Origin: Aquirufa sp.
Lineage (GTDB): Bacteria; Bacteroidota; Bacteroidia; Cytophagales; Spirosomataceae
Direction of reading: 5' to 3'
Length of the DNA: 64,000 bases
NCBI RefSeq assembly: GCF_044342065.1
Contig: NZ_JBIIQN010000010.1
Coordinates: forward strand, 3,764 to 67,763
How positions within the stretch are numbered: the first letter of the stretch is position 1; each line of letters begins with the position of its first letter. Positions 1 through 64,000 of the stretch are shown piece after piece. The notes beneath the pieces are model-generated. The model saw only the letters and a list, made by a program, of their open reading frames with translations, was not told where the DNA came from and did not search any database. Position numbers and translations under genes: made by a program.

Positions 1-307
1 GTTCTGTTACATTGTTGAGTATCTTGAATTCTTCAAAGTTAAAAAGTTCTGTGTAATGAAAATTAATTAAATAGCTCTCAATTTTACCATTTGGAAGATT
101 TTTATTCATCAACCAATTAGATGAAAAATTCTCTCTTTTAATACCCAAGCGTTTCAATTCATTTGAAAATGCATTTTTGGATTGCCCAATATGTATCTTT
201 TCAATTGTTTCTAAACTTGTTAGTGGGAAATTAATTGAATTAGTTTGGCCCTTGCTATTAATATTGATAAATAAAATTGAAATAAGTGCTATAATAACAA
301 TTCTCAT
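1..307 (-). CDS. Hypothetical secreted protein, partial (runs off the window start)
   Basis: Manual translation from ATG at 307: MRIVIIALISILFININSKGQTNSINFPLTSLET..., stop-free to base 1, with an N-terminal signal-peptide-like stretch. Not in the ORF track. Confidence 0.75.
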   Translation of the reverse strand, partial: MRIVIIALISILFININSKGQTNSINFPLTSLETIEKIHIGQSKNAFSNELKRLGIKRENFSSNWLMNKNLPNGKIESYLINFHYTELFNFEEFKILNNVTE

Positions 308-332
308 AAATAGCCTAATTAAATGTTATAAT

Positions 333-1391
333 TTAATTGCATCCAAAATTTGTTTGAGCAATTACTTCGTCTTTTACTTTATTAAGTATGGCATCATTAT
401 CATTGAGATTAAAAATTATCTTATAGGTTGATGCATTACTTGAGGAGTTATAAATACTAGATGTTGCTGAACCATTTGGAGGTATGCCTTCCCAAAAATC
501 TAGTTTTTCACTTGATGTTATTTTACCCCTACTATCGTAATATTCTATTCTACAAGTAAAATCATAAGCTGTTAAAAAGATATTACTTGCATTTGAAATT
601 GTTACTTCACCGTGAGCATAACCATATTCTTTTTGTATGTTACTTGTTTTTTTTATTTTGGAATATAGGTCTTGTACTTTTAATTTAGTTTCAATCTCTA
701 AATCATTTTTTAAGTTTTTATCGGTAATTATTAATCCCATTTTAACGTCATCCTCAGTGCCAGTTAAACAACCCTTCTTTTTTCCATAGTTTAAGACATT
801 ATTATAATATGCATAATTTATACCTTTGGATGACTTAATAAAAGCGTATCCATTCTCCTTAGCGATTAATAGATAAATTGGTATGTTTGTGGAGGGGTTT
901 GGCTTATAAGAGGCAAAAATTTCAATTTCCCCCTCAGTATTTTTAGAGATGTTGTTTATTTCACAAATAGTATTGAATACGGTTCTTGAACCAATTATTC
1001 CAAATGAAGGGTAAATTTTTTCGAAATCTTCAGTGCTATTATTTTTTACAATTAACATATTAAAAAATTTCAAAGAGAGTACTTTCGCAGTTTCTTCGTC
1101 TAGAGTATTTCTCTTATAAACCCAAAAACTAATTAACATAACAGAAAGGAAGCCTACAAAAATCAATACGTACTTTAATTTGTTTATTTTAAAATTAGAC
1201 GTTGAATCTTCAGACGATCTAGGTGCTTGATTTAATTGAGAAAATTCTAATTCTTTAAATTCAGACTTTGGAAACCAATTTGATTTGTCCTCTCTCAATA
1301 TTAAAGTGTTAATTGGTAAATTCAGTTCCAATATCTCTCTTTGTGAATATGGACCTAATTTATTCAGGCCATCTAAGTAGTAATAGTTCAT
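333..1391 (-). CDS. GYF_2 (DUF4339)-like domain membrane protein
   Basis: N-terminus YYYLDGLNKLGPYS...TLILRE..SNW has the GYF_2 pattern, followed by one TM helix (YVLIFVGFLSVMLISFWVY) and a large C-terminal domain. Start placed at MNYYY (1391); the ORF track starts at 1409. Confidence 0.75.
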   Translation of the reverse strand: MNYYYLDGLNKLGPYSQREILELNLPINTLILREDKSNWFPKSEFKELEFSQLNQAPRSSEDSTSNFKINKLKYVLIFVGFLSVMLISFWVYKRNTLDEETAKVLSLKFFNMLIVKNNSTEDFEKIYPSFGIIGSRTVFNTICEINNISKNTEGEIEIFASYKPNPSTNIPIYLLIAKENGYAFIKSSKGINYAYYNNVLNYGKKKGCLTGTEDDVKMGLIITDKNLKNDLEIETKLKVQDLYSKIKKTSNIQKEYGYAHGEVTISNASNIFLTAYDFTCRIEYYDSRGKITSSEKLDFWEGIPPNGSATSSIYNSSSNASTYKIIFNLNDNDAILNKVKDEVIAQTNFGCN

Positions 1392-1640
1392 ATTTAGATA
1401 AATCAACATTGACTAATAAATAATTTAAGCTTGATATTACTTATTTATAAATAATAATGTTTTTTCTAAAGTAGTTAAATTCACTTTGCTTTTCATTTAG
1501 TTTAATTAAATCAATTTTGAAGTATGTGTTAACATCATAAATCTCAATTTTTTTGGTAGCAGTACAGCTCTCATTTTCATTTGTTTTATGACATTCATCC
1601 CATTTGATAGTTGTTCGTAATTGGTCATAATATAATTTAA

Positions 1641-2018
1641 TTATTTTTTTTCGCCAATTGCTACCATCTGATATTCACCCTGATAAGGGGTGCATAAATA
1701 TTTAATAGCAATTTCAATACTATCTGATGTAACATGGTAATGATAGGTGTTACCTTTTCTAGTCAATTCACTAACATTATATTTATCATTTATGTCCGAT
1801 TCGATAAATTGTGTTCTGTCCTCATCAAATTTTTTCAATACTGATACCGCCATTAATCTCTTCAGTCTATCTGTTTGGGATTTTCCTGTTGTATCAAATT
1901 TGAAAATTGTGTCGGTGCTGATATCATATTTTTCAAGAGCAGTATCCGTTTTGTCCTTGCATTTTGCAAATAGACTAATGATAAATGATGCCAATATCAT
2001 TTGAAGTTTTTTCCCCAT
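1641..2018 (-). CDS. Hypothetical exported protein, possibly truncated by a frameshift in an A8 tract
   Basis: 125-aa ORF with a hydrophobic N-terminus, ending GAA AAA AAA TAA. The -1 frame stays open to 1441 (see findings). Confidence 0.6.
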   Translation of the reverse strand: MGKKLQMILASFIISLFAKCKDKTDTALEKYDISTDTIFKFDTTGKSQTDRLKRLMAVSVLKKFDEDRTQFIESDINDKYNVSELTRKGNTYHYHVTSDSIEIAIKYLCTPYQGEYQMVAIGEKK

Positions 2019-2022
2019 TTAC

Positions 2023-2286
2023 CTACCTATAACTGGATGCACCACCCCCACCAAATCCACCAAGACCTATTATAAATCCTAGCCAATAAAAAAATCCCGA
2101 ATTATTCTCAGCATAAATACCAATGTCAGCACCAAATAATTTGCCAATTAATGAAAAAACAAAAATTAAACCATGCCAAATTCCTGAAAAAAATCCTGAT
2201 TCATCGCTAGAATAACCTTCTGAGGCGCATGAACTCAATAATGTGATTATTACAAACAATGAAAATGTTATTCTAAATGTTTTCAT
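2023..2286 (-). CDS. Small membrane lipoprotein, hypothetical
   Basis: Lipobox LSSC, two hydrophobic Gly-rich segments (GFFSGIWHG, YWLGFIIGLGG). Confidence 0.75.
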   Translation of the reverse strand: MKTFRITFSLFVIITLLSSCASEGYSSDESGFFSGIWHGLIFVFSLIGKLFGADIGIYAENNSGFFYWLGFIIGLGGFGGGGASSYR

Positions 2287-2344
2287 AAAAAATAGATAAG
2301 TATAATTTAATGTTTAAAATCAATTGCTGTTTTTACCATATAAA

Positions 2345-2569
2345 TTATTTTTCATTCAATAAACTCCAAATTTTCCCAATCAACCAGGTACAACCTAAAC
2401 ATAATATAACCCAAAATCCGATAGAGTTAGTTGTAGCCATAGCCTCAACTGGCGCATTTAATACTCGATCCCAAACTTCATAGGTGTAAATTGAATTAAA
2501 TATAAATGTTCCGATAATTATGCCAATTATTAAAATAATACATCCGGAATTTTCTCCTTCCTTCGACAT
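2345..2569 (-). CDS. Small two-TM membrane protein
   Basis: 74 aa, two hydrophobic helices, same strand as neighbours. Confidence 0.6.
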   Translation of the reverse strand: MSKEGENSGCIILIIGIIIGTFIFNSIYTYEVWDRVLNAPVEAMATTNSIGFWVILCLGCTWLIGKIWSLLNEK

Positions 2570-2598
2570 TTTAAATCATTATTTGTTTGAAAATTTAA

Positions 2599-2937
2599 TT
2601 ACCACGGCTGCTTCGGCACATAAGTCTTATTCCCACTCCCATTAATGTAATACTGTCCTCCTTTAGGTCCCGTGTAGATTGTTTGACCTTGTCCGTAGCT
2701 TGATGCCCCAGTAGAATAATCTTGAGGTTTTGTGCCAATACTCCCGGTGTACGGATTGGTATTCCCATAGGTTGAGTAATTGTCAATGTTGGTATTGTTT
2801 GGTAGGGTGCGATTGTAGCCTTCAACGTAGGTACCTGTACTGGGTTTGATATAGCCTGGAACGTATTGATTTCTTGTTTGGGAAAATCCTGTAAAACCAA
2901 TTAGGCAAATGGCGATTGTAAGAAGTGTTTTTTTCAT
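2599..2937 (-). CDS. Small secreted Gly/Thr/Asn/Tyr-rich protein
   Basis: Signal peptide MKKTLLTIAICLIGFTGFSQ; motifs GYIK..GTYVEGY.RT.PN....DNYST.GN.NPYTG and YTGPKGGQYYIN..GNKTYV, resembling a widespread hypothetical family. Confidence 0.8.
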   Translation of the reverse strand: MKKTLLTIAICLIGFTGFSQTRNQYVPGYIKPSTGTYVEGYNRTLPNNTNIDNYSTYGNTNPYTGSIGTKPQDYSTGASSYGQGQTIYTGPKGGQYYINGSGNKTYVPKQPW

Positions 2938-2990
2938 TTTAGTAAATTTGATTCCAAGTTATTGGATATTGTGAATGGAAAATAAAAAAT

Positions 2991-3002
2991 TTATTTAACG
3001 GT
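2991..3002 (-). promoter_or_regulatory. Recurrent upstream motif ACCGTTAAATAA, copy 1
   Basis: 65 nt upstream of the ATG at 2937; TAACTTGG begins 41 nt after the motif start. Confidence 0.6.
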
Positions 3003-3064
3003 ATTAATTTTTGGTGGTTGTTCATTTCTTGGGCAAATATCGACACTATTGGTACTGATTTTGA

Positions 3065-3101
3065 AAAGCTACAAGCTTGTAATACCCAAACTTGTAGCTT
3101 T
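3065..3101 (-). terminator. Stem-loop downstream of the vWA gene (terminator or REP-like)
   Basis: aaagctacaag(3065-3075)...cttgtagcttt(3091-3101), extendable to 15 bp with one mismatch. Confidence 0.55.
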
Positions 3102-3109
3102 CAGATCAA

Positions 3110-3724
3110 TTAAAACCTCCTCAAATCCTCCCCCTTACCCTTCCGCTCCAGGTAATCAACCATCGAATTTGCCACCCGGTTAAAGACCGCGTCTTGCATG
3201 TCTTCTTTGGAGAAGGCGGCGCTATTTTCCTGGCGGATGTTCATCTTTTCGGCCATGTCGACGGCGTCGAGTGTGGCTCCTAGGAAGCTAAATGAATACT
3301 TGCCGCTGGCTTCTTTGGTCTTGATTAATTCTTGAATTTGGGCCAATGAAAAGAATCTGGAGACGTTCTCATAGCCATCGGTGAGGATGACGATGATGGC
3401 GGTGTCTCCCTCGTTTTCGAGTAATTGGTCCACCCGATTAATGCTGAGGCCGATGCCGTCCAATAAGGCCGTACCTCCGCTTGGTTGGTAATTAATTTGG
3501 TTGACGCTCGGGAGTTGGTCGACCGGTAAATTAGCAAAGCGAATATCTACCTCATTGCTAAATACGGTTAAACCTACGCGGATATCCTGGTCGGGGAATT
3601 CCTGTGCAATGGCTTTGATTTTTTTGTTTTGGGATTCAAGGCCGCTTAAGGTCGCGTCCACACAATCACACATCGATCCGCTTTGGTCTAATACGAAATG
3701 GTAAATGGTTTTTTGCTTGTTCAT
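3110..3724 (-). CDS. Stand-alone vWA domain protein
   Basis: MIDAS motif LDQSGSM, GGTALLDG, ILTDGYEN. Confidence 0.9.
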   Translation of the reverse strand: MNKQKTIYHFVLDQSGSMCDCVDATLSGLESQNKKIKAIAQEFPDQDIRVGLTVFSNEVDIRFANLPVDQLPSVNQINYQPSGGTALLDGIGLSINRVDQLLENEGDTAIIVILTDGYENVSRFFSLAQIQELIKTKEASGKYSFSFLGATLDAVDMAEKMNIRQENSAAFSKEDMQDAVFNRVANSMVDYLERKGKGEDLRRF

Positions 3725-3853
3725 GGTAGTAAATTTTGATTGTTAAATTTTCTTTATACCCATTAATACCCAAATCGGGAAAACGTCACCCCCTTTTTTA
3801 AAATTTTTTATTCCCGTGATTTTACCTAATTTCCGACCAACAATTTTTAAGCT

Positions 3854-4426
3854 TTGGCCAAATCCTACGACCAGTCGAATCAGTATTACCTCGGCCTTTT
3901 TCGAGCCAATCGAAGGCGTGGCATCGATGTGATTTATTTGGATCATAAACAGTATTTTATCCAATACCTAGCGCAGTTTTATCCCATTTATTCGGATTTG
4001 GATATGATTTATACGGATGCGGTGTTAGTCCTGATTGAAAATTTAGGTCGTTCCTCGTTCCAATTGACCTGTACCATACAGACGTATTTGAATGCGATAG
4101 GAAAGAACCAATTGTTCAAGAAGATTAATCGAGAACCTGAAGTTTCCACCTTACCAGAGGGATTTGATTGCGGTGATTGGTTGGAGGATATCGAACTCGA
4201 TGGAATTTCCCCAGCAGAGTATGCAATTTTCAAAAAGGTCTTCAAACAAATGGCGGAGGCGCGTTCGAAATGTTACCAAATATTCCAGCGGGTTTATTAC
4301 CAGGGTCAAGCGATGAAGGAAATTGCGCTGGAATTGGGCTATAGTTCTGAGGCGAATGCACGCCAACAAAAGTATAAGTGCCTCTTGCGTTTAAAGGAGA
4401 ATATAGATAAACAGTTAAAGAAATGA
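3854..4426 (+). CDS. ECF-type sigma-70 factor
   Basis: Region 2-like DMIYTDAVLVL...TYLNAIGKNQ and region 4-like CYQIF...YYQGQAMKEIALELGYSSEANARQQKYKCLLRLK; TTG start. Confidence 0.85.
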   Translation: MAKSYDQSNQYYLGLFRANRRRGIDVIYLDHKQYFIQYLAQFYPIYSDLDMIYTDAVLVLIENLGRSSFQLTCTIQTYLNAIGKNQLFKKINREPEVSTLPEGFDCGDWLEDIELDGISPAEYAIFKKVFKQMAEARSKCYQIFQRVYYQGQAMKEIALELGYSSEANARQQKYKCLLRLKENIDKQLKK

Positions 4427-4962
4427 TGCGCCCCATAGATGAATTAATGGCTTTTTATGCGTTTAGGCAAGTAAAAACACGTCGAATTCGCCGCCCTCGT
4501 TTATCAGCGGAGGCGCAAGCGTTAGCTGCAGAATTTGAGGCATTGATTACTGAATCCACCACGCTTGCTACGTTGGTATTGTATTTTAAGTCCCGTTTTG
4601 ATGAATCGGATGTAGCCAAATTGTATGAGCTTTATCTGCAATCGACTTTTGAAATTTTAGAAAATGCGAGCTTGGTTGATATGGATGTCGATCTTGCGTT
4701 TGAACAAAAAGTAAGCCAGTTCACTCGCTTGCAGGAAAGGGAGCAAATGAGGAAGCGCTTTAATCAGCTGGAGGAGGAAGTATTGATGTCCTCGAATGAT
4801 GCGAGAGAGCCTGAATTTCAAGAAAATCGCTTACATGAAGAGCTCATGCCAACTGAAAATAAATCGGATGGTGGTTGTTTGTGGCAAATTGTGTTGACGA
4901 TTATTTCACTCAGCATCGTTTCCTTGCTAATTCGTTTCCTTTGGTTATTCTTCAAAGCTTGA
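4423..4962 (+). CDS. Putative membrane-anchored anti-sigma factor
   Basis: Overlaps the sigma stop (ATGA); helical cytoplasmic body with a single C-terminal TM helix. Confidence 0.5.
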   Translation: MMRPIDELMAFYAFRQVKTRRIRRPRLSAEAQALAAEFEALITESTTLATLVLYFKSRFDESDVAKLYELYLQSTFEILENASLVDMDVDLAFEQKVSQFTRLQEREQMRKRFNQLEEEVLMSSNDAREPEFQENRLHEELMPTENKSDGGCLWQIVLTIISLSIVSLLIRFLWLFFKA

Positions 4963-5036
4963 TTTAACAGCTAAGTAAGTAAGTAAGTGTAACATCGGAT
5001 TAAGTGCTACATATCATCCAGTTTGCTTTGGCCTAT

Positions 5037-5048
5037 ACCGTTAAATAA
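5037..5048 (+). promoter_or_regulatory. Recurrent upstream motif ACCGTTAAATAA, copy 2
   Basis: 78 nt upstream of the ATG at 5115; 16-bp identity (inverted) with copy 1. Confidence 0.6.
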
Positions 5049-5114
5049 ATAGGGCCTCAGTTGATTTGCAGATAAAATTTATTTCAATACTTTTATTTTT
5101 ATACCTATTAACCG

Positions 5115-5597
5115 ATGAAGTCAACCATTCTTTTTTTTGTTCTTTTTGCCATATCATTTATTAGTTTTTCCCAAACGACTCCATTCAAAAAATATACTCC
5201 TTGTGCGTTTGCCATAGAACTGCCTATAGATATGCAAATGTCAAAAATGTATAGTGATGCGAGTGCGGATTATTGCGATTTTCAAGTAAAAATGCGCGAT
5301 GGATATCCAATCATGGAATTGCATGCTTTATTGAGTTCAAGATTTGAATTTGGTACCATTAAGGAAGCATATAAAGCAGCTTTGGCATCTTCAGAATTGA
5401 ATATTACCTATAAGGCACAAATAGGCAATTTCTTTGTTATTTCTGGGTATAACCCCCAAAATGGCAATATCGTTTATTGGAAAAGGGTAATGGGGCGCTC
5501 TTATGTAAGTGATATGCAGATCGAGTACAATCGATCAAGAAAGGATTTAATAGAAAGAAATTTGGGAAGAATTGCCAAATCATTTCAAAGTAAATAA
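5115..5597 (+). CDS. Hypothetical secreted protein (possibly PsbP/DcrB-like fold)
   Basis: Signal peptide; FAIELP near the N-terminus and a strand-rich C-half. The fold is a guess. Confidence 0.65.
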   Translation: MKSTILFFVLFAISFISFSQTTPFKKYTPCAFAIELPIDMQMSKMYSDASADYCDFQVKMRDGYPIMELHALLSSRFEFGTIKEAYKAALASSELNITYKAQIGNFFVISGYNPQNGNIVYWKRVMGRSYVSDMQIEYNRSRKDLIERNLGRIAKSFQSK

Positions 5598-5686
5598 TAG
5601 CTACGGTGATAGCCGAAAAGCACCTAAAAATCGGGGCGAATTCTGAAAAGCCAAATGAGTAGGATGAATAAAAAATACAAGACATT

Positions 5687-6334
5687 ATGAAAGGCTTATT
5701 GATTGTTTTGACTGTTTTCATGCTAGGCAATGTTGCTTATGCGCAGAAAAGAATTGGTTTTAAAAATAAGATGATTAAAGAGTTGAATTTAAATATTGGC
5801 AATATGAATTTTGTTGAGGAATTCAAGCCAGATTTTCCCTCAATTTGGACCGATTTTAATCCTGAAAGCGAGGAATTTAAATTCACAGGTTATTATACAT
5901 TAGACCCCAAAACATTCGGAAGTGAGAATCAAGTTTTAAATGGAGAAGTAAAGTTAATTCGATTTCAAATGCAGGTCGATGAAGAAGCAACACTGCACAT
6001 GAAAGAAGAATTAACCTTTAATTATAGAAATGGCGAGATGAATGGTCCCATTTTCTATTCTAGGTATTTTGCAGAAAATAAAGGAGAATCTGAAGAATCA
6101 CAATTAGTTAACGCAAAATGGAAAAAAGACATAGGTTTGTCAGCTTCCTTTAATTATGATGAAGGTATTTATAAAAATATAAACTATTTAGAAACACGGG
6201 AGTTTGACCGTACCAAATTCATCATTACACAAGGTGAAGGGTACTACATTTCTTTAGAATATTTTAGTACTGTTATAGGTATAAATACAGCTAGTCCAAA
6301 TGAAAAGCCTGTCTTTCGGAAGTTAAAGTATTAA
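5687..6334 (+). CDS. Hypothetical secreted protein
   Basis: Signal peptide ending AYAQ; 215 aa. Confidence 0.7.
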   Translation: MKGLLIVLTVFMLGNVAYAQKRIGFKNKMIKELNLNIGNMNFVEEFKPDFPSIWTDFNPESEEFKFTGYYTLDPKTFGSENQVLNGEVKLIRFQMQVDEEATLHMKEELTFNYRNGEMNGPIFYSRYFAENKGESEESQLVNAKWKKDIGLSASFNYDEGIYKNINYLETREFDRTKFIITQGEGYYISLEYFSTVIGINTASPNEKPVFRKLKY

Positions 6335-6429
6335 TCCACTTCCAGTGTATAGACCATTTTTGAAGCTTAACGCCGAGTAGATGATGGAATACACTAATGT
6401 CAACCCTTTAAAGAACAATCGATAAACGT

Positions 6430-6702
6430 ATGAAATATATACTAGTACTAATCGTATCATTAGGCCCCTTAGTTCGAAAATGTGCTCAAGAAGGATCGGA
6501 GTTAGCAGCACAAAGAGCAGGCAGTAAGATATCTCAGCAAGGCTCAAAAGCGGCTATTCGTAATTCAGATGATATAATCGCACGGGTTGCAGCAAGGTCT
6601 ACCATTCTGGTGAATCGAGAACTGCATAAAAAGAATCAATATGTGACTTATGTTGATAGCACTAAGACGTTTATTGTCGATAATGTAAATACGAGCAAAT
6701 GA
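6430..6702 (+). CDS. Small hypothetical protein
   Basis: 90 aa; overlaps the next start (ATGA). Confidence 0.55.
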   Translation: MKYILVLIVSLGPLVRKCAQEGSELAAQRAGSKISQQGSKAAIRNSDDIIARVAARSTILVNRELHKKNQYVTYVDSTKTFIVDNVNTSK

Positions 6703-7364
6703 AATCAATAAGTAAACTATCGTTTATACTCATGATCTCTATGTTGATTTGGGGATGTGAAGATAAGTCAACTGCAGATGTGAATTCGCCCGATGTTAAA
6801 GTTAGCCGAGATGTAGAGTCGGTTAGGATTTTCAGATTTGACTCAGGCAGGTATCTCTTGGCTTCGAATTATAATAAAAGAAAAGGTAGCTTTTATTCCG
6901 CTTTTTCTGATGAAACATCTTCAACCAATAGTTCAGATTCAACGAATCTCCCCGACGTTAACATAGGTGAATATGACTATATCAACATCAAATTTTTGGA
7001 TAAGGGCAAAGTTGATTTGATTAGGAAGTACTATACCATTTCAAAAGATACCACGTTTAACATCAAGTTAAACTGGGTAACTCATTGTGAGATACTAGCG
7101 GGATCAAAAGCTCTTTTTGAGCAGGGAGGTGATATAAAGTTAAAATCGCTCAACACAGAAGAATATGATTCCAGTTATTCTATTTTGAATAAAGTGATGT
7201 ATTCCAAGAAGCTCAATTTTAATCCTGAAAAGTCTAAATCTGTATATAAAACAAATGGTTTGGAAATTACGTGTAACAAGCAAACCATTACTTGGAAATC
7301 GAAATCAACGTGGACAGCGGAATTTTTTTATGATCCTGAATTAAGGGAAAAATATAGGGAATAA
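6699..7364 (+). CDS. Hypothetical lipoprotein
   Basis: Lipobox IWGC followed by an acidic EDKS. Confidence 0.75.
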   Translation: MKSISKLSFILMISMLIWGCEDKSTADVNSPDVKVSRDVESVRIFRFDSGRYLLASNYNKRKGSFYSAFSDETSSTNSSDSTNLPDVNIGEYDYINIKFLDKGKVDLIRKYYTISKDTTFNIKLNWVTHCEILAGSKALFEQGGDIKLKSLNTEEYDSSYSILNKVMYSKKLNFNPEKSKSVYKTNGLEITCNKQTITWKSKSTWTAEFFYDPELREKYRE

Positions 7365-7373
7365 TTTCTTAGG

Positions 7374-7994
7374 TTAAATGGAGCCAATTTCCGCGCTTAT
7401 TAACCCACCTAATTTAATTTTACATGCTGGGCAAAAGTCTTTCAATAGATTTAGGTGGTCTTTCCCTTTAGCATCTCTCATGTAGCAGCCTTCATTGGGA
7501 CAGTGATTTAAACCTTGTGTGTGACCGATTTCGTGTAGCGTTAATTTGTAGAGCTTTTCTAATTTATTTTTTCCTTTTATCCGAAACGTGGAAACAATGC
7601 AGGATTGTTTTTCCTTCCTCCCTAATCCAAATATTCCCCAGTATTTGCCTTTCCCATTCAACGTAGCACATATGTCCTTTGTGGTAAATCCGACAGTCAC
7701 ATAACCGGGTTTTGTTCCCCGGCTCAAATAATTAATGAGGCTATCCGCTACGTAGCGATTATATGTTTTTATAAACCCACTTTTAGGAATTTCAATGGGT
7801 TTATTGATTTGTATTTTTGGAAATGATTTACGCAATTTTTTCTCAACATAGGTTAATGATTTCACAGGAAATCCTGTAAAAGGCTGCAAAATTACGGTGG
7901 GCGGTGCCTGTAGCGTATCACTAGTTCCAAATGGATAGCACGAGATGGTCAATAAGCCAATGAATACATATAGTGCTATTCGTAATCTGCTCAT
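7374..7994 (-). CDS. Archaemetzincin-like (peptidase M54) Zn metalloprotease lipoprotein
   Basis: HEIGHTQGLNHCPNEGCYM...FCPAC matches HExxHxxGxxHCx4CxM...CxxC; lipobox TISC. Confidence 0.9.
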   Translation of the reverse strand: MSRLRIALYVFIGLLTISCYPFGTSDTLQAPPTVILQPFTGFPVKSLTYVEKKLRKSFPKIQINKPIEIPKSGFIKTYNRYVADSLINYLSRGTKPGYVTVGFTTKDICATLNGKGKYWGIFGLGRKEKQSCIVSTFRIKGKNKLEKLYKLTLHEIGHTQGLNHCPNEGCYMRDAKGKDHLNLLKDFCPACKIKLGGLISAEIGSI

Positions 7995-8005
7995 GCGATT
8001 TAAGC

Positions 8006-8383
8006 CTAATTTCTACTGAAGCGAGAATCTCCAAAGCCCAAAATAGGCAAAAAGATGAATGGTAGAAATACGATTCCAACGGTAAAGGCCTCTGTTTTTC
8101 CAAATTTTTTGACCATCAAATTCGTTCCCCAGATTGAAAAGACTAAGCCAACGTAAGGAATACAGGCAAGAAGTCCCCACCACCAGGGCTTATCCGCAAT
8201 TTTCATAATAATTATCAGATGGTAAACGGGAATAATGGCTGCCCAACCTGGCTCTCCCGCTTTTTCAAAAATTTTCCAAAGCGAAATGATCGGGAGAAAC
8301 AAGAAAGGAATTAGCACAATTAGTAAAAGAATAATCTCACCAAAGCCAATACTGTTCATAAATAACAGATTTAATAGTTGCAT
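8006..8383 (-). CDS. DUF5684-like membrane protein
   Basis: LWKIFEKAGEPGWAAIIPVY...PWWW...KKFGK..F.VG..FLPFIFLPILGFG. Confidence 0.85.
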   Translation of the reverse strand: MQLLNLLFMNSIGFGEIILLLIVLIPFLFLPIISLWKIFEKAGEPGWAAIIPVYHLIIIMKIADKPWWWGLLACIPYVGLVFSIWGTNLMVKKFGKTEAFTVGIVFLPFIFLPILGFGDSRFSRN

Positions 8384-8448
8384 AATTTTTAGATTTAGGT
8401 TAATAGAGTAGGTAATATATTAGTTAAATAGGTAAACAAGCGAAATAA

Positions 8449-8460
8449 TTATTAAACGGT
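8449..8460 (-). promoter_or_regulatory. Recurrent upstream motif ACCGTTTAATAA, copy 3
   Basis: 77 nt upstream of the ATG at 8383; directly after the stop codon of the 329-aa gene. Confidence 0.6.
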
Positions 8461-9450
8461 TCATTGTCCTATTCGCTTCCTTTCTCCTCGGCTTCCGTGT
8501 ATATAATAATGCTTCGCTAATTCCTTGCCTAATACTCGTTCAAAATGCCCTTTAATCTTGGATAATTTTTCTGAAGCGGAATTATTTAATGCATTGCACA
8601 TATCATCAATTGACTGCCGCATTTCCTCTAGTGAACCCAAGGAGGAAATGTTCGCATAAATATCTTGCAATTCGGTTTTGTACTCTACCAAACTTGTCAG
8701 ATGAATACCTTCTGGATAACGCATATACAAGAGATACAAGGTTTTCTCCAAGGGCGTCATGCGAATTTCCAAGTTTCCATAGGCCGGAATCACCAGGTTA
8801 TATTCGCTCGTCACCACCAATGGGCTTGGTTCAATGTGCTGCCGCATGTTTTGCGCAAAAAGCATCTTAATCCGTAACGATTCAAGCAATTCAAATACGT
8901 GATTCATTTCCGGGGGACTGAGCTTCTTCGCGAGTAGTTCCATGCAGTTCGGGCAAATGTCTGCCGTACGCATTTTCAGGATTACCTCACGTTTGTTTTG
9001 GCAAAAATCATTCACGCAGCCCACGGGTTCTTTATGTAAAATATGCGCCAATTCGCGCTCTGATTGCACCATTTGATGCTGTAACATCAAGGCCAAAATA
9101 TGGTAGGCCACCGGTAATTCAGCCGGGCAATGAATAAAACGCTCCCAATCGCCTGCATGGACAAAACCATTACGTGGATTTACTGGATCTAAATAACCAA
9201 AGAAATTTCGCTCGTTCGGTTTTTCCGTGATGACAAAAATGAAAGTGTCTGACTCAATAGCAATATTTTCACGCGCCGATTGGCAAATTTCAAAAAGATC
9301 TTTCCACGCGAGAATAGGCTTGTCGGGCAATGGGAGGGGTTCTCCTTGCCCGACAAATACATTCATTCCGGCTATGGCTTGCAATAATTGATGTACCCTA
9401 TCAAAGGTTTCATGATTTACATCTTCCCCACGAAATAGTGTCGCTTTCAT
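8461..9450 (-). CDS. Degenerate M54-like Cys-rich domain fused to a C-terminal putative winged-HTH domain
   Basis: H..EPVGCVNDF...DICPNC without HExxH; C-terminus MTPLEKTLYLLY...PEGI...SASEKLSKIK..F...LG.ELAKHYYIHG resembles OmpR/SARP-like DNA-binding effectors. Confidence 0.55.
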   Translation of the reverse strand: MKATLFRGEDVNHETFDRVHQLLQAIAGMNVFVGQGEPLPLPDKPILAWKDLFEICQSARENIAIESDTFIFVITEKPNERNFFGYLDPVNPRNGFVHAGDWERFIHCPAELPVAYHILALMLQHQMVQSERELAHILHKEPVGCVNDFCQNKREVILKMRTADICPNCMELLAKKLSPPEMNHVFELLESLRIKMLFAQNMRQHIEPSPLVVTSEYNLVIPAYGNLEIRMTPLEKTLYLLYMRYPEGIHLTSLVEYKTELQDIYANISSLGSLEEMRQSIDDMCNALNNSASEKLSKIKGHFERVLGKELAKHYYIHGSRGERKRIGQ

Positions 9451-9452
9451 GC

Positions 9453-10484
9453 CTATTTTTTATCATATAATTCATCCAAGGATTCGCCTCGACGTTTTTT
9501 ATCTAAGTAATGATCCATGGAATCCGATAGTTTGTTCCAAACATCTTTTTGCATGGCTGCCTTATCAAATGCCATCGCATTTTGGCGTTTAATATTCATT
9601 TGTTCAGCCATGTAGACAGCATCTAAGGTTGCACCAAGGTAAGAAAATGTCCAGCGCCCCGTAGCCTCTTTACTTGAAATTAACTCACGAATCTGTTGCA
9701 AGGTAAAAATTTGAGATGCATTTTCATATCCATCCGTTAAAATGATGATGACCGCGGAATCTTCAGGTGATTTCATTTGGCGTTCCACACTTTGGATGGT
9801 GGTACCGATGGCATCCAATAAAGCCGTATTTCCATTTGGGCGATATGTGGGGATGGTTTGGGCAATCATTTGCCGGACTGTTAAATGTTCAAAAATCGGA
9901 TTTACCGAGCTGCTGAAAAAAGTTAATCCAGCACGAATGTCCTGCTCTGGAAATTTGACAGCCAATTCCAATATTTTGTTGCGCTGTTCCATCAATCCAT
10001 TCACGGTTTGATTGATGCAATCCGACATTGATCCACTTTCATCTGCAATGATGTGGTAGAAGGTTTTGGGCTTATCGTCCTTGATTACGTGAATGTATAT
10101 ATGATCTGGATAAGCACCTCCAAAAACATATTCCGTCACTGGACATAACCATAAGATGTGGCCATTGCGATCTGCTTTATAATACGCACCGGTATCCACC
10201 GGGGCATGGCCCACGGCATCCAATAGTTCCTGATCTTTTCCCATCCCTATTTTCTTTAAGGCATACGTTTGGTCCGCATAGGGCGCCGTCTCGATATGTA
10301 CTATTACCTCGGTTCCGTTGTTAGACAGTTGCTCTAAAAAGGTGTCGGCCCCTGCGACCATCATTAAGTTGGCCTTCGTTCCTAAACCCGCCTCTAAATA
10401 TGCTGGAAGATCAATATACCAGATTCCTGCTTCTTTGTAAAAGCGATGGGTCATGGACTGTGGATTTGCTTGTTCGTTTTTCAT
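9453..10484 (-). CDS. DUF6717-like domain fused to a vWA domain
   Basis: N-half RFYKE..IWYIDLP...LMMVAGADTFLEQLS...LWLCPVTEYVFGG.YP..IY; C-half MIDAS ADESGSM, TALLDAIG, ILTDGYEN. Start placed at 10484 (the ORF track starts at 10529). Confidence 0.75.
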   Translation of the reverse strand: MKNEQANPQSMTHRFYKEAGIWYIDLPAYLEAGLGTKANLMMVAGADTFLEQLSNNGTEVIVHIETAPYADQTYALKKIGMGKDQELLDAVGHAPVDTGAYYKADRNGHILWLCPVTEYVFGGAYPDHIYIHVIKDDKPKTFYHIIADESGSMSDCINQTVNGLMEQRNKILELAVKFPEQDIRAGLTFFSSSVNPIFEHLTVRQMIAQTIPTYRPNGNTALLDAIGTTIQSVERQMKSPEDSAVIIILTDGYENASQIFTLQQIRELISSKEATGRWTFSYLGATLDAVYMAEQMNIKRQNAMAFDKAAMQKDVWNKLSDSMDHYLDKKRRGESLDELYDKK

Positions 10485-10704
10485 GTCGTTTTTTGTTTTG
10501 GTTGAAAACTTGACACAAAGTTGGTGCATGAATCACTTGCCGACCGAAAATTACAAGCTTGTAGGAGGGGAAAATTAGGTTAATAATTATCTATAATAAC
10601 TTGTTTGTTAATAAGTTATGATTTAGGAATTTTGTTATAGAATGTAACTTCTTGTGAATTAAGATTTTTTTACTCAATTTGAAATAAGAACTTTCAACGT
10701 TAGT

Positions 10705-11064
10705 ATGCAAAAAGAATTTTATCTAGACGGTCAAATTTTCTCTGAGGGGGAAACTGTTCACTTTATTGATTGTACAAGTAGAGGAAGTGGACAAATCTTA
10801 TTGAACGATACGCATAAAGCATGCGTAGAATGTGTCATGGGGACTTTAAGCCGAAAAGTAGGTAAATGGATATATTATTATAAAGCTGGAAACAAAAAAA
10901 TGGAAGGAACGTATGCTGTATTAGATCTTTTAGGCATACCCAATGTACGCCACGGAATTTGGAACATTTACCACGAGGATGGTAGCCTTTTTCAGCAAAT
11001 AGCTTTTGAATGTGGAGAAGTTAGGGAGATTCATTTTTTTGACATGAATGGAGAAATTGTCTAG
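10705..11064 (+). CDS. Hypothetical protein with a MORN-variant-like repeat
   Basis: GKWIYYYK.G.KKMEG.Y and HGIWNIYHEDG motifs. Confidence 0.55.
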   Translation: MQKEFYLDGQIFSEGETVHFIDCTSRGSGQILLNDTHKACVECVMGTLSRKVGKWIYYYKAGNKKMEGTYAVLDLLGIPNVRHGIWNIYHEDGSLFQQIAFECGEVREIHFFDMNGEIV

Positions 11065-11092
11065 CAAAATAGCTAAACTTTTCACCTATGCA

Positions 11093-12001
11093 TTACTTCT
11101 TCTCCTCCTGTAATCTAACCATGAATATCGGCCCAAATTTTCCACTGCTTATACGTGGAGTATGCCATATATTCTTTTTATCCCGGTAATAGATTTCCGA
11201 GATTGTGCCATCCAAGTACAAGGCATAGGAGCAATGTAATTCGTCTTTGAAAAAAGTCGCAAAATCATGGAAGGTGATTTCGGTTTCCGAAATCGCAAAG
11301 ACAATTTGGCCTTTGTCATTAATCCCCACCCCATTGCGAACATTCGTATTTTTAGAGGTAGCGGAGAATTTATCGTGGATTTTGTTGTCAATCACCAGCA
11401 TAGGTCCCGACTGGGTTGCTAGTAATAAACCTTTCGGATCAATTTTCTTCTCTAAGAAATCCTTTGTGGTATGAATACTTGGATTATTTTTTTTGTCTAT
11501 GGTAAAAATCCCGTTCGGATATAGATAGAAGTTCCCATTTTTAGGGGTTGTTATTGAGGTATCCAAATCTTGTTTGATTTCGCCAGCTGAAATGGTCAGA
11601 CCCACCGCATTGAAATTGGGTTGAAACATCCCCGCATTCATTAATACATACCCGTCTTCCTTTGTCTTACCTACAATCGATTCAAAACTATTGGCTTGTT
11701 TGATACTCGGAATAAGCGAGATCGTGTTAATGTCCGAAACAATTAGGTATTTGATTTGATATTTAGCTTGATATTCAACTGATTTAAATTGCGCATTTTC
11801 CTTTACTCCTTTAGGTATTCCTTTTGGGAAAAGCAATAAAGTGCTATCAATTTCAGTATTTTCAACCGTCTTTTTCGCCTTTTTATCAAACTTGAACGCA
11901 CTAACGTTATAAAAATTCTTGAAATGCTTAAAATCATTATCAAGCATGTAATTGGATAGTGCAAAATAAAGACCCAGAAAGAAGATCGGAAAATTAAACA
12001 T
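11093..12001 (-). CDS. Phosphodiester glycosidase (NAGPA/YigE-like) family protein
   Basis: MNAGMF, GNFYLYPNGIF, ATQSGPMLV, RNGVGI, FHDFATFF...CSYALYLDGTIS; the start overlaps the upstream stop (TAATG). Confidence 0.85.
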   Translation of the reverse strand: MFNFPIFFLGLYFALSNYMLDNDFKHFKNFYNVSAFKFDKKAKKTVENTEIDSTLLLFPKGIPKGVKENAQFKSVEYQAKYQIKYLIVSDINTISLIPSIKQANSFESIVGKTKEDGYVLMNAGMFQPNFNAVGLTISAGEIKQDLDTSITTPKNGNFYLYPNGIFTIDKKNNPSIHTTKDFLEKKIDPKGLLLATQSGPMLVIDNKIHDKFSATSKNTNVRNGVGINDKGQIVFAISETEITFHDFATFFKDELHCSYALYLDGTISEIYYRDKKNIWHTPRISSGKFGPIFMVRLQEEKK

Positions 12002-12894
12002 TATTGATAGTAGTAAACAATTAGGTTAATCGCCTCTTTAATGGGCTTAACACCGCTAAAATTCGAATTTGCCAACTTGTCCCCTGTTTTCGGATGGTAA
12101 GTTTCCAAAGCGTTTTGAGCTCCGGTATCTAAATTGATCAAAAATGAAATTTCTTTCAGGTTTTCATTCGCTTTCAAGTAATCCAAGGCATACTTACTGC
12201 CCTCGAGAATCGTGGAATTAAATGGTAGGTTGATAATGTATTGAACCGTCTCATTGTTGTTGTTAATACCAGCGGCTAAGAAACGACGATAATCTTTGAA
12301 CGAATTCGCATTTTGGCCTACTAATAAACTTCCCTTGTAAGCAAACAAGTGAGTTTGGAAAATCGTTGCTTTGACATCCGTCGCCCATTTATAAAAGAGG
12401 TTCTTATCCAATGCATTGCTCAAGTTAAGATTGAGTGGATTGCCACTCGCATCCTTCACACTGATCGTTTTATTTTTCAGGTTTTCTACTGCAATACGTC
12501 CTGATGAGTAAATCAAGGCCAAAGCGTCCAATTTGTCATCCGTCGTTTTATTGATAACATTTCCGTTATCAATGCAAATTCCCACCGGTCTTGCGGTCGT
12601 CTTATCTCGATTGTTTTTGTCTGGATAGTAATAGTAAGTACCGCTCGAAACCAAGATCAGTTTCTTGTTAAACGCCCATTCGCTGAATCGCTGATAGACC
12701 GACAAGCTTGAATTCGCATCTTTGGAGGCAAAATATTTAACCTTAACACGCTGGTTGGTCATGTTTAACTTAACCACCCCAAACGGATTTCCATTGATTT
12801 CTTTAAAATCAAACTTGACAAGTTTTTGGTCGTACTGACCAAACAGGGTAATTGAAATATTTAGAAATAAAAAAGACAAGAAAAAAAGTCTCAT
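12001..12894 (-). CDS. Secreted protein, divergent phosphodiester-glycosidase-like
   Basis: Signal peptide; PVGICIDNG and INLDTGA echo the NAGPA-family GL.I.nG and LNLDGG motifs. Confidence 0.5.
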   Translation of the reverse strand: MRLFFLSFLFLNISITLFGQYDQKLVKFDFKEINGNPFGVVKLNMTNQRVKVKYFASKDANSSLSVYQRFSEWAFNKKLILVSSGTYYYYPDKNNRDKTTARPVGICIDNGNVINKTTDDKLDALALIYSSGRIAVENLKNKTISVKDASGNPLNLNLSNALDKNLFYKWATDVKATIFQTHLFAYKGSLLVGQNANSFKDYRRFLAAGINNNNETVQYIINLPFNSTILEGSKYALDYLKANENLKEISFLINLDTGAQNALETYHPKTGDKLANSNFSGVKPIKEAINLIVYYYQ

Positions 12895-12896
12895 AA

Positions 12897-13658
12897 TTAA
12901 GATTTAATTGAAATTTTAGATGATATGATTTTAATTAAACTCACTAGGCCAAGAATTGTTAATAGGATAACAAATCCTATCATCAGCTTGAGTTTGATGG
13001 ATGATTTATTCCAGGTGGTGTTAATCAAATGAAAATAATCTTCTTCGAGTAAGGTCTTCACAAACTTATCTGCTGACGATTCTTTCCGGTTTATACCCAC
13101 TTTTGCTTCGATACACCGTTGCGATAAATACTGGTATCCAAATTGGCTCGATAATGCTGAATTTGATTTTTGGTAAAACTCCAATTGTTTCGCTGCATTA
13201 TTAAAGTGCATATCAGCAATACTACTCAAATAGAGCGCTTCTGCAGGGAAATAATTGGCTGCATACGCAAAATTGTAGCCCTGATTAATGAGTTGGTTTA
13301 TCGCCTCAGGCGAGTAAGCCTTCGTAGAGTCAAAATTCTCAACAGCAGGCGTGAAAACGGTTTCAATAATTTCGCGATATACCCCCATCGTATCTTTATT
13401 CTGTTTGCGTTTCAGAATTTCATTCGCCGTGTAAAGGAGGCCTTTGGGATTATTTAAGCCGACATTTTTCGTAAAGTAGGCGCGATTAATGGTCGTATCT
13501 GTACTACCTACAACATTTTGCGACTCCGAGACACTAATTTCTGATGGGATGGGGTCGTTGTTTACGGATGTAAAAGCCACCTTTAGTAAAAAGAAGCTAT
13601 TGACTGCCAATACAATTCCTAACAAAATGAGTAAAATGCGAGAGGTTTTAGGGCTCAT
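12897..13658 (-). CDS. Hypothetical membrane protein with N- and C-terminal TM helices
   Basis: Two hydrophobic segments flanking a ~190-aa helical domain. Confidence 0.7.
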   Translation of the reverse strand: MSPKTSRILLILLGIVLAVNSFFLLKVAFTSVNNDPIPSEISVSESQNVVGSTDTTINRAYFTKNVGLNNPKGLLYTANEILKRKQNKDTMGVYREIIETVFTPAVENFDSTKAYSPEAINQLINQGYNFAYAANYFPAEALYLSSIADMHFNNAAKQLEFYQKSNSALSSQFGYQYLSQRCIEAKVGINRKESSADKFVKTLLEEDYFHLINTTWNKSSIKLKLMIGFVILLTILGLVSLIKIISSKISIKS

Positions 13659-13660
13659 AA

Positions 13661-14719
13661 TTAATCTCTTTTGATGCCTATCAATTCGTAATCAAAAGAT
13701 GCATTAGAACCTTTTAATAATACGGTGGAGCCAGGATTACTAAGGATGACATTCACACAGCTTTCGCAACCGGTCGCCTTAGGGCCGAAATAAAGTCCAA
13801 TTTTACTGATGTTGCTATTGTTTGCAACAAAATCGCATTTGAAGGTAAGTTTCTTCAAATCTAGGTTCAAGTTGACAGGCGTCAAATCACTCAAGATCAT
13901 CAATTCACTCGATGCCTGCTTAATTTTTTGACTTAAGTCGGAAATGGATGTTCCTTTTACTGTAAACCCTTTGATGACTTTATTTACCTTGCTCGTTGAA
14001 GCGGCGTTAGAAGGGCTCTTACTCCCCCCAGTTATATTGTCCTCCGGAATATATTCGTCGGTTTCCTCTGGCTCAGGTTCAACGGTTTTTGTTACGATTT
14101 TTTGTTTTTGTGTCGTAGCTTTTTGCGTTGGCTTAGGAGCCTGCACTTCTTCTTTTTCTGTTTCTATTTCTTCTTCTTCTTCTTCAGCAACTTCTGCGGC
14201 TGGTGCCGGGGTTACCGATTTCTTTTTGGATTTCTTGGTATACATTTTTCCCCCAGTCGTTTCAGCAGGTGCGTCCTCTACTTCAGCACCGGGCTTGATC
14301 GCATCTGCTGCTGGTTTGCTACTTTCTGCTGGTCTACTATTTTCAACTGGTTTGCGTGGCGCGGCACTTCCTGAACTAAATGCATCCAATTTTGTAGAGA
14401 AGTCTCCCTCAATTTGCAAATCGGCAAAACTTATTTCAAACATGTATTTTCCTGGAGTCAGGCTACGCAAGCTTTTATTGATGTTGTTCGCAGGAATATT
14501 GATCACCTTCGCATCTTTTTTCTGTACCAAGGCAACATCAACATTCCACATGGAATTAGCTGGCCCTTCTAGATCAAAACTGATTTCAATGGCACCCTTG
14601 TCCAAATTGTATGCGGTGGTGACATTGGAAGTTTGAGCCATCGTTTGAAAACTTAAACCCAACATGATTATGATTAAGGCCGCGATCGGCTCAAGTGTTT
14701 TTAGTATACTATTTTTCAT
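13661..14719 (-). CDS. Secreted protein: Ig-like domain, low-complexity linker, C-terminal CESC domain shared with the receptor kinase
   Basis: Signal peptide ending TMAQ; beta-rich N-domain; P/A/E/K/T linker; C-terminal 101 aa homologous to the kinase C-terminus. Start placed at 14719. Confidence 0.8.
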   Translation of the reverse strand: MKNSILKTLEPIAALIIIMLGLSFQTMAQTSNVTTAYNLDKGAIEISFDLEGPANSMWNVDVALVQKKDAKVINIPANNINKSLRSLTPGKYMFEISFADLQIEGDFSTKLDAFSSGSAAPRKPVENSRPAESSKPAADAIKPGAEVEDAPAETTGGKMYTKKSKKKSVTPAPAAEVAEEEEEEIETEKEEVQAPKPTQKATTQKQKIVTKTVEPEPEETDEYIPEDNITGGSKSPSNAASTSKVNKVIKGFTVKGTSISDLSQKIKQASSELMILSDLTPVNLNLDLKKLTFKCDFVANNSNISKIGLYFGPKATGCESCVNVILSNPGSTVLLKGSNASFDYELIGIKRD

Positions 14720-14759
14720 ATGCGTATTCTTAATTTTATATATCAAACAGAATATTAGT

Positions 14760-14767
14760 GCAAGATA
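14760..14767 (-). promoter_or_regulatory. Bacteroidota -7 promoter-like element TATCTTGC
   Basis: TAnnTTGC variant ~40 nt upstream of the 14719 start. Confidence 0.4.
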
Positions 14768-14807
14768 CGAGTTACACAGGCTATTTGTTTTAGCTAGGGG
14801 ATGATAT

Positions 14808-14819
14808 TTATTAAATGGT
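14808..14819 (-). promoter_or_regulatory. Recurrent upstream motif variant ACCATTTAATAA, copy 4
   Basis: 100 nt upstream of the 14719 start; back-to-back with copy 5. Confidence 0.5.
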
Positions 14820-14846
14820 ATGTTAAAATTATTCTAAAATAGAATT

Positions 14847-14858
14847 ACCGTTTAATAA
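14847..14858 (+). promoter_or_regulatory. Recurrent upstream motif ACCGTTTAATAA, copy 5
   Basis: 73 nt upstream of the ATG at 14920; TAATATTG begins 42 nt after the motif start. Confidence 0.6.
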
Positions 14859-14919
14859 TTTTTCAGTCTTTTTGAACGCTATTTTTCTTAATATTGACCT
14901 TGTATCAATAATCTACACG

Positions 14920-16788
14920 ATGAAATTTAGCTGGATAATAAATAAACATACCCTTCTTGTAAGTCTCTTATTTGCCGTTGTTGCAAAATCTATTGCCCAA
15001 AATCCCATACCGCAGGCAAGTAAATATTCAAGAAGCAGTGTTACGCCGATTTATATTCGACACAGCGGGTCTGACTTGAGTCTATATAATTATGTAGATT
15101 CAGCAAAATTGTCAGACAAATATGACCAAAACATTATCGGGAATAATACCATGGATGTGGTCTTTAAGATGATTTCAGATACCCGTTTGAAGTATTATGA
15201 ATTAAAAGATCGGCAGAAAAACATCAAGACAATGTCGAAAGATGAAATTGTTGCCTTGGATAAGAGTCTGGGTGAAGTTTCTAAGCAATTAGCGTTTGAA
15301 GACTCCATTCGTGGATTTCAAATTGTTGCAAAGCTTCGTGCATCCAAAATTCCTAACCGGGTTTTGTCTAATTTGTTAATTGACAACAAATTAGGATACA
15401 TGACCTTAGCTAAATTAGAAGAGCGTGCGCTGTATGATGCGACGGATTCTGATGTTATGCAAGCCAAAAGCTCCGCTCGTCAAATGTCCTCGATTAAAGA
15501 TCGGGCAGTGTCCATGTTGGAAAATGTCTATTTCTGGGTTTATGATTCCAATGAATATAAAATTACCAGCGATGAAAAGGATTCACGGTTAAAAACCCAC
15601 ACCTTACGTGGAGGCGTGTATTTGGTTAAGTTGGACATGGAAACCTTGAACAAAAATGGCCAATTTGAAAATTTGATTTTCCAGGAATTTAGTACGTCCA
15701 AACTAAAGGCATTCAAAGATTTCAACTTTCCCGTAAAGGTTATATTCCGCAAGGATTTTTATACGTCAACGTCCAACTATTCGGTAGATTATGGTGGTTC
15801 ACTTTTAAAGAGCTTAGGAAAGGAAAAAAGTTCAGAGGTTAAGTACATCTTTAAAGAAGATGCTGAGATTCAAAAGGAACTTGTAAGTGGGACGGTTACT
15901 GACGCTAATGAAACATTTACTGCGAATTATGAGCCTTTCCGTGTTAAATCATCTGTTTTTGCTACCAGCCCCATTCGTGTAAAAATAGGGATGAAGGAAG
16001 ATCTTGAAATAGATCATTTATTCAAAGTATCGGAATTACAACTGGATAAAGCCGGTAACCCTTTTGAAAAAAATGTGGGTTGGTTACGTGTTCAGAAAGT
16101 TAGTGATAATCGCAAAAAGGCAGATGGCAAAATGGAGCCGTCGGTATTTTACAAAGTATTCTCCAAAGGTGTAGATAAAGGCATGAAGGTGCAATACTTT
16201 CATGAAACTGGACTTGTTGTAGGGGCCTCCTTTAATGCATTGCCTGATAATATTTTCAGTGGCCCGATGGTGAACATCGATTACATTACTAATTTATATC
16301 CAGGCGTTCGTGTTGGGTTGAATTTTGGTGGATTTACGGAATTGAAAAGTCCGAAGATTACCTTACCCGTTTTAGATGATGCATTTGGCAGTGGAAGTGA
16401 TTTAAGTTTCAAAGGGCGAAATATTCTGGGAGAATTAACGGTACAGAAAATTATTCAATTTAATATGTTGGAATTAACGCCTTATGTTGGCGGTTATTTC
16501 AGTTCTACACGTATGACTGAATTAACAATTGGCGGTGTTAAACTCGATAATCCATTATATCTTCCCGAGTTAATTAAATTCGCTTATAATGAATATGGTG
16601 GTCTTGCGGGTTTAAAATTTGGTGTTAACTTTGGTAAGTATACCCAGTTGAATCTAGGCTATAAAGTCGGATTTACCTTGGTGAGTGAATTGAAAAATGA
16701 CGATGATAAAGAAGGAATTACCATACCGGGAAGTTTATTCAATAGTCCATCTAATTTCTCAATTGGTCTTCGTTTTGCAGGATTTTAA
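14920..16788 (+). CDS. Large exported protein with a probable C-terminal outer-membrane beta domain
   Basis: Signal peptide; central FRVKSSVFATSPIRVKIGMKEDL...VGWLRV..V.DN block; amphipathic strands ending SIGLRFAGF. Start placed at 14920 (the ORF track starts at TTG 14872). Confidence 0.7.
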   Translation: MKFSWIINKHTLLVSLLFAVVAKSIAQNPIPQASKYSRSSVTPIYIRHSGSDLSLYNYVDSAKLSDKYDQNIIGNNTMDVVFKMISDTRLKYYELKDRQKNIKTMSKDEIVALDKSLGEVSKQLAFEDSIRGFQIVAKLRASKIPNRVLSNLLIDNKLGYMTLAKLEERALYDATDSDVMQAKSSARQMSSIKDRAVSMLENVYFWVYDSNEYKITSDEKDSRLKTHTLRGGVYLVKLDMETLNKNGQFENLIFQEFSTSKLKAFKDFNFPVKVIFRKDFYTSTSNYSVDYGGSLLKSLGKEKSSEVKYIFKEDAEIQKELVSGTVTDANETFTANYEPFRVKSSVFATSPIRVKIGMKEDLEIDHLFKVSELQLDKAGNPFEKNVGWLRVQKVSDNRKKADGKMEPSVFYKVFSKGVDKGMKVQYFHETGLVVGASFNALPDNIFSGPMVNIDYITNLYPGVRVGLNFGGFTELKSPKITLPVLDDAFGSGSDLSFKGRNILGELTVQKIIQFNMLELTPYVGGYFSSTRMTELTIGGVKLDNPLYLPELIKFAYNEYGGLAGLKFGVNFGKYTQLNLGYKVGFTLVSELKNDDDKEGITIPGSLFNSPSNFSIGLRFAGF

Positions 16789-16799
16789 TTCGTAAACAC

Positions 16800-17276
16800 A
16801 TGAAAATAGTTAACACCCTTGCCCTGTTGCTGTTGGCTTCTTCGCTAACTTTTGCTCAAAATTACCGTGATTTTAACTACGAGGTTCAGTTTTTACGAAC
16901 GGGGCTTCAGGGAACGGAGTTGTTCAAGGTTTTTGCCTATGGACGCAATGAGAAACAGTGTTTTGAAAATGCCAAAATGGATGCGGTAAAAGCGCTTCTT
17001 TTTAAGGGCGTACCTGGCTCAGGTTTGCAGAAACCGATGATTACTGAATTGAGTGAAATGAACCAACACAAGGATTATTTTAACTCCTTTTTCAAGGACA
17101 ATGGGCCATATTTAAACTATGTTTCTATCAGCAATGACGGCAGTATCAATGAAAACGATCGATTTAAGGTTGGGAATAAATTGAAAATTGGGGTGATTGT
17201 GTCGGTCAACAAAGCTAATCTGAGAACGGAATTGGAAAACGCTGGAATTATTAAAAAACTAAACGCAGGATTTTAG
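16800..17276 (+). CDS. Conserved secreted protein (possibly LPP20-like)
   Basis: Signal peptide; FKVFAYG.NEKQ..ENAKMDAVKALLFKGVPG...LRTELENAGIIK. Confidence 0.65.
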   Translation: MKIVNTLALLLLASSLTFAQNYRDFNYEVQFLRTGLQGTELFKVFAYGRNEKQCFENAKMDAVKALLFKGVPGSGLQKPMITELSEMNQHKDYFNSFFKDNGPYLNYVSISNDGSINENDRFKVGNKLKIGVIVSVNKANLRTELENAGIIKKLNAGF

Positions 17277-17279
17277 CAT

Positions 17280-18224
17280 ATGAAAAAACTTATACTACTA
17301 TTTGTCCTATTAGGCTTTTATTTTGTCTCTTTTGGTCAAGCTAAAAAGCCTACCATCATGATTGTCCCAAGCGACAATTGGTGTTTTCAAAATGGATTTT
17401 TACTAGAAAATAATAACCAAGGTGTTCGTGTTCGCGTGCCTGATTACAAAAGGGCGCTCATCGAAAACGCTGAGCTATTAACCGTAATCAGTACCATTAA
17501 CGGCTTGATGGCAGAACGCGGATTTCCATTGGAGAACTTAGAGTCAGTTATCAAAGGGCTTGAGGATGAGGCTTTGGAAAATCAAACACTTACTTCAAAA
17601 TCAGGTGCTGCCATTTCTGAGTCTGTTTCTGATAAATTAAAAGCCAAAGCCAAAGCGGATATTATCATTCAATTGGGTTGGACGATTTCTAAATCGGGTT
17701 TCAACAAGTCGGTAACCTTTAATTTACAAGGTTTAGATGCTTATACGAACAAGCAAATTGCGACCGGTGTAGGGACTGGAGAGCCATCTTCAAGTGCCGA
17801 TGTAAATGTCTTATTGCGTGAAGCTGTCCTTGCGCACATTGATAATTTTAATGCAACCTTGATGACACACTTCAATGACTTATTTGAAAATGGGCGTGAA
17901 GTGGTGTTACGAGTAAAGAAATTTGATAGCTGGGAGGATGACTTGGAAACGGAATTCAATGACAAGGAATTGCTTGAGTACATAGAGGAGTGGATGCAAA
18001 AAAACACAGTGAAAGGACGTTTTAATATTTCGGATTCATCTGCTGACATGATGGTGATGAAGCAAGTCCGCATCCCGATGTTTGATGCCAATGGAAATGC
18101 GCTTGATGCCTATGCCTTTGCACGTGGCCTATCAAGGTATTTAAAAAATGCACCATTTGGCATTGTGAATAAGTTGGAACGCAATGGCCTTGGTGGAACC
18201 ACAATCATCTTAGGAAGTAAATAA
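17280..18224 (+). CDS. DUF6175-like family protein
   Basis: KKPTIMIVPSDNWC...AKADIIIQLGW...TFNLQGLDAYTNKQIA..GTG; signal peptide. Confidence 0.75.
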   Translation: MKKLILLFVLLGFYFVSFGQAKKPTIMIVPSDNWCFQNGFLLENNNQGVRVRVPDYKRALIENAELLTVISTINGLMAERGFPLENLESVIKGLEDEALENQTLTSKSGAAISESVSDKLKAKAKADIIIQLGWTISKSGFNKSVTFNLQGLDAYTNKQIATGVGTGEPSSSADVNVLLREAVLAHIDNFNATLMTHFNDLFENGREVVLRVKKFDSWEDDLETEFNDKELLEYIEEWMQKNTVKGRFNISDSSADMMVMKQVRIPMFDANGNALDAYAFARGLSRYLKNAPFGIVNKLERNGLGGTTIILGSK

Positions 18225-18226
18225 AT

Positions 18227-19327
18227 ATGAAAAAATTACTTTTCATTTTTTTAGGACTTTGCATTGCCCAGGTTGCAATGAGTCAGAATAGTTTGGGTAA
18301 AACGGATGATTTAGGTCGGATTACCTTATCTGTTTACATGCCGGAACAGGTGGAAGGTTTGCCGGAAATCTCCAAAGATTTTTTGGCTTCTAAACTAAGT
18401 CAAATTGTTTCTGAGTCGGGCATTGGTTCTTCCAGCGAAGGCAATCGATTTATCATTACGCCTAAGATTTCAATTACCAATAAAAACATCACGACAGGGG
18501 CTCCTTCATATACCTTGATTGATATGGATTTAACCTTGAATATCGGTGATGGGGAATCCGGAACAAAGTTCGATTCCTACACGGTGAGTTTAAAGGGCAT
18601 GGGCTTAAATGACATAAAAGCCTACCAGGCCGCGTTTAAGTTGATAAACGCGAAAGATGCTAAATTCAAGCAATTTCTTGTGAATGGGAAGAGTCGTATT
18701 ATCCAATATTATAATGATCAATGCGACTATCTGCAAGAGCGCGCAACTGCACTTAAAGGCTTAAATCAACATGATGATGCGATCTTGTTGTTATCAGCCG
18801 TTCCAGAAGTTTGCAAGGAATGTTACCAAAAGAGTTTGGCATCGATGACCAAAATTTACGAAGATAAGTTGGAGTTGAATTGTGAAACGAATTTGGCGCA
18901 GGCCAAATCATATTTAGTATCTGGACGATTTGAAGAGGCGGTTGAATTAGTGCAATTTATCACCCCTCGCCAAAAGTGCTATCCTCAGGTAAAAAGTCTA
19001 TTAACTGATATTCAAGATCGTCAGTGTGCTGTTTTATTGGGCAAAGCAAAAGCCAGTTGGGCCGTTCGCAATGTAAACGAAACCCAAAATTATTTGAAGG
19101 ACATCTCAGCTGATTCCAAGTGTTCTGGCGAGGCTATTGCTTTGATTAAAGAAATAGGTGACTGGTACCAACTTAATGAAAAGCGTGCTTGGACATTGGA
19201 GTTGGCTCGTCAGAAAGACGAGTCTCGCGTGCGTTTGGCTGAAATCAATGCCATCCGTCAGGTTGCGATAGCCCAGGCTAAGAATCAGCCGAAGGTTTAT
19301 GTGAAATATAATGTTTATGGGTGGTAG
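18227..19327 (+). CDS. Conserved secreted protein with Cys-containing TPR-like helical C-half
   Basis: Signal peptide; IIQYYNDQC, LSAVPEVCKECY and repeated C...L..AK helical units. Confidence 0.7.
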   Translation: MKKLLFIFLGLCIAQVAMSQNSLGKTDDLGRITLSVYMPEQVEGLPEISKDFLASKLSQIVSESGIGSSSEGNRFIITPKISITNKNITTGAPSYTLIDMDLTLNIGDGESGTKFDSYTVSLKGMGLNDIKAYQAAFKLINAKDAKFKQFLVNGKSRIIQYYNDQCDYLQERATALKGLNQHDDAILLLSAVPEVCKECYQKSLASMTKIYEDKLELNCETNLAQAKSYLVSGRFEEAVELVQFITPRQKCYPQVKSLLTDIQDRQCAVLLGKAKASWAVRNVNETQNYLKDISADSKCSGEAIALIKEIGDWYQLNEKRAWTLELARQKDESRVRLAEINAIRQVAIAQAKNQPKVYVKYNVYGW

Positions 19328-19331
19328 GTAA

Positions 19332-21143
19332 ATGGCGTCTAAGCACATATATACGTTTTTTTGCTTAGTCTGCTTAGTAGTGAGTAGTTTAGAATTGCGC
19401 GCACAAGTTCCCCTGGATTCGATCCCGGTTACCGGCGATTGGGAATCAGCGGGTTTTATTCAAGATAGCCCAGATATGCGTGTTGAAATCGAATATCGCC
19501 TACAAAAAAACTCTTGCGATGTGGCTGGTTTTGGGAATACCAATCACCAGTTTCGATTTAAGATTGAATCGCTAAAAAAAATCTTAGGTTTTGATCGGTA
19601 TTTGACCTTTAAGATTATGTTTGAGGATTGTTCAGGGGTATTGATTTGTAAAACGGTCAACTTGAATGTGGGCGTGAAGCAGAAAAATGATCGATGGGAT
19701 GGGATTCAGCCTCTTTTGGACCCCAACTCAGATAATTCATTCACAGGGCGCAGATTAATCAAAGCATTTTATGACGTAAATCTTCGTTGGGAGAAGGATC
19801 CGACCAAAGATTCAGAGTGCTTACTCGTGAATCCTGCCACCTTAGAAGTGCCTAGTGGAGGGCGGCCAACCGGCGGTGTCACAACACCAGGAACGCCAAG
19901 GCCTCCTATGATTTATGAGATGGCCAGTTCCATTGGAATAAAAGCAAAGAAACTAAATTGTCCGGGAGCAGAAGTAGCGTTTTATCCTGTCGGAGGGAAA
20001 AAGGATGATTTGATTAAATATCATTGGTCCAAGAACACCTGTGAAGGCGAGCAAATTTGGGCTGGAGATACCTTGGTGGTAAGTCCTACCGAAACGACTG
20101 CATATTATTTGAAGATGGTGGGCCCCAAGGCACCAACTAAGTGCATTAGTATCAATTATGTGGTAAACCCCTTGCCGGTAAATAACCTTAATTACAATAA
20201 AAATGTATTGCCTAATCAAGGGGGTATTATTATCAATATCGAGCGATCGGAAAAAATCAGCAGTATTCCAGTTTCTTGGTATTGGGATTCCATAGACCCG
20301 GCACATCGCTTCGCTTCAAATGAATTTTTATTGATTGATAAGGAATTTAAGCCAGGTAAAAAGTACTATTATCGATTTGAGAATGCATGTGGTGCAAGTA
20401 ATGCGAAGCTCGTGACATTTGCGGATGTAAATTGGTCATCTGAGCCATTGCCTGATAGTAATCCAAATGCATCATCTGAAACTAGCGCTGTTGTAGGATC
20501 GAATCAGACAGAGCAAGAGGCAGCGCCCGAGGTTGCTTCTGAGCAAAAATTACCGATATTCAAGCCTGCCGTTACGCCTACATCAGAAACGCCAGCGTCA
20601 AATACAAGCTTCTATGTAGGAGGAGGTATCCTTAGTGGGGGAAATTCAGCCATTCAACCGTTCTATGTCATGGCAGGTATAGGAAAAGCTGATGCGTATA
20701 AGGTATACCTTCGTTACAAAAAGGCTAGTTTAGGTACTTTAGGTACGGTTTCATCAAATTTGGAGACGAATAATTCAAAAATCACAAACTTCCCTGTAAA
20801 TACGAATACCTATTATATTATTTCAGATAAGGTGGCTTCTCAGCGTGTTTCCTATACATTAGGTTATATGAAGGAATTCCGAGGATTTAATGTATATGTT
20901 GGTGGAGGAATGGGCAATAACGATGTTTATTGGAATGCGCAGACCTTCAGCTATGCAAATCCGGGTTTACGTATTTCTGACTCTTGGGTTAAGAATGTAG
21001 TACAGTCGGCAAATGGCCTTGAGGCTGAGGTAGGAGGAACAGTTAAGTTTAAGAATGTTAATTTACAGGGGGGAATTAATTTGATTAAAGGGGCGAGTAG
21101 TTTGTTTATTTCCGCTGACTTTGGTGTAGGATTTACGTTTTAA
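19332..21143 (+). CDS. Outer-membrane beta-barrel protein with N-terminal Ig-like passenger domains
   Basis: Signal peptide; Ig-like repeat (C.G..V.F...KYHW...VSPTETTAYY); P/S/T linker; amphipathic strands ending ADFGVGFTF. Confidence 0.65.
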   Translation: MASKHIYTFFCLVCLVVSSLELRAQVPLDSIPVTGDWESAGFIQDSPDMRVEIEYRLQKNSCDVAGFGNTNHQFRFKIESLKKILGFDRYLTFKIMFEDCSGVLICKTVNLNVGVKQKNDRWDGIQPLLDPNSDNSFTGRRLIKAFYDVNLRWEKDPTKDSECLLVNPATLEVPSGGRPTGGVTTPGTPRPPMIYEMASSIGIKAKKLNCPGAEVAFYPVGGKKDDLIKYHWSKNTCEGEQIWAGDTLVVSPTETTAYYLKMVGPKAPTKCISINYVVNPLPVNNLNYNKNVLPNQGGIIINIERSEKISSIPVSWYWDSIDPAHRFASNEFLLIDKEFKPGKKYYYRFENACGASNAKLVTFADVNWSSEPLPDSNPNASSETSAVVGSNQTEQEAAPEVASEQKLPIFKPAVTPTSETPASNTSFYVGGGILSGGNSAIQPFYVMAGIGKADAYKVYLRYKKASLGTLGTVSSNLETNNSKITNFPVNTNTYYIISDKVASQRVSYTLGYMKEFRGFNVYVGGGMGNNDVYWNAQTFSYANPGLRISDSWVKNVVQSANGLEAEVGGTVKFKNVNLQGGINLIKGASSLFISADFGVGFTF

Positions 21144-21145
21144 TT

Positions 21146-23419
21146 ATGAGACACATTGTATTTTTTATCGGAATCGTTTTCGCCATTTGTTCTTGTACCA
21201 AATTGGAAGACCCCATATTGGGCTTAACGAATCGAGTAGAAATATCAACCAGTACACCAGTTACGGCCATTGGCCCTGATACGGCTTTTGCGGGGGGAAT
21301 AATCAAAACCGATGGCGGGGAAAGCATCATCGAGCGAGGGGTTGTTTGGAGTACAAGTGCTAATCCTACGATTTCGGGTAAGGACCGACGTAAAGCAGGG
21401 GCTGGATTGGGTAACTTTTTAGTTCAAATAGATACCTTAATTCCATTTAGAGATTATTTTGTCAGGGCCTATGCGACAAACTATTATGGTACGGTATATG
21501 GCCAACAAGTTACCTTTAAGACCATCAAAGGAAGACCTCGACTAGGAAACAGCTTTTCGATGTCGAGGGATGCCTACAATATTAAGTTGGCAGGCACCTT
21601 AGCGAATGACGGAGGAGAACCTGTAGAATCTCGAGGATTTTGTATATCCGTAAATCCCTTACCCACTATTCTACTGACTGGTAATAATAGTCAAAATCGT
21701 GTTGTGCCCGTTACTACGAGTGCGTCTTATTTTGAAACGACCGTAGGGGGGCTCTTGCCCAAAACGAATTATTTTATTCGATCCTATGCCACCAACAGAA
21801 ACGGTACGTCTTACGGGAAGCAATTTCAAGTGACGACTGAGATGGGTCCACCAAAGATCGACCCAATCGTTATTTCAAATAAAGAGGCAACCAGTGTTAG
21901 GTTAAGGATGAAAATCACGTCGGCTGAAGGTGGAAGGATTGTAAGGTATGGTTTTGCAATATCGTCAACGAATAAAAGTCCTCTCTTTAGCCAAGAAGGT
22001 TCGGAGGTAAGGTTGTATGAGAATAGTTTAACTAGGAACATGCTTTCAATTCTGTCTAGAGACCCATCGGGTAGTGGGACTTTTGAGGTTGACGTTAAGG
22101 ATCTTAAAGCTGGAACTACGTATTATGTAACCGGCTATGCAATAAATGAAAGTGAGGATAAGATCAACAAAAATACGCATACAGATGTGCAAGTGTTTAC
22201 GACGAAGGGACCACCGAGCGTTGTGAACATTAATTCGAGTGGCTTGAGTTATTACTCATTTATTGCCAATGCTCGGATATTGGGTGATGGGGAAAGCCCG
22301 ATTAGAGAAATGGGATTTTATGTCAGTACCAATCCAGATCCTAGAATTAACCCGCGCGTGTTTCCTGTGGGAGTAAAATTGGGTGATTTCTCCAGTTTAA
22401 TTACGTCATTAGATGCAGGTAAATTTTACTATTTTACGGCTTTTGCACGAAACGATTTTGGATTAACAATTGCCAGCAATCCTGTAGCTGTTCTCACGCT
22501 GGCAAATACGAAACCTGTGATAAATAGAGCACCAACCCCTGGTGTATTTATAGGAAAGGGTATTCCAGTTTCAGCAATTATTGATTCTGATGGGGGATTA
22601 CCAATATCGGAACGCGGGTTTTACTATAGCACAAATCCTAATTCATTCACCTTTAAGGAAAGCTCCAGTTCAATCCAAGGGTTTCCCCAAGGAGAATATT
22701 CGAATACTATTAGCAATAATATCGTATTTGGGAATGTACAGTATTATGTGTGGGCATTTGCGAGAAATGCTTTTGGGGAGACCATTGGTCAGATAAGAAG
22801 TACTTTCACAACACCCAATAAGACTACTCCAATTGTCAGAAATGATAAAGTGGTTCCAGGGGCACGTTCAGCTACGGTAAACGGTATAATCGATTCAGAT
22901 GGATTTGGAACGATATCTTCCTCCGGATTTCTATGGGCAAATAATGCTTCCATGTCAGGAGCAACGACTATTTCAGGCTCAATAAATCTTCCTAATTTCT
23001 CAGGGACGATATCGGGTTTATCTCCTAATACGAATTATTGGTTTCAAGCCTTCGCAAATAACGAAATAGGGCGTTCGACTTTGCCTGTGGTAACTAGTTT
23101 TAAAACATTGTGCGAGGCTGCTGGAGTATCCTATTCGTCAGTCAGCGCAAGTACAACGTCTTTGCTTATTACGTATAATTTAACAAGCTTAGGAGGAGAT
23201 TCCAATGTTACAAGAGGAGTTTGTTTTAGTTCTACAAATACGAATCCTCAATTAAATGGCGCTGGTGTTTCAAGTTCGGTCGGGACACAATCAACAACGG
23301 GTTTATTCCAGGCTAGTGCCACAGGACTAATATCACGAAGGACTTACTATGCTCAGGCGTATGCCACCAATTGTTTTGGTACGGTATACTATGGTGTAAG
23401 AACTTTCACAACACTTTAA
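21146..23419 (+). CDS. Lipoprotein with seven fibronectin type III-like repeats
   Basis: Lipobox ICSC; seven ~95-aa units with DGG..I.ERG..ST..P...L.P.T.Y.VRAYA.N..G..YG...FTT. Confidence 0.85.
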   Translation: MRHIVFFIGIVFAICSCTKLEDPILGLTNRVEISTSTPVTAIGPDTAFAGGIIKTDGGESIIERGVVWSTSANPTISGKDRRKAGAGLGNFLVQIDTLIPFRDYFVRAYATNYYGTVYGQQVTFKTIKGRPRLGNSFSMSRDAYNIKLAGTLANDGGEPVESRGFCISVNPLPTILLTGNNSQNRVVPVTTSASYFETTVGGLLPKTNYFIRSYATNRNGTSYGKQFQVTTEMGPPKIDPIVISNKEATSVRLRMKITSAEGGRIVRYGFAISSTNKSPLFSQEGSEVRLYENSLTRNMLSILSRDPSGSGTFEVDVKDLKAGTTYYVTGYAINESEDKINKNTHTDVQVFTTKGPPSVVNINSSGLSYYSFIANARILGDGESPIREMGFYVSTNPDPRINPRVFPVGVKLGDFSSLITSLDAGKFYYFTAFARNDFGLTIASNPVAVLTLANTKPVINRAPTPGVFIGKGIPVSAIIDSDGGLPISERGFYYSTNPNSFTFKESSSSIQGFPQGEYSNTISNNIVFGNVQYYVWAFARNAFGETIGQIRSTFTTPNKTTPIVRNDKVVPGARSATVNGIIDSDGFGTISSSGFLWANNASMSGATTISGSINLPNFSGTISGLSPNTNYWFQAFANNEIGRSTLPVVTSFKTLCEAAGVSYSSVSASTTSLLITYNLTSLGGDSNVTRGVCFSSTNTNPQLNGAGVSSSVGTQSTTGLFQASATGLISRRTYYAQAYATNCFGTVYYGVRTFTTL

Positions 23420-23486
23420 AAATAAAGGCCAATAAATTAGTATAACAAGTTCTATGAATTAATTATAAGGAAGTTTTTTCCGAGGC

Positions 23487-24932
23487 TTATTTCTTTGATG
23501 AAGCATAAATGCCTATCACCTGCGCATCAAAATTACCATCACTTTGACTAGCAAAAACCGTTGAACCTGGATTGTTTTGCATCACGGAACTACAACTCTC
23601 ACACCCTAAATCCACTGGGCCAAAATACAAGCCCAACTTAATGATGTTCGAAGGCGATGAGCGCTCTTCAAAACGGCATGAAAACCTACGCGATGCTAGA
23701 TTGAGTTGGACATCCACGGGATATAGGTATGGGTTGTTACTTAATATTCGTTCGGATTCTTTCTTTATTTTTGCACTTAGGGCAGGGAGACTTGATCCGC
23801 GTACTGATATTTCTGATATAGACTTTTTCTCTTTTTTAGGCTTTTTCTCTTTTTCCTTATTTGAAATAACCGGTGCATCAGCTACTATAAGTGAGTCTGT
23901 AGCAGTTTCCACCTTTGGTGTATCTCTAGTAAAATAATACCCTCCACCTGCGACAATCAGTAATGCAGCAACAGCTCCAATGATTACATTTTTATTCTGC
24001 CAAATTGAGGTAGGTAATGCCGCTTCATATTCAGCATCTTGTTCAACATGGGGTAAATTTAAAGCAGGCGACGTAGTAATTTTAGTGGCAGCTGGTTTAA
24101 AATCCGGATTTCCGATTTGGTTAAGGGCTTCTAAAAATTCCTCACAGGTCTGAAAACGATCCTTTTTTTCTTTCTGTGTGGCATGTTGAATAATCGCATT
24201 TAGTTCTTCTGATGCAAATTGATAGATACTTTGAACGCTAGGTAGTGCTTGTTTGGTAATCTCTAAATAGATGTCAAGTTCTGTATTGTATTTTGCATAG
24301 GGATTCATACCTGTCAACATCTGAAAGAGCGTAACCCCTAAGGAGTAGATGTCACTTAATTTATCCAAGGCCTCGCCACGAACTTGTTCAGGGCTCATGT
24401 AATAAACGGTTCCCATTTGGGTGCCATCTTTGGTTAAATCTCGGTTGTTCCCATCCAATATTTTGGCAATACCAAAGTCTAAAATTTTCACCGTTTGGAA
24501 GTCCCGTGAGATGATGATGTTGGATGGCTTCACATCCCGGTGTACGATTTTTTTCTTATGGGCATAGGCAAATCCCTTCAACATGCCACTAAAAATTTTA
24601 ATCGCATTTTCCGTTGGGATGGGACCAGACTCCTTGATGATGTATTCATCCAGCGGGATCCCTTCCACGTATTCCATAATCAAAAAGCAGCCGGCATCAT
24701 TTTCCTCGTAATCATACATTTCGACGATGTTGGGATGCTTTAATCCCGACATCGTTTTAGCCTCATTTAAGAATCTTGATTTGATTTGCTCATTACGCAG
24801 TAAGCGCTTATGCAAAGATTTAATCGCCGCTTTTTTATCGACGTGAATATGTTGCGCAAGGTATACTGATCCCATACCACCTTCTCCTAAGACGGAAATT
24901 ACTTTGTAGTTGGCAATAATGGCATTTATCAT
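23487..24932 (-). CDS. Transmembrane Hanks-type Ser/Thr protein kinase with an extracytoplasmic CESC domain
   Basis: GEGGMGSVY, AAIK, HRDVKPSN, DFG, GTVYYMSPE, DIYSLG; TM VIIGAVAALLIVAGGGYYF; 107-aa C-terminal domain. Confidence 0.95.
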   Translation of the reverse strand: MINAIIANYKVISVLGEGGMGSVYLAQHIHVDKKAAIKSLHKRLLRNEQIKSRFLNEAKTMSGLKHPNIVEMYDYEENDAGCFLIMEYVEGIPLDEYIIKESGPIPTENAIKIFSGMLKGFAYAHKKKIVHRDVKPSNIIISRDFQTVKILDFGIAKILDGNNRDLTKDGTQMGTVYYMSPEQVRGEALDKLSDIYSLGVTLFQMLTGMNPYAKYNTELDIYLEITKQALPSVQSIYQFASEELNAIIQHATQKEKKDRFQTCEEFLEALNQIGNPDFKPAATKITTSPALNLPHVEQDAEYEAALPTSIWQNKNVIIGAVAALLIVAGGGYYFTRDTPKVETATDSLIVADAPVISNKEKEKKPKKEKKSISEISVRGSSLPALSAKIKKESERILSNNPYLYPVDVQLNLASRRFSCRFEERSSPSNIIKLGLYFGPVDLGCESCSSVMQNNPGSTVFASQSDGNFDAQVIGIYASSKK

Positions 24933-24941
24933 AATATGAAC

Positions 24942-25736
24942 TTATAACAGTGAAATGAGCGCTTTTTTAAATTCCAAACAAGTTGGGTAGCGGTGAATCG
25001 GATTAACTTGAGTAGCCTTTTTAATGCAATTTGCTAAATTAACAGGAAAATTAGCGGGACCGATGCCCTCGAGTTCCCCATCGAGTTTTTTAGCGAAAAC
25101 TTCATCAATGTTAAGCTTGGGATCAAACGGCGCTTTTCCCTTGAGTAGATAAAATAGGGTAACCCCAAGTGAATAGATGTCGGAAAGCTGCGTGACATTT
25201 GCATTATTCACTTGTTCCGGACTCATGTAGTAGGGGCTACCTACAAACATGGATGGATTAATCTGTGTGGTATTTCGGGATATCCCAAAGTCAATTACTT
25301 TGATATTCCCATCAGGTTTAATCATGATGTTCGCTGGCTTCAAATCAAGGTGAAGAACAGGAAATTGCCTCATGTGCGCATAATGAATGGCATCCGCAAT
25401 TTGAATCATGATTTGAATAGCCAATGCTTGCGGTATTCCCTTCGGATAATTTTTCTTTACGTATTCATCTAAGGTATTCCCCTCGATGTACTCCATGACG
25501 AGGTAAGGAGGGTTGAAATTGAATCCCTTTAGGGTAACGATATTTTGATGATTCAGATAGAGGTATTGATTTGCCTCAAATTGAAATTTATCAAGCGCTA
25601 CAGCATTGCTATGAAAAGATTGCCTTAATACTTTAATCGCCACAGGAAACCCTGTGTACGTGTCAACAGCCAGGTATACAATCCCAGAGGCCCCTTCACT
25701 TAACGTTTCAATGGTATCGTACTGTCCTAATCTCAT
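24942..25736 (-). CDS. Soluble Hanks-type Ser/Thr protein kinase (non-RD)
   Basis: SEGASGIVY, VAIK, HLDLKPAN, DFG, GSPYYMSPE; no TM. Confidence 0.92.
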   Translation of the reverse strand: MRLGQYDTIETLSEGASGIVYLAVDTYTGFPVAIKVLRQSFHSNAVALDKFQFEANQYLYLNHQNIVTLKGFNFNPPYLVMEYIEGNTLDEYVKKNYPKGIPQALAIQIMIQIADAIHYAHMRQFPVLHLDLKPANIMIKPDGNIKVIDFGISRNTTQINPSMFVGSPYYMSPEQVNNANVTQLSDIYSLGVTLFYLLKGKAPFDPKLNIDEVFAKKLDGELEGIGPANFPVNLANCIKKATQVNPIHRYPTCLEFKKALISLL

Positions 25737-25809
25737 TGGATTTTATCGAATTATTTTATGAGGCGATTGATTTAAATCTTTAAATGAGTACTTTAAATTA
25801 ACGACTAGT

Positions 25810-27561
25810 CTAGCTAGTTTTGCCATCACCGGTTTTGCCTTCACTAGTTTTAACATCACCTGTTTTGCCATCAACAGTTTTACCATTACTTGTCTTACCA
25901 TTACCTCTCTTACCATTGCCTCTCTTACCATTGCCTGACTTGCTATCACCTGTCTTGCTATCACCTGTCTTACTATCGCCTGTCTTACTATCGCCTGTCT
26001 TACTATCGCCTGTCTTACTATCGCCTGTCTTACTATCGCCTGTCTTACTATCGCCTGTCTTACTATCGCCTGTCTTACTATCGCTTGTCTTACCATCGCT
26101 TGTCTTACCATCGCCTGTCTTACTATCGCCTGTCTTACTATCGCCTGTCTTACTATCGCCTGTCTTGCTATCGCCTGTCTTGCTATCGCCTGTCTTGCTA
26201 TCTCCTGTCTTGCTATCTCCTGTCTTGCTATCTCCTGTCTTGCTATCTCCTGTCTTGCTATCTCCTGTCTTTCTATCTCCTGTCTTTCTATCTCCTGTCT
26301 TTCTATCTCCTGTCTTTCTATCTCCTGTCTTTCCATTGTAAAGAGTTGGCTCAGGATTAGAAAAGAAATAGGTTGGATGAGGAAATTCTATTTTCTTTTT
26401 AATTTTTCCTTTAAAAAAGTCACTTAGTTTATAGATAGTATCTTCTCCTGTTATCTTATAATAAGAAAGAAGGTTTATATCTGTGCTCTTTAACATATCA
26501 ATTTGTTTCTTTGATATTATTTCTAGATAGCCTGACTCATTTTTTGTAAATTTCAAAAGTCTTATTAATGTCTCTTTAGAAACATACTCATCGAGATCAA
26601 TTTTATCGGAGTTGTCTGTCCCTAGTGATACTGGTCCGCTATTTTCTCCGTCTTTGGTTGATGTTTTTAAGCTTGATTCCGGTCTAGGTCCTGTTATTAT
26701 TTCAATTATGGATTCGCGTAAAGCAAAAGTAACTACAAAAATCCCTACAAACACTGCCGCAATCGATAGCATCAAAGTTTGATTTGATTTCGTCTCCTTA
26801 ACTTGTTTATGCGGGCTTTCCAACACATCGATTATTTGAACTGTGATGTTATCATGTCCTCCACCTTGTTTGGCAAGTTTAATTAATTGCAAGGCGCACG
26901 CCATAGGATCAGCAATTGTTTGCAAGGTTTTAGTAAACACTTCATGGCTAATTAATCCCGAAAGCCCATCTGAACAAAGAACGATGCGCTCCCCTTTTAC
27001 GGCCTTGATGTTTTTAGAAATAGTAGGTTCTTCGGTTTCTCGAATGCCCAATGCCTTGGTGATTTCATTTTTTCGAGGATGATGTTCAGATTGACTCTGG
27101 GAAATCAAGCCTTGGTCTACCATGTCTTGTACAACTGAATGGTCTTTGGTAATTTGAGTCAGTTTGTTATCAAGAAAGCGGTAAGCACGGCTATCGCCTA
27201 TGTGTCCTACATGTATTTCATCTTGGTACTGCAGCATGACCACGGCAGTAGTCCCCATGCCTTTACTCGTAGGACTTACTTTGCTTTCAAAATAAATCTG
27301 CTGGTTGGCAAATTTAATGGCATTGGCTAACGCAATGGAAGCATTATCAATGGGCTTTGTTGTCAAATACTCCGAAATAAATCGAACGGCAGCTTCCGAT
27401 GCTTTATCGCCGCTATCATGTCCTCCCATACCATCGCAGACGATGTAGGCGATACAATCAGGATTAATTCGAACCACGAGTTCGCGATCTTCATTGAGTT
27501 GGCGAACAAGGCCAACATCAGTTAATGAGGCATGCTTGAATGTATATTTCGTATTTGACAT
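25810..27561 (-). CDS. PP2C (Stp1/PrpC-type) Ser/Thr phosphatase with a TM helix and a pentapeptide-repeat tail
   Basis: TDVGLVR..NED, VCDGMGGH, GTT, GDSRAY, DHS, LCSDGL, GGHDNITV; TM LSIAAVFVGIFVVTFAL; (KTGDS)n tail. Confidence 0.95.
   Translation of the reverse strand: MSNTKYTFKHASLTDVGLVRQLNEDRELVVRINPDCIAYIVCDGMGGHDSGDKASEAAVRFISEYLTTKPIDNASIALANAIKFANQQIYFESKVSPTSKGMGTTAVVMLQYQDEIHVGHIGDSRAYRFLDNKLTQITKDHSVVQDMVDQGLISQSQSEHHPRKNEITKALGIRETEEPTISKNIKAVKGERIVLCSDGLSGLISHEVFTKTLQTIADPMACALQLIKLAKQGGGHDNITVQIIDVLESPHKQVKETKSNQTLMLSIAAVFVGIFVVTFALRESIIEIITGPRPESSLKTSTKDGENSGPVSLGTDNSDKIDLDEYVSKETLIRLLKFTKNESGYLEIISKKQIDMLKSTDINLLSYYKITGEDTIYKLSDFFKGKIKKKIEFPHPTYFFSNPEPTLYNGKTGDRKTGDRKTGDRKTGDRKTGDSKTGDSKTGDSKTGDSKTGDSKTGDSKTGDSKTGDSKTGDSKTGDSKTGDGKTSDGKTSDSKTGDSKTGDSKTGDSKTGDSKTGDSKTGDSKTGDSKTGDSKTGDSKSGNGKRGNGKRGNGKTSNGKTVDGKTGDVKTSEGKTGDGKTS
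25813..26331 (-). repeat. 15-bp coding tandem repeat, ~34.6 copies (AAG ACA GGM GAT AGH; KTGD[R/S/G])
   Basis: 519 bp = 173 codons; variants fall in blocks, degenerating toward the 3' end. Confidence 0.97.
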
Positions 27562-27566
27562 CGTCT

Positions 27567-29099
27567 TTAAATGTTGAATTTAAGTTTTACATCCCCTAAT
27601 TGAATGAGATCACCGTTAACTATGGGAGCAAAATCTACTTTTTGTCCATTGATCAGTACGCCATTTGAGCTTCCTAAATCTTGAATGATGAATTTACCAT
27701 CCTGCATGAATTTAATCGCTGCATGTTTTCGGGATACGGATGCAATGTTGATCTGGAAGTTGTTTGAATCTTTGTCGCGACCTATGGTGAAAGTTGATTT
27801 ATCCACATAAAACTCTCCCCGGTTGCCATTGTGATTATACGTAATGCGCGGGAATGCATTTTTCTTTTTCATTAAAGCATCTAGACGTTCTTGTTCCTGC
27901 TGTTCCAATAATTCCGCTTTTTGTCTAGCGATCTTGTCTTCGGTTTCACGCTGCTTGTCCAGGATGCTTCTTATTTCTTGCTCGTGCTGAAAATCTTTCG
28001 CTTGGGCCTCTTGTAAGCGCTGCGCTTTTTTCTTTTTGTAATTCTTAACAAGTACCAAAGATCCCCAAATTGCTAAAGCGATTGCGATCAACAAGCAAAT
28101 AAACAAAATTACATTTGCCTTTATCCAATCAATCGGATTGAATGGATATCTTTTAACCACACTATGCGCTTTCACGTTATCCAGGTAAATGCCTATTTCA
28201 TTTTCAGCCCCGGTTTTGGTCAAGTTCGAAAAGTAGGAAATATTGTAGTATTTACCTGTTGAATTTTTAATCATATCATCGAAAAAGCGACCAATTTGAT
28301 CAGATGTTTCAATAATATTATTCCGCTTACTAACAAAGTATTGACCATTGGTAACCTTACAAATTTCATTTTCGGTTACGGGTTGGTAACGCGCAGCACC
28401 GATGTTGTAACCGATGGCGTAAATCGGAATATCGGTATTTTGGCTTAAATCAGTAATCTCTTTAATCGTTTTTTGACTGGCTATGTTGGGCAAATCATCA
28501 GACAATAACAAGATGTTTTTGCTTGATGCATCTTTTGATTTAGATAAAAATTGCAAAGCTTCATCTAAGGCAAAATAGATGTCAGATCCTTTTTGAAGAT
28601 TAGGTAAGAATGACTTCGCTTTTAACCGGTTAACCTGAGCCATGACATCTTGCTCATTATTACTGGGATTCGGATCCGAAAGGAACATGTATTGCCCCCC
28701 TCTAAACCAATCAAAGCTTGCCACGTAAACTTTGTCATTCGAATTGATTTTGCCAGAAATACCTAGGGATAGTACGGCCTTGAAGAAGGCTCTTTGGTTG
28801 ACTCCTTTGGGTAAATAATGGTTTTCAATCAAAATCAAGACCGTCTTGTTGGGGGCTTGTTTGGCTTTTGCGGGGGCTCCAATTTCAAAAATGGATTTGA
28901 TTTGAACTTTCTTATTATTTTCTCTTATGGAAAATGAGCTCGTATCAATCGGGTATATTGACCTTGTCCATACCGTTGTGGTGACAGTTGGGAATTTTTT
29001 GAAATCAAAAGACTGGGTATTGATATCAAATTTTTGAGCATAAGAAAATAAGAGCACCCCTTGAAAAAGTAATGCTAAAATCCATTTTGACTTGTTCAT
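27567..29099 (-). CDS. Signal peptide-vWA-TM-coiled coil-FHA protein
   Basis: vWA-like core (VLILIENH, GSDIYFALDEA, ILLLSD, IPIYAIG); one TM; Q/E/K-rich coil; FHA TIGR...VSRKHA..DLGSSNGVLING. Confidence 0.85.
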   Translation of the reverse strand: MNKSKWILALLFQGVLLFSYAQKFDINTQSFDFKKFPTVTTTVWTRSIYPIDTSSFSIRENNKKVQIKSIFEIGAPAKAKQAPNKTVLILIENHYLPKGVNQRAFFKAVLSLGISGKINSNDKVYVASFDWFRGGQYMFLSDPNPSNNEQDVMAQVNRLKAKSFLPNLQKGSDIYFALDEALQFLSKSKDASSKNILLLSDDLPNIASQKTIKEITDLSQNTDIPIYAIGYNIGAARYQPVTENEICKVTNGQYFVSKRNNIIETSDQIGRFFDDMIKNSTGKYYNISYFSNLTKTGAENEIGIYLDNVKAHSVVKRYPFNPIDWIKANVILFICLLIAIALAIWGSLVLVKNYKKKKAQRLQEAQAKDFQHEQEIRSILDKQRETEDKIARQKAELLEQQEQERLDALMKKKNAFPRITYNHNGNRGEFYVDKSTFTIGRDKDSNNFQINIASVSRKHAAIKFMQDGKFIIQDLGSSNGVLINGQKVDFAPIVNGDLIQLGDVKLKFNI

Positions 29100-29105
29100 A
29101 GTATG

Positions 29106-29765
29106 TTAAATTGCTGTTCTAAACTTCAAAATAGTTGAGCCAATTTTGATTTTGTCTCCATCTTTTAATTCATATGGAATACCTATTTCGATATCAACAT
29201 CATTGATAAAGGTTCCATTAGCTGTCATTTCATCTTTTAAATAAAAGCGATCTTTTCTGCAAAGCAGAGATACATGCTTACTCGAGATGCTATGATCTTC
29301 TGTGATAGAAATGGTGTTTTCAGGATCACGGCCGATGGTATTTGTGCCTTCGTAAATTCTAAAGTCAACCCCCATCGGATCTATGGTATAAGAAATTAGC
29401 CATGCCGTAATTTTTCGAGATGGGCGTGCGTTTCCTTCACCGAATGTTCCATCTGCTGAACCTTCTTCGGTTTGGATAAAGGTACGATTTAGGTCTTTAG
29501 GTTTGCCAAACGCTTCTCCTGCTGGTGCCGCTTGCGAACCAAAAAGTTGTGTTGCATCTAAATTTCCACCTGCAGAATTCCCCCCTGTGATTTGGGTTTT
29601 ATTTAAATCAGTTCCCCCGCCCCCGTTATTGGGTACGGTAATTGAAGTTTTGTCCAGGTTATTCGACTGCGTAATGTTTGTCGCATTTCCACTTGGACAA
29701 TACGGACATGCTGTCTCCGTATTTGGATATAAGTGTCCATTGGGACATTTTGTATAGTTGCTCAT
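29106..29765 (-). CDS. Zn-ribbon-FHA domain protein
   Basis: CPNGH...CPYC N-terminus; FHA TIGRD...ISSKH...DEMTANGTFIND. Confidence 0.9.
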   Translation of the reverse strand: MSNYTKCPNGHLYPNTETACPYCPSGNATNITQSNNLDKTSITVPNNGGGGTDLNKTQITGGNSAGGNLDATQLFGSQAAPAGEAFGKPKDLNRTFIQTEEGSADGTFGEGNARPSRKITAWLISYTIDPMGVDFRIYEGTNTIGRDPENTISITEDHSISSKHVSLLCRKDRFYLKDEMTANGTFINDVDIEIGIPYELKDGDKIKIGSTILKFRTAI

Positions 29766-29795
29766 AATGTTGTTATGATTGATTTTTAGAAATAA

Positions 29796-30305
29796 TTAAC
29801 TCATTGCAGCGATAAGCGCACCAGCGAAAATAAGGAAAAACAGGCCATAAAGAACACAAATAATTAAAGCCCACCATAACCATGCTTTAGCTAGATTCTT
29901 GGTAACAATGGCCCTAGGATCATCTTTATTTACCCAAATGATCGCCATAATCAGGTTAACCAGTGGTATACCTAAAAGTAGCATATATATCATGAAATCT
30001 CCTACGCTTGGCACTTCCACATAAGAATTCTGGCCGTCAGCGTTTGTATTTGATGAAACACTGCTGAAATCCACATAGTTCATCCAAGGCACGAGTGCAT
30101 TTCCTGCTTTTACGATGTCAAATTGATTTAACACCTGGGTACCATACACTTTTGATCCGTTGACAAAAGTTCCATTGGTTGATCCTAAGTCGGTAATGGT
30201 GATCTGACCATGCTGATGGTCAATTTTAGCGTGCATTTTAGAAACACTTGAATCATTTATAACAATGTCGCATGTATTTAATCTGCCAATTGAGAATGCT
30301 TGCAT
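29796..30305 (-). CDS. FHA domain protein with a C-terminal two-TM membrane domain
   Basis: SIGR...VSKMHA...DLGSTNGTFVNG; then LLLGIPLVNLIMAIIW...NLAKAWLWW. Confidence 0.9.
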   Translation of the reverse strand: MQAFSIGRLNTCDIVINDSSVSKMHAKIDHQHGQITITDLGSTNGTFVNGSKVYGTQVLNQFDIVKAGNALVPWMNYVDFSSVSSNTNADGQNSYVEVPSVGDFMIYMLLLGIPLVNLIMAIIWVNKDDPRAIVTKNLAKAWLWWALIICVLYGLFFLIFAGALIAAMS

Positions 30306-30380
30306 ATTCGTAATTTTAGTTTTAATAGGAAATATTTTAGATACAATTAAGTTTTTTCAAACCTTAAATGCAATGTTTTT

Positions 30381-30392
30381 TTATTTAACGGT
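30381..30392 (-). promoter_or_regulatory. Recurrent upstream motif ACCGTTAAATAA, copy 6
   Basis: 87 nt upstream of the first gene of the FHA/kinase operon. Confidence 0.6.
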
Positions 30393-30524
30393 CAATCTAT
30401 ACGATGTTCGTTGGCTTACTTACTTTTTGTAAATATACTTTTGTCCTACAATTTTAGCCATGATTTTGTCATTATTTTTTTATTCGATTTTACTCTAGAC
30501 TCACTTAAAATTGAAGCGAAATTC

Positions 30525-30532
30525 TACCTTTG
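30525..30532 (+). promoter_or_regulatory. Bacteroidota -7 promoter element TACCTTTG
   Basis: Matches TAnnTTTG, ~150 nt upstream of the 30685 ORF. Confidence 0.4.
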
Positions 30533-30684
30533 GTCTCTTCTAAAGGCAAGCATAATAAGACTTATCTATTAAGATGAATCAGGGGGACATGTGCGTTGCA
30601 GTGTGAGCCCGCAGGAGTTCAACTTTAAACTTTAGGATTATATACTAATAATTGATTATACACGTTTGAAAGATTTGTTGGTAA

Positions 30685-30939
30685 ATGAAGAAACAGGAAT
30701 TAAACCGATTACGTAATCGGTTTGACTTGCTAGCGGGAAAAGATGAGCATCCTGATTTTGTTCTAGATGCCGCTTTTTTGGCGTTGCGCGACGCTTGCAC
30801 GCGTGCATTTGAAGTTTTGAATTTGCAACGTACGCAGCGGTATTCCATTGTGGAATTACAGGATTTACTTGAGTTCGTTGACCATAAGGCCGACTACCAT
30901 CACCAAATTTTAAAATTACATCTAAAAATTAACCCTTAA
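30685..30939 (+). CDS. Small hypothetical protein
   Basis: 84-aa helical ORF directly upstream of, and co-oriented with, the TPR-protease. Confidence 0.55.
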   Translation: MKKQELNRLRNRFDLLAGKDEHPDFVLDAAFLALRDACTRAFEVLNLQRTQRYSIVELQDLLEFVDHKADYHHQILKLHLKINP

Positions 30940-30986
30940 CTAATTTTTGGATAAGATCTATCAACCTTATTGACGTTAAGAAATAT

Positions 30987-33035
30987 ATGAAAATGAAAAA
31001 AATTGTTTTGTTATGCTTGTTGGCCTGCGGCTTCTCAGCTATGTCCCAGAGTTATCAATTGCAAATGGGAATCAATACATTCTTAGAAAAAAAATATGAT
31101 GAAGCGATTCCCTTTTTTAATAAGGAATTGCAGTTGCATCCAAAGGAAGGACGTGCCTATTATTATTTGGCAAAAATTCATCTTACTAAAGATGAAAATG
31201 TGGAAGGCTTGAAAAAAATTGATTTAGCCATTGCCAATTTAGCTGATGCAGATACCGTATTAGCAAAAGCATGGATCACCAAAGGGGATATTTTTCAGCA
31301 AATTAACGATACCGCTAGATTCGAATCGGCTTATTTAAAGGCCTTGAAGTTATTTCCAGCACTTCCTGAAGTGTACTTGGAACGCGCATCCAGTTATATG
31401 AGTTGGCGGATGTATGAAAAGGCAAAGGTGGATTTATTTAAGGTCCTTGAGTTAGATCAAACCCATCTTGAAGCCCGGAGTTTATTGTGTAACCTATATG
31501 TGGAAGAAAAGAAATACGATGCGATTATCAAGGAGGCCAATAAAATGATTGCGCTAGATCCCAATTACGTGGATTCCTATGATTTTCGCGCAATGGCGTA
31601 TTTTTATTTAAAAAAGTATGATTTAGCGATTCAGGATGCCTATACGGCTTTGACTCTGAACGATCGGGTTGCTCGGTTGAAGTTCAATTATTTGGTATAT
31701 GCCAAGAAAAATTTTGGTTTAGCCCTTGCCAAAATTTCAAGCATAATCAATGAATATCCTCAGAACGATAATTGGTACTTGTTGCGTTCCCAAATCTATG
31801 CTGAAAAGCGTGATTTCGATAAGGCTTTACAGGATTTTGAGCGAATCTTAACCCTTGTATCAGTAAATATATACCCGCATTTTTTTGCTAAGCGCGCTGA
31901 GGTATATTCGAAGATGGGTTTATATAAGAAGGCAATTGGAGATTATACGGGAGCCATTGAGAGCGATTCTGCTGATTGGGAAAGCATTGCAGCCCGGGGG
32001 AATGCCTATCGATTGCTGGGCAAGTATGACCTTGCAATAGCTGATTTTGATCGGGCTATTGAATTGTATCCTGAGTCGGCCGACTACTATTTGTTTCGAG
32101 GCTGGGCAAAAGAGGAATTGCCAGGGGAATCAGCTGCCAGCTTAGCTGATTACACAACTGCGATCGAGCTAGATCGCGAATTATCCATTGCCTATTTACA
32201 TCGAGGGCGGCTTTACCAAAAAAGTTACCAAGACACCATTCGGGCGAATGCTGATTTTCGCCGGGTGATTGAATTAGATACCATGACGGGTTCGGAGCGT
32301 AATTCCCGCCAATTTGCGCTTGCTGGATTAGGAAAAGTTCATGAGGCTAAGGCTTGGATGTCCAAGATTCTTTCCGAGTATCCCGAAGATGGGAATTACT
32401 ATGATGCGGCTTGTTTGTATGCTCTTTTGAACTCACCAAAAGAATCAGTGGCTTATTTGGATTCCTCATTCCAAAAGGGCTATCGTGATTTTATTCATTT
32501 GGCTACGGATAATGATTTGGATTTAGTTCGGAATTTACCTGAGTTTAAAAATGTCGTTTCGCAATGGAAGGCAAAGTTTGGTGCTAAAATGGAGCCATCT
32601 GCCGTAATTCGTCCGCTTGAGTCAACGATTAGCGGCACCTATGTCATTCCTTTTAAAGTGGATAGGGGAGGGACTTTTGAAGTTGCTAGTAAGGTGAATG
32701 GCCTACCTTTGAAAATGCTGTTTGATACGGGAGCGGGTGATATTACAATCTCACAAACCGAAGTTGATTTTATGATTAAGAATGGATATTTGAATGAGAA
32801 GGATTTTACCGGAAAGGCTCGCTATACGTTGGCAAATGGTGAGGCTCTAATCGCGAAGACTGTTTTATTAAAAAAAGTGGAACTAGGCGGGCTCGTGCTG
32901 GAAAATGTAGCAGCGGCTGTGGTGGAAAATAGGGAAGCGGGTATGTTGTTCGGACAAAGCGCCATGGGGCGGTATGCCACGATAACCATCGATAATAAAA
33001 AGAAGCAATTGATTATTACAGGCAATAAAAAATAA
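30987..33035 (+). CDS. Secreted TPR protein with a C-terminal retropepsin-like aspartic protease domain
   Basis: Signal peptide; many TPRs; YYDAACLYAL...GY.D......D.DL terminal helical unit; MLFDTGA and MLFGQSAM retropepsin motifs. Confidence 0.88.
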   Translation: MKMKKIVLLCLLACGFSAMSQSYQLQMGINTFLEKKYDEAIPFFNKELQLHPKEGRAYYYLAKIHLTKDENVEGLKKIDLAIANLADADTVLAKAWITKGDIFQQINDTARFESAYLKALKLFPALPEVYLERASSYMSWRMYEKAKVDLFKVLELDQTHLEARSLLCNLYVEEKKYDAIIKEANKMIALDPNYVDSYDFRAMAYFYLKKYDLAIQDAYTALTLNDRVARLKFNYLVYAKKNFGLALAKISSIINEYPQNDNWYLLRSQIYAEKRDFDKALQDFERILTLVSVNIYPHFFAKRAEVYSKMGLYKKAIGDYTGAIESDSADWESIAARGNAYRLLGKYDLAIADFDRAIELYPESADYYLFRGWAKEELPGESAASLADYTTAIELDRELSIAYLHRGRLYQKSYQDTIRANADFRRVIELDTMTGSERNSRQFALAGLGKVHEAKAWMSKILSEYPEDGNYYDAACLYALLNSPKESVAYLDSSFQKGYRDFIHLATDNDLDLVRNLPEFKNVVSQWKAKFGAKMEPSAVIRPLESTISGTYVIPFKVDRGGTFEVASKVNGLPLKMLFDTGAGDITISQTEVDFMIKNGYLNEKDFTGKARYTLANGEALIAKTVLLKKVELGGLVLENVAAAVVENREAGMLFGQSAMGRYATITIDNKKKQLIITGNKK

Positions 33036-33054
33036 TGCTAATTTTAGTGCAGTC

Positions 33055-33792
33055 ATGACGAAAACGGTTCCCTTGCTACTTTTTTTATTCGTTTGCCTTT
33101 TATTCGCTTTGGTTTATTTTTTTCGAGCACCCTCAGGAATCGAAAGAAAGCGCGACCCTTGGGCCTTAGCCAAGCAATACGATGTGCGTGGATTGGATCT
33201 CTCACATTGGAACGGGCGCATATTGTATGATCATTTAGGTGATTTGGATTTTGTATTCTTAAAAGTAAGCGAAGGTGATAGTCGTGTGGACCCTAGTTTC
33301 ATCGGCCACTATCATGCTTTTCGGAAAAGAGACATTCCTGTGGGAGCCTATCATTTTTTTAGATTTGATGTGGACGGGAAAATGCAGGCCCGGCATTTTT
33401 TACGCCAATTGGACGGACGCCACTTGCAATTACCCCTTGTGATTGATGTAGAGCAAGATGGGAATCAGTTTGTAAGCAATGAAATCGTCAGAATGCGCTT
33501 AAAGGAATTCATGGCTGAATTGAAAAAACATACCCGCCAAAAACCCATCATTTATACAAACGGAAACGGGTATAGCAATTTTATTGAAGACGATTTTGAT
33601 CATCATACACTTTGGCTTAGTGCTACAAATACTTGGAGGCCAGCGATGATGGATTGTACATTTTGGCAATTCAATATAGATGCCGATTTAATGGCGATTA
33701 CCCATCGGGCTGATTTGAATGTTTTTCGAGGCAGTAGGGAAGAATGGGAAGGCTATTTAGCCAAACATAAACCTTATGTCATCAACATGTAG
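33055..33792 (+). CDS. GH25 lysozyme (muramidase) family protein
   Basis: GLDLSHWNG, FVFLKVSEG, VGAYHFF, LVIDVE, FWQF; N-terminal TM anchor. Confidence 0.9.
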   Translation: MTKTVPLLLFLFVCLLFALVYFFRAPSGIERKRDPWALAKQYDVRGLDLSHWNGRILYDHLGDLDFVFLKVSEGDSRVDPSFIGHYHAFRKRDIPVGAYHFFRFDVDGKMQARHFLRQLDGRHLQLPLVIDVEQDGNQFVSNEIVRMRLKEFMAELKKHTRQKPIIYTNGNGYSNFIEDDFDHHTLWLSATNTWRPAMMDCTFWQFNIDADLMAITHRADLNVFRGSREEWEGYLAKHKPYVINM

Positions 33793-33804
33793 GGGCAGTT
33801 TTAA

Positions 33805-34314
33805 TCATCTAGGCCTTCCGAAATTCTGCGTCCAATAGTTTTTCTCCCGACCAAATCCCACTTCGGTAAATCTGGCGTTCATGATGTTTTTACAATGCCC
33901 AGGGGAATTAATCCATGATTCCATGACTTGTTTTTCAGAAGTTTGCCCTAAAGCAATGTTTTCGCCCAATACTGTCCATGTATACCCTTCGGAATTGACT
34001 CGGTCCGCCATTGTTCTGCCATCTTGACTCGTATGGCTAAAGTAATTTTTGGTCGCCATATCCGTACTGTGTTTACTTGCGGATTTGCCAAGTTTGTCGT
34101 TCCATGCCAACTTAGCCACAGCGGGCATGGACTCCGTGCCACATTGACAACCGGCTGTTCGATAGCCATTGATTAAACTTAGCATGTTTGCTTTGTTTAT
34201 GCCGTAAATGATTTCATTTGTGGGTAATGGTGCAATCGCAGGGTCATCAGATTTGGTACAACTAAAAACAAGCGCTCCTAAAGTGAAGTAAAGAAGATGT
34301 TTAAGTTGTTTCAT
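33805..34314 (-). CDS. CAP (SCP-like) domain lipoprotein
   Basis: Lipobox VFSC; INGYR, LAWNDKL, HSTDM, FSH, GENIA, WINSPGHCKNIM. Confidence 0.92.
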   Translation of the reverse strand: MKQLKHLLYFTLGALVFSCTKSDDPAIAPLPTNEIIYGINKANMLSLINGYRTAGCQCGTESMPAVAKLAWNDKLGKSASKHSTDMATKNYFSHTSQDGRTMADRVNSEGYTWTVLGENIALGQTSEKQVMESWINSPGHCKNIMNARFTEVGFGREKNYWTQNFGRPR

Positions 34315-34336
34315 GGCGAGTTATCGTTATGGCTAG

Positions 34337-34738
34337 TTATTTTTTCAGATCAATGTAATTAACATACGTAATGTTGTCTTTCTTGTATTCTTGGTACAAT
34401 GTCAATGTTTTTGCCGTTAAATTGCGGATCTCAAGCACACTATCACTTCCGTCGGCCTCCCCTTCAATTATTGAGATTTTTTTATTCTTTTCGATGACTT
34501 TGTATCGAGCTGCCCCTCGACTATTTTGCATGAAAACAATCATATCCGTTGTGGTGAATTCTATATAGTCATCCATTTTTCCTACGTATTCATATGTTGA
34601 TTTTCCATTCTCCGTGCTTCGGGATACCAACAATTGCCATTTTCCTATAATGGAAAGCTCTGGTGCAGCGGGCATAAGCGCTTCGTCTTTGGAACAGCCG
34701 AACATGAGCAATGTTGTTAATAAGAAAATTGACTTCAT
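34337..34738 (-). CDS. Lipocalin-like lipoprotein
   Basis: Lipobox MFGC; IIGKWQL...YIEF...IRNLTAKTLTL. Confidence 0.7.
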   Translation of the reverse strand: MKSIFLLTTLLMFGCSKDEALMPAAPELSIIGKWQLLVSRSTENGKSTYEYVGKMDDYIEFTTTDMIVFMQNSRGAARYKVIEKNKKISIIEGEADGSDSVLEIRNLTAKTLTLYQEYKKDNITYVNYIDLKK

Positions 34739-34839
34739 GAAATTGATTCAATTCTGATTTTTCATAACTTGAGGGAAATCGTTTGATAGTTGTTTACCAT
34801 GCGAAATTATGATATCTCGTAACTTCAATGCAGTAAAAA

Positions 34840-34851
34840 TTATTTAATGGT
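34840..34851 (-). promoter_or_regulatory. Recurrent upstream motif variant ACCATTAAATAA, copy 7
   Basis: 113 nt upstream of the ATG at 34738; TAATTTCG begins 42 nt after the motif start. Confidence 0.5.
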
Positions 34852-34872
34852 CATATTTCTAAACTTACACAC

Positions 34873-35466
34873 ATGAAAAACCTATTCATCTTATTGCTTC
34901 TTGCGAGCTTTACCTCAAACGCCCAATGGATTGATCTATTCAATGGACAAGACTTAAACAACTGGAAAATTAGCGAAAATCCCGCTTCCTTCCACATCGA
35001 AAATGGTGAACTCATCGTCAATGGAAACCGCGGACACCTCTTTTACAATGGCTATACGCCCAAGAATTTTGAAGTACATGCCCGCGTGAAAACCTACCCT
35101 GGTGCGAATTCTGGGCTGTACGTTTGTACGGCATTTTTGGAAAAAGACTGGCCAAAACAGGGCTATGAGATTCAAGTGAATAATTCACATACCGACTGGC
35201 GTCGTACCGCATCGGTTTATGGAATCGTGGATACCAAAGAAACCTATGTTAAAGATGAAGAGTGGTTTGATCTCAACGTCATCGTTCAAGGCAATCACAT
35301 CACGACGAAAATCAATGGCAAAACGGTGATTGATTATACTGAGCCTGCCGACCGCACCAATGGCACCGATCAGCGTAAAATTCAAGCTGGTACCATTGCC
35401 ATTCAAGCGCATGATCCGAAAAGTAAGGTAGCCTACCAAAAAATTCAGATCCGGGAAATCAAATGA
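34873..35466 (+). CDS. DUF1080 (3-keto-disaccharide hydrolase-like) protein
   Basis: WIDLFNGQDL..W, NSGLY, GYEIQV, GTIAIQAHD. Confidence 0.9.
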   Translation: MKNLFILLLLASFTSNAQWIDLFNGQDLNNWKISENPASFHIENGELIVNGNRGHLFYNGYTPKNFEVHARVKTYPGANSGLYVCTAFLEKDWPKQGYEIQVNNSHTDWRRTASVYGIVDTKETYVKDEEWFDLNVIVQGNHITTKINGKTVIDYTEPADRTNGTDQRKIQAGTIAIQAHDPKSKVAYQKIQIREIK

Positions 35467-35735
35467 TGACCCAATCGGATTTCAAACCGCTACTTAAGCA
35501 CGGGAAGATTTTTGTCCTGGATGTTCGTAATCAAAAAGATTTTGATGATGGACATATTCCTTGGGCAAAACACATTCCCTTGAGCCAATTAGGTGATCGG
35601 CTGCATGAACTACCCACCAATTTGCCCATCATAGCCGTTTGTGGAAAAGGGGGAGGGCGCTCAGTGGAGGCCGTGGCGATGATTCCTGGTGCCGACTGGC
35701 TTGAGGGCGGGACGGATGCTTATTTTGAACAATAA
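35463..35735 (+). CDS. Rhodanese-like domain protein
   Basis: LDVR...F..GHIPWA.HIPL; active-site loop VCGKGGGRS. Confidence 0.9.
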   Translation: MMTQSDFKPLLKHGKIFVLDVRNQKDFDDGHIPWAKHIPLSQLGDRLHELPTNLPIIAVCGKGGGRSVEAVAMIPGADWLEGGTDAYFEQ

Positions 35736-35768
35736 AAAAAGAGGAGCTTTTATCGAGCTCCTCTTTTT
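35736..35768. terminator. Bidirectional intrinsic terminator
   Basis: aaaaagaggagct-tttatcg-agctcctcttttt between convergent genes. Confidence 0.85.
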
Positions 35769-35788
35769 ATTTTCTAAAAACCAATCGA

Positions 35789-37183
35789 TTATAAATCTAC
35801 TGCTTCACCATATGCCGCTTCTGTCGCGCCTTTGAAAGCCTCTGACATTGTCGGATGTGGGTGAATCGATTTCATAATTTCGTAAGCTGTACTTTCTAAT
35901 TTACGAACCACCACAGCTTCTGCAATCAATTCCGTTACGTTGTAACCAATCATGTGTGCGCCTAAAAGTTCACCATATTTGGCATCGTAAATTACTTTAA
36001 CAAAACCATCGCGTGCTCCGGCAGCAGTTGCTTTACCTGAAGCTACGAATGGGAATTTCCCTACTTTGATGTCATAGCCTGCTTCGATTGCCTTCTTCTC
36101 GGTCATACCAACCGAAGAAATTTCAGGCGTGCAATACGTACATCCTGGAATATTGGTGTAATCTAAAGCCTCAGTCTTGTGACCTGCCATTTTTTCTACG
36201 CATATAATACCTTCTGCAGAGGCAACGTGGGCTAATGCTGGGCCAGGAGTCACATCACCAATTGCGTAATAACCCGGAATATTGGTTTCGTACCAGGCGT
36301 TTACCGGAATACGTCCTTTGTCTACAATGATACCTACTTCTTCTAAACCAATGTTTTCCAAATTGCAAATCACACCCGCCGCAGAAAGGACGATGTCGCA
36401 TTGGATATCTTGATTGCCCGTTGGCGTTTTCACACTCACTTTGCAACCTTTTCCTTTGGTATCTACTGACTCCACACTCGATGAAGTCAAGATATCGATG
36501 CCCATTTTCTTGTATTGTTTCGCCAATTCTTTTGACACATCTTCATCCTCTACAGGAACGATGTTTGGCATAAATTCAACGATGGTTACTTTGGTGCCCA
36601 TGGCTGCGTATACATAGGCAAACTCAACGCCAATTGCTCCTGAACCGATGATTACTAATGAATCTGGACGTTTTTCCAAACTCATGGCCTTACGGTACTC
36701 GATAACTTTTTCTCCGTCGATGGGGATATTAGGTAAGGCACGCGCACGCGCACCTGTCGCTATCATGATATTCTTTCCTTCGTAGATCGTTGCTTTTCCA
36801 TCGGCATCCGTCACTTCCACCTTTTTGCCTGGTTGGATTTTACCGTGACCCATGATTACGTCGATCTTGTTTTTCTTCATTAAAAACTGAACCCCTTTGC
36901 TCATGTTATCGGCCACCCCACGAGAACGTGCGATTACGGCTGAAAAATCAGCTTCAGCACCTTTGACGGTAATTCCGTAATCAGCTGCATGTTTGATGTA
37001 TTCAAAAACACTGGCTGATTTTAACAAGGCTTTGGTAGGGATACATCCCCAGTTTAAGCAGATTCCTCCCAAAGATTCCTTCTCCACGACTGCACATTTT
37101 AAACCTAATTGAGAAGCTCGGATAGCTGCTACATACCCCCCAGGGCCTGAGCCTACCACGATCAAATCGTATTGTTGCGCCAT
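35789..37183 (-). CDS. lpdA: Dihydrolipoamide dehydrogenase
   Basis: GSGPGGYVAA, GGICLNWGCIPTK redox pair, GSGAIG, HPHPTMSEA; start placed at MAQQYD. Confidence 0.97.
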   Translation of the reverse strand: MAQQYDLIVVGSGPGGYVAAIRASQLGLKCAVVEKESLGGICLNWGCIPTKALLKSASVFEYIKHAADYGITVKGAEADFSAVIARSRGVADNMSKGVQFLMKKNKIDVIMGHGKIQPGKKVEVTDADGKATIYEGKNIMIATGARARALPNIPIDGEKVIEYRKAMSLEKRPDSLVIIGSGAIGVEFAYVYAAMGTKVTIVEFMPNIVPVEDEDVSKELAKQYKKMGIDILTSSSVESVDTKGKGCKVSVKTPTGNQDIQCDIVLSAAGVICNLENIGLEEVGIIVDKGRIPVNAWYETNIPGYYAIGDVTPGPALAHVASAEGIICVEKMAGHKTEALDYTNIPGCTYCTPEISSVGMTEKKAIEAGYDIKVGKFPFVASGKATAAGARDGFVKVIYDAKYGELLGAHMIGYNVTELIAEAVVVRKLESTAYEIMKSIHPHPTMSEAFKGATEAAYGEAVDL

Positions 37184-37233
37184 TTTATTGCTTGATTTAA
37201 ATGAATGAGGCCGCAATTTAGCACAAAATCGGG

Positions 37234-37241
37234 TATATTTG
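37234..37241 (+). promoter_or_regulatory. Bacteroidota -7 promoter element TATATTTG (prfB)
   Basis: Exact TAnnTTTG, 23 nt before the prfB ATG. Confidence 0.6.
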
Positions 37242-37264
37242 TACTTTATTTAGCAGAAATACAC

Positions 37265-38339
37265 ATGACAAGAGACAGGTTCAATGACCTGAAAGCCAGA
37301 ATAGAGGCTTTAAGGAGGTATCTTTGACTACGATCACAAGAAATATTTAATCTCTGAACTGGAGACAGTTACACTCGATCCCGAGTTTTGGAATAATCCT
37401 GAAAAGGCCGAAAGCACCATGCGCGAAATGCGTGGGTTGAAATTTTGGACGGATGGTTTCGATCAATTAACGCGTGCTCAAGACGACTTAGAGACAATCT
37501 GGGAGTTTTACGAAATGGGCGAGGCGACAGAATCCGAGGTAGATGCTGAAGGAGCTAAACTTGACGCTCTACTTGAATCCCTTGAATTCCGTAAAATGAT
37601 GTCGGACGAAGGTGACAACATGAGTGCTGTGCTTGAAATCAATGCCGGCGCTGGTGGCACTGAATCGCAAGATTGGGCTTCGATGTTACTTCGTATGTAT
37701 CACATGTGGGCAGAGAAAAATGGTTTCAAAGTACGTTTAGTTGATGAAAATGCGGGCGATGTGGCCGGAATCAAATCGGTCACTATTGAAGTTGATGGCG
37801 AATTTGCCTATGGCAATTTGAAGTCGGAGAATGGGGTTCATCGTTTGGTGCGCATTTCCCCGTTTGATTCTAATGCCCGTAGGCACACGTCTTTTGCATC
37901 GGTTTATGTTTGTCCTTTAGCGGATGATTCGATTGAAATCGACATTAATCCGGCTGATATCGATTGGGATACTTTCCGTTCTGGTGGTGCGGGTGGACAG
38001 AATGTCAATAAAGTAGAAACAGCCGTTCGTTTGACGCATAAACCCTCTGGGATTATCATCGCCTGTCAGCAGGAGCGTTCGCAATTGCAAAATAAGGAAG
38101 TTGCGTTGCGACTTTTAAAATCGAAATTATATCAAATAGAAATCGATAAACGTAACGCTGCGCGTGCCGAGGTAGAGGCTGGGAAAAAGAAAATCGAATG
38201 GGGCTCGCAGATTCGTTCGTATGTTTTGGATGATCGCCGTGTAAAAGACCACCGAACAAATCACCAAACATCCAACACGGATGCCGTACTTGACGGAGAA
38301 ATCAATGAATTTATTAAGGCTTATTTGATGGAGAACTAA
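37265..38339 (+). CDS. prfB: Peptide chain release factor 2 (programmed +1 frameshift)
   Basis: MTRDRF...RRYL then CTT TGA C; the +1 frame continues DYDHKK... into the 37419 ORF containing SPF and GGQ; ~357 aa. Confidence 0.97.
37313..37328 (+). promoter_or_regulatory. RF2 frameshift cassette AGGAGG-TAT-CTT-TGA-C
   Basis: Internal SD 3 nt before the canonical CTT TGA C slip site. Confidence 0.95.
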
Positions 38340-38345
38340 ACTCTT

Positions 38346-38380
38346 TACCTTTGGCAATCCTCCAAGGTTTGCCAAAGGTA
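38346..38380. terminator. Stem-loop between convergent genes (terminator or REP-like)
   Basis: tacctttggcaa...ttgccaaaggta, perfect 12-bp arms. Confidence 0.65.
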
Positions 38381-38400
38381 GCGGAGAAAAAATCGTTTTG

Positions 38401-38730
38401 TTATTTCTTAACTGATTCTTCTTCCAGCTTTCTTAAATAATCAACTAGTTGGTCTTTTGCTAACGAAAGTGCTATTCCAACAGCATAGGATGTTATCGCG
38501 TTGCTTAAAAAAGAGGATTCTTTTTTCTCTGATTTTTTCTCTGATTTATCACTATCGGTCAACAAAGAATAAATCAAATAGGCCCCAGCAACAACGGCAC
38601 CTGCCACTAGAATTTGTGTACCTTTTTCTTTGGCTACCTGCTTAATATCCGCGATTGATTCGCCAATTTTACCTTCGTAATTAGCAGCTTCAGCTTCTAA
38701 TTTGGCTTTTTTTTCAGTGATCTGACTCAT
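38401..38730 (-). CDS. Small membrane-anchored hypothetical protein
   Basis: Coiled N-terminus plus a hydrophobic segment; overlaps the upstream holin-family gene. Confidence 0.7.
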   Translation of the reverse strand: MSQITEKKAKLEAEAANYEGKIGESIADIKQVAKEKGTQILVAGAVVAGAYLIYSLLTDSDKSEKKSEKKESSFLSNAITSYAVGIALSLAKDQLVDYLRKLEEESVKK

Positions 38731-39076
38731 CTTCTCTATTTTCTTCTTCTACAGCGATTTCTTCTTTTGTTTCAATTTGTGATTCGGTAGGTTGGCGAAA
38801 GCTCGCAACCAGCAAACCTCCCACGATTAGGCATATTCCAGAAACAATGAAATGTCCCCAGTATTGACTGTCTAAATAGGTATTTAGCATATTAGCCAAG
38901 GCGTGAAGAAAAAACAACACACCTATAGCTAAAGCAAATGTAACTATGATGAATTTGAAAATTCTTTCTAATAAGGCTTCTAAGCGCTCTTGAATATCGA
39001 GTTTAACGAGTTCAAATTGCGTTTTGAGGTAGTTTTTTACTAAATCTACCAAGCCATTATTTTCAAAAAATCCCAT
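38714..39076 (-). CDS. Phage-holin-family (DUF1469/YqjE-like) membrane protein
   Basis: YLKTQFELVKLDIQE followed by two TM helices. Confidence 0.75.
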   Translation of the reverse strand: MGFFENNGLVDLVKNYLKTQFELVKLDIQERLEALLERIFKFIIVTFALAIGVLFFLHALANMLNTYLDSQYWGHFIVSGICLIVGGLLVASFRQPTESQIETKEEIAVEEENREDESDH

Positions 39077-39460
39077 TTAGCGTTGTTTTAACTTTGCTTC
39101 AATTGAATGCTGGGTATGCGGAACAAGGCGTAATCGCTCTTTTGAGATAAGCTTACCTGAATCAATGCAAACCCCATAGGTCCCATTTTTTATACGCATC
39201 AAGGCATTTTCAAGGCTTTTTGCGAATTTTTGTTGGCGTACGGCCAATTGATTCATACTCTCTTTTTCTTGGGTATCTGCCCCATCTTCCATGACCTTTG
39301 AGTTACCAGAGGTATCATCTGTACCCGGGTCATTTTTTTTACTTAATGCTTCACGTAAATACTTCAACTCTGCATTGGTTTCCGCTAATTTACTTTGAAT
39401 AATTGCTTCGAACTCTTTTAATTCATCAGCTGAATAACGATTCTTCTCTTCAGTCGCCAT
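39077..39460 (-). CDS. dksA: DksA/TraR family transcription factor (Bacteroidota type)
   Basis: RYSADEL.EF...GTDDTS...EDGAD...NALMRIKNGTYGVC...GKLISKERLRLVPHTQHSIEAK. Confidence 0.88.
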   Translation of the reverse strand: MATEEKNRYSADELKEFEAIIQSKLAETNAELKYLREALSKKNDPGTDDTSGNSKVMEDGADTQEKESMNQLAVRQQKFAKSLENALMRIKNGTYGVCIDSGKLISKERLRLVPHTQHSIEAKLKQR

Positions 39461-39549
39461 AGATAAAAACTCTTTTAATTTTTCTGAACACAGAAAAGTA
39501 TAATTATTTGAATTTCAGCACCTTACTGAACCTCCTGTGTTCCAATCTA

Positions 39550-39557
39550 CAAAGATA
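39550..39557 (-). promoter_or_regulatory. Bacteroidota -7 promoter element TATCTTTG (dksA)
   Basis: Exact TAnnTTTG, ~90 nt upstream of the start. Confidence 0.55.
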
Positions 39558-39623
39558 ATTTTATTGGACTATTTTGTATGCGCTTTACCATAAAATCTCA
39601 GACAATTTTTTTAATAGCCTGAT

Positions 39624-40163
39624 TTATAGCTTTTTATACCATGATGTCCAGCCATAAATTGCTAAAATTATGTATATAGCATACAAGGCTGCCGTACCAT
39701 GTAAGCCGTTCACGATGTACATTCCCACATAGGCAATATCAACTAAAATCCATAAAATCCAATTTTCAATTTTTCGCTGAGCAGCCCAAAAGGTTCCTAA
39801 AATACTTAACCCAGCTAAGCAGGCATCCCAGTAAGGGTTCTTAACCTGTGTCGTGTAACGTTCATGTAAATATCCCGCAACAAGTCCATAAAGTAATGCG
39901 ATCATTATCCCTGAAATATTTTGTGCCAAACTGTTTTTTGTGGGTTTCCATTCAGCTTCTGCCTGCTGCCATTGATACAATCCGTAGGCCGACATCAAAA
40001 TAAAAACGAGCTGTAATTCCATGTCAGAATACAATCCTGCTTGATAAAAAATGAATATATAAAGGCAGGATGCTAACATATTCCAAATCCAGGCCGTGGG
40101 TTTTCTTTGACTTGAAAAATATACGCCCATTAAGGATGCTATGATTCCGGCTGCTTCAATCAT
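39624..40163 (-). CDS. pnuC: Nicotinamide riboside transporter PnuC
   Basis: YGLYQW, PYWDA, AQRKIENWILWILVD, YGWTSW; start at MIEAAG overlaps the nth stop (ATGA). Confidence 0.88.
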   Translation of the reverse strand: MIEAAGIIASLMGVYFSSQRKPTAWIWNMLASCLYIFIFYQAGLYSDMELQLVFILMSAYGLYQWQQAEAEWKPTKNSLAQNISGIMIALLYGLVAGYLHERYTTQVKNPYWDACLAGLSILGTFWAAQRKIENWILWILVDIAYVGMYIVNGLHGTAALYAIYIILAIYGWTSWYKKL

Positions 40164-40807
40164 TTCCCTGAATTTTTTGTGAAATACGTACAGAAATGTG
40201 TAATGCCACATGCTGAACAATTCGGTTTACGAGCTAAGCAAATATAACGACCATGTAAGATCAGCCAATGATGAGCCCGGGGTATAATGTCGTTTGGTAA
40301 ATGCCGAATTAAAGCTTTTTCTACAAGCAAAGGTGTTTTCGCGGTCTGTGGAACTAAGCCCAACCTTCTCGATACACGAAAAACATGCGTATCCACAGCC
40401 ATTGCTGGTTGATTATAAATGACCGATGCGATAACATTTGCGGTCTTACGTCCTACCCCAGGTAGGCTTTGTAAATCTTCCAAGGTCTCAGGTACTTTAC
40501 CAGCAAATTGGTCAACCAACTTTTGTCCTAGGCCGAGTAAATGTTTGGCCTTATTATTGGGATACGATACGGAACGGATGAAACTAAATATCTCCTCAAC
40601 ACTGGATTCTGCAAGTGCTTTTGGATCAGGGAATCGTTTAAACAAGGCAGGGGTAACTTGATTGATGCGTTTGTCGGTGCATTGTGCAGACAATACAACA
40701 GCCACCAACAACTCAAAGGGATTGCTGTAATGTAATTCCGTTTCCGCCTCAGGGAATGAGGATTCGAAATGGGAAATAAATGCTTGAAATCGTTCCTTTT
40801 TTAACAT
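40160..40807 (-). CDS. nth: Endonuclease III
   Basis: LSAQCTDKRIN, HhH LPGVGRKTAN, VDTHVFRV, 4Fe-4S CLARKPNCSACGITHFC. Confidence 0.97.
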   Translation of the reverse strand: MLKKERFQAFISHFESSFPEAETELHYSNPFELLVAVVLSAQCTDKRINQVTPALFKRFPDPKALAESSVEEIFSFIRSVSYPNNKAKHLLGLGQKLVDQFAGKVPETLEDLQSLPGVGRKTANVIASVIYNQPAMAVDTHVFRVSRRLGLVPQTAKTPLLVEKALIRHLPNDIIPRAHHWLILHGRYICLARKPNCSACGITHFCTYFTKNSGK

Positions 40808-40846
40808 CACGGGTAATTTGATGCAAAATAAGAAACAATTTCAAGA

Positions 40847-41059
40847 TTAAGATTGAATCGACTCTTTGTGTTTGGAATAATCCAAAATGCGATCAATCAC
40901 ACGCTCTGACGGGGCAATGTATGCCTGGTCTAATGCGTTTTGGACCTGTTGGAATGCCGCTAACTCCGAGCGTATTCCTGGATTTGATAATTCGTTGATG
41001 CCTAATTGAGGCTCGTACAAGTTTTTAATAAGGTCATTTGGGGTAAAGCTTTGCGTCAT
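40847..41059 (-). CDS. Small conserved protein downstream of the ECF sigma
   Basis: MTQSFTPNDLIKNLY...PSERVIDRILDYS; overlaps the sigma 3' end. Confidence 0.65.
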   Translation of the reverse strand: MTQSFTPNDLIKNLYEPQLGINELSNPGIRSELAAFQQVQNALDQAYIAPSERVIDRILDYSKHKESIQS

Positions 41060-41633
41060 AGGCAATCTCTTGTTTGTTTAGCATTTTCCTCAGGTTGATT
41101 AGCGCATAGCGCATTCTTCCCAAAGCTGTGTTGATGCTCACGCCCGTTTGATCTGCAATTTCTTGAAAACTTAAGTCTTCATAATGTCGCATGACCAATA
41201 CTTCACGTTGTTCATCAGGTAATTTTTTTATCATTTCCCGAATGTTTTCTACTTGATCCGCCTTCATCTGCTGCTCCTCTATAGAGTCTTCTGCAAAATC
41301 AAAGCTGTTGAAAACTTTCGAACCATCTTCTAATACAATCGTAGGATAACGTTTTTCCTTCCTAAAATGATCAATCGCCATGTTGTGCGAAATACGCAGA
41401 ATCCAGGGTAAAAATTTCCCTTCTTCATTGTAGCGTCCCGACTTGATCACGTCGATCGCTTTAATATATGCTTCTTGCATTAAGTCTTCCGCAATGTAGC
41501 GGTCCTTAACGATCAAGTAAATAGTCGTATAAACTTTGGATTTACTGCGTTTGACCAATGTCTCAAACGCTTTATCGTCCCCTTGGATGTATGCTGATAA
41601 TAAAGCCGCATCGCTAACCTGAATTTTAATCAT
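41034..41633 (-). CDS. ECF-type sigma-70 factor
   Basis: AEDLMQEAYIK...FLPWILRISHN; LPDEQREVLVMRHYEDLSFQEIA...INTALGRMRYAL. Confidence 0.95.
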   Translation of the reverse strand: MIKIQVSDAALLSAYIQGDDKAFETLVKRSKSKVYTTIYLIVKDRYIAEDLMQEAYIKAIDVIKSGRYNEEGKFLPWILRISHNMAIDHFRKEKRYPTIVLEDGSKVFNSFDFAEDSIEEQQMKADQVENIREMIKKLPDEQREVLVMRHYEDLSFQEIADQTGVSINTALGRMRYALINLRKMLNKQEIAYDAKLYPK

Positions 41634-41727
41634 AAAACTTCAAAATTGTTAACGTAGAGGTTTATCTCATATTGTATCTCCTATGTATTTTTTGGACGAA
41701 AAATTAATATTTGTCTTGATGACCTTC

Positions 41728-41735
41728 CAAAAGTA
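41728..41735 (-). promoter_or_regulatory. Bacteroidota -7 promoter element TACTTTTG (ECF sigma)
   Basis: Exact TAnnTTTG, ~95 nt upstream of the start. Confidence 0.5.
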
Positions 41736-41878
41736 GACAAAACTTTTTTAAAACAAAATCGTTTTACAATTATCTATGACAAAAAATTAGTAAATTTTTA
41801 ATCTTTTTTGGCATAAAATAAAGACTCGAGTATCTAAATCAATTAACTTCGTTTTCCAATTTAATTTTATCTTTTATT

Positions 41879-42484
41879 ATGAAAAAAACCTTATCTCTTG
41901 CATTTATTTTCTGTTTATCAGCGGTTCAGTTGTTAGCTCAATCCAATCCTACTGACTATGCTGGGACATTCAAGCTTTCAGAAAACCCTTATGTTAAATC
42001 GGTTACCATTTCAGTTAAAGACAACAAAGTTATTATGGCCGCTGAAGGTTTTCCAGAATCTGAACTAACTGCAGGCAAAGCGGCTGATGAATTTACACTT
42101 GAGTCGATGAGTGCCACCCTTGTGTTTACGCGTGAAGCAGGCGTTGTTAAGGGGTTGAAAATTGAAGCTCAAGGCCAAGTAGTAACGGGAGTGAAGGATA
42201 GTGGAGCTAGTTTAGAGGACTATGTTGCCTCGTTTAAAATGGCTGATAACGAATACGTTAAGAAAATTATCATTGCGATGAAGGATGGCCAATTAGCATT
42301 GAGTTCAGATGCTAATCCTGCTGAAGGTGCCGTATTAAAACCAACCAACGGGAAAGATACTTTTTCTGCAACGATTCAAGGCTACGATGCTGACGTGATT
42401 TTCTCACGAGCTGCAGGCAAAGTTGCCTCGATTAAGTTATCGGTAGCCGGTGGCCAAGTAGTATTAACTGGCGATCGCGAATAA
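41879..42484 (+). CDS. Secreted protein with two tandem DUF3471-like beta domains
   Basis: Signal peptide; DYAGTFKLSENPYVK... and DYVASFKMADNEYVK... internal duplication. Confidence 0.75.
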   Translation: MKKTLSLAFIFCLSAVQLLAQSNPTDYAGTFKLSENPYVKSVTISVKDNKVIMAAEGFPESELTAGKAADEFTLESMSATLVFTREAGVVKGLKIEAQGQVVTGVKDSGASLEDYVASFKMADNEYVKKIIIAMKDGQLALSSDANPAEGAVLKPTNGKDTFSATIQGYDADVIFSRAAGKVASIKLSVAGGQVVLTGDRE

Positions 42485-42494
42485 CACTGAATGG

Positions 42495-42529
42495 TAAGGG
42501 CTAGGCTTTAAACAAAAGGCTAGCCCTTA
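42495..42529. terminator. Intrinsic terminator between convergent genes
   Basis: taagggctag...ctagccctta followed by a T-run on +. Confidence 0.7.
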
Positions 42530-43243
42530 TTTTAATGCCCTTTTGTACATTTGGATGGTATTCTCCAATCCATAATATAGCGCATCGCATATCAAGGCAT
42601 GTCCAATAGACACCTCATCCAATGGGGCAACATTAGCCTTAAAAAATGCCAAATTTTCCAAACTTAAATCATGGCCCGCATTAACCCCTAAGCCCAGTTG
42701 GCTAGCGCGAAATGCCGCCTTCCGATATGCCGAAACGGCCTGTGTTGGATTCTTAAAAAACTGTTCCGCGTAAGGTTCTGTATATAGCTCAATCCGATCG
42801 GTTCCGGTTGTTGCTGCTGCTTCAACCATCTCCATCACCGGGTCAACGAAGATCGAGGTACGTATGCCAACTTCCTTAAATTGTGCGATTAATGCTTGTA
42901 ATAAACCTTGGTGTTGGATGGTATCCCAGCCATGATTCGAGGTGATTTGCCCCAAGGCATCCGGAACCAGTGTAACCTGATCGGGTCGAACCTCCATCAC
43001 CAATTCAATGAAAGAGGCTTCCATCGGATTCCCCTCGATGTTGAATTCGGTTTTTACCACTTCTTTTAATGCGCGCACATCCGCATAACGAATATGGCGT
43101 TCATCCGGCCTCGGGTGAACCGTAATGCCTTCCGCGCCAAATCGCTCACAATCCAAAGCCACCTGAATGACATCCGGGTTATTACCTCCGCGTGCATTAC
43201 GTAGGGTGGCAATCTTGTTGATATTTACACTGAGTCTAGTCAT
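42527..43243 (-). CDS. pdxJ: Pyridoxine 5'-phosphate synthase
   Basis: [43 protein letters not shown]. Confidence 0.97.
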
Positions 43244-43248
43244 GTCAT

Positions 43249-43274
43249 AAAAAAAGGCCGGTATTGCCGGCCTT
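43249..43274 (-). terminator. Intrinsic terminator between asd and pdxJ
   Basis: Minus strand aaggccgg-caata-ccggcctt-ttttt, ending 5 nt before the pdxJ ATG. Confidence 0.75.
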
Positions 43275-43278
43275 CTCT

Positions 43279-44271
43279 TTAAATTAAGTTGTGTGCCGCG
43301 AGGTATTCCGCAATTTGGACCGCATTCGTTGCTGCGCCTTTTCGCAAGTTGTCAGCGACAATCCATAAGTTTAACGTATTTTTTTGGCTTTCATCCCGAC
43401 GAATACGTCCTACAAATACCTCGTCTTTTCCATGTGCTGTGATCGGCATCGGATAAAGGAAATTCGCAGGATCATCTTGTACGATAATACCTTCTTCTTT
43501 TTCCAAAATCGATCGAACCTCCGCTAAATCAAAATCATTTTCAAATTCGATATTCACCGATTCTGAGTGTCCACCGATTGTCGGGATACGAACCGTAGTC
43601 GCCGTCACCTGAATCGAGTCATCCATCATGATTTTTTTGGTTTCCAAAATCATCTTCATCTCCTCTTTCGTATAGCCATTTTCCAAGAACACATCAATGT
43701 GAGGCAATACGTTCAAGTCAATCTTGTGTGGATAAACTTTGTTATAATCAGTTTTACCCGCACGCTCATCGAACAATTGGTCAACCGCCGCTTTTCCAGT
43801 ACCCGTCACCGACTGATAGGTAGAAACAACTACACGCTTGATTTTATATTTCTTGTGCAAAGGGTTCATCACCACAACCATTTGAATGGTTGAGCAATTC
43901 GGATTAGCAATGATTTTATCCTCTGGTGTTAATGTGTTTGCATTGATTTCAGGAACCACTAATTTTTTAGTAGGGTCCATGCGCCAAGCAGATGAATTAT
44001 CTACCACGGTAATGCCCGCTGCTGCAAATTTTGGTGCCATTTCCAACGATGAACTACCTCCAGCCGAGAAGATGGCAACGTTAGGTTTCATGGAGATTGC
44101 TGTTTCATAACCAACCACTTCAAATTCCTTTCCTTTGAAAGCAATTTTTTTACCAATCGAGCGCTCAGACGCAACTGGAATGATTTCAGAGACTGGAAAA
44201 TTACGCTCTGCTAATACTTTTAAGATTTCGCCGCCAACCAATCCTGTGGCGCCTACAACAGCAACTTTCAT
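43279..44271 (-). CDS. asd: Aspartate-semialdehyde dehydrogenase
   Basis: [48 protein letters not shown]. Confidence 0.97.
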
Positions 44272-44282
44272 GTTTATATTAA

Positions 44283-44789
44283 TTAAAAATTATACTTCCA
44301 ATTCAATGCCAATGATGCACCTTGTGCCCCAAAGGATTTAACTTCCAAGCTTATTTTAGGTTCCTTGCTCGCTAAGCTATTATATCTGCTTAAAGCACGA
44401 TTTAAATGATGCATACTGATTGTTCCTACATAAACATTCACCAATGCAGCCGCGCCAATCGTGGAAAAATAAAACTCGTCAGTTACCTGACCCGGTTTTA
44501 TAAAGGAGTAAATTGAAATCCCTAAACCAATGCTCGATATCCAAGTCATCAGTTTTCGTTGCTGCTTGAATTTGTTGAACGCTAAGCTAATTTCTGGATC
44601 TTTTGCTTCCAACAAAGGAATTTGCAATGCCAGCGGATTATCAATTACCTGCCTTTTATACACGTACTTATTTCTAAAACCTTGTTGAATTTGCTCAATC
44701 GGATATATAGTTTCTACTAACGCTTGCTGAGCCCATAATTCCAAGGAGACACAACAAGAAAATAAAAAGAAAAATAGCCTGATTTTCAC
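44283..44789 (-). CDS. Hypothetical exported or membrane protein
   Basis: Signal peptide; central hydrophobic hairpin; ends LALNWKYNF. Confidence 0.7.
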   Translation of the reverse strand: MKIRLFFFLFSCCVSLELWAQQALVETIYPIEQIQQGFRNKYVYKRQVIDNPLALQIPLLEAKDPEISLAFNKFKQQRKLMTWISSIGLGISIYSFIKPGQVTDEFYFSTIGAAALVNVYVGTISMHHLNRALSRYNSLASKEPKISLEVKSFGAQGASLALNWKYNF

Positions 44790-44818
44790 AAAGCAAAAGG
44801 GTTAATTAGCCTGCAAAA

Positions 44819-45436
44819 TTAGGGCTTAAATTCTGAATCAAAAGGATTTTTTTGATAAAATCCGCTAAATAGATGGATGCCAGTAGGGGTAATGCAAAGG
44901 TCTAATGGAATGTCATGCGATTCTACATCATCGATTCGCTGAACAGGTTCATCCAAGCAGATACCAATTTTCAAAGCATCCAGCCGACAGTCCTTTAAAA
45001 AACGATCATAATAACCTTTGCCATACCCCACGCGATTACCAAACGAATCGAAGGCTAATAAGGGAATCACAATCATGTCAATTTCATGCGCGGGAATGTG
45101 TTTGCTATTTTGTGGATCAGGTTCTTGAATACCCCAGGGAGATGTCACGAAGTTGTTACCCGAAAGGTTATGATAAGCGACCATGGTATTTTCATCTTCC
45201 ACTCTTGGAAAACAAAGTTCATGTCCTAATGATTCTAGCTTTTCATGTATGAACGACATCTGAACTTCCTTGCGTTCCAAAATCGGCTGAAAGCTCATAA
45301 TGACATGCGGTATTTGAATGCTCGTTATGAAATCCATGAATTCTTGTTGGGCCGCCTCATTCAACAAACTAAATATACGATCCGACACATTTTTGCGTCG
45401 GGCTAATGCAAGCTGTCGGAGGCGTGATTTGTTCAT
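44819..45436 (-). CDS. 5-formyltetrahydrofolate cyclo-ligase
   Basis: MNKSRLRQ, WGIQEP, IDMIVIPLLAFD..GNRVGYGKGYYDRFL, HDIPLD. Confidence 0.93.
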   Translation of the reverse strand: MNKSRLRQLALARRKNVSDRIFSLLNEAAQQEFMDFITSIQIPHVIMSFQPILERKEVQMSFIHEKLESLGHELCFPRVEDENTMVAYHNLSGNNFVTSPWGIQEPDPQNSKHIPAHEIDMIVIPLLAFDSFGNRVGYGKGYYDRFLKDCRLDALKIGICLDEPVQRIDDVESHDIPLDLCITPTGIHLFSGFYQKNPFDSEFKP

Positions 45437-45468
45437 GACTTTGGCCTTAACTTTTCGGTATTTTTTCT

Positions 45469-45476
45469 TATTTTTG
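45469..45476 (+). promoter_or_regulatory. Bacteroidota -7 promoter element TATTTTTG (ileS)
   Basis: Exact TAnnTTTG, 40 nt before the GTG start. Confidence 0.5.
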
Positions 45477-45516
45477 CATCAATTTTGCCGATTATTTCAT
45501 AAAAAACAACAAGACT

Positions 45517-48500
45517 GTGGCCTTTAAGGAATACAAAAATTTAGATTATGCTGCTGTAGCGGATGAGGTACTAAATTTCTGGAAAGAGAATAAAATTTTT
45601 GAACAATCGATTTCTTCACGTGAGGGAAATCCTAGCTTCACTTTTTTTGAAGGCCCACCATCAGCCAACGGTACGCCGGGTATTCACCACGTTATGGCGC
45701 GTACAATTAAGGATATTTTTTGCCGTTACCAAACACTAAAAGGGAAACAAGTAAAACGAAAAGGGGGTTGGGACACGCACGGGTTGCCCGTTGAATTGCA
45801 AGTTGAGAAGGAATTAGGCATCACCAAAGAGGACATCGGCAAGTCGATTTCTGTTGAGGAATACAATCAAAAATGCCGGGAGACCGTCATGAAATTCACG
45901 GATCAGTGGAATGATTTGACAGAAAAGATGGGCTATTGGGTGGATTTAGATAATCCCTACGTAACCTATCAAACCTCCTATATCGAAAGTGTTTGGAATC
46001 TTTTGAAGCGTTTATACGATAAAGGGCTTTTATACAAAGGCTATACCATTCAGCCTTATTCGCCTGCGGCCGGAACGGGTTTGTCGTCCCATGAATTAAA
46101 CCAACCGGGTTGTTACCGCGATGTAAAGGATACTTCATTAACGGCACAATTTGAGGCAAAAAACACGGCGAAATCGGCCTTTTTATTTGAAAAATCAGGA
46201 GGAGCTCCCGTTTATATCTTAGCTTGGACAACGACGCCCTGGACTTTACCTTCCAACTCCGCTTTAACGGCTGGTAAGAATATTCAATATGTTTTAGTTA
46301 AAACCTTTAACCCTTATACCTATTTACCAGTACATGTGGTATTGGCAAAGGATTTAGTGAAGAATTATTTCCAAGCAGCGGCAGAAAATGGTGATTTTGA
46401 CGCATATGCAGCAGCTGAAAAGAAACCCGCTGCGATTCCATATGCGATTTTGGACACCTTTAAAGGTTCAAACCTAGATGGTGTTGAATACGAGCAATTG
46501 ATGCCCTACGTTCAACCTGCAAGTCCGGCTTTCCGCGTAATTTTGGGCGATTTTGTGACGACGGAGGATGGTACGGGGATTGTTCATACGGCCCCTACTT
46601 TTGGTGCGGATGACTTTCGTGTAGCCCAACAAAATAATATACCGGCCATTTTTGTGCAGGATGAAAACGGGAAAGATGTGCCTTTGGTTAATCGCCAAGG
46701 ATGTTTTGTGCAGGAAGTAACTGATTATGCTCTTGAGCCTGTCAAGGAGGCATATTTAACCGAAGAAGAAAAAGAAGCAGCCAAAATCAAGCAAGGCCGT
46801 GATAAATATTTGTCTGTTGATGAACGTATTGCCATCCAATTAAAAACGGAAAACAAGGCTTTCAATGTTCAGAAATTTGATCACCCTTATCCACATTGTT
46901 GGCGTACGGATAAGCCTGTCCTTTATTACCCATTGGACTCTTGGTTTATCAAAACAACGGCAGTTAAAGACCAATTAATTAAGTTGAATAACACCATCAA
47001 CTGGAAACCGGAATCGACTGGAACAGGTCGTTTTGGAAACTGGTTGGAAAATTTAGTAGACTGGAACTTGTCTCGCTCGCGTTATTGGGGAACGCCTTTG
47101 CCTATTTGGCGGACAGAAGATGGTTCTGAGGAATTGTGTTTCGGATCGGTCGAGGACTTGGTGAAGTCGTTGCATGGAGCGATTGAATCTGGGAAATTAA
47201 CAGCTGAACAACAAAAGGGTAATGAGGCGTTTATTGCTGCCGTGAAAGCGGGAGAAGCGGATTTACATCGTCCCTATGTGGATAATATTTTTGTGCTAAG
47301 TGCATCTGGAGTTGTGATGGCACGTGAGTCGGATTTGATTGACGTGTGGTTTGATTCGGGTGCTATGCCTTTTGCACAGTGGCATTATCCGTTTGAAAAT
47401 CAAGCAATTTTTAAGCAATCTTATCCAGCTGATTTCATCTCTGAAGGGGTGGATCAAACGCGTGGATGGTTCTTTACACTCCATGCCATTTCGGCCATGG
47501 TGGAGGAATCAGTGGCATTCAAAAATGTTGTTTCAACCGGTTTAGTATTGGATAAGAATGGCAATAAAATGTCCAAACGTTTAGGTAATGCCATCGATCC
47601 ATTTGATACGCTTTCAAAATACGGTGCTGATCCTACACGCTGGTACATGATTACGAATGCCCAACCCTGGGATAATTTAAAATTTGATCTTGCGGGCATT
47701 ACCGAGGTGCGAAATAAATTCTTTGGAACCCTGACAAATACCTATAATTTCTTTGCCTTGTATGCGAATTTGGACGGATTTACACCCGATTCACAAGGGG
47801 TAAATACAGCAAATTTAACGGAGTTAGACCGTTGGGTTTTATCAAAGTTAAGTAGTTTAATTGCGGAGGTTGATGAGGCTTATGCTGCTTATGAGCCTAC
47901 CAAAGCAGGACGTGCGGTGCAGGATTTTGTATGTGATCATTTGTCTAACTGGTATGTTCGTTTGTCACGCCGACGCTTTTGGAATCCGGAGGATACGAAT
48001 CAGGGAATTTCTGCCGACAAAGCCGCAGCTTATCAAACTTTGCATACCTGTTTAACTACAGTAGCGCAATTAATGTCGCCTATTGCCCCATTCTATGGCG
48101 ATTGGTTATATAAGAATTTAACGGATGCGAAATCGGTACATTTAACGGATTTTGTCAAAGTGAATACTGTATGGCGTAATGAGGACTTAGAAGCTTCGAT
48201 GGATTTGGCGCAGCGAATCTGTTCATTGGTTCACTCAATTCGTAAGGTTCATAAATTGAAAGTTCGCCAACCACTTGCGCAGGTGCTTGTACCCGTATTG
48301 CAAGAATCCGTTCGTGAGCAAATTCGTAAAGTCGAAGATTTGATTAAGTCGGAGGTGAATGTCAAATGGGTCAATTACCTAAATGATGCATCTGGGGTAT
48401 TAAGTAAAAAAGTGAAACCTAATTTTAAGGCTTTGGGTCCGAAATTTGGAAAAGACATGAAGGCGGTTGCAGAAGTAATCACCGGAATGAGTTCGGATGA

Positions 48501-48921
48501 TTTGGCGCAAATTGAATCTGCCGGCACAGCGAACTTACAAGGATTTGACATTGCTTTAGCCGACATTGAAATTGTAACCGAGGATATGCCAGGGTATTTG
48601 ACTGCGTCTGAAGGAGGGTTGACTATTGCATTGGATAATACCTTGACTCCGGAATTAGTGCAAGAAGGGATGGCTCGTGAATTTGTGAATCGTATACAGA
48701 ATTTACGTAAAGATTCAGGTTTCGATGTGGTGGATAAAATTGGCATATTGGTGGAGCAGGGTTCATCGGATTGGATGGAAAGTATTCAGGTTTTTGGAGC
48801 CTACATTCAGCAGGAAGTTCAAGCAGTAAAAATTGATATTTTACCTGCCTTGACTGGAGAAAAATCGGAGCTTATGATGGATGATGCAACATTATTTGTC
48901 CAAATTAAGGTAATCAACTAA
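45517..48921 (+). CDS. ileS: Isoleucine-tRNA ligase (type 2)
   Basis: EGPPSANGTPGIHH, GWDTHGLPVE, GTGIVH, WNLSRSRYWG, KMSKR. Confidence 0.97.
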   Translation: MAFKEYKNLDYAAVADEVLNFWKENKIFEQSISSREGNPSFTFFEGPPSANGTPGIHHVMARTIKDIFCRYQTLKGKQVKRKGGWDTHGLPVELQVEKELGITKEDIGKSISVEEYNQKCRETVMKFTDQWNDLTEKMGYWVDLDNPYVTYQTSYIESVWNLLKRLYDKGLLYKGYTIQPYSPAAGTGLSSHELNQPGCYRDVKDTSLTAQFEAKNTAKSAFLFEKSGGAPVYILAWTTTPWTLPSNSALTAGKNIQYVLVKTFNPYTYLPVHVVLAKDLVKNYFQAAAENGDFDAYAAAEKKPAAIPYAILDTFKGSNLDGVEYEQLMPYVQPASPAFRVILGDFVTTEDGTGIVHTAPTFGADDFRVAQQNNIPAIFVQDENGKDVPLVNRQGCFVQEVTDYALEPVKEAYLTEEEKEAAKIKQGRDKYLSVDERIAIQLKTENKAFNVQKFDHPYPHCWRTDKPVLYYPLDSWFIKTTAVKDQLIKLNNTINWKPESTGTGRFGNWLENLVDWNLSRSRYWGTPLPIWRTEDGSEELCFGSVEDLVKSLHGAIESGKLTAEQQKGNEAFIAAVKAGEADLHRPYVDNIFVLSASGVVMARESDLIDVWFDSGAMPFAQWHYPFENQAIFKQSYPADFISEGVDQTRGWFFTLHAISAMVEESVAFKNVVSTGLVLDKNGNKMSKRLGNAIDPFDTLSKYGADPTRWYMITNAQPWDNLKFDLAGITEVRNKFFGTLTNTYNFFALYANLDGFTPDSQGVNTANLTELDRWVLSKLSSLIAEVDEAYAAYEPTKAGRAVQDFVCDHLSNWYVRLSRRRFWNPEDTNQGISADKAAAYQTLHTCLTTVAQLMSPIAPFYGDWLYKNLTDAKSVHLTDFVKVNTVWRNEDLEASMDLAQRICSLVHSIRKVHKLKVRQPLAQVLVPVLQESVREQIRKVEDLIKSEVNVKWVNYLNDASGVLSKKVKPNFKALGPKFGKDMKAVAEVITGMSSDDLAQIESAGTANLQGFDIALADIEIVTEDMPGYLTASEGGLTIALDNTLTPELVQEGMAREFVNRIQNLRKDSGFDVVDKIGILVEQGSSDWMESIQVFGAYIQQEVQAVKIDILPALTGEKSELMMDDATLFVQIKVIN

Positions 48922-48927
48922 TCGAAA

Positions 48928-50313
48928 ATGGTATTCAATTCCTTGCAGTTTTTGGTGTTCTTTGGAATTGTTACATCCGCCTATTTTTTGTTGGCTCATC
49001 GTTTTCGTTGGATGCTTTTGTTGGTAGCCTCTTGCTACTTTTACATGGCTTTTCAGCCTATTTATCTTGGCATATTAGGCTTTACTATTGTGGTGGATTA
49101 TTATGCAGGAATCTATTTAGCGCGTTTTGAAGGGAGGGCTAAAAAGGTAATTTTAGGATTAAGTCTCTTGGCGAATGTGGGGGTTTTAGCTGTTTTCAAG
49201 TATTATGCGTTTTTTACGGGTAATTTCATGGTGGCGGCAAACTATTTTGGCATTGCCATTCAAGTTCCTCAGTTATCAATACTCTTGCCTATCGGTCTAT
49301 CCTTTCATACCTTTCAAGCGATGAGCTATACCATCGAGGTCTATCGTGGGAATCAGAAGGCAGAACGGAATTTCGGAATTTACAGCTTGTATGTGATGTT
49401 TTATCCGCAGTTGGTTGCCGGCCCAATCGAACGTCCTCAAAACCTTATTCACCAGTTTTATAAAGAACATGTCTGGGATAGCGAGCGGGTAAAGGCGGGG
49501 TTGTTTCAAATGTTACAAGGTTTATTTAAGAAAGTGGTAATCGCTGACCGACTAGCTATTTTAGTTGATTCAGTATACGGCAGTTTATCTATTCAATCTG
49601 GAGGGAATTTAGTCATCGCTTCTATCTTTTACTCATTTCAAATTTATTGTGATTTTTCGGGCTATTCTGATATGGCAATTGGTGCTGCTAAGGTTATGGG
49701 ATTTGATTTAATGACGAACTTTCGTGCGCCCTATTTGGCAAAATCCATCCCCGATTTTTGGCGGCGTTGGCATATTTCGCTTTCCACCTGGTTTAAAGAT
49801 TATGTCTATTTTTCTTTAGGTGGAAATCGGGTATCAATACCCCGCTGGTATATAAACATCATGGTGGTATTTATTATTTCGGGTTTTTGGCATGGTGCGA
49901 GTTGGAATTTTGTTATTTGGGGTGCGTTGCATGGCGTTTTTCAATTGGTCGGCATAGAACTTAGTCGGCGCTTTCCACGCTTGTCACCTGAAAAAGCAGC
50001 AGGTATTTATTTAAGAATCTTTCAAGTTTGGACATTTGCGCTAGTGACTATTGCCTGGATCTTTTTCCGTTTACAGCACTTTAGTGAAATTAAAATGTTT
50101 GCCAAACGTTTATGTGTATGGCATGTGGAAGCTCCTTTAGGGATGCATATCAATGAAATTATTACCAGTTTGGGTTTAATTATGGGTTTATTAATCTGGG
50201 ATTCCACTGAAAAACCCATGCGATATAATGTTTGGCTATTACCTATCGCATTGGTAGCAATATACTTTTTGGGAGTATTTAGTTTGAAGCAGTTTATATA
50301 CTTTCAGTTCTGA
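48928..50313 (+). CDS. MBOAT family O-acyltransferase (AlgI/DltB/PatA-like)
   Basis: MVFNS, LPIGLSFHTFQ, PQLVAGPIER, FWRRWHISLSTW, GFWHGA. Confidence 0.92.
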   Translation: MVFNSLQFLVFFGIVTSAYFLLAHRFRWMLLLVASCYFYMAFQPIYLGILGFTIVVDYYAGIYLARFEGRAKKVILGLSLLANVGVLAVFKYYAFFTGNFMVAANYFGIAIQVPQLSILLPIGLSFHTFQAMSYTIEVYRGNQKAERNFGIYSLYVMFYPQLVAGPIERPQNLIHQFYKEHVWDSERVKAGLFQMLQGLFKKVVIADRLAILVDSVYGSLSIQSGGNLVIASIFYSFQIYCDFSGYSDMAIGAAKVMGFDLMTNFRAPYLAKSIPDFWRRWHISLSTWFKDYVYFSLGGNRVSIPRWYINIMVVFIISGFWHGASWNFVIWGALHGVFQLVGIELSRRFPRLSPEKAAGIYLRIFQVWTFALVTIAWIFFRLQHFSEIKMFAKRLCVWHVEAPLGMHINEIITSLGLIMGLLIWDSTEKPMRYNVWLLPIALVAIYFLGVFSLKQFIYFQF

Positions 50314-51353
50314 TGAAAAGATCGCTTGGGTATTTCATGTTATTGGTCTTGTTGTTGATTCTAGGAGTCAGTAGTTCTGAACAGGCAATGCGCTGGACCT
50401 CGCAAGTAAGGTATCAGGAAACGGGGATATTAGGTTCTGATAAATACCGTTTTGGTGATTTATATGGCTTGACTTATTTACCAGATTTTCGAATTGAAAA
50501 GGATAATTCTTTACTAAGTAACCAATATCAGGTGGATCATACCCGAGATATGGACCTATACATTTTGGGAGATAGTTATCTGTTCAGTTACATTCAAATG
50601 GATACCTCAAATTTTGCTCGTTCTAAGCAAGTAGTCTTTCGGAAATGGTCTGATGATGATAAATCGCCCATTGTGATTCACCCCTCGAAGCGCAAAAAGG
50701 TATTACTTATTGAATCGGTTCAGCGTAATGTTTGGACGGTTATTGACATATTGCTTATTAAGTCTCATTTGGAGGGATTCAAATCTCCTTTGCCGTGGAA
50801 CGAAGCATTAAATGCGACTTTGACGGATGCAATTTATGATGCTAATTTGGAACAAAATATTGATTTCACGCTTTTTGATTTTCAATTATTTAGCCCTTTG
50901 AAATCCTTGAAGGCTCAATGGAACAGGGCACTTTTTAATAGAATAGAGCAAGATGTGGTGTTGTCAAAAGATCACCAGTACCTATACATGAAAGAGACTG
51001 TCGATTCGCTTCAAAAAGGTAGTTCATTTTACCCTATTCGCACAGCGGAAGTCAATGAGCTGATTACCCGAATGGCAACTATTCAGAAATATGCGATTTC
51101 CAGGGGTTTTGACGAGGTAGTATTTAGCTTCATTCCAAACCCTGTCAGCATTACCCAAACAGAGGGCAGATTAGACAATCAATTGAATCAAAAATTAGTT
51201 GACAAGTATGGAGAACGGTTTCGTTTTTTAGATCCAACGCCGGTTTTGTTACAAGGGGGTAAGAAATACTTTTTTCAATCGGATTCTCATTGGAATCAAA
51301 TGGGGGCGAAGCAATGGTTAGGTCAATTGAATCAATTTTTACTCAATCGTTAA
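50313..51353 (+). CDS. AlgJ/AlgX-like SGNH-type acetyltransferase partner
   Basis: N-terminal TM; GDSY block; DSHWN; start abuts the MBOAT stop (TGATG). Confidence 0.7.
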   Translation: MKRSLGYFMLLVLLLILGVSSSEQAMRWTSQVRYQETGILGSDKYRFGDLYGLTYLPDFRIEKDNSLLSNQYQVDHTRDMDLYILGDSYLFSYIQMDTSNFARSKQVVFRKWSDDDKSPIVIHPSKRKKVLLIESVQRNVWTVIDILLIKSHLEGFKSPLPWNEALNATLTDAIYDANLEQNIDFTLFDFQLFSPLKSLKAQWNRALFNRIEQDVVLSKDHQYLYMKETVDSLQKGSSFYPIRTAEVNELITRMATIQKYAISRGFDEVVFSFIPNPVSITQTEGRLDNQLNQKLVDKYGERFRFLDPTPVLLQGGKKYFFQSDSHWNQMGAKQWLGQLNQFLLNR

Positions 51354-51362
51354 TAAAACGCT

Positions 51363-53093
51363 ATGCAGCTAGGAATGCGGTTTAGATTTCATGCTTTTCG
51401 CTTGCTGCTCATGATGCTGTTCTTTTTGGGGGGACAAGCTTCGCTTATGTCACAAAGCAGACGATTGATTCAATCAAAAGTAGGCCAAGAAGCGCTGTTT
51501 CAAGAGGGGATGCGCCATTTTATCAAAGAGGATTATTCAGAGGCAATCTTAGTTTGGGAAAGTTTGATTAGCGCGGTGCCCCAGGAGCCTGCGATCGCTT
51601 TTTATTTGGCGAAAGCTTACTTAGCTGAAAAGAACCCTGAAAGTTCATTATTCTATGCCAGGAAGGCGCATGAGCTTTCTCCATATTCCTTGGATTATGG
51701 CCTATTTTTTGCCGAGCAACTTTTGGCTGCCAAGCAAGTGCCTGAGGCCATAAGGTGTTTGACAAAACTTAGCCAATACGACGAGTCGCATCCCGAGGTG
51801 AATTTGTTGCTTGCACAGGCATATTTGTGGGAGGAAGAAGGGGAGATGGCGTTGAGGTCGCTGGAGCGGGCTGATCATTATGTGGGCGAATATCCGGCTA
51901 TCATTCGGACGAAAGAGTACATTTTGATGAAACAGCGTCAATTATTGAAGGCTTTGAAAGCGGGTCAACGATTGGTTGATTTAGACGAGGAAGAATTACT
52001 TCTATCATGGGATCAAATGGATGTGGCTTGGGAACTAAGTGAGGCGGATTCTGTACAAGCGGGTCTTAGGGAATTACAACGAAAATACCCCGAGCAAGGA
52101 CAAATAGCGTTGCTGCTGACCAATGGATATTTACATCAAAAGAATTTTGATTCGAGTTTGGTACAATTGCGATTGGCTGCAGAGGATCATGAAATTTTAC
52201 CTTCCATGGTCGCGCAAATTACAATGAAGGCATTCGAGTTGATTGATGATCCGATCAAATGGGAACAAGCGAACCAATTGGCGAATCATTGGCTTACCAT
52301 TTATCCAGCGGAGCCTCGATTTTTAGCTATACAAGGTGATTTATTCATAAGTGCTTCCAAATTACAGGAAGGCCAGCGCTATTATTTACTTGCTGCACGC
52401 ATGGGAGAGCCTAAATACGAAGTCTGGGCACGAATCATTCAATTGGATTTTGAATTGAATGCGATTGATAGCGCAACCGTGCATGCGAAGGAGGCGTTGG
52501 TGTATTTTCCGAAACAAGGATTTTTGAATTTTCAAATGGGTTTTGCTCGATATTTACAAGGGAATAATGCGGATGCACTCCGATTTCTGGAGATTGCACG
52601 GGGGCTTGCCACTCCCACTGATAGTTGGAATGTAAATTTATTTTCAATAATGGGGGATGTTTACCATGCCTTAAATAGGTCAAAGGATTCAGATGAGGCA
52701 TTTGATAGAGTACTTGCATTGAATCCTGCGGATGAACATGTTTTAAATAATTACAGTTACTATTTGTCTTTGCGAAGGGAGCGTTTAGATAAAGCGGCCA
52801 CCATGTCCAAGCAATTGATTGAAAAGTATGCGAACGAGGGTACTTATTTAGATACCTATGCCTGGGTATTGTATCAGCAAGGGAAATATGAGGAGGCATT
52901 TCGGTATTTGAATTTGGCTATCGAAGATGATAAATCACAAAGTTCAACGGTTTGGGAACACCACGGAGATGTATTATTTCGATTAGGTCGATTGGATGAG
53001 GCGTTAAAAAGCTGGAAAAAAGCCTTGACTTTGCCAAATCCTAACCAAAATCTTGATAAAAAGATTAAGAAGAAGCAAATTGTCGAAAATTGA
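51363..53093 (+). CDS. Secreted tetratricopeptide repeat protein
   Basis: Multiple TPRs; NNYSYYLS, YLDTYAWVLY, WEHHGDVL. Confidence 0.88.
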   Translation: MQLGMRFRFHAFRLLLMMLFFLGGQASLMSQSRRLIQSKVGQEALFQEGMRHFIKEDYSEAILVWESLISAVPQEPAIAFYLAKAYLAEKNPESSLFYARKAHELSPYSLDYGLFFAEQLLAAKQVPEAIRCLTKLSQYDESHPEVNLLLAQAYLWEEEGEMALRSLERADHYVGEYPAIIRTKEYILMKQRQLLKALKAGQRLVDLDEEELLLSWDQMDVAWELSEADSVQAGLRELQRKYPEQGQIALLLTNGYLHQKNFDSSLVQLRLAAEDHEILPSMVAQITMKAFELIDDPIKWEQANQLANHWLTIYPAEPRFLAIQGDLFISASKLQEGQRYYLLAARMGEPKYEVWARIIQLDFELNAIDSATVHAKEALVYFPKQGFLNFQMGFARYLQGNNADALRFLEIARGLATPTDSWNVNLFSIMGDVYHALNRSKDSDEAFDRVLALNPADEHVLNNYSYYLSLRRERLDKAATMSKQLIEKYANEGTYLDTYAWVLYQQGKYEEAFRYLNLAIEDDKSQSSTVWEHHGDVLFRLGRLDEALKSWKKALTLPNPNQNLDKKIKKKQIVEN

Positions 53094-53118
53094 GATAATT
53101 TTGCATATCCAACGAACT

Positions 53119-53946
53119 ATGGTGCGTCATATAGTATTCTTCTCGGTTTTTGTATTGATGCTGGCTTGTAAATCAAATCCTTCAGTTCAGGTTTCTCAGA
53201 CTATTTTGGGCGATACGGTTGTGATCAAATCATTGGTAGATACCGTAAAAAAAGAGGTGGTTACAGCAGAAGCACGAGTGAATGAAGAAGATTCGAAAAT
53301 GACAGCTGATGAGTTGGCCTTTGTTTATTTGAAGGCTAAATCGCGGGTCGCTTGGAAGTCGGGTAATAATACCGACAATTATTCCGTTGATATACGTATA
53401 AAAAGGGATAGTATTATTTGGGTGAACATTTCACAGGCGGGATTGACGGGTGCGACAGGCGTATTTAATTTGGATCATGTTCAATTGTATCAAAAAATCA
53501 GCGGTGAGTATTACAATTTAACGTATGATAGTTTGAGTACGATGATGGGATTTCGGATTGATTTTCGATTGCTTCAATCATTAGTTGTGGGGAATCAACC
53601 CTTTAAAAAGAATAATTCTCGGGTGATTCGCGAAAATGAAAATATCATTATCAAGCAGGATTCGGGTCGAATCAAGATAGATAATATGGTGGGGCCAAAT
53701 CGAAAATTGAAAAAATTATTGGTTCGGGACGAGCCATCGAGTAATAAGCTAACCTTGGATTTTGAAGAATTCACAAATTTGAATCAGGTGATTTTCCCTT
53801 TTTCGAGTCAGATAACATTAGATGTTAAAAATAAAGAGGATAAGCGTGTCACTACGGTTATTCAAATTAAATATTCAAAAGTGGAGTTATTGGATACTCC
53901 ATTAGAGTTTCCATTTCGAATCCCGGCTAAATTTTTGAAAAAGTAA
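53119..53946 (+). CDS. DUF4292 family lipoprotein
   Basis: Lipobox MLAC; IRIKRDSIIWVNIS; position between TPR and EnvC. Start placed at 53119. Confidence 0.8.
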   Translation: MVRHIVFFSVFVLMLACKSNPSVQVSQTILGDTVVIKSLVDTVKKEVVTAEARVNEEDSKMTADELAFVYLKAKSRVAWKSGNNTDNYSVDIRIKRDSIIWVNISQAGLTGATGVFNLDHVQLYQKISGEYYNLTYDSLSTMMGFRIDFRLLQSLVVGNQPFKKNNSRVIRENENIIIKQDSGRIKIDNMVGPNRKLKKLLVRDEPSSNKLTLDFEEFTNLNQVIFPFSSQITLDVKNKEDKRVTTVIQIKYSKVELLDTPLEFPFRIPAKFLKK

Positions 53947-55346
53947 TGCGGTATATAGGTGTAATTGTAAGTTTATTGTTTGTGTTTTCTGCTTGGGGAC
54001 AAGTGGATAAGAAGACACAATTGGAGCAACAAAAAAAGGATAATTTGGCGAAGATAAAGGAGTTGAACTCCATTATTTCGCGTACCTCAAAAAAGAAAAA
54101 AGTTTCTATTGGGAAGTTGAATGTACTTAAAGAGCAAATAGTTGTTCAAAAGAAACAAATAAATGTACTAAATGAAAATCAAGAGCTATTGGCTGCGGAG
54201 GCAAGCAAATTAACCCAGGAAAGCGATATTTTAGCGGCGAAGCTGGAACGTTTAAAAAAGAATTATGCACTCATGCTCTATGAGGCGCAAAAAGTATCTA
54301 CCGTTTCAAATAAAATCAGCTTTCTATTACTATCCAAGGATCTAGGGGAGTTTACTCGTCGATTTGATTACTTAAGGCAATTTACGTCAAATCGTAAGGA
54401 TCAAGCACAAAAGATTTTTCAAACGCGTCAAGATTTGATGACCCAAAAACAAAAAGTAGAGTTTAAAAAGAACGAGGAAAAAAAGGTAATTGTAGAGAAA
54501 GAAAAAGAGAAAGCGACGTTAGAAGTATTGAAGAAAAAGGAGTCGAAAGTCGTTACTGTATTAACGCAACAGGAAACGAAGTTGCGAAAGGAGTTGGAGC
54601 AAAAAAAATTAGCTATTCGAAAATTAGATAATTTGATTGCGGGTATAGTACAGCGGGAGATTCAAAAGTCTTTAGAAAGAGAGCGCAAATTGCGTTTAGC
54701 TGCGCAAGCGCGCAAACTAGAGGCTAGTAAACCTCCAACGCCTAAACCTAAGTTAGAAGAAGGCGTTGTCAAGAAAGATGAAAAGCCGGGCACGGCGATT
54801 ACCAAGGAAGATGTTCGAGTAGATAAGAAAGAAACGGCAAAGCCGAAAAAAGAGGAGGCGACCGCCAGTTCAAAGGCTGAAGAACCTAAGTTGAATTCAT
54901 CTACTTATTATATGAATGCCGAAGAGGCGAAGTTGGCAAGTTCATTTTCTGCCTTGCGGGGAAGAATGCCATTTCCTGTACCATCAGGTTTTATATCGGA
55001 TCATTTTGGTGTACATAAGCATCCTGTGTTGAAGGGAGTAATGGTTAATAATAATGGTGTAGATATTCAGACTTCAGCAGGTTCACCGGTTCATTCGGTG
55101 TATGATGGCGTTGTCGCAACTGTTCAAAATATTCCGGGTATTAACATGGTCGTTGCCATTCAACATGGTGAGTACTTTACTGTATATAGTAAACTAGCTA
55201 ATGTTTCTGTTAGTGCTGGACAAAAGGTAAAAACGGGGCAGCGAATAGGGTCAGTAGCTTCAGATGATGACGGGACATCAGAAATTAATTTTCAGGTTTG
55301 GAAAAATACGGTTCATCAAAATCCGGAAAGCTGGCTGAAGCGTTAG
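53946..55346 (+). CDS. Murein hydrolase activator EnvC family (degenerate M23)
   Basis: Signal peptide; long coiled coil; GRMPFPV, NNGVDI, V.SVYDG.V, YSKL, INFQVWK. Confidence 0.9.
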   Translation: MRYIGVIVSLLFVFSAWGQVDKKTQLEQQKKDNLAKIKELNSIISRTSKKKKVSIGKLNVLKEQIVVQKKQINVLNENQELLAAEASKLTQESDILAAKLERLKKNYALMLYEAQKVSTVSNKISFLLLSKDLGEFTRRFDYLRQFTSNRKDQAQKIFQTRQDLMTQKQKVEFKKNEEKKVIVEKEKEKATLEVLKKKESKVVTVLTQQETKLRKELEQKKLAIRKLDNLIAGIVQREIQKSLERERKLRLAAQARKLEASKPPTPKPKLEEGVVKKDEKPGTAITKEDVRVDKKETAKPKKEEATASSKAEEPKLNSSTYYMNAEEAKLASSFSALRGRMPFPVPSGFISDHFGVHKHPVLKGVMVNNNGVDIQTSAGSPVHSVYDGVVATVQNIPGINMVVAIQHGEYFTVYSKLANVSVSAGQKVKTGQRIGSVASDDDGTSEINFQVWKNTVHQNPESWLKR

Positions 55347-57685
55347 ATTTTATACAGTATACGCAAACTTATATTTCGACCTTGATCATCTGCAAAGTAC
55401 CTGAAGCGATTCAAATAGTCTCGATAGGGGGTGTTAAGCGCATTACTAATGCGTATACCTAGGTCAAATTTCTTGAGACTTAGTCCCCAATTTGCTTGAA
55501 CAAGTTCATATGCTTTGGGTGGAATTGCATAATCGGATCCAGGTTCTACTCGGGTTTGTTCGCTTACTTGAATTAGGCCTACGCTCACATATTGTTTATC
55601 CTTCATCCATCGGTAACTAAGATTGTATTCAAATCGATTGGCTGGAATGTTAACTAAATACGTGAAATTATTGGAAACATCATAGGCATGTACAATGCTT
55701 GTTTTCTGTTGGAATGCGAGTTTTGGCGTGATTTGATAGTTGGCCTGAAAATCAATCCCTTGAAAAATTGCGTTGATTTGTTCGTAAGAAAAACCGGGAA
55801 AGGCACCGCGTACTGTCGTGAAATAAACCGCCTGGCCTTTATTGACCATCGGTCTTAGGTAGATAAAATTTTGAATGTAGTTATGAAAAATGCCGAGTTC
55901 AAGCTGTAGATTCTTGGGCGATAGCAGTGTATTTAGGCTAAAATTATAGGCTGTTTCTCCTTTCAAATTAGGATCTCCAATTTCAAAAGCTGCCGCCCCG
56001 TGGTGCACTCCGTAAGAAAAAAGTTCATTAACGCCGGGCGCACGGAAGGCCCTAGCCAAGATTAAGTGGTTTTCAAATTTTTCTGTCCAATGATATTTCA
56101 ACCCCATGCTACCTGAAAGCCCGATAAACTGGTTACTGCTTTGATTTATAATAGTTGAATAGCTGAATTTCGGCCGATGGACAGTGATGTATTTTTCGTC
56201 GATGCGAAGTCCTACCTCAAATTCATATTTTTCTTTAACTAGACGTTCAATACCAAATAGGCCTACGGTATTTTGGAAATAATTCGGTAAAAGGCTTGAG
56301 GTTAACGTGGGTCGCTTTACCGCTGTACCCGATGTGATATTTTCTTGAATTTGAAAATTTAGCCCAAATTGACCTTTCCATAATTTGCTTGCATTGGACT
56401 CATCCCAGATTATTTCACCATTGAAAGTTCTCAGTAAGAAGCGTAGCGTGTTTATACTTCTTCCAGCGCGCAAAACGTCTAATTCAAACCTTTCATCATT
56501 TTGTAGGGCTAATGTAGTGCGGATGGCACGACCTTTTGAAAATTGAAATTGGGATTTGAATTTACCTAAAGTATGTGTGACATCTTGGTTAGGTCGGCCA
56601 ATTTCCCGACGGAACTGCAAAGGGGTGAATTCAGCAAATGGCCTAGACCTGGCGATTGATTTTTCCAAATCGGCAACATTGCCTATATGGGATCCTGCGT
56701 AAATTCCGATGACAGAATGAAAATGGCTAATAAAAACATCATTTGACCATTTGTTTTTTTTATAGCCGATGGCGGCAGAAAAATTTTCTTCTTTTACTCC
56801 CGTATTGGCAAGGAAATAATCAGCTGTTTGAATATTTCCGCCATTTTTAAGGGTTCCTTGGATTCGCCAGCCCCACCCATTACCATACTTAAATCCACCT
56901 TCTAGGCTTCCCGAAAGTACCCCTTGGCGACCATTGGTAAAGTAGATGGATTGAACTTCCCCTTTGATTCCCGCCGTATCTGGTAATGCGTCCGGCTCCA
57001 TCATGATGATACCAGCAATGGCATCTCCTCCGTAACGTAGTCCGCCAGGACCTTTAATCACTTGTATGTTTTTGGAAACGAACGGATCTATTTCTGGCGC
57101 ATGTTCACTGCCCCATTGCTGGCCCTCTTGCCTTACACCTTGATTTAATATGATTATACGAGCTGAGTGCATACCATGTATGACTGGTTTTGATATGGTG
57201 CTACCTGTTTGTAAACTTTGTACTCCGCTAATGCCTCGCATCATTTCGCCTAAACTTAATCCATCACGTTCTCCACGTTCTTGAGCGCTTAGACTTCCAC
57301 GTAATTGGGCACTTGTTTCCATTTTCTTGCCACTAACAATGACTTCTTGGAGGTGTTCATCGTGACTTTCAAGGCTGAAATTTTCGCTATGTTTAGCCTC
57401 ATCTTGGATAGAAACCGGAATTTCGATTGGGTCAAAACTGCTCATTTGACATACCAAAGTGTAGTTGCCGGGACATAATGCATTAATTCTGAAATATCCT
57501 TTTTTGTCAGCCTGAGCGTATTTATTTGTTCCTTTAATGTATATGTAGGCGCCCGGAATGGACTCCTTAGTCTCTTTTGAGGTAACATTCCCTTCCAATG
57601 TGCACGAGCAATTGTTCGACGATTGTCCCAATACCGGAGGAATCGCGATTGCTAAAAAAAATAACAAAAAAAATATTTGCCGCAT
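55343..57685 (-). CDS. TonB-dependent receptor
   Basis: N-terminal carboxypeptidase-regulatory-like domain; plug KPVIHG, IQVIKGP..LRYG.DAI.G; barrel ending GRNISLRILYKI. Confidence 0.92.
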   Translation of the reverse strand: MRQIFFLLFFLAIAIPPVLGQSSNNCSCTLEGNVTSKETKESIPGAYIYIKGTNKYAQADKKGYFRINALCPGNYTLVCQMSSFDPIEIPVSIQDEAKHSENFSLESHDEHLQEVIVSGKKMETSAQLRGSLSAQERGERDGLSLGEMMRGISGVQSLQTGSTISKPVIHGMHSARIIILNQGVRQEGQQWGSEHAPEIDPFVSKNIQVIKGPGGLRYGGDAIAGIIMMEPDALPDTAGIKGEVQSIYFTNGRQGVLSGSLEGGFKYGNGWGWRIQGTLKNGGNIQTADYFLANTGVKEENFSAAIGYKKNKWSNDVFISHFHSVIGIYAGSHIGNVADLEKSIARSRPFAEFTPLQFRREIGRPNQDVTHTLGKFKSQFQFSKGRAIRTTLALQNDERFELDVLRAGRSINTLRFLLRTFNGEIIWDESNASKLWKGQFGLNFQIQENITSGTAVKRPTLTSSLLPNYFQNTVGLFGIERLVKEKYEFEVGLRIDEKYITVHRPKFSYSTIINQSSNQFIGLSGSMGLKYHWTEKFENHLILARAFRAPGVNELFSYGVHHGAAAFEIGDPNLKGETAYNFSLNTLLSPKNLQLELGIFHNYIQNFIYLRPMVNKGQAVYFTTVRGAFPGFSYEQINAIFQGIDFQANYQITPKLAFQQKTSIVHAYDVSNNFTYLVNIPANRFEYNLSYRWMKDKQYVSVGLIQVSEQTRVEPGSDYAIPPKAYELVQANWGLSLKKFDLGIRISNALNTPYRDYLNRFRYFADDQGRNISLRILYKI

Positions 57686-57814
57686 AAAGAGGGTACAGAC
57701 CTTAAATATAAGCCCAAATCATGGAAAAATGTGGGTTTTATGACAAATTCAGGAATAGCGACGACGAATGGTTTTGACTCGTCGATAAAATTTTGTTTAT
57801 TTTTTTTTGTTTTT

Positions 57815-57864
57815 TGTTAAACAATTATTTGTTTTGTTTAATCTTTTGGTAAATTTGTTAAACA
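57815..57864. promoter_or_regulatory. Operator-like TGTTAAACA pair overlapping the ECF sigma promoter
   Basis: TGTTAAACA at 57815-57823 and 57856-57864; -7 element TAAATTTG at 57850-57857. Confidence 0.5.
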
Positions 57865-57881
57865 CAATTAAATAAAACAAC

Positions 57882-58385
57882 ATGACAGCTTTAGAGTTTT
57901 CATATCAAGTAGGGACTTTTTCTAAGTTTTTAAGACCGTTTGCTCTGCGTTTAACACGCGATGGAGATGATGCCAACGATTTGGTACAAGATACCTTGGT
58001 GAAGGCTTTTACCAATCGGGAAAAATATTCGGATGGAACAAATTTGAAAGCATGGTTATTTACCATTATGAAGAACACGTTCATTACGCAATACCAACGA
58101 ATGGTAAGACGTAATACGTTCATCGATACAACAGATAATTTACACTATATCAATTCATCCGAGTCGGTTCAATTAAATGGGGCTGAGCGTTCATTTATGA
58201 ACGAAGATATTTCATTAGCTATGCGTCATACGGATGAAATGTATCGCATTCCATTCTTGATGTATTTTGAAGGATTTAAATACCATGAGATTGCAGAAGA
58301 ATTAGATCTGCCTATAGGGACTGTGAAAAATAGAATACATATCGCGAGAAAGACCTTGAAGAGTCATTTAAGTATGTATGCCTAA
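57882..58385 (+). CDS. ECF sigma factor of the carotenoid cluster
   Basis: DLVQDTLVKA...NLKAWLFTIMKNTF; GFKYHEIAEELDLPIGTVKNRIHIARK; upstream of crtI. Confidence 0.92.
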   Translation: MTALEFSYQVGTFSKFLRPFALRLTRDGDDANDLVQDTLVKAFTNREKYSDGTNLKAWLFTIMKNTFITQYQRMVRRNTFIDTTDNLHYINSSESVQLNGAERSFMNEDISLAMRHTDEMYRIPFLMYFEGFKYHEIAEELDLPIGTVKNRIHIARKTLKSHLSMYA

Positions 58386-58433
58386 TTCAATCATTTTGAA
58401 ATAATTAGTTTTTTGGTTAACAGAACATGAAGT

Positions 58434-58460
58434 AAAAAGTCAGATTTTATCTGACTTTTT
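58434..58460 (+). terminator. Intrinsic terminator after the ECF sigma
   Basis: aaaaagtcagat-ttt-atctgacttttt followed by ctttt. Confidence 0.7.
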
Positions 58461-58488
58461 CTTTTGCCAAAAGCTTAGCAGTTTTTAT

Positions 58489-58503
58489 TATATTTGTTTA
58501 ACA
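58489..58503 (+). promoter_or_regulatory. crtI promoter -7 element TATATTTG overlapping TGTTTAACA
   Basis: TAnnTTTG ends 6 nt before the ATG; TTTG at 58463-58466 may be the -33 element. Confidence 0.55.
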
Positions 58504-59975
58504 TGGAAAAGAAAAAAGTCATAGTTATAGGTGCTGGTTTCTCAGGTTTGTCCACGGCTACCGAATTAGTGGATAAAGGATATGAGGTTACCATTTTTGA
58601 AAAAAATGAACAAGCAGGGGGGCGCGCTCGCGTATTTAAAGAGAAAGGATTTACGTTTGATATGGGGCCTAGTTGGTATTGGATGCCCGATATTTTTGAA
58701 AATTATTTTGCCCGCTTTGGCAAGAAAGTAGCTGATTACTACACGCTGAAAAGACTGGATCCTTCTTACACCGTGATTTTATCGGATACGGATGTCGTTG
58801 ATATGCCTGCTAATTATGAGCAGTTAAAGTCCCTTTTTGATTCTATCGAACCTGGTGCTGGCCATGCATTAGATCGTTTTTTAGAACAAGCCGCCTACAA
58901 ATATAAAGTTGGCATACAAGAATTTGTATGGAAACCTTCCACCAAAATAACCGAATTCTTAAGTTTACGAATTTTGATAGATGCCCTGAGAATGGATGTT
59001 TTTCAATCGTTTTACAGCCACGTTCGGAAGTATTTTAAATCGCCCACCCTTCTAAAATTGATGGAATTTCCCATTCTATTTTTAGGTGCGATTTCGCAAA
59101 ATACCCCTGCCATGTACAGTTTAATGAATTATGCTGAAATCAAATTAGGTACTTGGTATCCCATGGGTGGCATGCATAACATTGTCAAAGGAATGGTTGC
59201 GCTAGCAGAAGAAAAGGGTGTGAAAATTCAATACCATGCTGAGGTTACCGGTTTTGCCATTGAGGGGGGTAAAGTAAAAGGAGTGAAGACTGCTAATGGC
59301 TTATTTGAAGCTGATGCTGTTGTAGCAAGTGCGGATTATCACCATGTAGAGACCTTGCTGGGGGATTCGCATCGAAATTACGATGAGGCCTATTGGGATA
59401 AACGTGTCATGGCTCCGTCTTCTTTATTGTTTTATTTAGGGGTAAACAAACGTTTGCCGCGCTTAAAACACCATAATCTATTTTTTGATCGTGATTTTAC
59501 TGTTCATTCGCATGAAATTTATACGGAGGCTGCTTGGCCTTCGGATCCTCTTTTTTATGCTTCGGCACCATCGGTAACGGATCCATCTGTGGCACCAGAC
59601 GGATGTGAAAATATCTTTTTATTGATTCCGGTCGCTCCGGATTTGGAGGATACGGAGGAAGTGCGTGAGGTTTATTTTGAACAATTGATGGATCGTTTGG
59701 AAGAATACTGTGGAGTTTCTATTCGGGATTCGATTGTTTATAAACGTTCCTATGCACACAAAGATTTTATGGGGGATTATCATGCCTTTAAAGGGAATGC
59801 CTACGGCTTAGCAAATACACTTATGCAAACAGCAATCTTAAAGCCTAGTTTGAAAAATAAGCAGTTAGCTAATATGTTTTACACGGGCCAACTGACCGTA
59901 CCTGGTCCGGGTGTTCCACCATCGTTGATATCCGGTATTGTGGTGGCCAAGGAAGTAGACCAATTATTGAAATAA
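58503..59975 (+). CDS. crtI: Phytoene desaturase
   Basis: VIGAGFSGL, GGRAR, FTFDMGPSWY, FYTGQLTVPGPGVPPSLISG. Confidence 0.93.
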   Translation: MEKKKVIVIGAGFSGLSTATELVDKGYEVTIFEKNEQAGGRARVFKEKGFTFDMGPSWYWMPDIFENYFARFGKKVADYYTLKRLDPSYTVILSDTDVVDMPANYEQLKSLFDSIEPGAGHALDRFLEQAAYKYKVGIQEFVWKPSTKITEFLSLRILIDALRMDVFQSFYSHVRKYFKSPTLLKLMEFPILFLGAISQNTPAMYSLMNYAEIKLGTWYPMGGMHNIVKGMVALAEEKGVKIQYHAEVTGFAIEGGKVKGVKTANGLFEADAVVASADYHHVETLLGDSHRNYDEAYWDKRVMAPSSLLFYLGVNKRLPRLKHHNLFFDRDFTVHSHEIYTEAAWPSDPLFYASAPSVTDPSVAPDGCENIFLLIPVAPDLEDTEEVREVYFEQLMDRLEEYCGVSIRDSIVYKRSYAHKDFMGDYHAFKGNAYGLANTLMQTAILKPSLKNKQLANMFYTGQLTVPGPGVPPSLISGIVVAKEVDQLLK

Positions 59976-59982
59976 AAGTAGC

Positions 59983-60789
59983 ATGGATTTATATTTACAA
60001 GTTTCATTAGAAGCAAGCAAGCGATTAACACAAGCTTATTCAACCTCCTTTTCTTCGGGAATCAAGACCTTGGACAAAGAGTTTCATGAGGCCATTTATG
60101 CTGTATATGGCTTTGTTCGTTTGGCGGATGAGATTGTAGATACTTTTTATGATAGTGATCAAGCCAATTTATTGGCACGCTTTAGGCAAGATACTTACCT
60201 TGCGATTGAGGAGAAAATAAGTTTGAATCCCATACTTCACTCTTTTCAATGGGCGGTAAATACCTTCCACATGGAGCGTGAATTAATTGACGCATTTTTG
60301 TATTCCATGGAAATGGATTTGACAGATCGAGATTACGATGAGCCTACGTATAAAAAATACATTTATGGTTCAGCTGAGGTGGTTGGTCTGATGTGTTTAC
60401 GTGTTTTTTGTGCTGGAGACCTAGCTGAATATGATCGATTAAAGTCGGATGCCTGTGCCTTAGGTTCTGCTTTTCAAAAAATCAACTTCTTACGCGATGT
60501 AAAATCTGATTTTGAAGATCGGGGGAGAGTTTACTTTCCTGGAATTGATTACGAAAGTTTTACCGAATTACAGAAAAAGGAGATTGAAGCGGATATCCAA
60601 TTGGATTTCGATGCAGGCTTGCGCGGGATTGAAAATCTGCCTCCCAAAGCAAAAAAAGGAGTTTTGTTGGCTTATGAATATTACATCCGGCTATTTGAAA
60701 AAATCAAGCAAGTTCCTGTGGAACGTTTGAAATCAGAGCGTATTCGTGTCCCAGATTGGGAAAAATTGATGATTTATTTGCGCGTTTAA
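59983..60789 (+). CDS. crtB: Phytoene synthase
   Basis: YSTSFS, YGFVRLADEIVD, YIYGSAEVVGLMC, FQKINFLRD. Confidence 0.93.
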   Translation: MDLYLQVSLEASKRLTQAYSTSFSSGIKTLDKEFHEAIYAVYGFVRLADEIVDTFYDSDQANLLARFRQDTYLAIEEKISLNPILHSFQWAVNTFHMERELIDAFLYSMEMDLTDRDYDEPTYKKYIYGSAEVVGLMCLRVFCAGDLAEYDRLKSDACALGSAFQKINFLRDVKSDFEDRGRVYFPGIDYESFTELQKKEIEADIQLDFDAGLRGIENLPPKAKKGVLLAYEYYIRLFEKIKQVPVERLKSERIRVPDWEKLMIYLRV

Positions 60790-60790
60790 C

Positions 60791-61513
60791 ATGGAATTTT
60801 GGCTGCTACTTGTCTTGCTTGGCATCATGGCGTTTTTATATGCTTCAGTAGGTCATGGCGGTGCATCAGGTTACTTTGCCGCGTTAGCTTTATTCAGCGT
60901 TGCTCCCCTAGTAATGAAACAAACGGCATTGTTGCTGAATCTAGGTGTTTCGTTGATGGCGTTTGGAGCATATTACCAACAAGGATATTTTAGGTGGCGT
61001 TTGTTTTGGCCCTTTGCACTTGGGTCTATCCCGGCTGCTTTTTTAGGGGCAAGAATCCCATTAAGTGATTCACTGTATAAACAAGTTTTAGGTTTGTGCT
61101 TACTGATTGCCGTGTTGCGGATGCTCGCTACTTTACGGGAAAATCTGGTTAAACCACTTCCTTTGTGGGCCGGTTTGGTGGCTGGGACTTCTATTGGCTT
61201 GCTTTCTGGTATGATCGGAATCGGTGGTGGGATTATTTTAAGTCCTGTATTGTTATTGTTCCGCTGGGCCAATTTAAAGGAGGCCGCTGCTGTGTCTGCA
61301 CTCTTCATTTTTGTAAATTCGTTAGCGGGATTGGCTGGTTTGAAAACCTGGATACCGTTGGATAAATCTTCAATGATTTATTGGCTTCTTGCATCTTTGA
61401 TGGGAGGTTTTTTGGGGGCTCGCTGGGGAGCGAGGTTTGCTTCCAATACCAAAGTCAAGTGGGTGCTAGCAATAGTTCTTATAATTGCATCGTTTAAATT
61501 GTGGTTCGTCTAA
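60791..61513 (+). CDS. Sulfite exporter TauE/SafE family membrane protein
   Basis: YASVGHGGASGY, GMIGIGGGIILSP, multiple TMs. Confidence 0.9.
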   Translation: MEFWLLLVLLGIMAFLYASVGHGGASGYFAALALFSVAPLVMKQTALLLNLGVSLMAFGAYYQQGYFRWRLFWPFALGSIPAAFLGARIPLSDSLYKQVLGLCLLIAVLRMLATLRENLVKPLPLWAGLVAGTSIGLLSGMIGIGGGIILSPVLLLFRWANLKEAAAVSALFIFVNSLAGLAGLKTWIPLDKSSMIYWLLASLMGGFLGARWGARFASNTKVKWVLAIVLIIASFKLWFV

Positions 61514-61519
61514 TTTAAT

Positions 61520-62437
61520 ATGCTAGAAAACGTAAATCAAGATACTGGATTTGGAGAGCGAAGCTCCGATATGGGTGGCCGTATGGTGAATAAAGATGGA
61601 TCGTTTAACATACGTCGTATTGGTATTCGCATGCATAACCGGGTAAGTAATTATCAGAACATGCTGACGATGCCGAGATGGCGATTCTTGACCGTAATTT
61701 TTCTTGTGTATTTACTTATTAATTGTATTTTTACTGCGCTTTATTGGTTTACAGGGACGGACGGCTTGCAAGGAATTTCGCATCAAGATGATACTTGGGG
61801 ACAATTGAAAGAGTTATTCTTTTTTTCAACACAAACGTTAACGACCGTCGGCTATGGGCGTGTAAACCCGGTCAGCGAGATGGCTAATTGGATCGCAGCC
61901 ATAGAGTCGTTGGTGGGTTTCCTTTCTTTAGCTATCGCTACAGGACTTTTGTATGGACGTTTTTCTCGTCCGCGGGCGTTCATTCGTTTTTCAAATCTGA
62001 TTGTGTACACGAGTTACAAAGGTGGAAAGGCCTTGATGTTTCGATTAGTATGTTACAAGGACGATCACTTATTAATGAATGCTGAAATTAATGTCAATGT
62101 CCGCATTTTGACCCCGGACAATACGTATCGTTTTTATAATCTGCGTCTAGAACGAAGCCGAGTAGACAGTTTGGTGTTAAATTGGACTGTTGTTCATCCC
62201 ATTGATGAGGATAGTCCCTTTTATGGATTATCTCAAAAAGAGATTGTAACCTTGCAGCCTGAAATCGCTGCTCATTTGACAGGTTTTGATGAGGTGTACT
62301 CTTCTACTGTTATCGCGCGTGTTTCGTATGCAATTCAGGATTTTAAATTTGGGTTCAAGTTTTTACCCATGTATTTCAGTAAATCGAGACGAACAGATTT
62401 AGATTTATCAAAATTGAATTTGATTGATCAGGAATAA
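61520..62437 (+). CDS. Inward-rectifier potassium channel (KirBac-like)
   Basis: FFFSTQTLTTVGYG selectivity filter; RFSRP and FS..IV cytoplasmic domain. Confidence 0.92.
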   Translation: MLENVNQDTGFGERSSDMGGRMVNKDGSFNIRRIGIRMHNRVSNYQNMLTMPRWRFLTVIFLVYLLINCIFTALYWFTGTDGLQGISHQDDTWGQLKELFFFSTQTLTTVGYGRVNPVSEMANWIAAIESLVGFLSLAIATGLLYGRFSRPRAFIRFSNLIVYTSYKGGKALMFRLVCYKDDHLLMNAEINVNVRILTPDNTYRFYNLRLERSRVDSLVLNWTVVHPIDEDSPFYGLSQKEIVTLQPEIAAHLTGFDEVYSSTVIARVSYAIQDFKFGFKFLPMYFSKSRRTDLDLSKLNLIDQE

Positions 62438-62438
62438 A

Positions 62439-62469
62439 AAAATCTCGAATATGAGGTATTCGAGATTTT
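62439..62469. terminator. Intrinsic terminator
   Basis: aaaatctcgaata-tgagg-tattcgagatttt. Confidence 0.75.
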
Positions 62470-62536
62470 ATAAGTTCTCTGGAGCAGATTATCAGTATTT
62501 TCTTAGGTGAAATGCATCTAAAAACTGATTTTTGCT

Positions 62537-62570
62537 AACGCTGCCGGGGTCTTCAGACCCCGGCAGCGTT
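62537..62570. repeat. GC-rich perfect palindrome (REP-like) after the M1 peptidase stop
   Basis: aacgctgccggggtc-ttca-gaccccggcagcgtt, 15-bp stem with no U-tract. Confidence 0.55.
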
Positions 62571-62578
62571 TACCCCAA

Positions 62579-64000
62579 TTAATTTTTCGAGCCCGTTACT
62601 GCCCCTGCTTTTTTGGCGTTTTGAGCCTCCTGCATAGGATTTTGGCCCCCACCATAGCTACGCGGTTGTGCCTTAAATAGTTGTACGCGGGTCGGTTGTG
62701 CTGGCTCACGCGGATATGCATTATCATCTGTATCGATGTCCGCAATCTCATAGAATGGGTCTAGCGTCCATTTGACCACTTTTTTTGTTGTTGGAATAAT
62801 TTTCTTCGCTTCTACATCATTCAGTCGCCACACCTCGGCAGGGAAGCGCAGTACTTCGTCCGTTCCATCCTCGTAATTCAGCTTTACGATGACTGGCATA
62901 GGCAATCCACCTTTATTTTTGAAATTGACGACATAGAAATTTTTTCCTTCAGCAACCAACTTGCGCTCGTCCTCGGTCAGTCCACCCAAGTATTCTTGGT
63001 ATTTTTTCTTCTCTGCCTCTGTCGTTGCAAAGCGATCGTAGGTATTGTAAAAGTCGGTGAGATCCGGATTCTCTTCCACAACAGTCGACTTGATATCTGT
63101 CTTATTACGGATGTTGGCCATGGTCTGGCGTTTCGCTTCTGCCTTTTCTTTTTCTGCCGCTTTTTTTGCTACAGGGTCCATATTGTCCACTCCATACCAC
63201 TCCACCGTCTCGATTGACTGATTCACGGGCTCTGTTCCATAAAACCAACCGCGCCAAAACCAATCCAAATCTACCCCTGATGCATCTTCCAGGGTACGGA
63301 AGAAATCAGCTGGGTATGGCTGCTTAAATGCCCAGCGGCGCGCATATTCTTTAAATGCATAGTCAAATAACTCACGGCCCATAACCGTCTCACGTAAAAT
63401 GTTCAAGGCTGTGGCTGGTTTTGCATAAGCATTGTTGCCAAAATCCATGATATTTTCTGAATTCGCCATGATGGGAACCTGATTCTTTGAATCCAAACGC
63501 ATGTAGGGAACAATATTTTGTGGCTCTCCCCTACGAGCAGGGAAATTACGATCCCATTCTTGCTCGGCTAAATATTGACAGAATGTATTTAAACCTTCAT
63601 CCATCCAAGACCATTGACGCTCATCTGAGTTCACAATCATCGGGAAAAAGTTGTGACCCACTTCATGAATGATGACACCTATCATGCCATTTTTTACATT
63701 TTCTGTATATGTCCCATCCGTTTCTGGCCGACCGCCATTAAACGATATCATGGGATATTCCATTCCGCCGCCTAAGGTAGCATGGCATGAAATGGCTACC
63801 GGATACGGGTAAGCAATAGTTCGTTTGGAGTACGATCGCAACGTATGTGCGACCACCATGGTAGAATATTTTCCCCATAATGGATTCCCTTCTTTGGAAT
63901 AATACGACATGGCCCAAACTTTTTTCCCTTCGACATCTACTTGCAATGCATCCCAAATAAATTTACGCGAAGCCGTGAATGCGAAATCACGTACATTATC
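62579..64000 (-). CDS. M1 family metallo-aminopeptidase, partial (N-terminus beyond the window)
   Basis: GGMEYP, HEVGHNFF...WMDEG, NAYAKP; the frame stays open to base 64000 (DNVRDFAFTASRKFIWDA). Confidence 0.93.
   Translation of the reverse strand, partial: DNVRDFAFTASRKFIWDALQVDVEGKKVWAMSYYSKEGNPLWGKYSTMVVAHTLRSYSKRTIAYPYPVAISCHATLGGGMEYPMISFNGGRPETDGTYTENVKNGMIGVIIHEVGHNFFPMIVNSDERQWSWMDEGLNTFCQYLAEQEWDRNFPARRGEPQNIVPYMRLDSKNQVPIMANSENIMDFGNNAYAKPATALNILRETVMGRELFDYAFKEYARRWAFKQPYPADFFRTLEDASGVDLDWFWRGWFYGTEPVNQSIETVEWYGVDNMDPVAKKAAEKEKAEAKRQTMANIRNKTDIKSTVVEENPDLTDFYNTYDRFATTEAEKKKYQEYLGGLTEDERKLVAEGKNFYVVNFKNKGGLPMPVIVKLNYEDGTDEVLRFPAEVWRLNDVEAKKIIPTTKKVVKWTLDPFYEIADIDTDDNAYPREPAQPTRVQLFKAQPRSYGGGQNPMQEAQNAKKAGAVTGSKN

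What the first reader, a model, noticed from the sequence alone, without database searches (positions are those of the whole stretch)
2991..34851. 12-bp motif ACC(G/A)TT(A/T)AATAA upstream of seven accessory transcription units: a putative regulon
Seen in sequence: copies at 2991-3002(-), 5037-5048(+), 8449-8460(-), 14808-14819(-), 14847-14858(+), 30381-30392(-) and 34840-34851(-). All are intergenic, all point toward the downstream gene, and all lie 65-113 nt before a start. In four cases a degenerate TAnnTT-like -7 element starts 41-42 nt after the motif start (TAACTTGG, TATATTAC, TAATATTG, TAATTTCG). I saw no copy upstream of housekeeping genes, but the scan was by eye. Inference: an activator site just upstream of the -33 region of weak promoters, defining an envelope regulon that includes the kinase operon. 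Candidate regulators are the wHTH protein at 8461-9450 (its stop abuts copy 3), the ECF sigma at 3854, or a factor encoded elsewhere.
Basis: partly seen in the sequence, partly recalled or inferred. Interest (0 to 1): 0.75.

Follow-up and report, generated by a model that had tools for sequence, protein, structure and literature searches.

The report
LytTR-like promoter box regulon in Aquirufa
The 12-base motif is a real promoter-proximal regulator-binding box. It sits at a fixed distance in front of about 15 mostly accessory genes for exported and signalling proteins in a freshwater Aquirufa bacterium. Its likeliest reader is a small LytTR-type regulator encoded elsewhere in the genome, not the neighbouring regulators first proposed.

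Summary
All seven copies exist at the stated coordinates (0.11 expected by chance). Genome-wide there are 17 exact copies: 14 are intergenic and 13 point at the next gene. Composition-matched control words give 0.45 intergenic and 0.26 gene-directed copies.

A matrix trained only on sites from other genomes recovers the same promoters. The box extends to (T/G)ACCGTTWAATAA(A)T. It lies 41±2 nt before a Bacteroidota TAnnTT(T)G -7 box, so it spans about -53 to -42. No second conserved block exists, which argues against a two-block ECF promoter.

The box is kept at orthologous promoters in other Aquirufa species, including the FHA-vWA-PP2C-kinase operon. It also precedes variable accessory genes in many species.

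Both regulators in the window are real: an OmpR/PhoB-like winged helix fused to a pseudo-metzincin, and a divergent ECF sigma. However, the box is conserved in genomes that lack both.

The box matches the LytTR consensus at 8 of 9 positions. It sits, often as a 19-20-nt tandem pair, before a core 105-residue stand-alone LytTR gene in every named Aquirufa locus examined (34 of 34). This points to an autoregulated LytTR activator. Binding and the transcription start are untested, and sparse metatranscriptome data do not match the predicted start exactly.

The parts
2991..3002 (-). Box copy 1 (ACCGTTAAATAA), 65 nt before the ATG of a 112-aa exported protein (2599-2937). It heads a run of small genes down to 333.
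   Evidence: scores 25.0 bits with a matrix trained on other genomes
2954..2961 (-). TAACTTGG, the -7-box candidate for copy 1, at +41 from the box start
5037..5048 (+). Box copy 2 (ACCGTTAAATAA). It lies just after the anti-sigma-like gene, 78 nt before an exported 160-aa protein (5115-5597). The unit probably runs to 7364.
   Evidence: 25.1 bits. A related metagenome contig (L059) has a box in the same place after the anti-sigma-like gene. No clear -7 box at +41 here; candidates lie at +51 and +57.
8449..8460 (-). Box copy 3 (ACCGTTTAATAA). It abuts the stop codon of the winged-helix gene, 77 nt before DUF5684 (8006-8383) and an M54-like peptidase (7374-7994).
   Evidence: The same position after the winged-helix gene carries ACCGTCAAATAA in G425 (L067 1807).
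8412..8419 (-). TATATTAC, a weak -7-box candidate for copy 3, at +41
14808..14819 (-). Box copy 4 (ACCATTTAATAA). It heads the leftward operon 14719/14746 to 11093 (secreted 361-aa protein, two proteins with no family match, NAGPA-like).
   Evidence: 19.8 bits
14847..14858 (+). Box copy 5 (ACCGTTTAATAA), divergent partner of copy 4. It lies 73 nt before the ATG at 14920 and heads the operon 14920-23419 (large exported protein, lipoprotein, DUF6175, MBG, fn3).
   Evidence: Divergent box pairs also occur in G029 and G425.
14889..14896 (+). TAATATTG, the -7-box candidate for copy 5, at +42
30381..30392 (-). Box copy 6 (ACCGTTAAATAA), 87 nt before the FHA gene. It heads the operon 30305 to 23487 (FHA, Zn-ribbon-FHA, vWA-FHA, PP2C, two Hanks kinases).
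   Evidence: Orthologous operons in G029 (L064 10047) and G425 (L067 10511) carry the same box. Metatranscriptome contigs cover the operon up to 30362/30395 and nothing beyond 30408.
30342..30349 (-). TAATTGTA, the -7-box candidate for copy 6, at +43. It lies within a block conserved in G029 and G425.
34840..34851 (-). Box copy 7 (ACCATTAAATAA), 113 nt before a 133-aa exported protein (34337-34738) and a CAP-domain protein (33805-34314)
   Evidence: In the alignment with G012, the box and the TAATTT box are the conserved islands in a diverged spacer.
34802..34809 (-). TAATTTCG, the -7-box candidate for copy 7, at +42
30932..30943 (+). Decayed copy (ACCCTTAACTAA, 2 mismatches), 55 nt before the TPR-aspartyl-protease gene (30987-33035)
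   Evidence: Orthologous promoters in G030, G012, L059 and L074 carry a consensus or near-consensus box at this place.
8461..9450 (-). N-terminal metzincin-like domain without HExxH, Cys4 cluster, and a C-terminal OmpR/PhoB-like winged helix. Always follows a DUF6717-vWA gene. A real regulator candidate, but not the best fit for the box.
3854..4962 (+). Divergent ECF-type sigma (3854-4426) with a membrane-anchored anti-sigma-like partner (4423-4962). Always divergent from a 204-aa vWA gene (3110-3724).

Best explanation
The motif is the recognition box of a transcription activator. The full box is (T/G)ACCGTTWAATAA(A)T. It lies on one face of the DNA at about -53 to -42, just upstream of the -33 region of sigma-A-type Bacteroidota promoters whose TAnnTT(T)G -7 box starts 41±2 nt after the box start.

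The most likely reader is a 105-residue protein consisting of a bare LytTR DNA-binding domain. It is encoded outside the window at G000:C55:23080-23397, directly after a tRNA-Met gene. That gene is core to the genus Aquirufa and carries the same box, often as two copies 19-20 nt apart, at the same distance from its own -7 box. It therefore probably activates itself.

In this genome the factor would switch on about 15 transcription units. Seven are in the window's island and five or six in a second island on contig C11. They encode mostly signal-peptide, lipoprotein or membrane proteins, plus the FHA/vWA/PP2C/Hanks-kinase operon.

Shown here: the box, its orientation, its spacing, its conservation, and its association with the LytTR gene. 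Inferred: binding, activation rather than repression, and the transcription start.
For: Statistics:
- 7 copies in the window against 0.11 expected.
- 14 of 17 genome copies are intergenic and 13 are gene-directed. Shuffled-letter control words give at most 3 and 2.
- A matrix built from 21 sites of other genomes gives 14 hits of at least 18 bits in this genome, 12 of them intergenic and gene-directed.

Geometry:
- Across 37 sites from several species, only the box and T at +45/+46 are conserved (31 of 37 at +46).
- TAnnTT starts at +39 to +44 in 21 of 37 sites. Other 6-nt windows average 4.4, maximum 11.
- The sigma-A -7 box occupies -12 to -5 (PMC9723704), which puts the box at -53 to -42.

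Conservation:
- Orthologous sites are kept in diverged spacers before the 133-aa/CAP unit, the TPR gene and the FHA-kinase operon.
- The strict 14-mer occurs 142 times in 64 Aquirufa genomes against 50 for the reversed control. The excess is concentrated in a subset of genomes.

Link to LytTR:
- ACCGTTWAA matches the family consensus [TA][AC][CA]GTTN[AG][TG] at 8 of 9 positions (PMC5600425). It also shares CCGTT with AlgR sites, which can act singly (PMC4064291).
- Of the five LytTR genes in this genome, only the stand-alone one has the box upstream, followed by a perfect TACGTTTG at +42.
- 28 of 30 and 34 of 34 named Aquirufa loci carry the box upstream of the orthologous gene; 17 of the 34 have it as a tandem pair.
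- 28 of 28 have TAnnTT at +39 to +44.
- In an alignment of 16 diverged promoters, the box and the -7 box are the only conserved blocks.
- Small LytTR-only regulators that activate their own genes through repeats 4-11 bp upstream of the -35 are documented (PMC6193735).
- The box is maintained before this gene in genomes that lack both window candidates.
Against: - No binding or expression experiment exists.
- The LytTR gene's own site in this genome is degenerate (ACCGCTAGATAA, 11.6 bits) and has no clear second copy.
- Most target promoters have a single box, whereas classic LytTR sites are paired repeats about 21 nt apart.
- The LytTR gene is core, so co-occurrence cannot discriminate between candidates.
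- Three LytTR response regulators also exist in this genome.
- In metatranscriptome X25, an exact-match contig of the FHA operon reaches 30362. That is 25 nt upstream of the start predicted from the -7 box. A 95%-identical contig in X26 covers the box itself.
- The LytTR gene showed no RNA in these runs.
- These libraries also carry sparse background contigs elsewhere, so the RNA result is ambiguous.
Confidence: 0.55

Rival explanations
1. The island's own one-component regulator (8461-9450; pseudo-metzincin plus OmpR/PhoB-like winged helix) binds the box as a monomer. A specific ACCGTT half would sit in the major groove and the A/T tract would contact the wing, like one PhoB half-site.
For: - The C-terminal 125 residues model confidently (pLDDT 92.5). 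The best 50 PDB matches listed are OmpR/PhoB-family DNA-binding domains (including ToxR's); PhoB effector domain scores probability 0.98-0.99.
- The gene lies inside the island, and box copy 3 abuts its stop codon here and in G425.
- In G425 it lies directly downstream of the box-driven kinase operon and may be co-transcribed with it.
Against: - No box lies upstream of its own operon.
- Loci with 69-73% identical orthologues (L061, L063) have no box nearby.
- G025 and G004 have good intergenic boxes but no detectable homologue.
- The box is conserved before the LytTR gene in genomes without any homologue: G010, G002, G026 and G032.
Confidence: 0.12
2. One of the three LytTR response regulators of two-component systems (C56:32131-32859, C59:37017-37778, C59:188680-189420) reads the box. 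The small LytTR gene would then be merely one of its conserved targets.
For: - These proteins have the same DNA-binding fold and the same family consensus (PMC5600425).
- At least the C56 gene is conserved in a relative (L114).
- A kinase-controlled regulator would supply the signal input that a bare LytTR domain lacks.
Against: - None has a box upstream of its own gene, whereas LytTR systems are typically autoregulated (PMC6193735).
- In genomes with a minimal regulon, the promoter of the small LytTR gene is the only conserved site. Self-regulation explains that most simply.
Confidence: 0.12
3. The box is a promoter element read directly by the island's divergent ECF sigma factor (3854-4426), as a -35 or an extended -10 element.
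For: - The protein family matches ECF sigma structures across regions 2 and 4 (6in7, E=0.004).
- It is followed by a membrane-anchored partner.
- A box sits right after that operon here and in L059.
- CGTT resembles some ECF -10 elements (from my own knowledge).
- RNA contigs reaching 30362/30395 would fit a start closer to the box.
Against: - 37 sites show no second conserved block within 40 nt on either side except the TAnnTT at +41. A 29-nt gap is too long for a -35/-10 pair.
- No box lies before the sigma gene itself.
- The sigma is absent from G025, G004, G006 and most of the genus, where boxes or the LytTR-gene box persist.
Confidence: 0.04
4. Another regulator not identified here (for example an AraC-type or other core factor) binds the box, or the box acts as a repressor operator rather than an activator site.
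For: - I could not profile the whole proteomes of the other genomes.
- The RNA boundary at the FHA operon does not match the predicted start.
- An earlier report in this scan found an AraC-type protein to be a better fit than a LytTR protein for a similar module (e1-5036293, not tested here).
Against: - The box matches the LytTR consensus and is universally present before a LytTR gene.
- A position upstream of the -33 region, with weak -33/-7 boxes at the targets, is typical of activators.
Confidence: 0.15

Closest known systems
LytTR regulatory systems (HdrR/HdrM and BrsR/BrsM of Streptococcus mutans, and the LRS-like operons of Bacteroides; PMC6193735)
   Same: - A small regulator that is essentially only a LytTR domain.
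- Positive autoregulation is inferred from boxes a few bp upstream of the -35/-33 region.
- The regulon consists of accessory, secreted products.
   Different: - No membrane inhibitor gene is adjacent; the gene is monocistronic after a tRNA-Met gene.
- Most target promoters have one box, not a pair.
- Where boxes are paired, the period is 19-20 nt rather than 20-22.
- The promoters are of the Bacteroidota -33/-7 type.
AgrA, ComE and PlnC/D boxes (LytTR response regulators of Firmicutes; consensus [TA][AC][CA]GTTN[AG][TG], PMC5600425)
   Same: The core matches at 8 of 9 positions. The site is oriented and lies upstream of the -35-equivalent. It fronts weak core promoters that need activation.
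   Different: Those regulators have receiver domains and bind paired repeats separated by 12-13 bp. Here the factor has no receiver domain and the sites are mostly single, with a 3' A/T-rich extension (AATAAAT).
AlgR sites of Pseudomonas aeruginosa (CCGTTCGTC; PMC4064291)
   Same: Both share the CCGTT core. AlgR functions at single 9-bp sites, including one at about -45.
   Different: AlgR is a response regulator whose sites lie at very variable distances and in either orientation. Here the distance and orientation are fixed.
PhoB/OmpR half-sites (pho box: 7 specific bp plus an A/T tract)
   Same: The box has a specific half followed by an A/T-rich half. The island encodes a PhoB-like winged helix.
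   Different: Pho boxes are tandem 11-bp units that replace the -35. The box here is single, lies further upstream, and persists in genomes without the winged-helix protein.

Membership tests
LytTR-family operator (the DNA site) | 9-bp core fitting [TA][AC][CA]GTTN[AG][TG] | tested here: met
   ACCGTT(A/T)AA fits 8 of 9 positions; the last is A instead of T/G (logo from 37 sites). Consensus quoted from PMC5600425.
LytTR-family operator (the DNA site) | Two direct repeats about 20-22 nt apart | tested here: inconclusive
   Target promoters in the 37-site set have no second copy. The LytTR gene's promoter has a tandem pair at 19-20 nt in 17 of 34 genomes. Tandem boxes also occur at G444:C162 (three copies) and G443:C73.
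LytTR-family operator (the DNA site) | [quoted passage not shown] | tested here: met
   The box ends about 29 nt before the TAnnTT -7 box, so it spans roughly -53 to -42 and ends about 5 nt upstream of a -36 to -33 element (PMC9723704; the -33 element's position is from my own knowledge of Bacteroides promoters). Thirteen of 14 intergenic copies are gene-directed. The start sites themselves are not mapped.
LytTR-family operator (the DNA site) | Site present before the regulator's own gene (autoregulation) | tested here: met
   28 of 30 and 34 of 34 orthologous promoters carry it. This is in silico evidence only.
LytTR-family operator (the DNA site) | Bound by a LytTR domain protein | not testable with these tools
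   Needs EMSA, DAP-seq or ChIP.
LytTR domain protein (the proposed factor, G000:C55:23080-23397) | Match to Pfam PF04397 above the curated cut-off | tested here: met
   62.9 bits against a cut-off of 22.6, E=6.3e-17, profile positions 8-97 of 98.
LytTR regulatory system (LRS) in the sense of PMC6193735 | Co-transcribed transmembrane inhibitor gene next to the regulator | tested here: not met
   The gene is monocistronic. A tRNA-Met gene lies upstream and a convergent 300-aa gene downstream. I therefore do not file it as an LRS.
ECF sigma promoter | Two conserved blocks (-35 and -10) 16-18 nt apart | tested here: not met
   No conserved column between +14 and +40 or in the 30 nt upstream.
OmpR/PhoB-type winged helix (8461-9450 C-terminal domain) | Effector-domain fold | tested here: met
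   Model pLDDT 92.5. Foldseek's best 50 listed matches are OmpR/PhoB-family DNA-binding domains (including ToxR's), although E-values are only 0.02-1.6 and TM-scores 0.36-0.57 by query length and 0.19-0.71 by target length, lowest against full-length response regulators. There is no Pfam or PDB sequence hit.

The most novel reading that the evidence does not exclude
A bare 105-residue LytTR domain, with no receiver domain, membrane segment or inhibitor gene, is the master activator of the flexible surface and secreted proteome across Aquirufa. Accessory gene cassettes, including 3,000-residue surface proteins, would carry its box with them when they move between hot spots and species. Its activity would be set post-translationally by the FHA/vWA/PP2C/Hanks-kinase module that it itself switches on. 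That would be a Ser/Thr-phosphorylation-gated LytTR circuit of a kind not yet described.
Probability: 0.12. Interest if true: 0.7.

Novelty: new member of a known kind. Interest (0 to 1): 0.45.

Why it matters
Gene regulation in freshwater Cytophagales is almost unexplored. LytTR regulators are abundant in Bacteroidota, but I found no paper describing a LytTR regulon in the phylum, apart from the Bacteroides LRS-like operons of PMC6193735.

This result gives a concrete, testable circuit: one small factor, one 16-bp box, a fixed promoter geometry and about 15 target units. It also names a cultured carrier, Aquirufa esocilacus HETE-83D, which has 11 strict sites including the kinase operon.

The circuit ties a Hanks-kinase/PP2C/FHA/vWA signalling module and many uncharacterised exported proteins (DUF6175, DUF5684, DUF6717-vWA neighbours, CAP, giant adhesin-like proteins) into one co-regulated set. 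That narrows their likely function to a common envelope or surface programme.

The box also works as a practical marker for accessory surface-gene cassettes in Aquirufa genomes.

Tried and rejected
- **Looking for the box next to distant homologues of island genes.** DUF6175 loci at 47-56% identity in other families, and one in the same genus, show only chance-level matches. Loci of 32-41% homologues of the winged-helix protein across the order have no exact copy. The box is specific to the genus.
- **Co-occurrence of the two window candidates with the box.** Neither tracks it.
- **Single hits in the 2.5-3.2-Mb, 98-99%-complete genomes.** Of 20 inspected, 9 lie inside ORF calls (7 of them antisense), 2 point away from the next gene, and the 9 gene-directed ones lie 45-260 nt from it (6 of them at 179 nt or more), in front of unrelated genes. 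I treated these as chance, with one exception: L085, where the box precedes the LytTR gene.
- **Recombination site or cassette boundary.** Rejected. The box occurs at one end of a cassette only, has no inverted partner, keeps a fixed spacing to a -7 box, and precedes a core gene.
- **Literature search for the exact 12-mers.** It found nothing relevant.
- **Mapping starts from public metatranscriptomes.** Only the FHA operon had usable coverage, and the boundary is ambiguous.
- **Close orthologues of the small LytTR gene outside the genus.** None found.
- **Sequence searches of the winged-helix protein.** Pfam and PDB gave nothing. Only the fold comparison was informative.

Full report
**Observation**

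Dinucleotide-preserving shuffles give a mean of 0.11 copies and at most one. All seven copies lie between ORFs and point at the downstream gene. They sit 65-113 nt before the likely ATG.

The window is contig C8:3764-67763 of a 2.61-Mb, 40% G+C assembly in 59 contigs. Using a simple greedy ORF call that covers 94% of the genome, I found 17 exact copies genome-wide. Fourteen are intergenic, and 13 of those point at the next gene at 25-129 nt. Two hundred control words made by shuffling the motif's letters average 4.2 copies, 0.45 intergenic and 0.26 gene-directed. None reaches more than 3 intergenic or 2 gene-directed copies.

A second cluster of five to six sites lies on contig C11 at 147-172 kb. 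Single sites lie on C6, C46 and C59, and one on C41 points away from the next gene.

**What the target genes are**

In the window, the box heads seven units:
- small exported proteins (2599-2937 onward; 5115-7364);
- DUF5684 plus an M54-like peptidase;
- a secreted-protein/NAGPA operon;
- a DUF6175/MBG/fn3 operon of exported proteins;
- the FHA, Zn-ribbon-FHA, vWA-FHA, PP2C and two-Hanks-kinase operon;
- a 133-aa exported protein with a CAP-domain protein.

Elsewhere it precedes:
- lipoproteins, including a Cys-rich DnaJ-finger repeat protein, a beta-propeller and an InlB-repeat metallopeptidase-like protein;
- an SH3/TonB-C protein;
- a PsbP-like protein;
- membrane proteins.

By inspection of the N-termini, about 13 of the 15 first genes encode signal-peptide, lipoprotein or membrane proteins. 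None is a housekeeping gene.

**Anatomy of the site**

I aligned 37 sites: 16 from this genome and 21 from other genomes. The box extends to (T/G)ACCGTTWAATAA(A)T. The only other conserved columns are T at +45 and +46 (31 of 37 at +46).

TAnnTT starts at +39 to +44 in 21 of the 37 sites, and at +41 or +42 in 17 of them. Any other 6-nt window averages 4.4 sites, with a maximum of 11. In this genome, 7 of 16 sites match TAnnTTTG at 5 of 6 positions or better at +40 to +42.

The sigma-A -7 box of Bacteroidota, TAnnTTTG, occupies -12 to -5 (PMC9723704). The box would therefore span about -53 to -42, immediately upstream of the -33 region. Nothing is conserved in the 30 nt upstream or between +14 and +40. 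The site is not palindromic, and the target promoters in this set have no second copy. This is the layout of a promoter-proximal activator site. It is not the layout of a two-block alternative-sigma promoter.

**Conservation**

The organism belongs to the freshwater genus Aquirufa and occurs in lake metagenomes. The island itself is accessory: DUF6175 is found in only 2 of 24 other genomes of the genus, and one of those matches is distant. Where orthologous units exist, however, the box is kept.
- **133-aa/CAP unit.** In G012, the box and the TAATTT box are the conserved islands in a diverged spacer.
- **TPR-aspartyl-protease gene.** Its promoter carries a consensus or near-consensus box in G030, G012 and two metagenome contigs. 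Here it has decayed to ACCCTTAACTAA at 30932.
- **FHA-vWA-PP2C-kinase operon.** It is preceded by the box, with a divergent partner box, in G029 and G425.

A position matrix trained only on the 21 foreign sites gives 14 hits of at least 18 bits in this genome, and 12 are intergenic and gene-directed.

Across 64 Aquirufa genomes the strict 14-mer ACCGTTWAATAAWW occurs 142 times, against 50 for the reversed control. The excess is concentrated in a subset: 11 each in this genome and G029, 8 in G444, and 5 in six others. In the 2.5-3.2-Mb, 98-99%-complete genomes inspected, the few hits are mostly inside ORFs or far from genes.

In the genomes with many hits, the box sits before variable genes inserted between conserved core genes. 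Different cassettes occupy the same hot spot in different species. These include proteins of 3,109 and 3,386 residues.

**The candidate regulators in the window**

*The winged-helix protein, 8461-9450.* It has no Pfam or PDB sequence match.
- Its family of 'hypothetical proteins' models well (pLDDT 85).
- The N-terminal domain resembles metzincins, with an archaemetzincin (3lmc) as best match, but it lacks HExxH.
- The C-terminal 125 residues, modelled alone (pLDDT 92.5), return OmpR/PhoB-family DNA-binding domains (including ToxR's) as the 50 best PDB matches listed. The PhoB effector domain scores probability 0.98-0.99.
- It is therefore a plausible DNA-binding regulator. It always follows a DUF6717-vWA gene.

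*The sigma-like protein, 3854-4426.* It is a divergent ECF sigma. A family profile matches an ECF sigma structure over regions 2 and 4 (E=0.004), and some sources call its homologues sigma-70 family proteins. It has a membrane-anchored partner and is always divergent from a 204-aa vWA gene.

- Neither gene has a box upstream.
- Loci with 69-73% identical winged-helix orthologues have no box.
- G025 and G004 have good intergenic boxes but no detectable homologue of either protein. G006 lacks the sigma and matches only the metzincin-like part of the winged-helix protein, not its DNA-binding domain.
- The box is under selection in genomes that lack both (next section).

**The LytTR link**

The core ACCGTTWAA fits the LytTR-family consensus [TA][AC][CA]GTTN[AG][TG] at 8 of 9 positions (PMC5600425). 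It shares CCGTT with AlgR sites, which also work singly (PMC4064291).

This genome has five LytTR genes: three response regulators and two small stand-alone proteins. Only one of the five has the box upstream. It is the 105-residue protein at C55:23080-23397, which matches PF04397 at 62.9 bits against a cut-off of 22.6. Its site is GACCGCTAGATAAATC, 68 nt before the ATG, followed by a perfect TACGTTTG at +42.

The gene follows a tRNA-Met gene. Orthologues at 47% identity or better turn up in 56 of the 63 other genomes of the genus searched, but there are no close orthologues in other genera of the family.

Evidence from the orthologous promoters:
- A box-like site lies 63-78 nt before the ATG in 28 of 30 loci.
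- It is present in 34 of 34 named Aquirufa loci, where one lies 81 nt before the ATG. These include the type strains of A. echingensis, A. regiilacus, A. avitistagni, A. esocilacus, A. originis and A. antheringensis.
- In 17 of the 34 it forms a tandem pair 19-20 nt apart.
- All 28 scored promoters have TAnnTT at +39 to +44.
- In an alignment of 16 promoters whose proteins share only 48-81% identity with the protein of this genome, the box and the -7 box are the only conserved blocks.
- Several of these genomes (G010, G002, G026, G032) have neither the winged-helix protein nor the sigma.

Small LytTR-only regulators that activate their own genes through repeats 4-11 bp upstream of the -35 are known as LytTR regulatory systems (PMC6193735). 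The defining partner of those systems, an adjacent membrane inhibitor gene, is absent here, so I do not file this as one.

**Mechanism proposed**

The small LytTR protein would bind the box on one face of the helix at about -53 to -42 and help sigma-A RNA polymerase at promoters with weak -33 and -7 elements. It would activate its own gene, through one or two boxes, and a species-specific set of accessory units.

Shown here: the site, its orientation, its spacing, its conservation and its association with the LytTR gene. Inferred: binding, the sign of regulation, and the input signal. A bare DNA-binding domain needs some control. The box-driven kinase/phosphatase/FHA/vWA module is an obvious but untested candidate.

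**Conflicting or weak evidence**

- Two freshwater metatranscriptomes contain this organism.
  - Their contigs cover the FHA operon almost continuously up to 30362 (exact match, X25) or 30395 (95% identity, X26). Nothing is covered beyond 30408.
  - The transcript boundary therefore lies at the box region. However, it is about 25 nt or more upstream of the start predicted from the -7 box (about 30337).
  - The same libraries show sparse read-length contigs elsewhere, including one spanning the box on C6. Background DNA or read-through could explain the discrepancy, but a start closer to the box cannot be excluded.
- The LytTR gene itself had no coverage.
- The LytTR gene's own site in this genome is degenerate.
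- One of the three LytTR response regulators, or an unidentified factor, could be the true reader.

**Comparison and novelty**

The closest known systems are LytTR operators (AgrA, ComE, PlnC, AlgR) and LytTR regulatory systems. The site meets three of the family's features: the core consensus, the position and orientation, and a site before the regulator's own gene. The paired-repeat feature is only partly met. Binding cannot be tested here.

No paper in the library contains the box sequence in a relevant context, and a search found no paper describing a LytTR regulon in Bacteroidota, apart from the Bacteroides LRS-like operons of PMC6193735. Earlier reports of this scan describe similar LytTR-type boxes at fixed distances from -7 boxes in other Bacteroidota. 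I treat those as unverified leads. They suggest the kind is common.

I therefore rate this a new member of a known kind. It is a solid, testable regulon prediction with some unusual features: single boxes, a bare LytTR factor, and cassette-borne promoters. It is not a new category.

Noticed in passing
L098 (G444:C37), L104 (G006:C89), L102/L108/L110 (G458, G444, G441), L113, L114: The same chromosomal hot spots between conserved core genes hold different accessory cassettes in different Aquirufa species. Each cassette has its own box-bearing promoter. They include giant proteins of 3,109 and 3,386 residues and a 1,791 + 1,543-residue pair.
   Followed up: partly
window 3110-4962 and 8461-10529; L059, L061, L063, L072-L074, L101: There are two conserved gene pairs. 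A 204-aa vWA gene is always divergent from the ECF-like sigma/anti-sigma pair. A DUF6717-vWA gene is always followed by the pseudo-metzincin/winged-helix regulator. In some genomes DUF6717 and vWA are separate genes next to the sigma instead (L072, L101).
   Followed up: partly
L048 / L055 5385-6374 (G030:C58): The 85% identical orthologue of the winged-helix regulator in G030 carries an in-frame TAA stop. It may be a pseudogene or an assembly error.
   Followed up: no
L121 1307-1380 (G000:C55), and the equivalent place in G444 and G027: In the three genomes read here, the small LytTR gene directly follows a tRNA-Met gene and its terminator hairpin. The tRNA is very highly covered in the metatranscriptomes, while the LytTR gene has zero depth.
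   Followed up: partly
L099 2882-2931 (G444:C162); L100 2967-2997 (G443:C73): Two or three tandem boxes occur at a 19-nt period. At G444:C162 they precede a distant DUF6175-type operon; at G443:C73 they precede two proteins related to neighbours of this genome's C6 target gene. These are multi-box promoters, unlike the single-box targets in the window.
   Followed up: no
window 11642-11659 and 14294-14311: Metatranscriptome contigs of depth 26-42 join these two short stretches through 16 unrelated letters. They probably come from another organism or a shared low-complexity linker. Unexplained.
   Followed up: no
G455:C3:167842-168269; G030:C171:640-1077: A second, paralogous small LytTR gene (111-121 residues, about 32% identical) also has a strict box 160-180 nt upstream in two genomes.
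   Followed up: no
L059 15323-19299: In one lake metagenome contig the island is flanked by a phage-type integrase, an HTH_17 excisionase-like gene and a D5_N/DUF5906 primase-like gene. This hints that the sigma/vWA/winged-helix island can be carried on an integrative element.
   Followed up: no

Follow-up and report, generated by a model that had tools for sequence, protein, structure and literature searches.

The locus described here raises the question of what a receptor Hanks-type kinase of the Bacteroidota carries on the outer side of its membrane, and what it may mean that an exported protein encoded nearby ends in the same domain. To our knowledge, the sensor domains that bacterial Hanks kinases expose outside the cytoplasm are understood in few cases, and in hardly any from Bacteroidota; a literature search for Bacteroidetes Hanks-kinase sensors returned nothing relevant. 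Both proteins are encoded in the window, by which we mean the whole 64,000-nucleotide stretch of Aquirufa sp. DNA that was analyzed.

The C-terminal domain common to a kinase and an exported protein

Comparison of the full-length kinase with the full-length exported protein by BLASTP returned one significant segment, which covers both C-termini (51 of 111 residues identical, 46%; 62% positives; E = 4e-23). A sequence-only reading had aligned these ends by hand and proposed a common domain with three shared Cys. Both proposals were confirmed: C419, C444 and C447 of the kinase align with C304, C327 and C330 of the exported protein (361-aa numbering), and the boundaries proposed at that stage (23490–23810 and 13664–13966) were right to within a few codons of the refined ones in Table 1. 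The host genome (2.6 Mb, 97% complete) contains exactly two copies of the domain, both in the window, and the kinase-borne copy matches the family profile with E = 2.2e-38. Both genes are transcribed; near-identical metatranscriptome contigs were found for each.

The kinase consists of a kinase domain, a transmembrane segment (TM), a linker and the C-terminal CxxC domain. Pfam places the Pkinase match at residues 9–264 (E = 1.4e-56), and the translation contains the catalytic motifs AIK36, HRD131, DFG152 and SPE180. The linker is the least conserved segment, with 14–72% identity across orthologs. The ORF of the exported protein (13661–14746, minus strand) gives 361 aa when counted from TTG; the ATG at 14719 is the more likely start, and the resulting 352-aa form is the cluster representative. 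The protein comprises a signal peptide, an Ig-like β domain of ~88 aa, an acidic/Lys linker and the CxxC domain, which is its best-conserved part (87–96% among orthologs; 38–86% identity for the linker among close orthologs). Foldseek matches of the Ig-like domain were just generic Ig/FN3-like (E > 0.03).

Table 1 Features of the locus, with positions in the window
Feature	Position	Strand	Basis
FHA-TM protein	29796–30305	−	Pfam; TM scan
FHA protein	29106–29765	−	Pfam
VWA-TM-FHA protein	27567–29099	−	Pfam; TM scan
PP2C-TM-repeat protein	25810–27561	−	Pfam; TM scan
Soluble kinase	24942–25736	−	Pfam
Receptor Hanks-type Ser/Thr kinase, 481 aa, clade II copy C-terminal	23487–24932	−	ORF; Pfam; motifs
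Single TM of the kinase, residues 314–335, KNVIIGAVAALLIVAGGGYYFT	23928–23993	−	Hydropathy scan, mean KD 2.08; translation
Periplasmic Lys-rich linker of the kinase, residues 336–372	23817–23927	−	Translation
CxxC domain, kinase-borne copy, residues 373–476	23505–23816	−	BLASTP; profile; AF2 model
C-E-S-C motif (C444, C447), N-terminus of helix α2	23592–23603	−	Translation; conservation; model
N-P-G-S turn after helix α2, N454 invariant	23562–23573	−	Translation; alignment
603-aa Ig_7-like protein and 757-aa FN3-repeat lipoprotein, cassette	19332–23419	+	ORF
Four exported proteins including DUF6175 (17280–18224)	14872–19327	+	ORF
Exported protein, 352 aa from ATG 14719, clade I copy	13661–14719	−	ORF; N-terminal hydrophobic segment
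Ig-like β-sandwich, N-terminal in the exported protein	14372–14635	−	AF2 pLDDT 90, all-β
Low-complexity E/A/K/P/T-rich linker, ~130 aa, exported protein	13982–14371	−	Composition
CxxC domain, secreted copy	13673–13981	−	BLASTP; profile; translation
CESC motif of the secreted copy	13757–13768	−	Translation
253-aa two-TM protein, cassette	12897–13658	−	ORF; TM scan
297-aa exported protein, cassette	12001–12894	−	ORF
NAGPA phosphodiester glycosidase, cassette	11093–12001	−	ORF

Rarity, predicted fold and anchors of the domain family

The domain, ~105 aa long, is rare. Among 1.84 billion representative proteins, 45 clusters were found, with the domain C-terminal in all 45 matches; within the host's genus 3 of 49 genomes have it, a phylum-wide sample of 400 other genomes gave no hit, and a strict motif scan of DNA from ~185,000 species genomes added a single locus. 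The family signature is K(L/I)(G/S)L..GP...GCESC.N.L.(K)NPGS...(I/V)IAI, and the conservation counts below rest on the 41 sequences of the family alignment. Neither Pfam nor NCBIfam holds a model matching the region common to the two proteins, Pfam gave no match to the domain over all 41 aligned members, and neither PADLOC nor PHROGs matched it in either protein. Searching PDB sequences with the family profile returned chance matches alone (E about 1), and the domain model had no significant Foldseek match in the PDB (best E 0.14). None of the protein-family and solved-structure libraries that were searched contains the domain, and its earlier description as undescribed holds.

The monomer prediction and Foldseek comparison suggested at the same stage gave a confident AlphaFold (AF2) model (pLDDT 93) and no significant structural neighbor. 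Six strands and two helices, in the order β1-α1-β2-β3-β4-α2-β5-β6, are predicted to form one ~105-aa unit. Helix α2 is modeled at positions 76–84, with the first Cys (75) directly before it and the second (78) inside its first turn. C444 is conserved in 41 of 41 members and C447 in 40 of 41, with E and S between them in 35 and 37 of 41, and this CxxC at the helix N-cap is likely to be a reactive or contact center. Such conservation, together with a placement of the Cys that in the model has thioredoxin-type or metal-site CxxC geometry and with the Cys content of p366 and p603 from the neighboring cassette (8 and 10 Cys, respectively), would suit a thiol–disulfide or metal switch. The motif would then be redox-active or metal-binding, possibly bridging two domains, and either the kinase would read oxidative or thiol stress in the periplasm or the domain would serve as a dedicated oxidoreductase for Cys-rich cassette proteins. 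We consider such a switch unlikely, since a single CxxC falls short of the ligands needed for a mononuclear Zn site and a conserved exported Cys pair can be a mere structural disulfide. Of the 41 members, 7 have Phe in place of the third Cys (the position of C419), which therefore looks buried, not resolving.

Comparison with known CxxC folds also argues against a switch of this type. Thioredoxin-fold oxidoreductases such as ResA (active site CEPC) and HMA domains (motif MxCxxC) likewise present an exported CxxC at a helix N-terminus, but the order of their secondary structure differs; in HMA domains the motif follows β1, whereas here it follows β4, at the β4–α2 junction. The thioredoxin fold was matched neither in Pfam or NCBIfam nor among the Foldseek PDB matches listed, and Pfam found no HMA domain (PF00403) in either protein or in the family members. 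ACT/ferredoxin-like PDB matches reached TM-scores of only 0.25–0.29. The predicted order can be read as two β-α-β-β units, as in SHS2-type modules (archease TM1083, GyrI-like), and archease 1j5u was the best PDB match by TM-score (0.38; E 0.29, not significant). An internal β-α-β-β duplication gained no support from hhalign, by which the halves had no similarity (probability 0.2%). Against BFVD, Foldseek gave borderline matches to the N-terminal domain of uncharacterized fiber/decoration proteins of T1-like coliphages (TM-score 0.57–0.61, E at least 0.04), among them Rogue1_0021, whose gene lies beside the capsid gene. Unlike the domain family, these phage proteins lack the CxxC and NPGS motifs; with the matches not significant and the motifs absent in Rogue1_0021, the relation was dropped as a functional lead.

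A signal peptide, a lipobox or a TM precedes the domain in every family member. Its location is extracytoplasmic, at the position that PASTA-type sensors occupy in receptor Hanks kinases, in line with the sensor position assigned to it earlier. The domain is carried by a TRL lipoprotein, DUF805, an Ig-like domain, a bare TM or the kinase; non-kinase anchors predominate, and the majority of the family are short bitopic proteins with no kinase. Its strictly C-terminal position and its residence on an accessory, variable island would be compatible with a passive structural or anchoring module, for example for C-terminal attachment or sorting, that has no sensory role and was fused to the kinase incidentally. 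This is very improbable. In many members a TM anchor and the domain make up the whole protein, so that the domain is a functional head and not a tag, and the kinase fusion has been kept across deep divergence. Neither type A nor type B/CHU_C sorting domains of the T9SS were matched in Pfam or NCBIfam, and the fold is α/β. Unlike T9SS cargo, moreover, the domain sits on bitopic TM proteins and on an inner-membrane kinase, which cannot be secreted.

Signaling genes, surface-gene cassette and pairing of the copies

The domain is linked to signaling genes. The receptor kinase closes a one-strand string, FHA-FHA-VWA/FHA-PP2C-kinase-kinase; the five signaling genes upstream of it (24942–30305) are conserved in genome G021, with an analogous string at the distant locus P0067. 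Among genus genomes, the operon marker was found only in the two that have the fused kinase copy. The P0067 locus holds a collinear kinase fusion, 55% identical in the kinase domain and 28% in the sensor, with FHA/PP2C/kinase genes to one side of it and the cassette to the other, all on one strand. In the ortholog comparison the kinase domain is 93% identical versus 68% for the sensor, a faster divergence that would fit the behavior of an input domain.

The domain is also tied to a conserved surface-gene cassette, even at 26–28% identity. This cassette comprises an Ig_7 protein with a barrel-like C-terminus, a ~255-aa protein, a ~297-aa protein and NAGPA, usually with an FN3 lipoprotein. In the window the 253-aa/297-aa/NAGPA trio (11093–13658) lies downstream of the secreted-protein gene, and the same trio stands behind domain genes in L013/L014, L012, G012, G021 and the P0067 locus. 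Homologs of the Ig_7-like and FN3 proteins adjoin domain genes in G012, G021, L012, L015–17, L018 and the P0067 locus; the C-terminus of the 603-aa Ig_7-like protein resembles an outer-membrane barrel and ends in ...GFTF. The cassette adjoins domain genes in a river MAG and, despite a 26%-identical domain, in a GC-30% organism. Within the genus its marker occurs in 3 of 61 genomes, exactly those with the domain, a co-occurrence that is partly trivial because all genes share one accessory island that varies among relatives. The four-protein DUF6175 block is restricted to close relatives.

This cassette was the main context missed by the sequence-only reading. Its 297-aa protein was considered as a NAGPA paralog and rejected, as the two have no similarity; a PDB relative was looked for and none was found. 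A literature search for DUF6175 gave nothing relevant. A defense-system reading was also rejected: PADLOC gave generic kinase-domain matches alone (PD-T4-6, mad6), apart from one low-complexity match (PD-Lambda-5_A) on the repeat tail of the PP2C protein (residues 414–501), and the secreted, 253-aa, 297-aa and NAGPA proteins and the three FHA proteins had no PADLOC match. Related islands contain caspase-like and weak DO-GTPase-like genes, which may lend them a conflict-system flavor.

The copies of the window are placed in two sister clades, the secreted one in clade I (96/90) and the kinase-borne one in clade II (96/82). The window, G012, L018 and L013 each hold at least one clade-I and at least one clade-II copy, a regularity that rests on these four loci. 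The sister relation of the clades and the presence of one of each at multi-copy loci support the earlier suggestion that a free copy acts as partner. Kinase-borne and secreted copies frequently occur together, a point likewise raised by that reading, but this is not obligatory: the 98%-complete genome G021 has the kinase copy and the cassette with a second copy nowhere, and L013, which lacks the kinase operon, has a secreted copy and one that is simply TM-anchored. Stand-alone TM-anchored copies (P0029 and P0073) nest within the kinase clade; the domain therefore works without a covalently attached kinase.

Possible role and known analogs

PASTA kinases are the known analog, being receptor Hanks kinases with an extracytoplasmic sensor (PMC6213207). 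Like PknB, PrkC and Stk1, the kinase described here has its Hanks kinase domain at the cytoplasmic N-terminus and, beyond a single TM, its sensor at the extracytoplasmic C-terminus; unlike them, it carries one ~105-aa α/β CxxC domain in place of PASTA repeats, comes from a Gram-negative Bacteroidota host, has a paralogous free copy and is genetically tied to an accessory surface cassette instead of the core genes for cell-wall synthesis. A PASTA unit has ~70 aa with one helix and three strands and is usually repeated; PASTA (PF03793) was not found at E ≤ 1 in the two proteins or the 41 family members, and the NCBIfam model PknB_PASTA_kin matches residues 8–285 only, which is the kinase region. 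The actinobacterial operon has the order fhaA-fhaB-pstP-...-pknA-pknB. As in that operon, the receptor kinase comes last and is co-transcribed with genes for FHA proteins, a PP2C phosphatase and another kinase.

The second analog is PpkA of the Pseudomonas aeruginosa H1-T6SS, a Hanks kinase with a periplasmic domain that works with PP2C and FHA proteins and is thought to be activated by soluble periplasmic TagR, which is held by the lipoprotein TagQ and engages and dimerizes the kinase (PMC13713981). The string at 23487–30305 similarly joins a receptor Hanks kinase to PP2C and FHA partners by Pfam, as in PpkA-PppA-Fha1, and, as with TagR and TagQ, there is a soluble exported putative partner, and the domain also occurs in lipoprotein-anchored form. 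In contrast to PpkA, whose ectodomain is VWA, VWA lies here on a separate FHA protein, and, unlike in PpkA and TagR, one homologous domain is common to the kinase and its putative partner. The T6SS sheath protein TssC/VipB (PF05943) is absent from the host genome, with E. coli as positive control, and a T6SS-regulator reading was rejected on this ground.

Most likely, in our view, the domain is a head for sensing or docking that signals the state of the cassette's surface system, which it probably links to phospho-signaling. As the periplasmic head of proteins from a rare Bacteroidota cell-surface gene cassette, it would act in its clade-II form as the input domain of the receptor kinase. The clade-I copy ends the soluble Ig-linker protein that heads the one-strand run of cassette genes. 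The two copies would engage directly or via one shared ligand that the cassette makes or displays, and this engagement would set kinase dimerization and activity. The active kinase would signal to the FHA proteins and be reset by PP2C, and the state of the surface assembly would thereby be reported across the periplasm. We give this proposal as a whole a little less than an even chance.

Alternatively, each copy may separately bind one same small molecule or glycan, such as a surface polymer or a compound that the NAGPA glycosidase releases or acts on, with no contact between domains; the kinase copy would then sense, and the other copies would merely tether their proteins to the ligand. The many unrelated anchors, the single copy in G021, the constant presence of NAGPA within the cassette and the precedent of PASTA kinases for sensing envelope fragments (PMC6213207) are consistent with this reading. 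It is nevertheless somewhat unlikely, as neither a ligand pocket nor a known binding fold was found, and alone it leaves the regular presence of clades I and II per locus unexplained. A stricter form of engagement between copies, in which a new fold forms, through its one CxxC, a reversible disulfide- or metal-bridged heterodimer of a membrane-anchored clade-II copy, here the kinase-borne one, and a soluble clade-I copy that its long linker tethers to the surface assembly, is improbable. If true, it would represent a previously unknown trans-periplasmic signaling principle, with receptor and co-receptor sharing one domain.

The cassette linkage, the recurring distant kinase fusion and the sister-clade pairing are new. 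The reach of the domain is limited because it is rare and confined to a few freshwater Bacteroidota lineages. With no sequence or solved-structure relative, yet a confident predicted fold, the domain merits a new domain-family entry and could aid annotation of the cassette unknowns, namely the DUF6175 block and the 253-aa and 297-aa proteins. Its genetic partners are defined (the surface cassette, the FHA/PP2C genes and the paralogous soluble copy), and it therefore offers a concrete, testable case of envelope-to-cytoplasm phospho-signaling.

The shared C-terminal domain and its distribution

A sequence-only reading had proposed, from a hand alignment, that the receptor kinase and the secreted protein end in a homologous domain with three shared cysteines. 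Full-length BLASTP between the two proteins returned a single significant segment, formed by both C-termini (51/111 identical, 46%, E = 4e-23), with all three Cys of the two copies aligned. This similarity is far above chance and bears the proposal out. With a Pkinase match at residues 9–264 (Pfam, E = 1.4e-56) and the AIK, HRD, DFG and SPE motifs, the 481-aa protein is a complete Hanks-type kinase. In the secreted protein, a signal peptide is followed by a beta domain of ~88 aa, an E/A/K/P/T-rich linker of ~130 aa and the shared domain; Foldseek yielded only generic Ig/FN3 matches for this Ig-like beta domain. The 2.6-Mb source genome (97% complete) holds these two copies only. Among kinase orthologs, the sensor (68% identity) evolves faster than the kinase domain (93%), and in secreted-protein orthologs the CxxC domain is the best-conserved portion.

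Features of the window discussed here
Feature	Position	Strand	Remarks
DUF6717-VWA gene, island flank	9453–10529
Accessory island	about 10530–30680
Secreted protein ORF	13661–14746	minus	361 aa; 352 aa from ATG at 14719 more likely
Exported-protein block	14872–19327	plus	638 aa, 158 aa, DUF6175 314 aa, 366 aa with 8 Cys
Receptor kinase ORF	23487–24932	minus	481 aa
Receptor kinase, TM segment	residues 314–335		single; then Lys-rich linker
Receptor kinase, shared domain	residues 373–476
Soluble kinase	24942–25736	minus
PP2C-TM	25810–27561	minus
VWA-TM-FHA	27567–29099	minus
FHA	29106–29765	minus
FHA-TM	29796–30305	minus
TPR/Asp-protease gene, island flank	30987–33035

The shared region had no match in Pfam, NCBIfam, PADLOC or PHROGs, and scanning 41 aligned members singly against Pfam gave isolated chance hits only. 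An exhaustive profile search covering 1.84 billion representative proteins recovered only 45 proteins at E ≤ 1e-3, 34 of them at E ≤ 1e-10, the nearest named relative being the kinase of Aquirufa sp. HETE-83D (Cytophagales; genome G021). Gene-call fragments aside, the domain reaches to within a few residues of the protein's end in 44/45 hits, the sole exception being a marginal hit in a repeat protein (P0071). Carriers amounted to 3/49 species genomes in the genus, 0/32 other genomes of the order and 0/400 other genomes in a phylum sample; scanning about 185,000 species genomes with a strict signature added one locus, in a river Bacteroidota MAG. The secreted gene was detected in at least 20 lake/freshwater metagenome runs from 2016 to 2025. 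The CxxC domain thus forms a genuine family, rare and without a known relative in the libraries searched.

Near-identical metatranscriptome contigs cover the secreted gene (13871–14595, 13978–14489 and 13934–14402; word depth 16–25), one 179-nt exact piece matches the kinase (23745–23923) and smaller pieces lie within the FN3, VWA-FHA and FHA genes. Both the secreted and kinase genes are probably transcribed, a wording we keep because contig depth poorly measures expression and DNA carry-over is possible. Depth over the poly-Glu linker stretch (14145–14185) is artefactually inflated, as it attracts many unrelated short metatranscriptome contigs.

Conservation, predicted fold and architectures

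Conservation was counted in an alignment of 41 sequences (A2; kinase numbering). C444 and N454 are invariant (41/41), followed by C447 and S457 (40/41), I473 (39/41), L385, S393 and G456 (38/41), P405, G438 and S446 (37/41), E445 (35/41) and C419 (34/41). Because Phe replaces C419 in all remaining members, the alignment suggests a buried position and not an obligatory disulfide partner.

AlphaFold2 on the same alignment gave a confident model (mean pLDDT 93, pTM 0.85) with the order b1(4–9)-a1(13–28)-b2(34–42)-b3(47–54)-b4(61–70)-a2(76–84)-b5(89–96)-b6(99–107). This order may be read as two b-a-b-b units, but the two halves have no profile similarity to each other. From these positions, the CxxC is predicted to straddle the N-terminus of helix a2. 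Placement of a CxxC at a helix N-terminus is known from reactive and metal-binding motifs, and the modelled site may be of that type. A CxxC-centred thiol-disulfide or metal switch would draw on this placement and on the near-invariant C444 and C447, and we consider it unlikely.

Foldseek against the PDB returned nothing at E ≤ 0.001 (best E 0.14; best TM 0.38, archease), and the family profile had no match among PDB sequences. Borderline BFVD matches (E 0.04–0.1, TM 0.57–0.61) were to uncharacterised T1-like coliphage proteins; one of these, Rogue1_0021, is encoded beside a capsid gene and carries collagen repeats after an N-terminal alpha/beta domain, with neither a CxxC nor an NPGS motif. 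Compared with the PDB and BFVD, the predicted fold therefore has no significant match, and the earlier suggestion of an undescribed domain, with a putative sensor role, holds against all the libraries searched.

Each full-length member inspected has an export or anchoring signal ahead of the domain, which is therefore extracytoplasmic. Its architectures are kinase-TM (the window, Aquirufa relatives, the distant P0067, and P0051), signal peptide plus Ig-like domain plus linker, TRL-family lipoprotein (PF13146), DUF805 membrane protein and short bitopic proteins with either a cytoplasmic N-terminal motif or a post-TM motif. Since many members consist of anchor and domain alone, the domain must, judging from these architectures, be their functional head; a passive anchoring module is very unlikely. 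The cytoplasmic motif, about LSSSEI(R/K)NNFKN.KKERYIGLK just before the TM, is kept in short bitopic members outside the window (P0038, P0041, P0043, P0044, P0048, P0050, P0056, P0059, P0061, P0063 and P0070) and could be a docking or phospho-acceptor tail standing in for a fused kinase. The second subclass has SWRTDP..VDIV just after the TM (C141 of the Aquirufa genome G012, L009:7828–8403; metagenomic contig L013:17158–17721; P0033; P0034). An ~378-aa gene precedes it in G012 and L013; that gene's G012 copy lacks both a Pfam match and a homologue in the window.

Clade pairing and genomic linkage

Maximum-likelihood analysis of 54 domain sequences puts the two window copies in sister clades. 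Clade I (support 96/90) contains Ig-type and some TRL-type members, and clade II (96/82) the Aquirufa kinases, SWRT-type bitopic proteins and other TRL-type members. When every retrieved locus was scanned with a profile, those with at least two copies always held both clades: the secreted protein (I) and kinase (II) in the window, 277-aa Ig and 335-aa TRL (I) and 191-aa TM (II) proteins in G012, 267-aa Ig (I) and 347-aa TRL (II) in L018, and 340-aa Ig (I) and 187-aa TM (II) in L013. The frequency of this pair favours a partner relationship, for which it is real but limited support. The kinase-plus-secreted pair specifically is not obligatory: an obligatory co-occurrence is refuted by G021, with clade II only, and by L013, without the kinase operon. 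Stand-alone TM forms (P0029, P0073) also nest within the kinase clade. Independent ligand sensing by the copies is rather unlikely.

A minus-strand signalling string ends with the receptor kinase, and the VWA-FHA marker occurs in exactly two genomes of the genus, those with the kinase-fused copy. The PP2C phosphatase has one TM (259–290) and then about 35 tandem KTGD[S/R/G] pentapeptides (about 25813–26331), presumably periplasmic; its G021 orthologue is shorter (442 aa). The secreted gene is the first of another minus-strand run, whose further members encode a two-TM protein (253 aa), an exported protein (297 aa) and a NAGPA phosphodiester glycosidase. The plus-strand block that separates the two copies includes DUF6175, an Ig_7-like protein of 603 aa whose C-terminus is barrel-like, and an FN3 lipoprotein of 757 aa. 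The four exported-protein genes at the start of this block have no functional annotation, are kept in L013 and are missing from distant cassettes; DUF6175 had no mention in the literature searched.

The segment at about 10.5–30.7 kb is an accessory island. At the same site in G012 (L009) it is absent, the flanking genes being almost adjacent with two unrelated ORFs between; in L013 the site holds a TM-anchored copy alongside the cassette of surface genes and a trypsin/MORN gene, with no kinase operon. Within the genus, the 297-aa marker and the domain are found in exactly the same three genomes. Locus L012 (GC 30%; domain 26% identical) places Ig_7, FN3, ~248-aa, ~293-aa, NAGPA, three further genes and the domain protein on one strand; in L015–17 a TM-anchored copy adjoins Ig_7 and FN3 genes, and in L018 two copies adjoin an Ig_7-like gene. 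The gene for P0067, a distant kinase (identity 55% over the kinase domain and 28% over the sensor), lies in a one-strand series of FHA, PP2C, FHA, FHA, kinase, FHA/M48, FHA/ABC, kinase plus domain, kinase, Ig_7, 259-aa, 292-aa, 297-aa, LamG/VWA, NAGPA and NAGPA. From these markers and loci, the domain is a conserved cassette component, and its fusion to a kinase, together with the FHA/PP2C genes, is an old, recurrent wiring.

G021 (L011:13323–17625) has three tandem paralogues of the 297-aa protein and a 737-aa NAGPA fusion, the window one copy each. Related islands carry caspase-like Peptidase_C14 genes (E = 3e-15) and one weak DO-GTPase1-like hit (E = 1.7e-4), at L008:16624–17601 (G012), L018:7521–8000 and L012:7675–8634. 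These genes are reminiscent of bacterial conflict systems; none was seen in the window's island.

A candidate signalling role

We tentatively favour a model, held at somewhat less than even confidence, in which the domain would serve the cassette's surface system as a sensing or docking head. The clade-II copy on the kinase would provide the input to a PknB/PpkA-like FHA-PP2C-kinase relay. Its partner in the periplasm would be the soluble clade-I copy, which follows an Ig-like domain and a long flexible linker, and kinase dimerisation would depend on their engagement, whether direct or via one shared ligand. The alternative readings overlap with this model in part, as the CxxC could be its contact point. 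PASTA kinases (PMC6213207) and TagQ/TagR-PpkA (PMC13713981) are analogues of the proposed signalling; the window kinase belongs to neither system, however, because it has no PASTA match in Pfam (0/41 among family members) and the source genome has no T6SS, of which TagQ/TagR-PpkA is part.

Receptor Hanks kinases that combine an extracytoplasmic sensor with a periplasmic accessory protein are a known kind of system. What is new is a putative sensor domain without a sequence match in the libraries searched or a significant structural match in the PDB or BFVD and, as the main result, the tie of this domain to the cassette genes and to the FHA/PP2C/kinase string.
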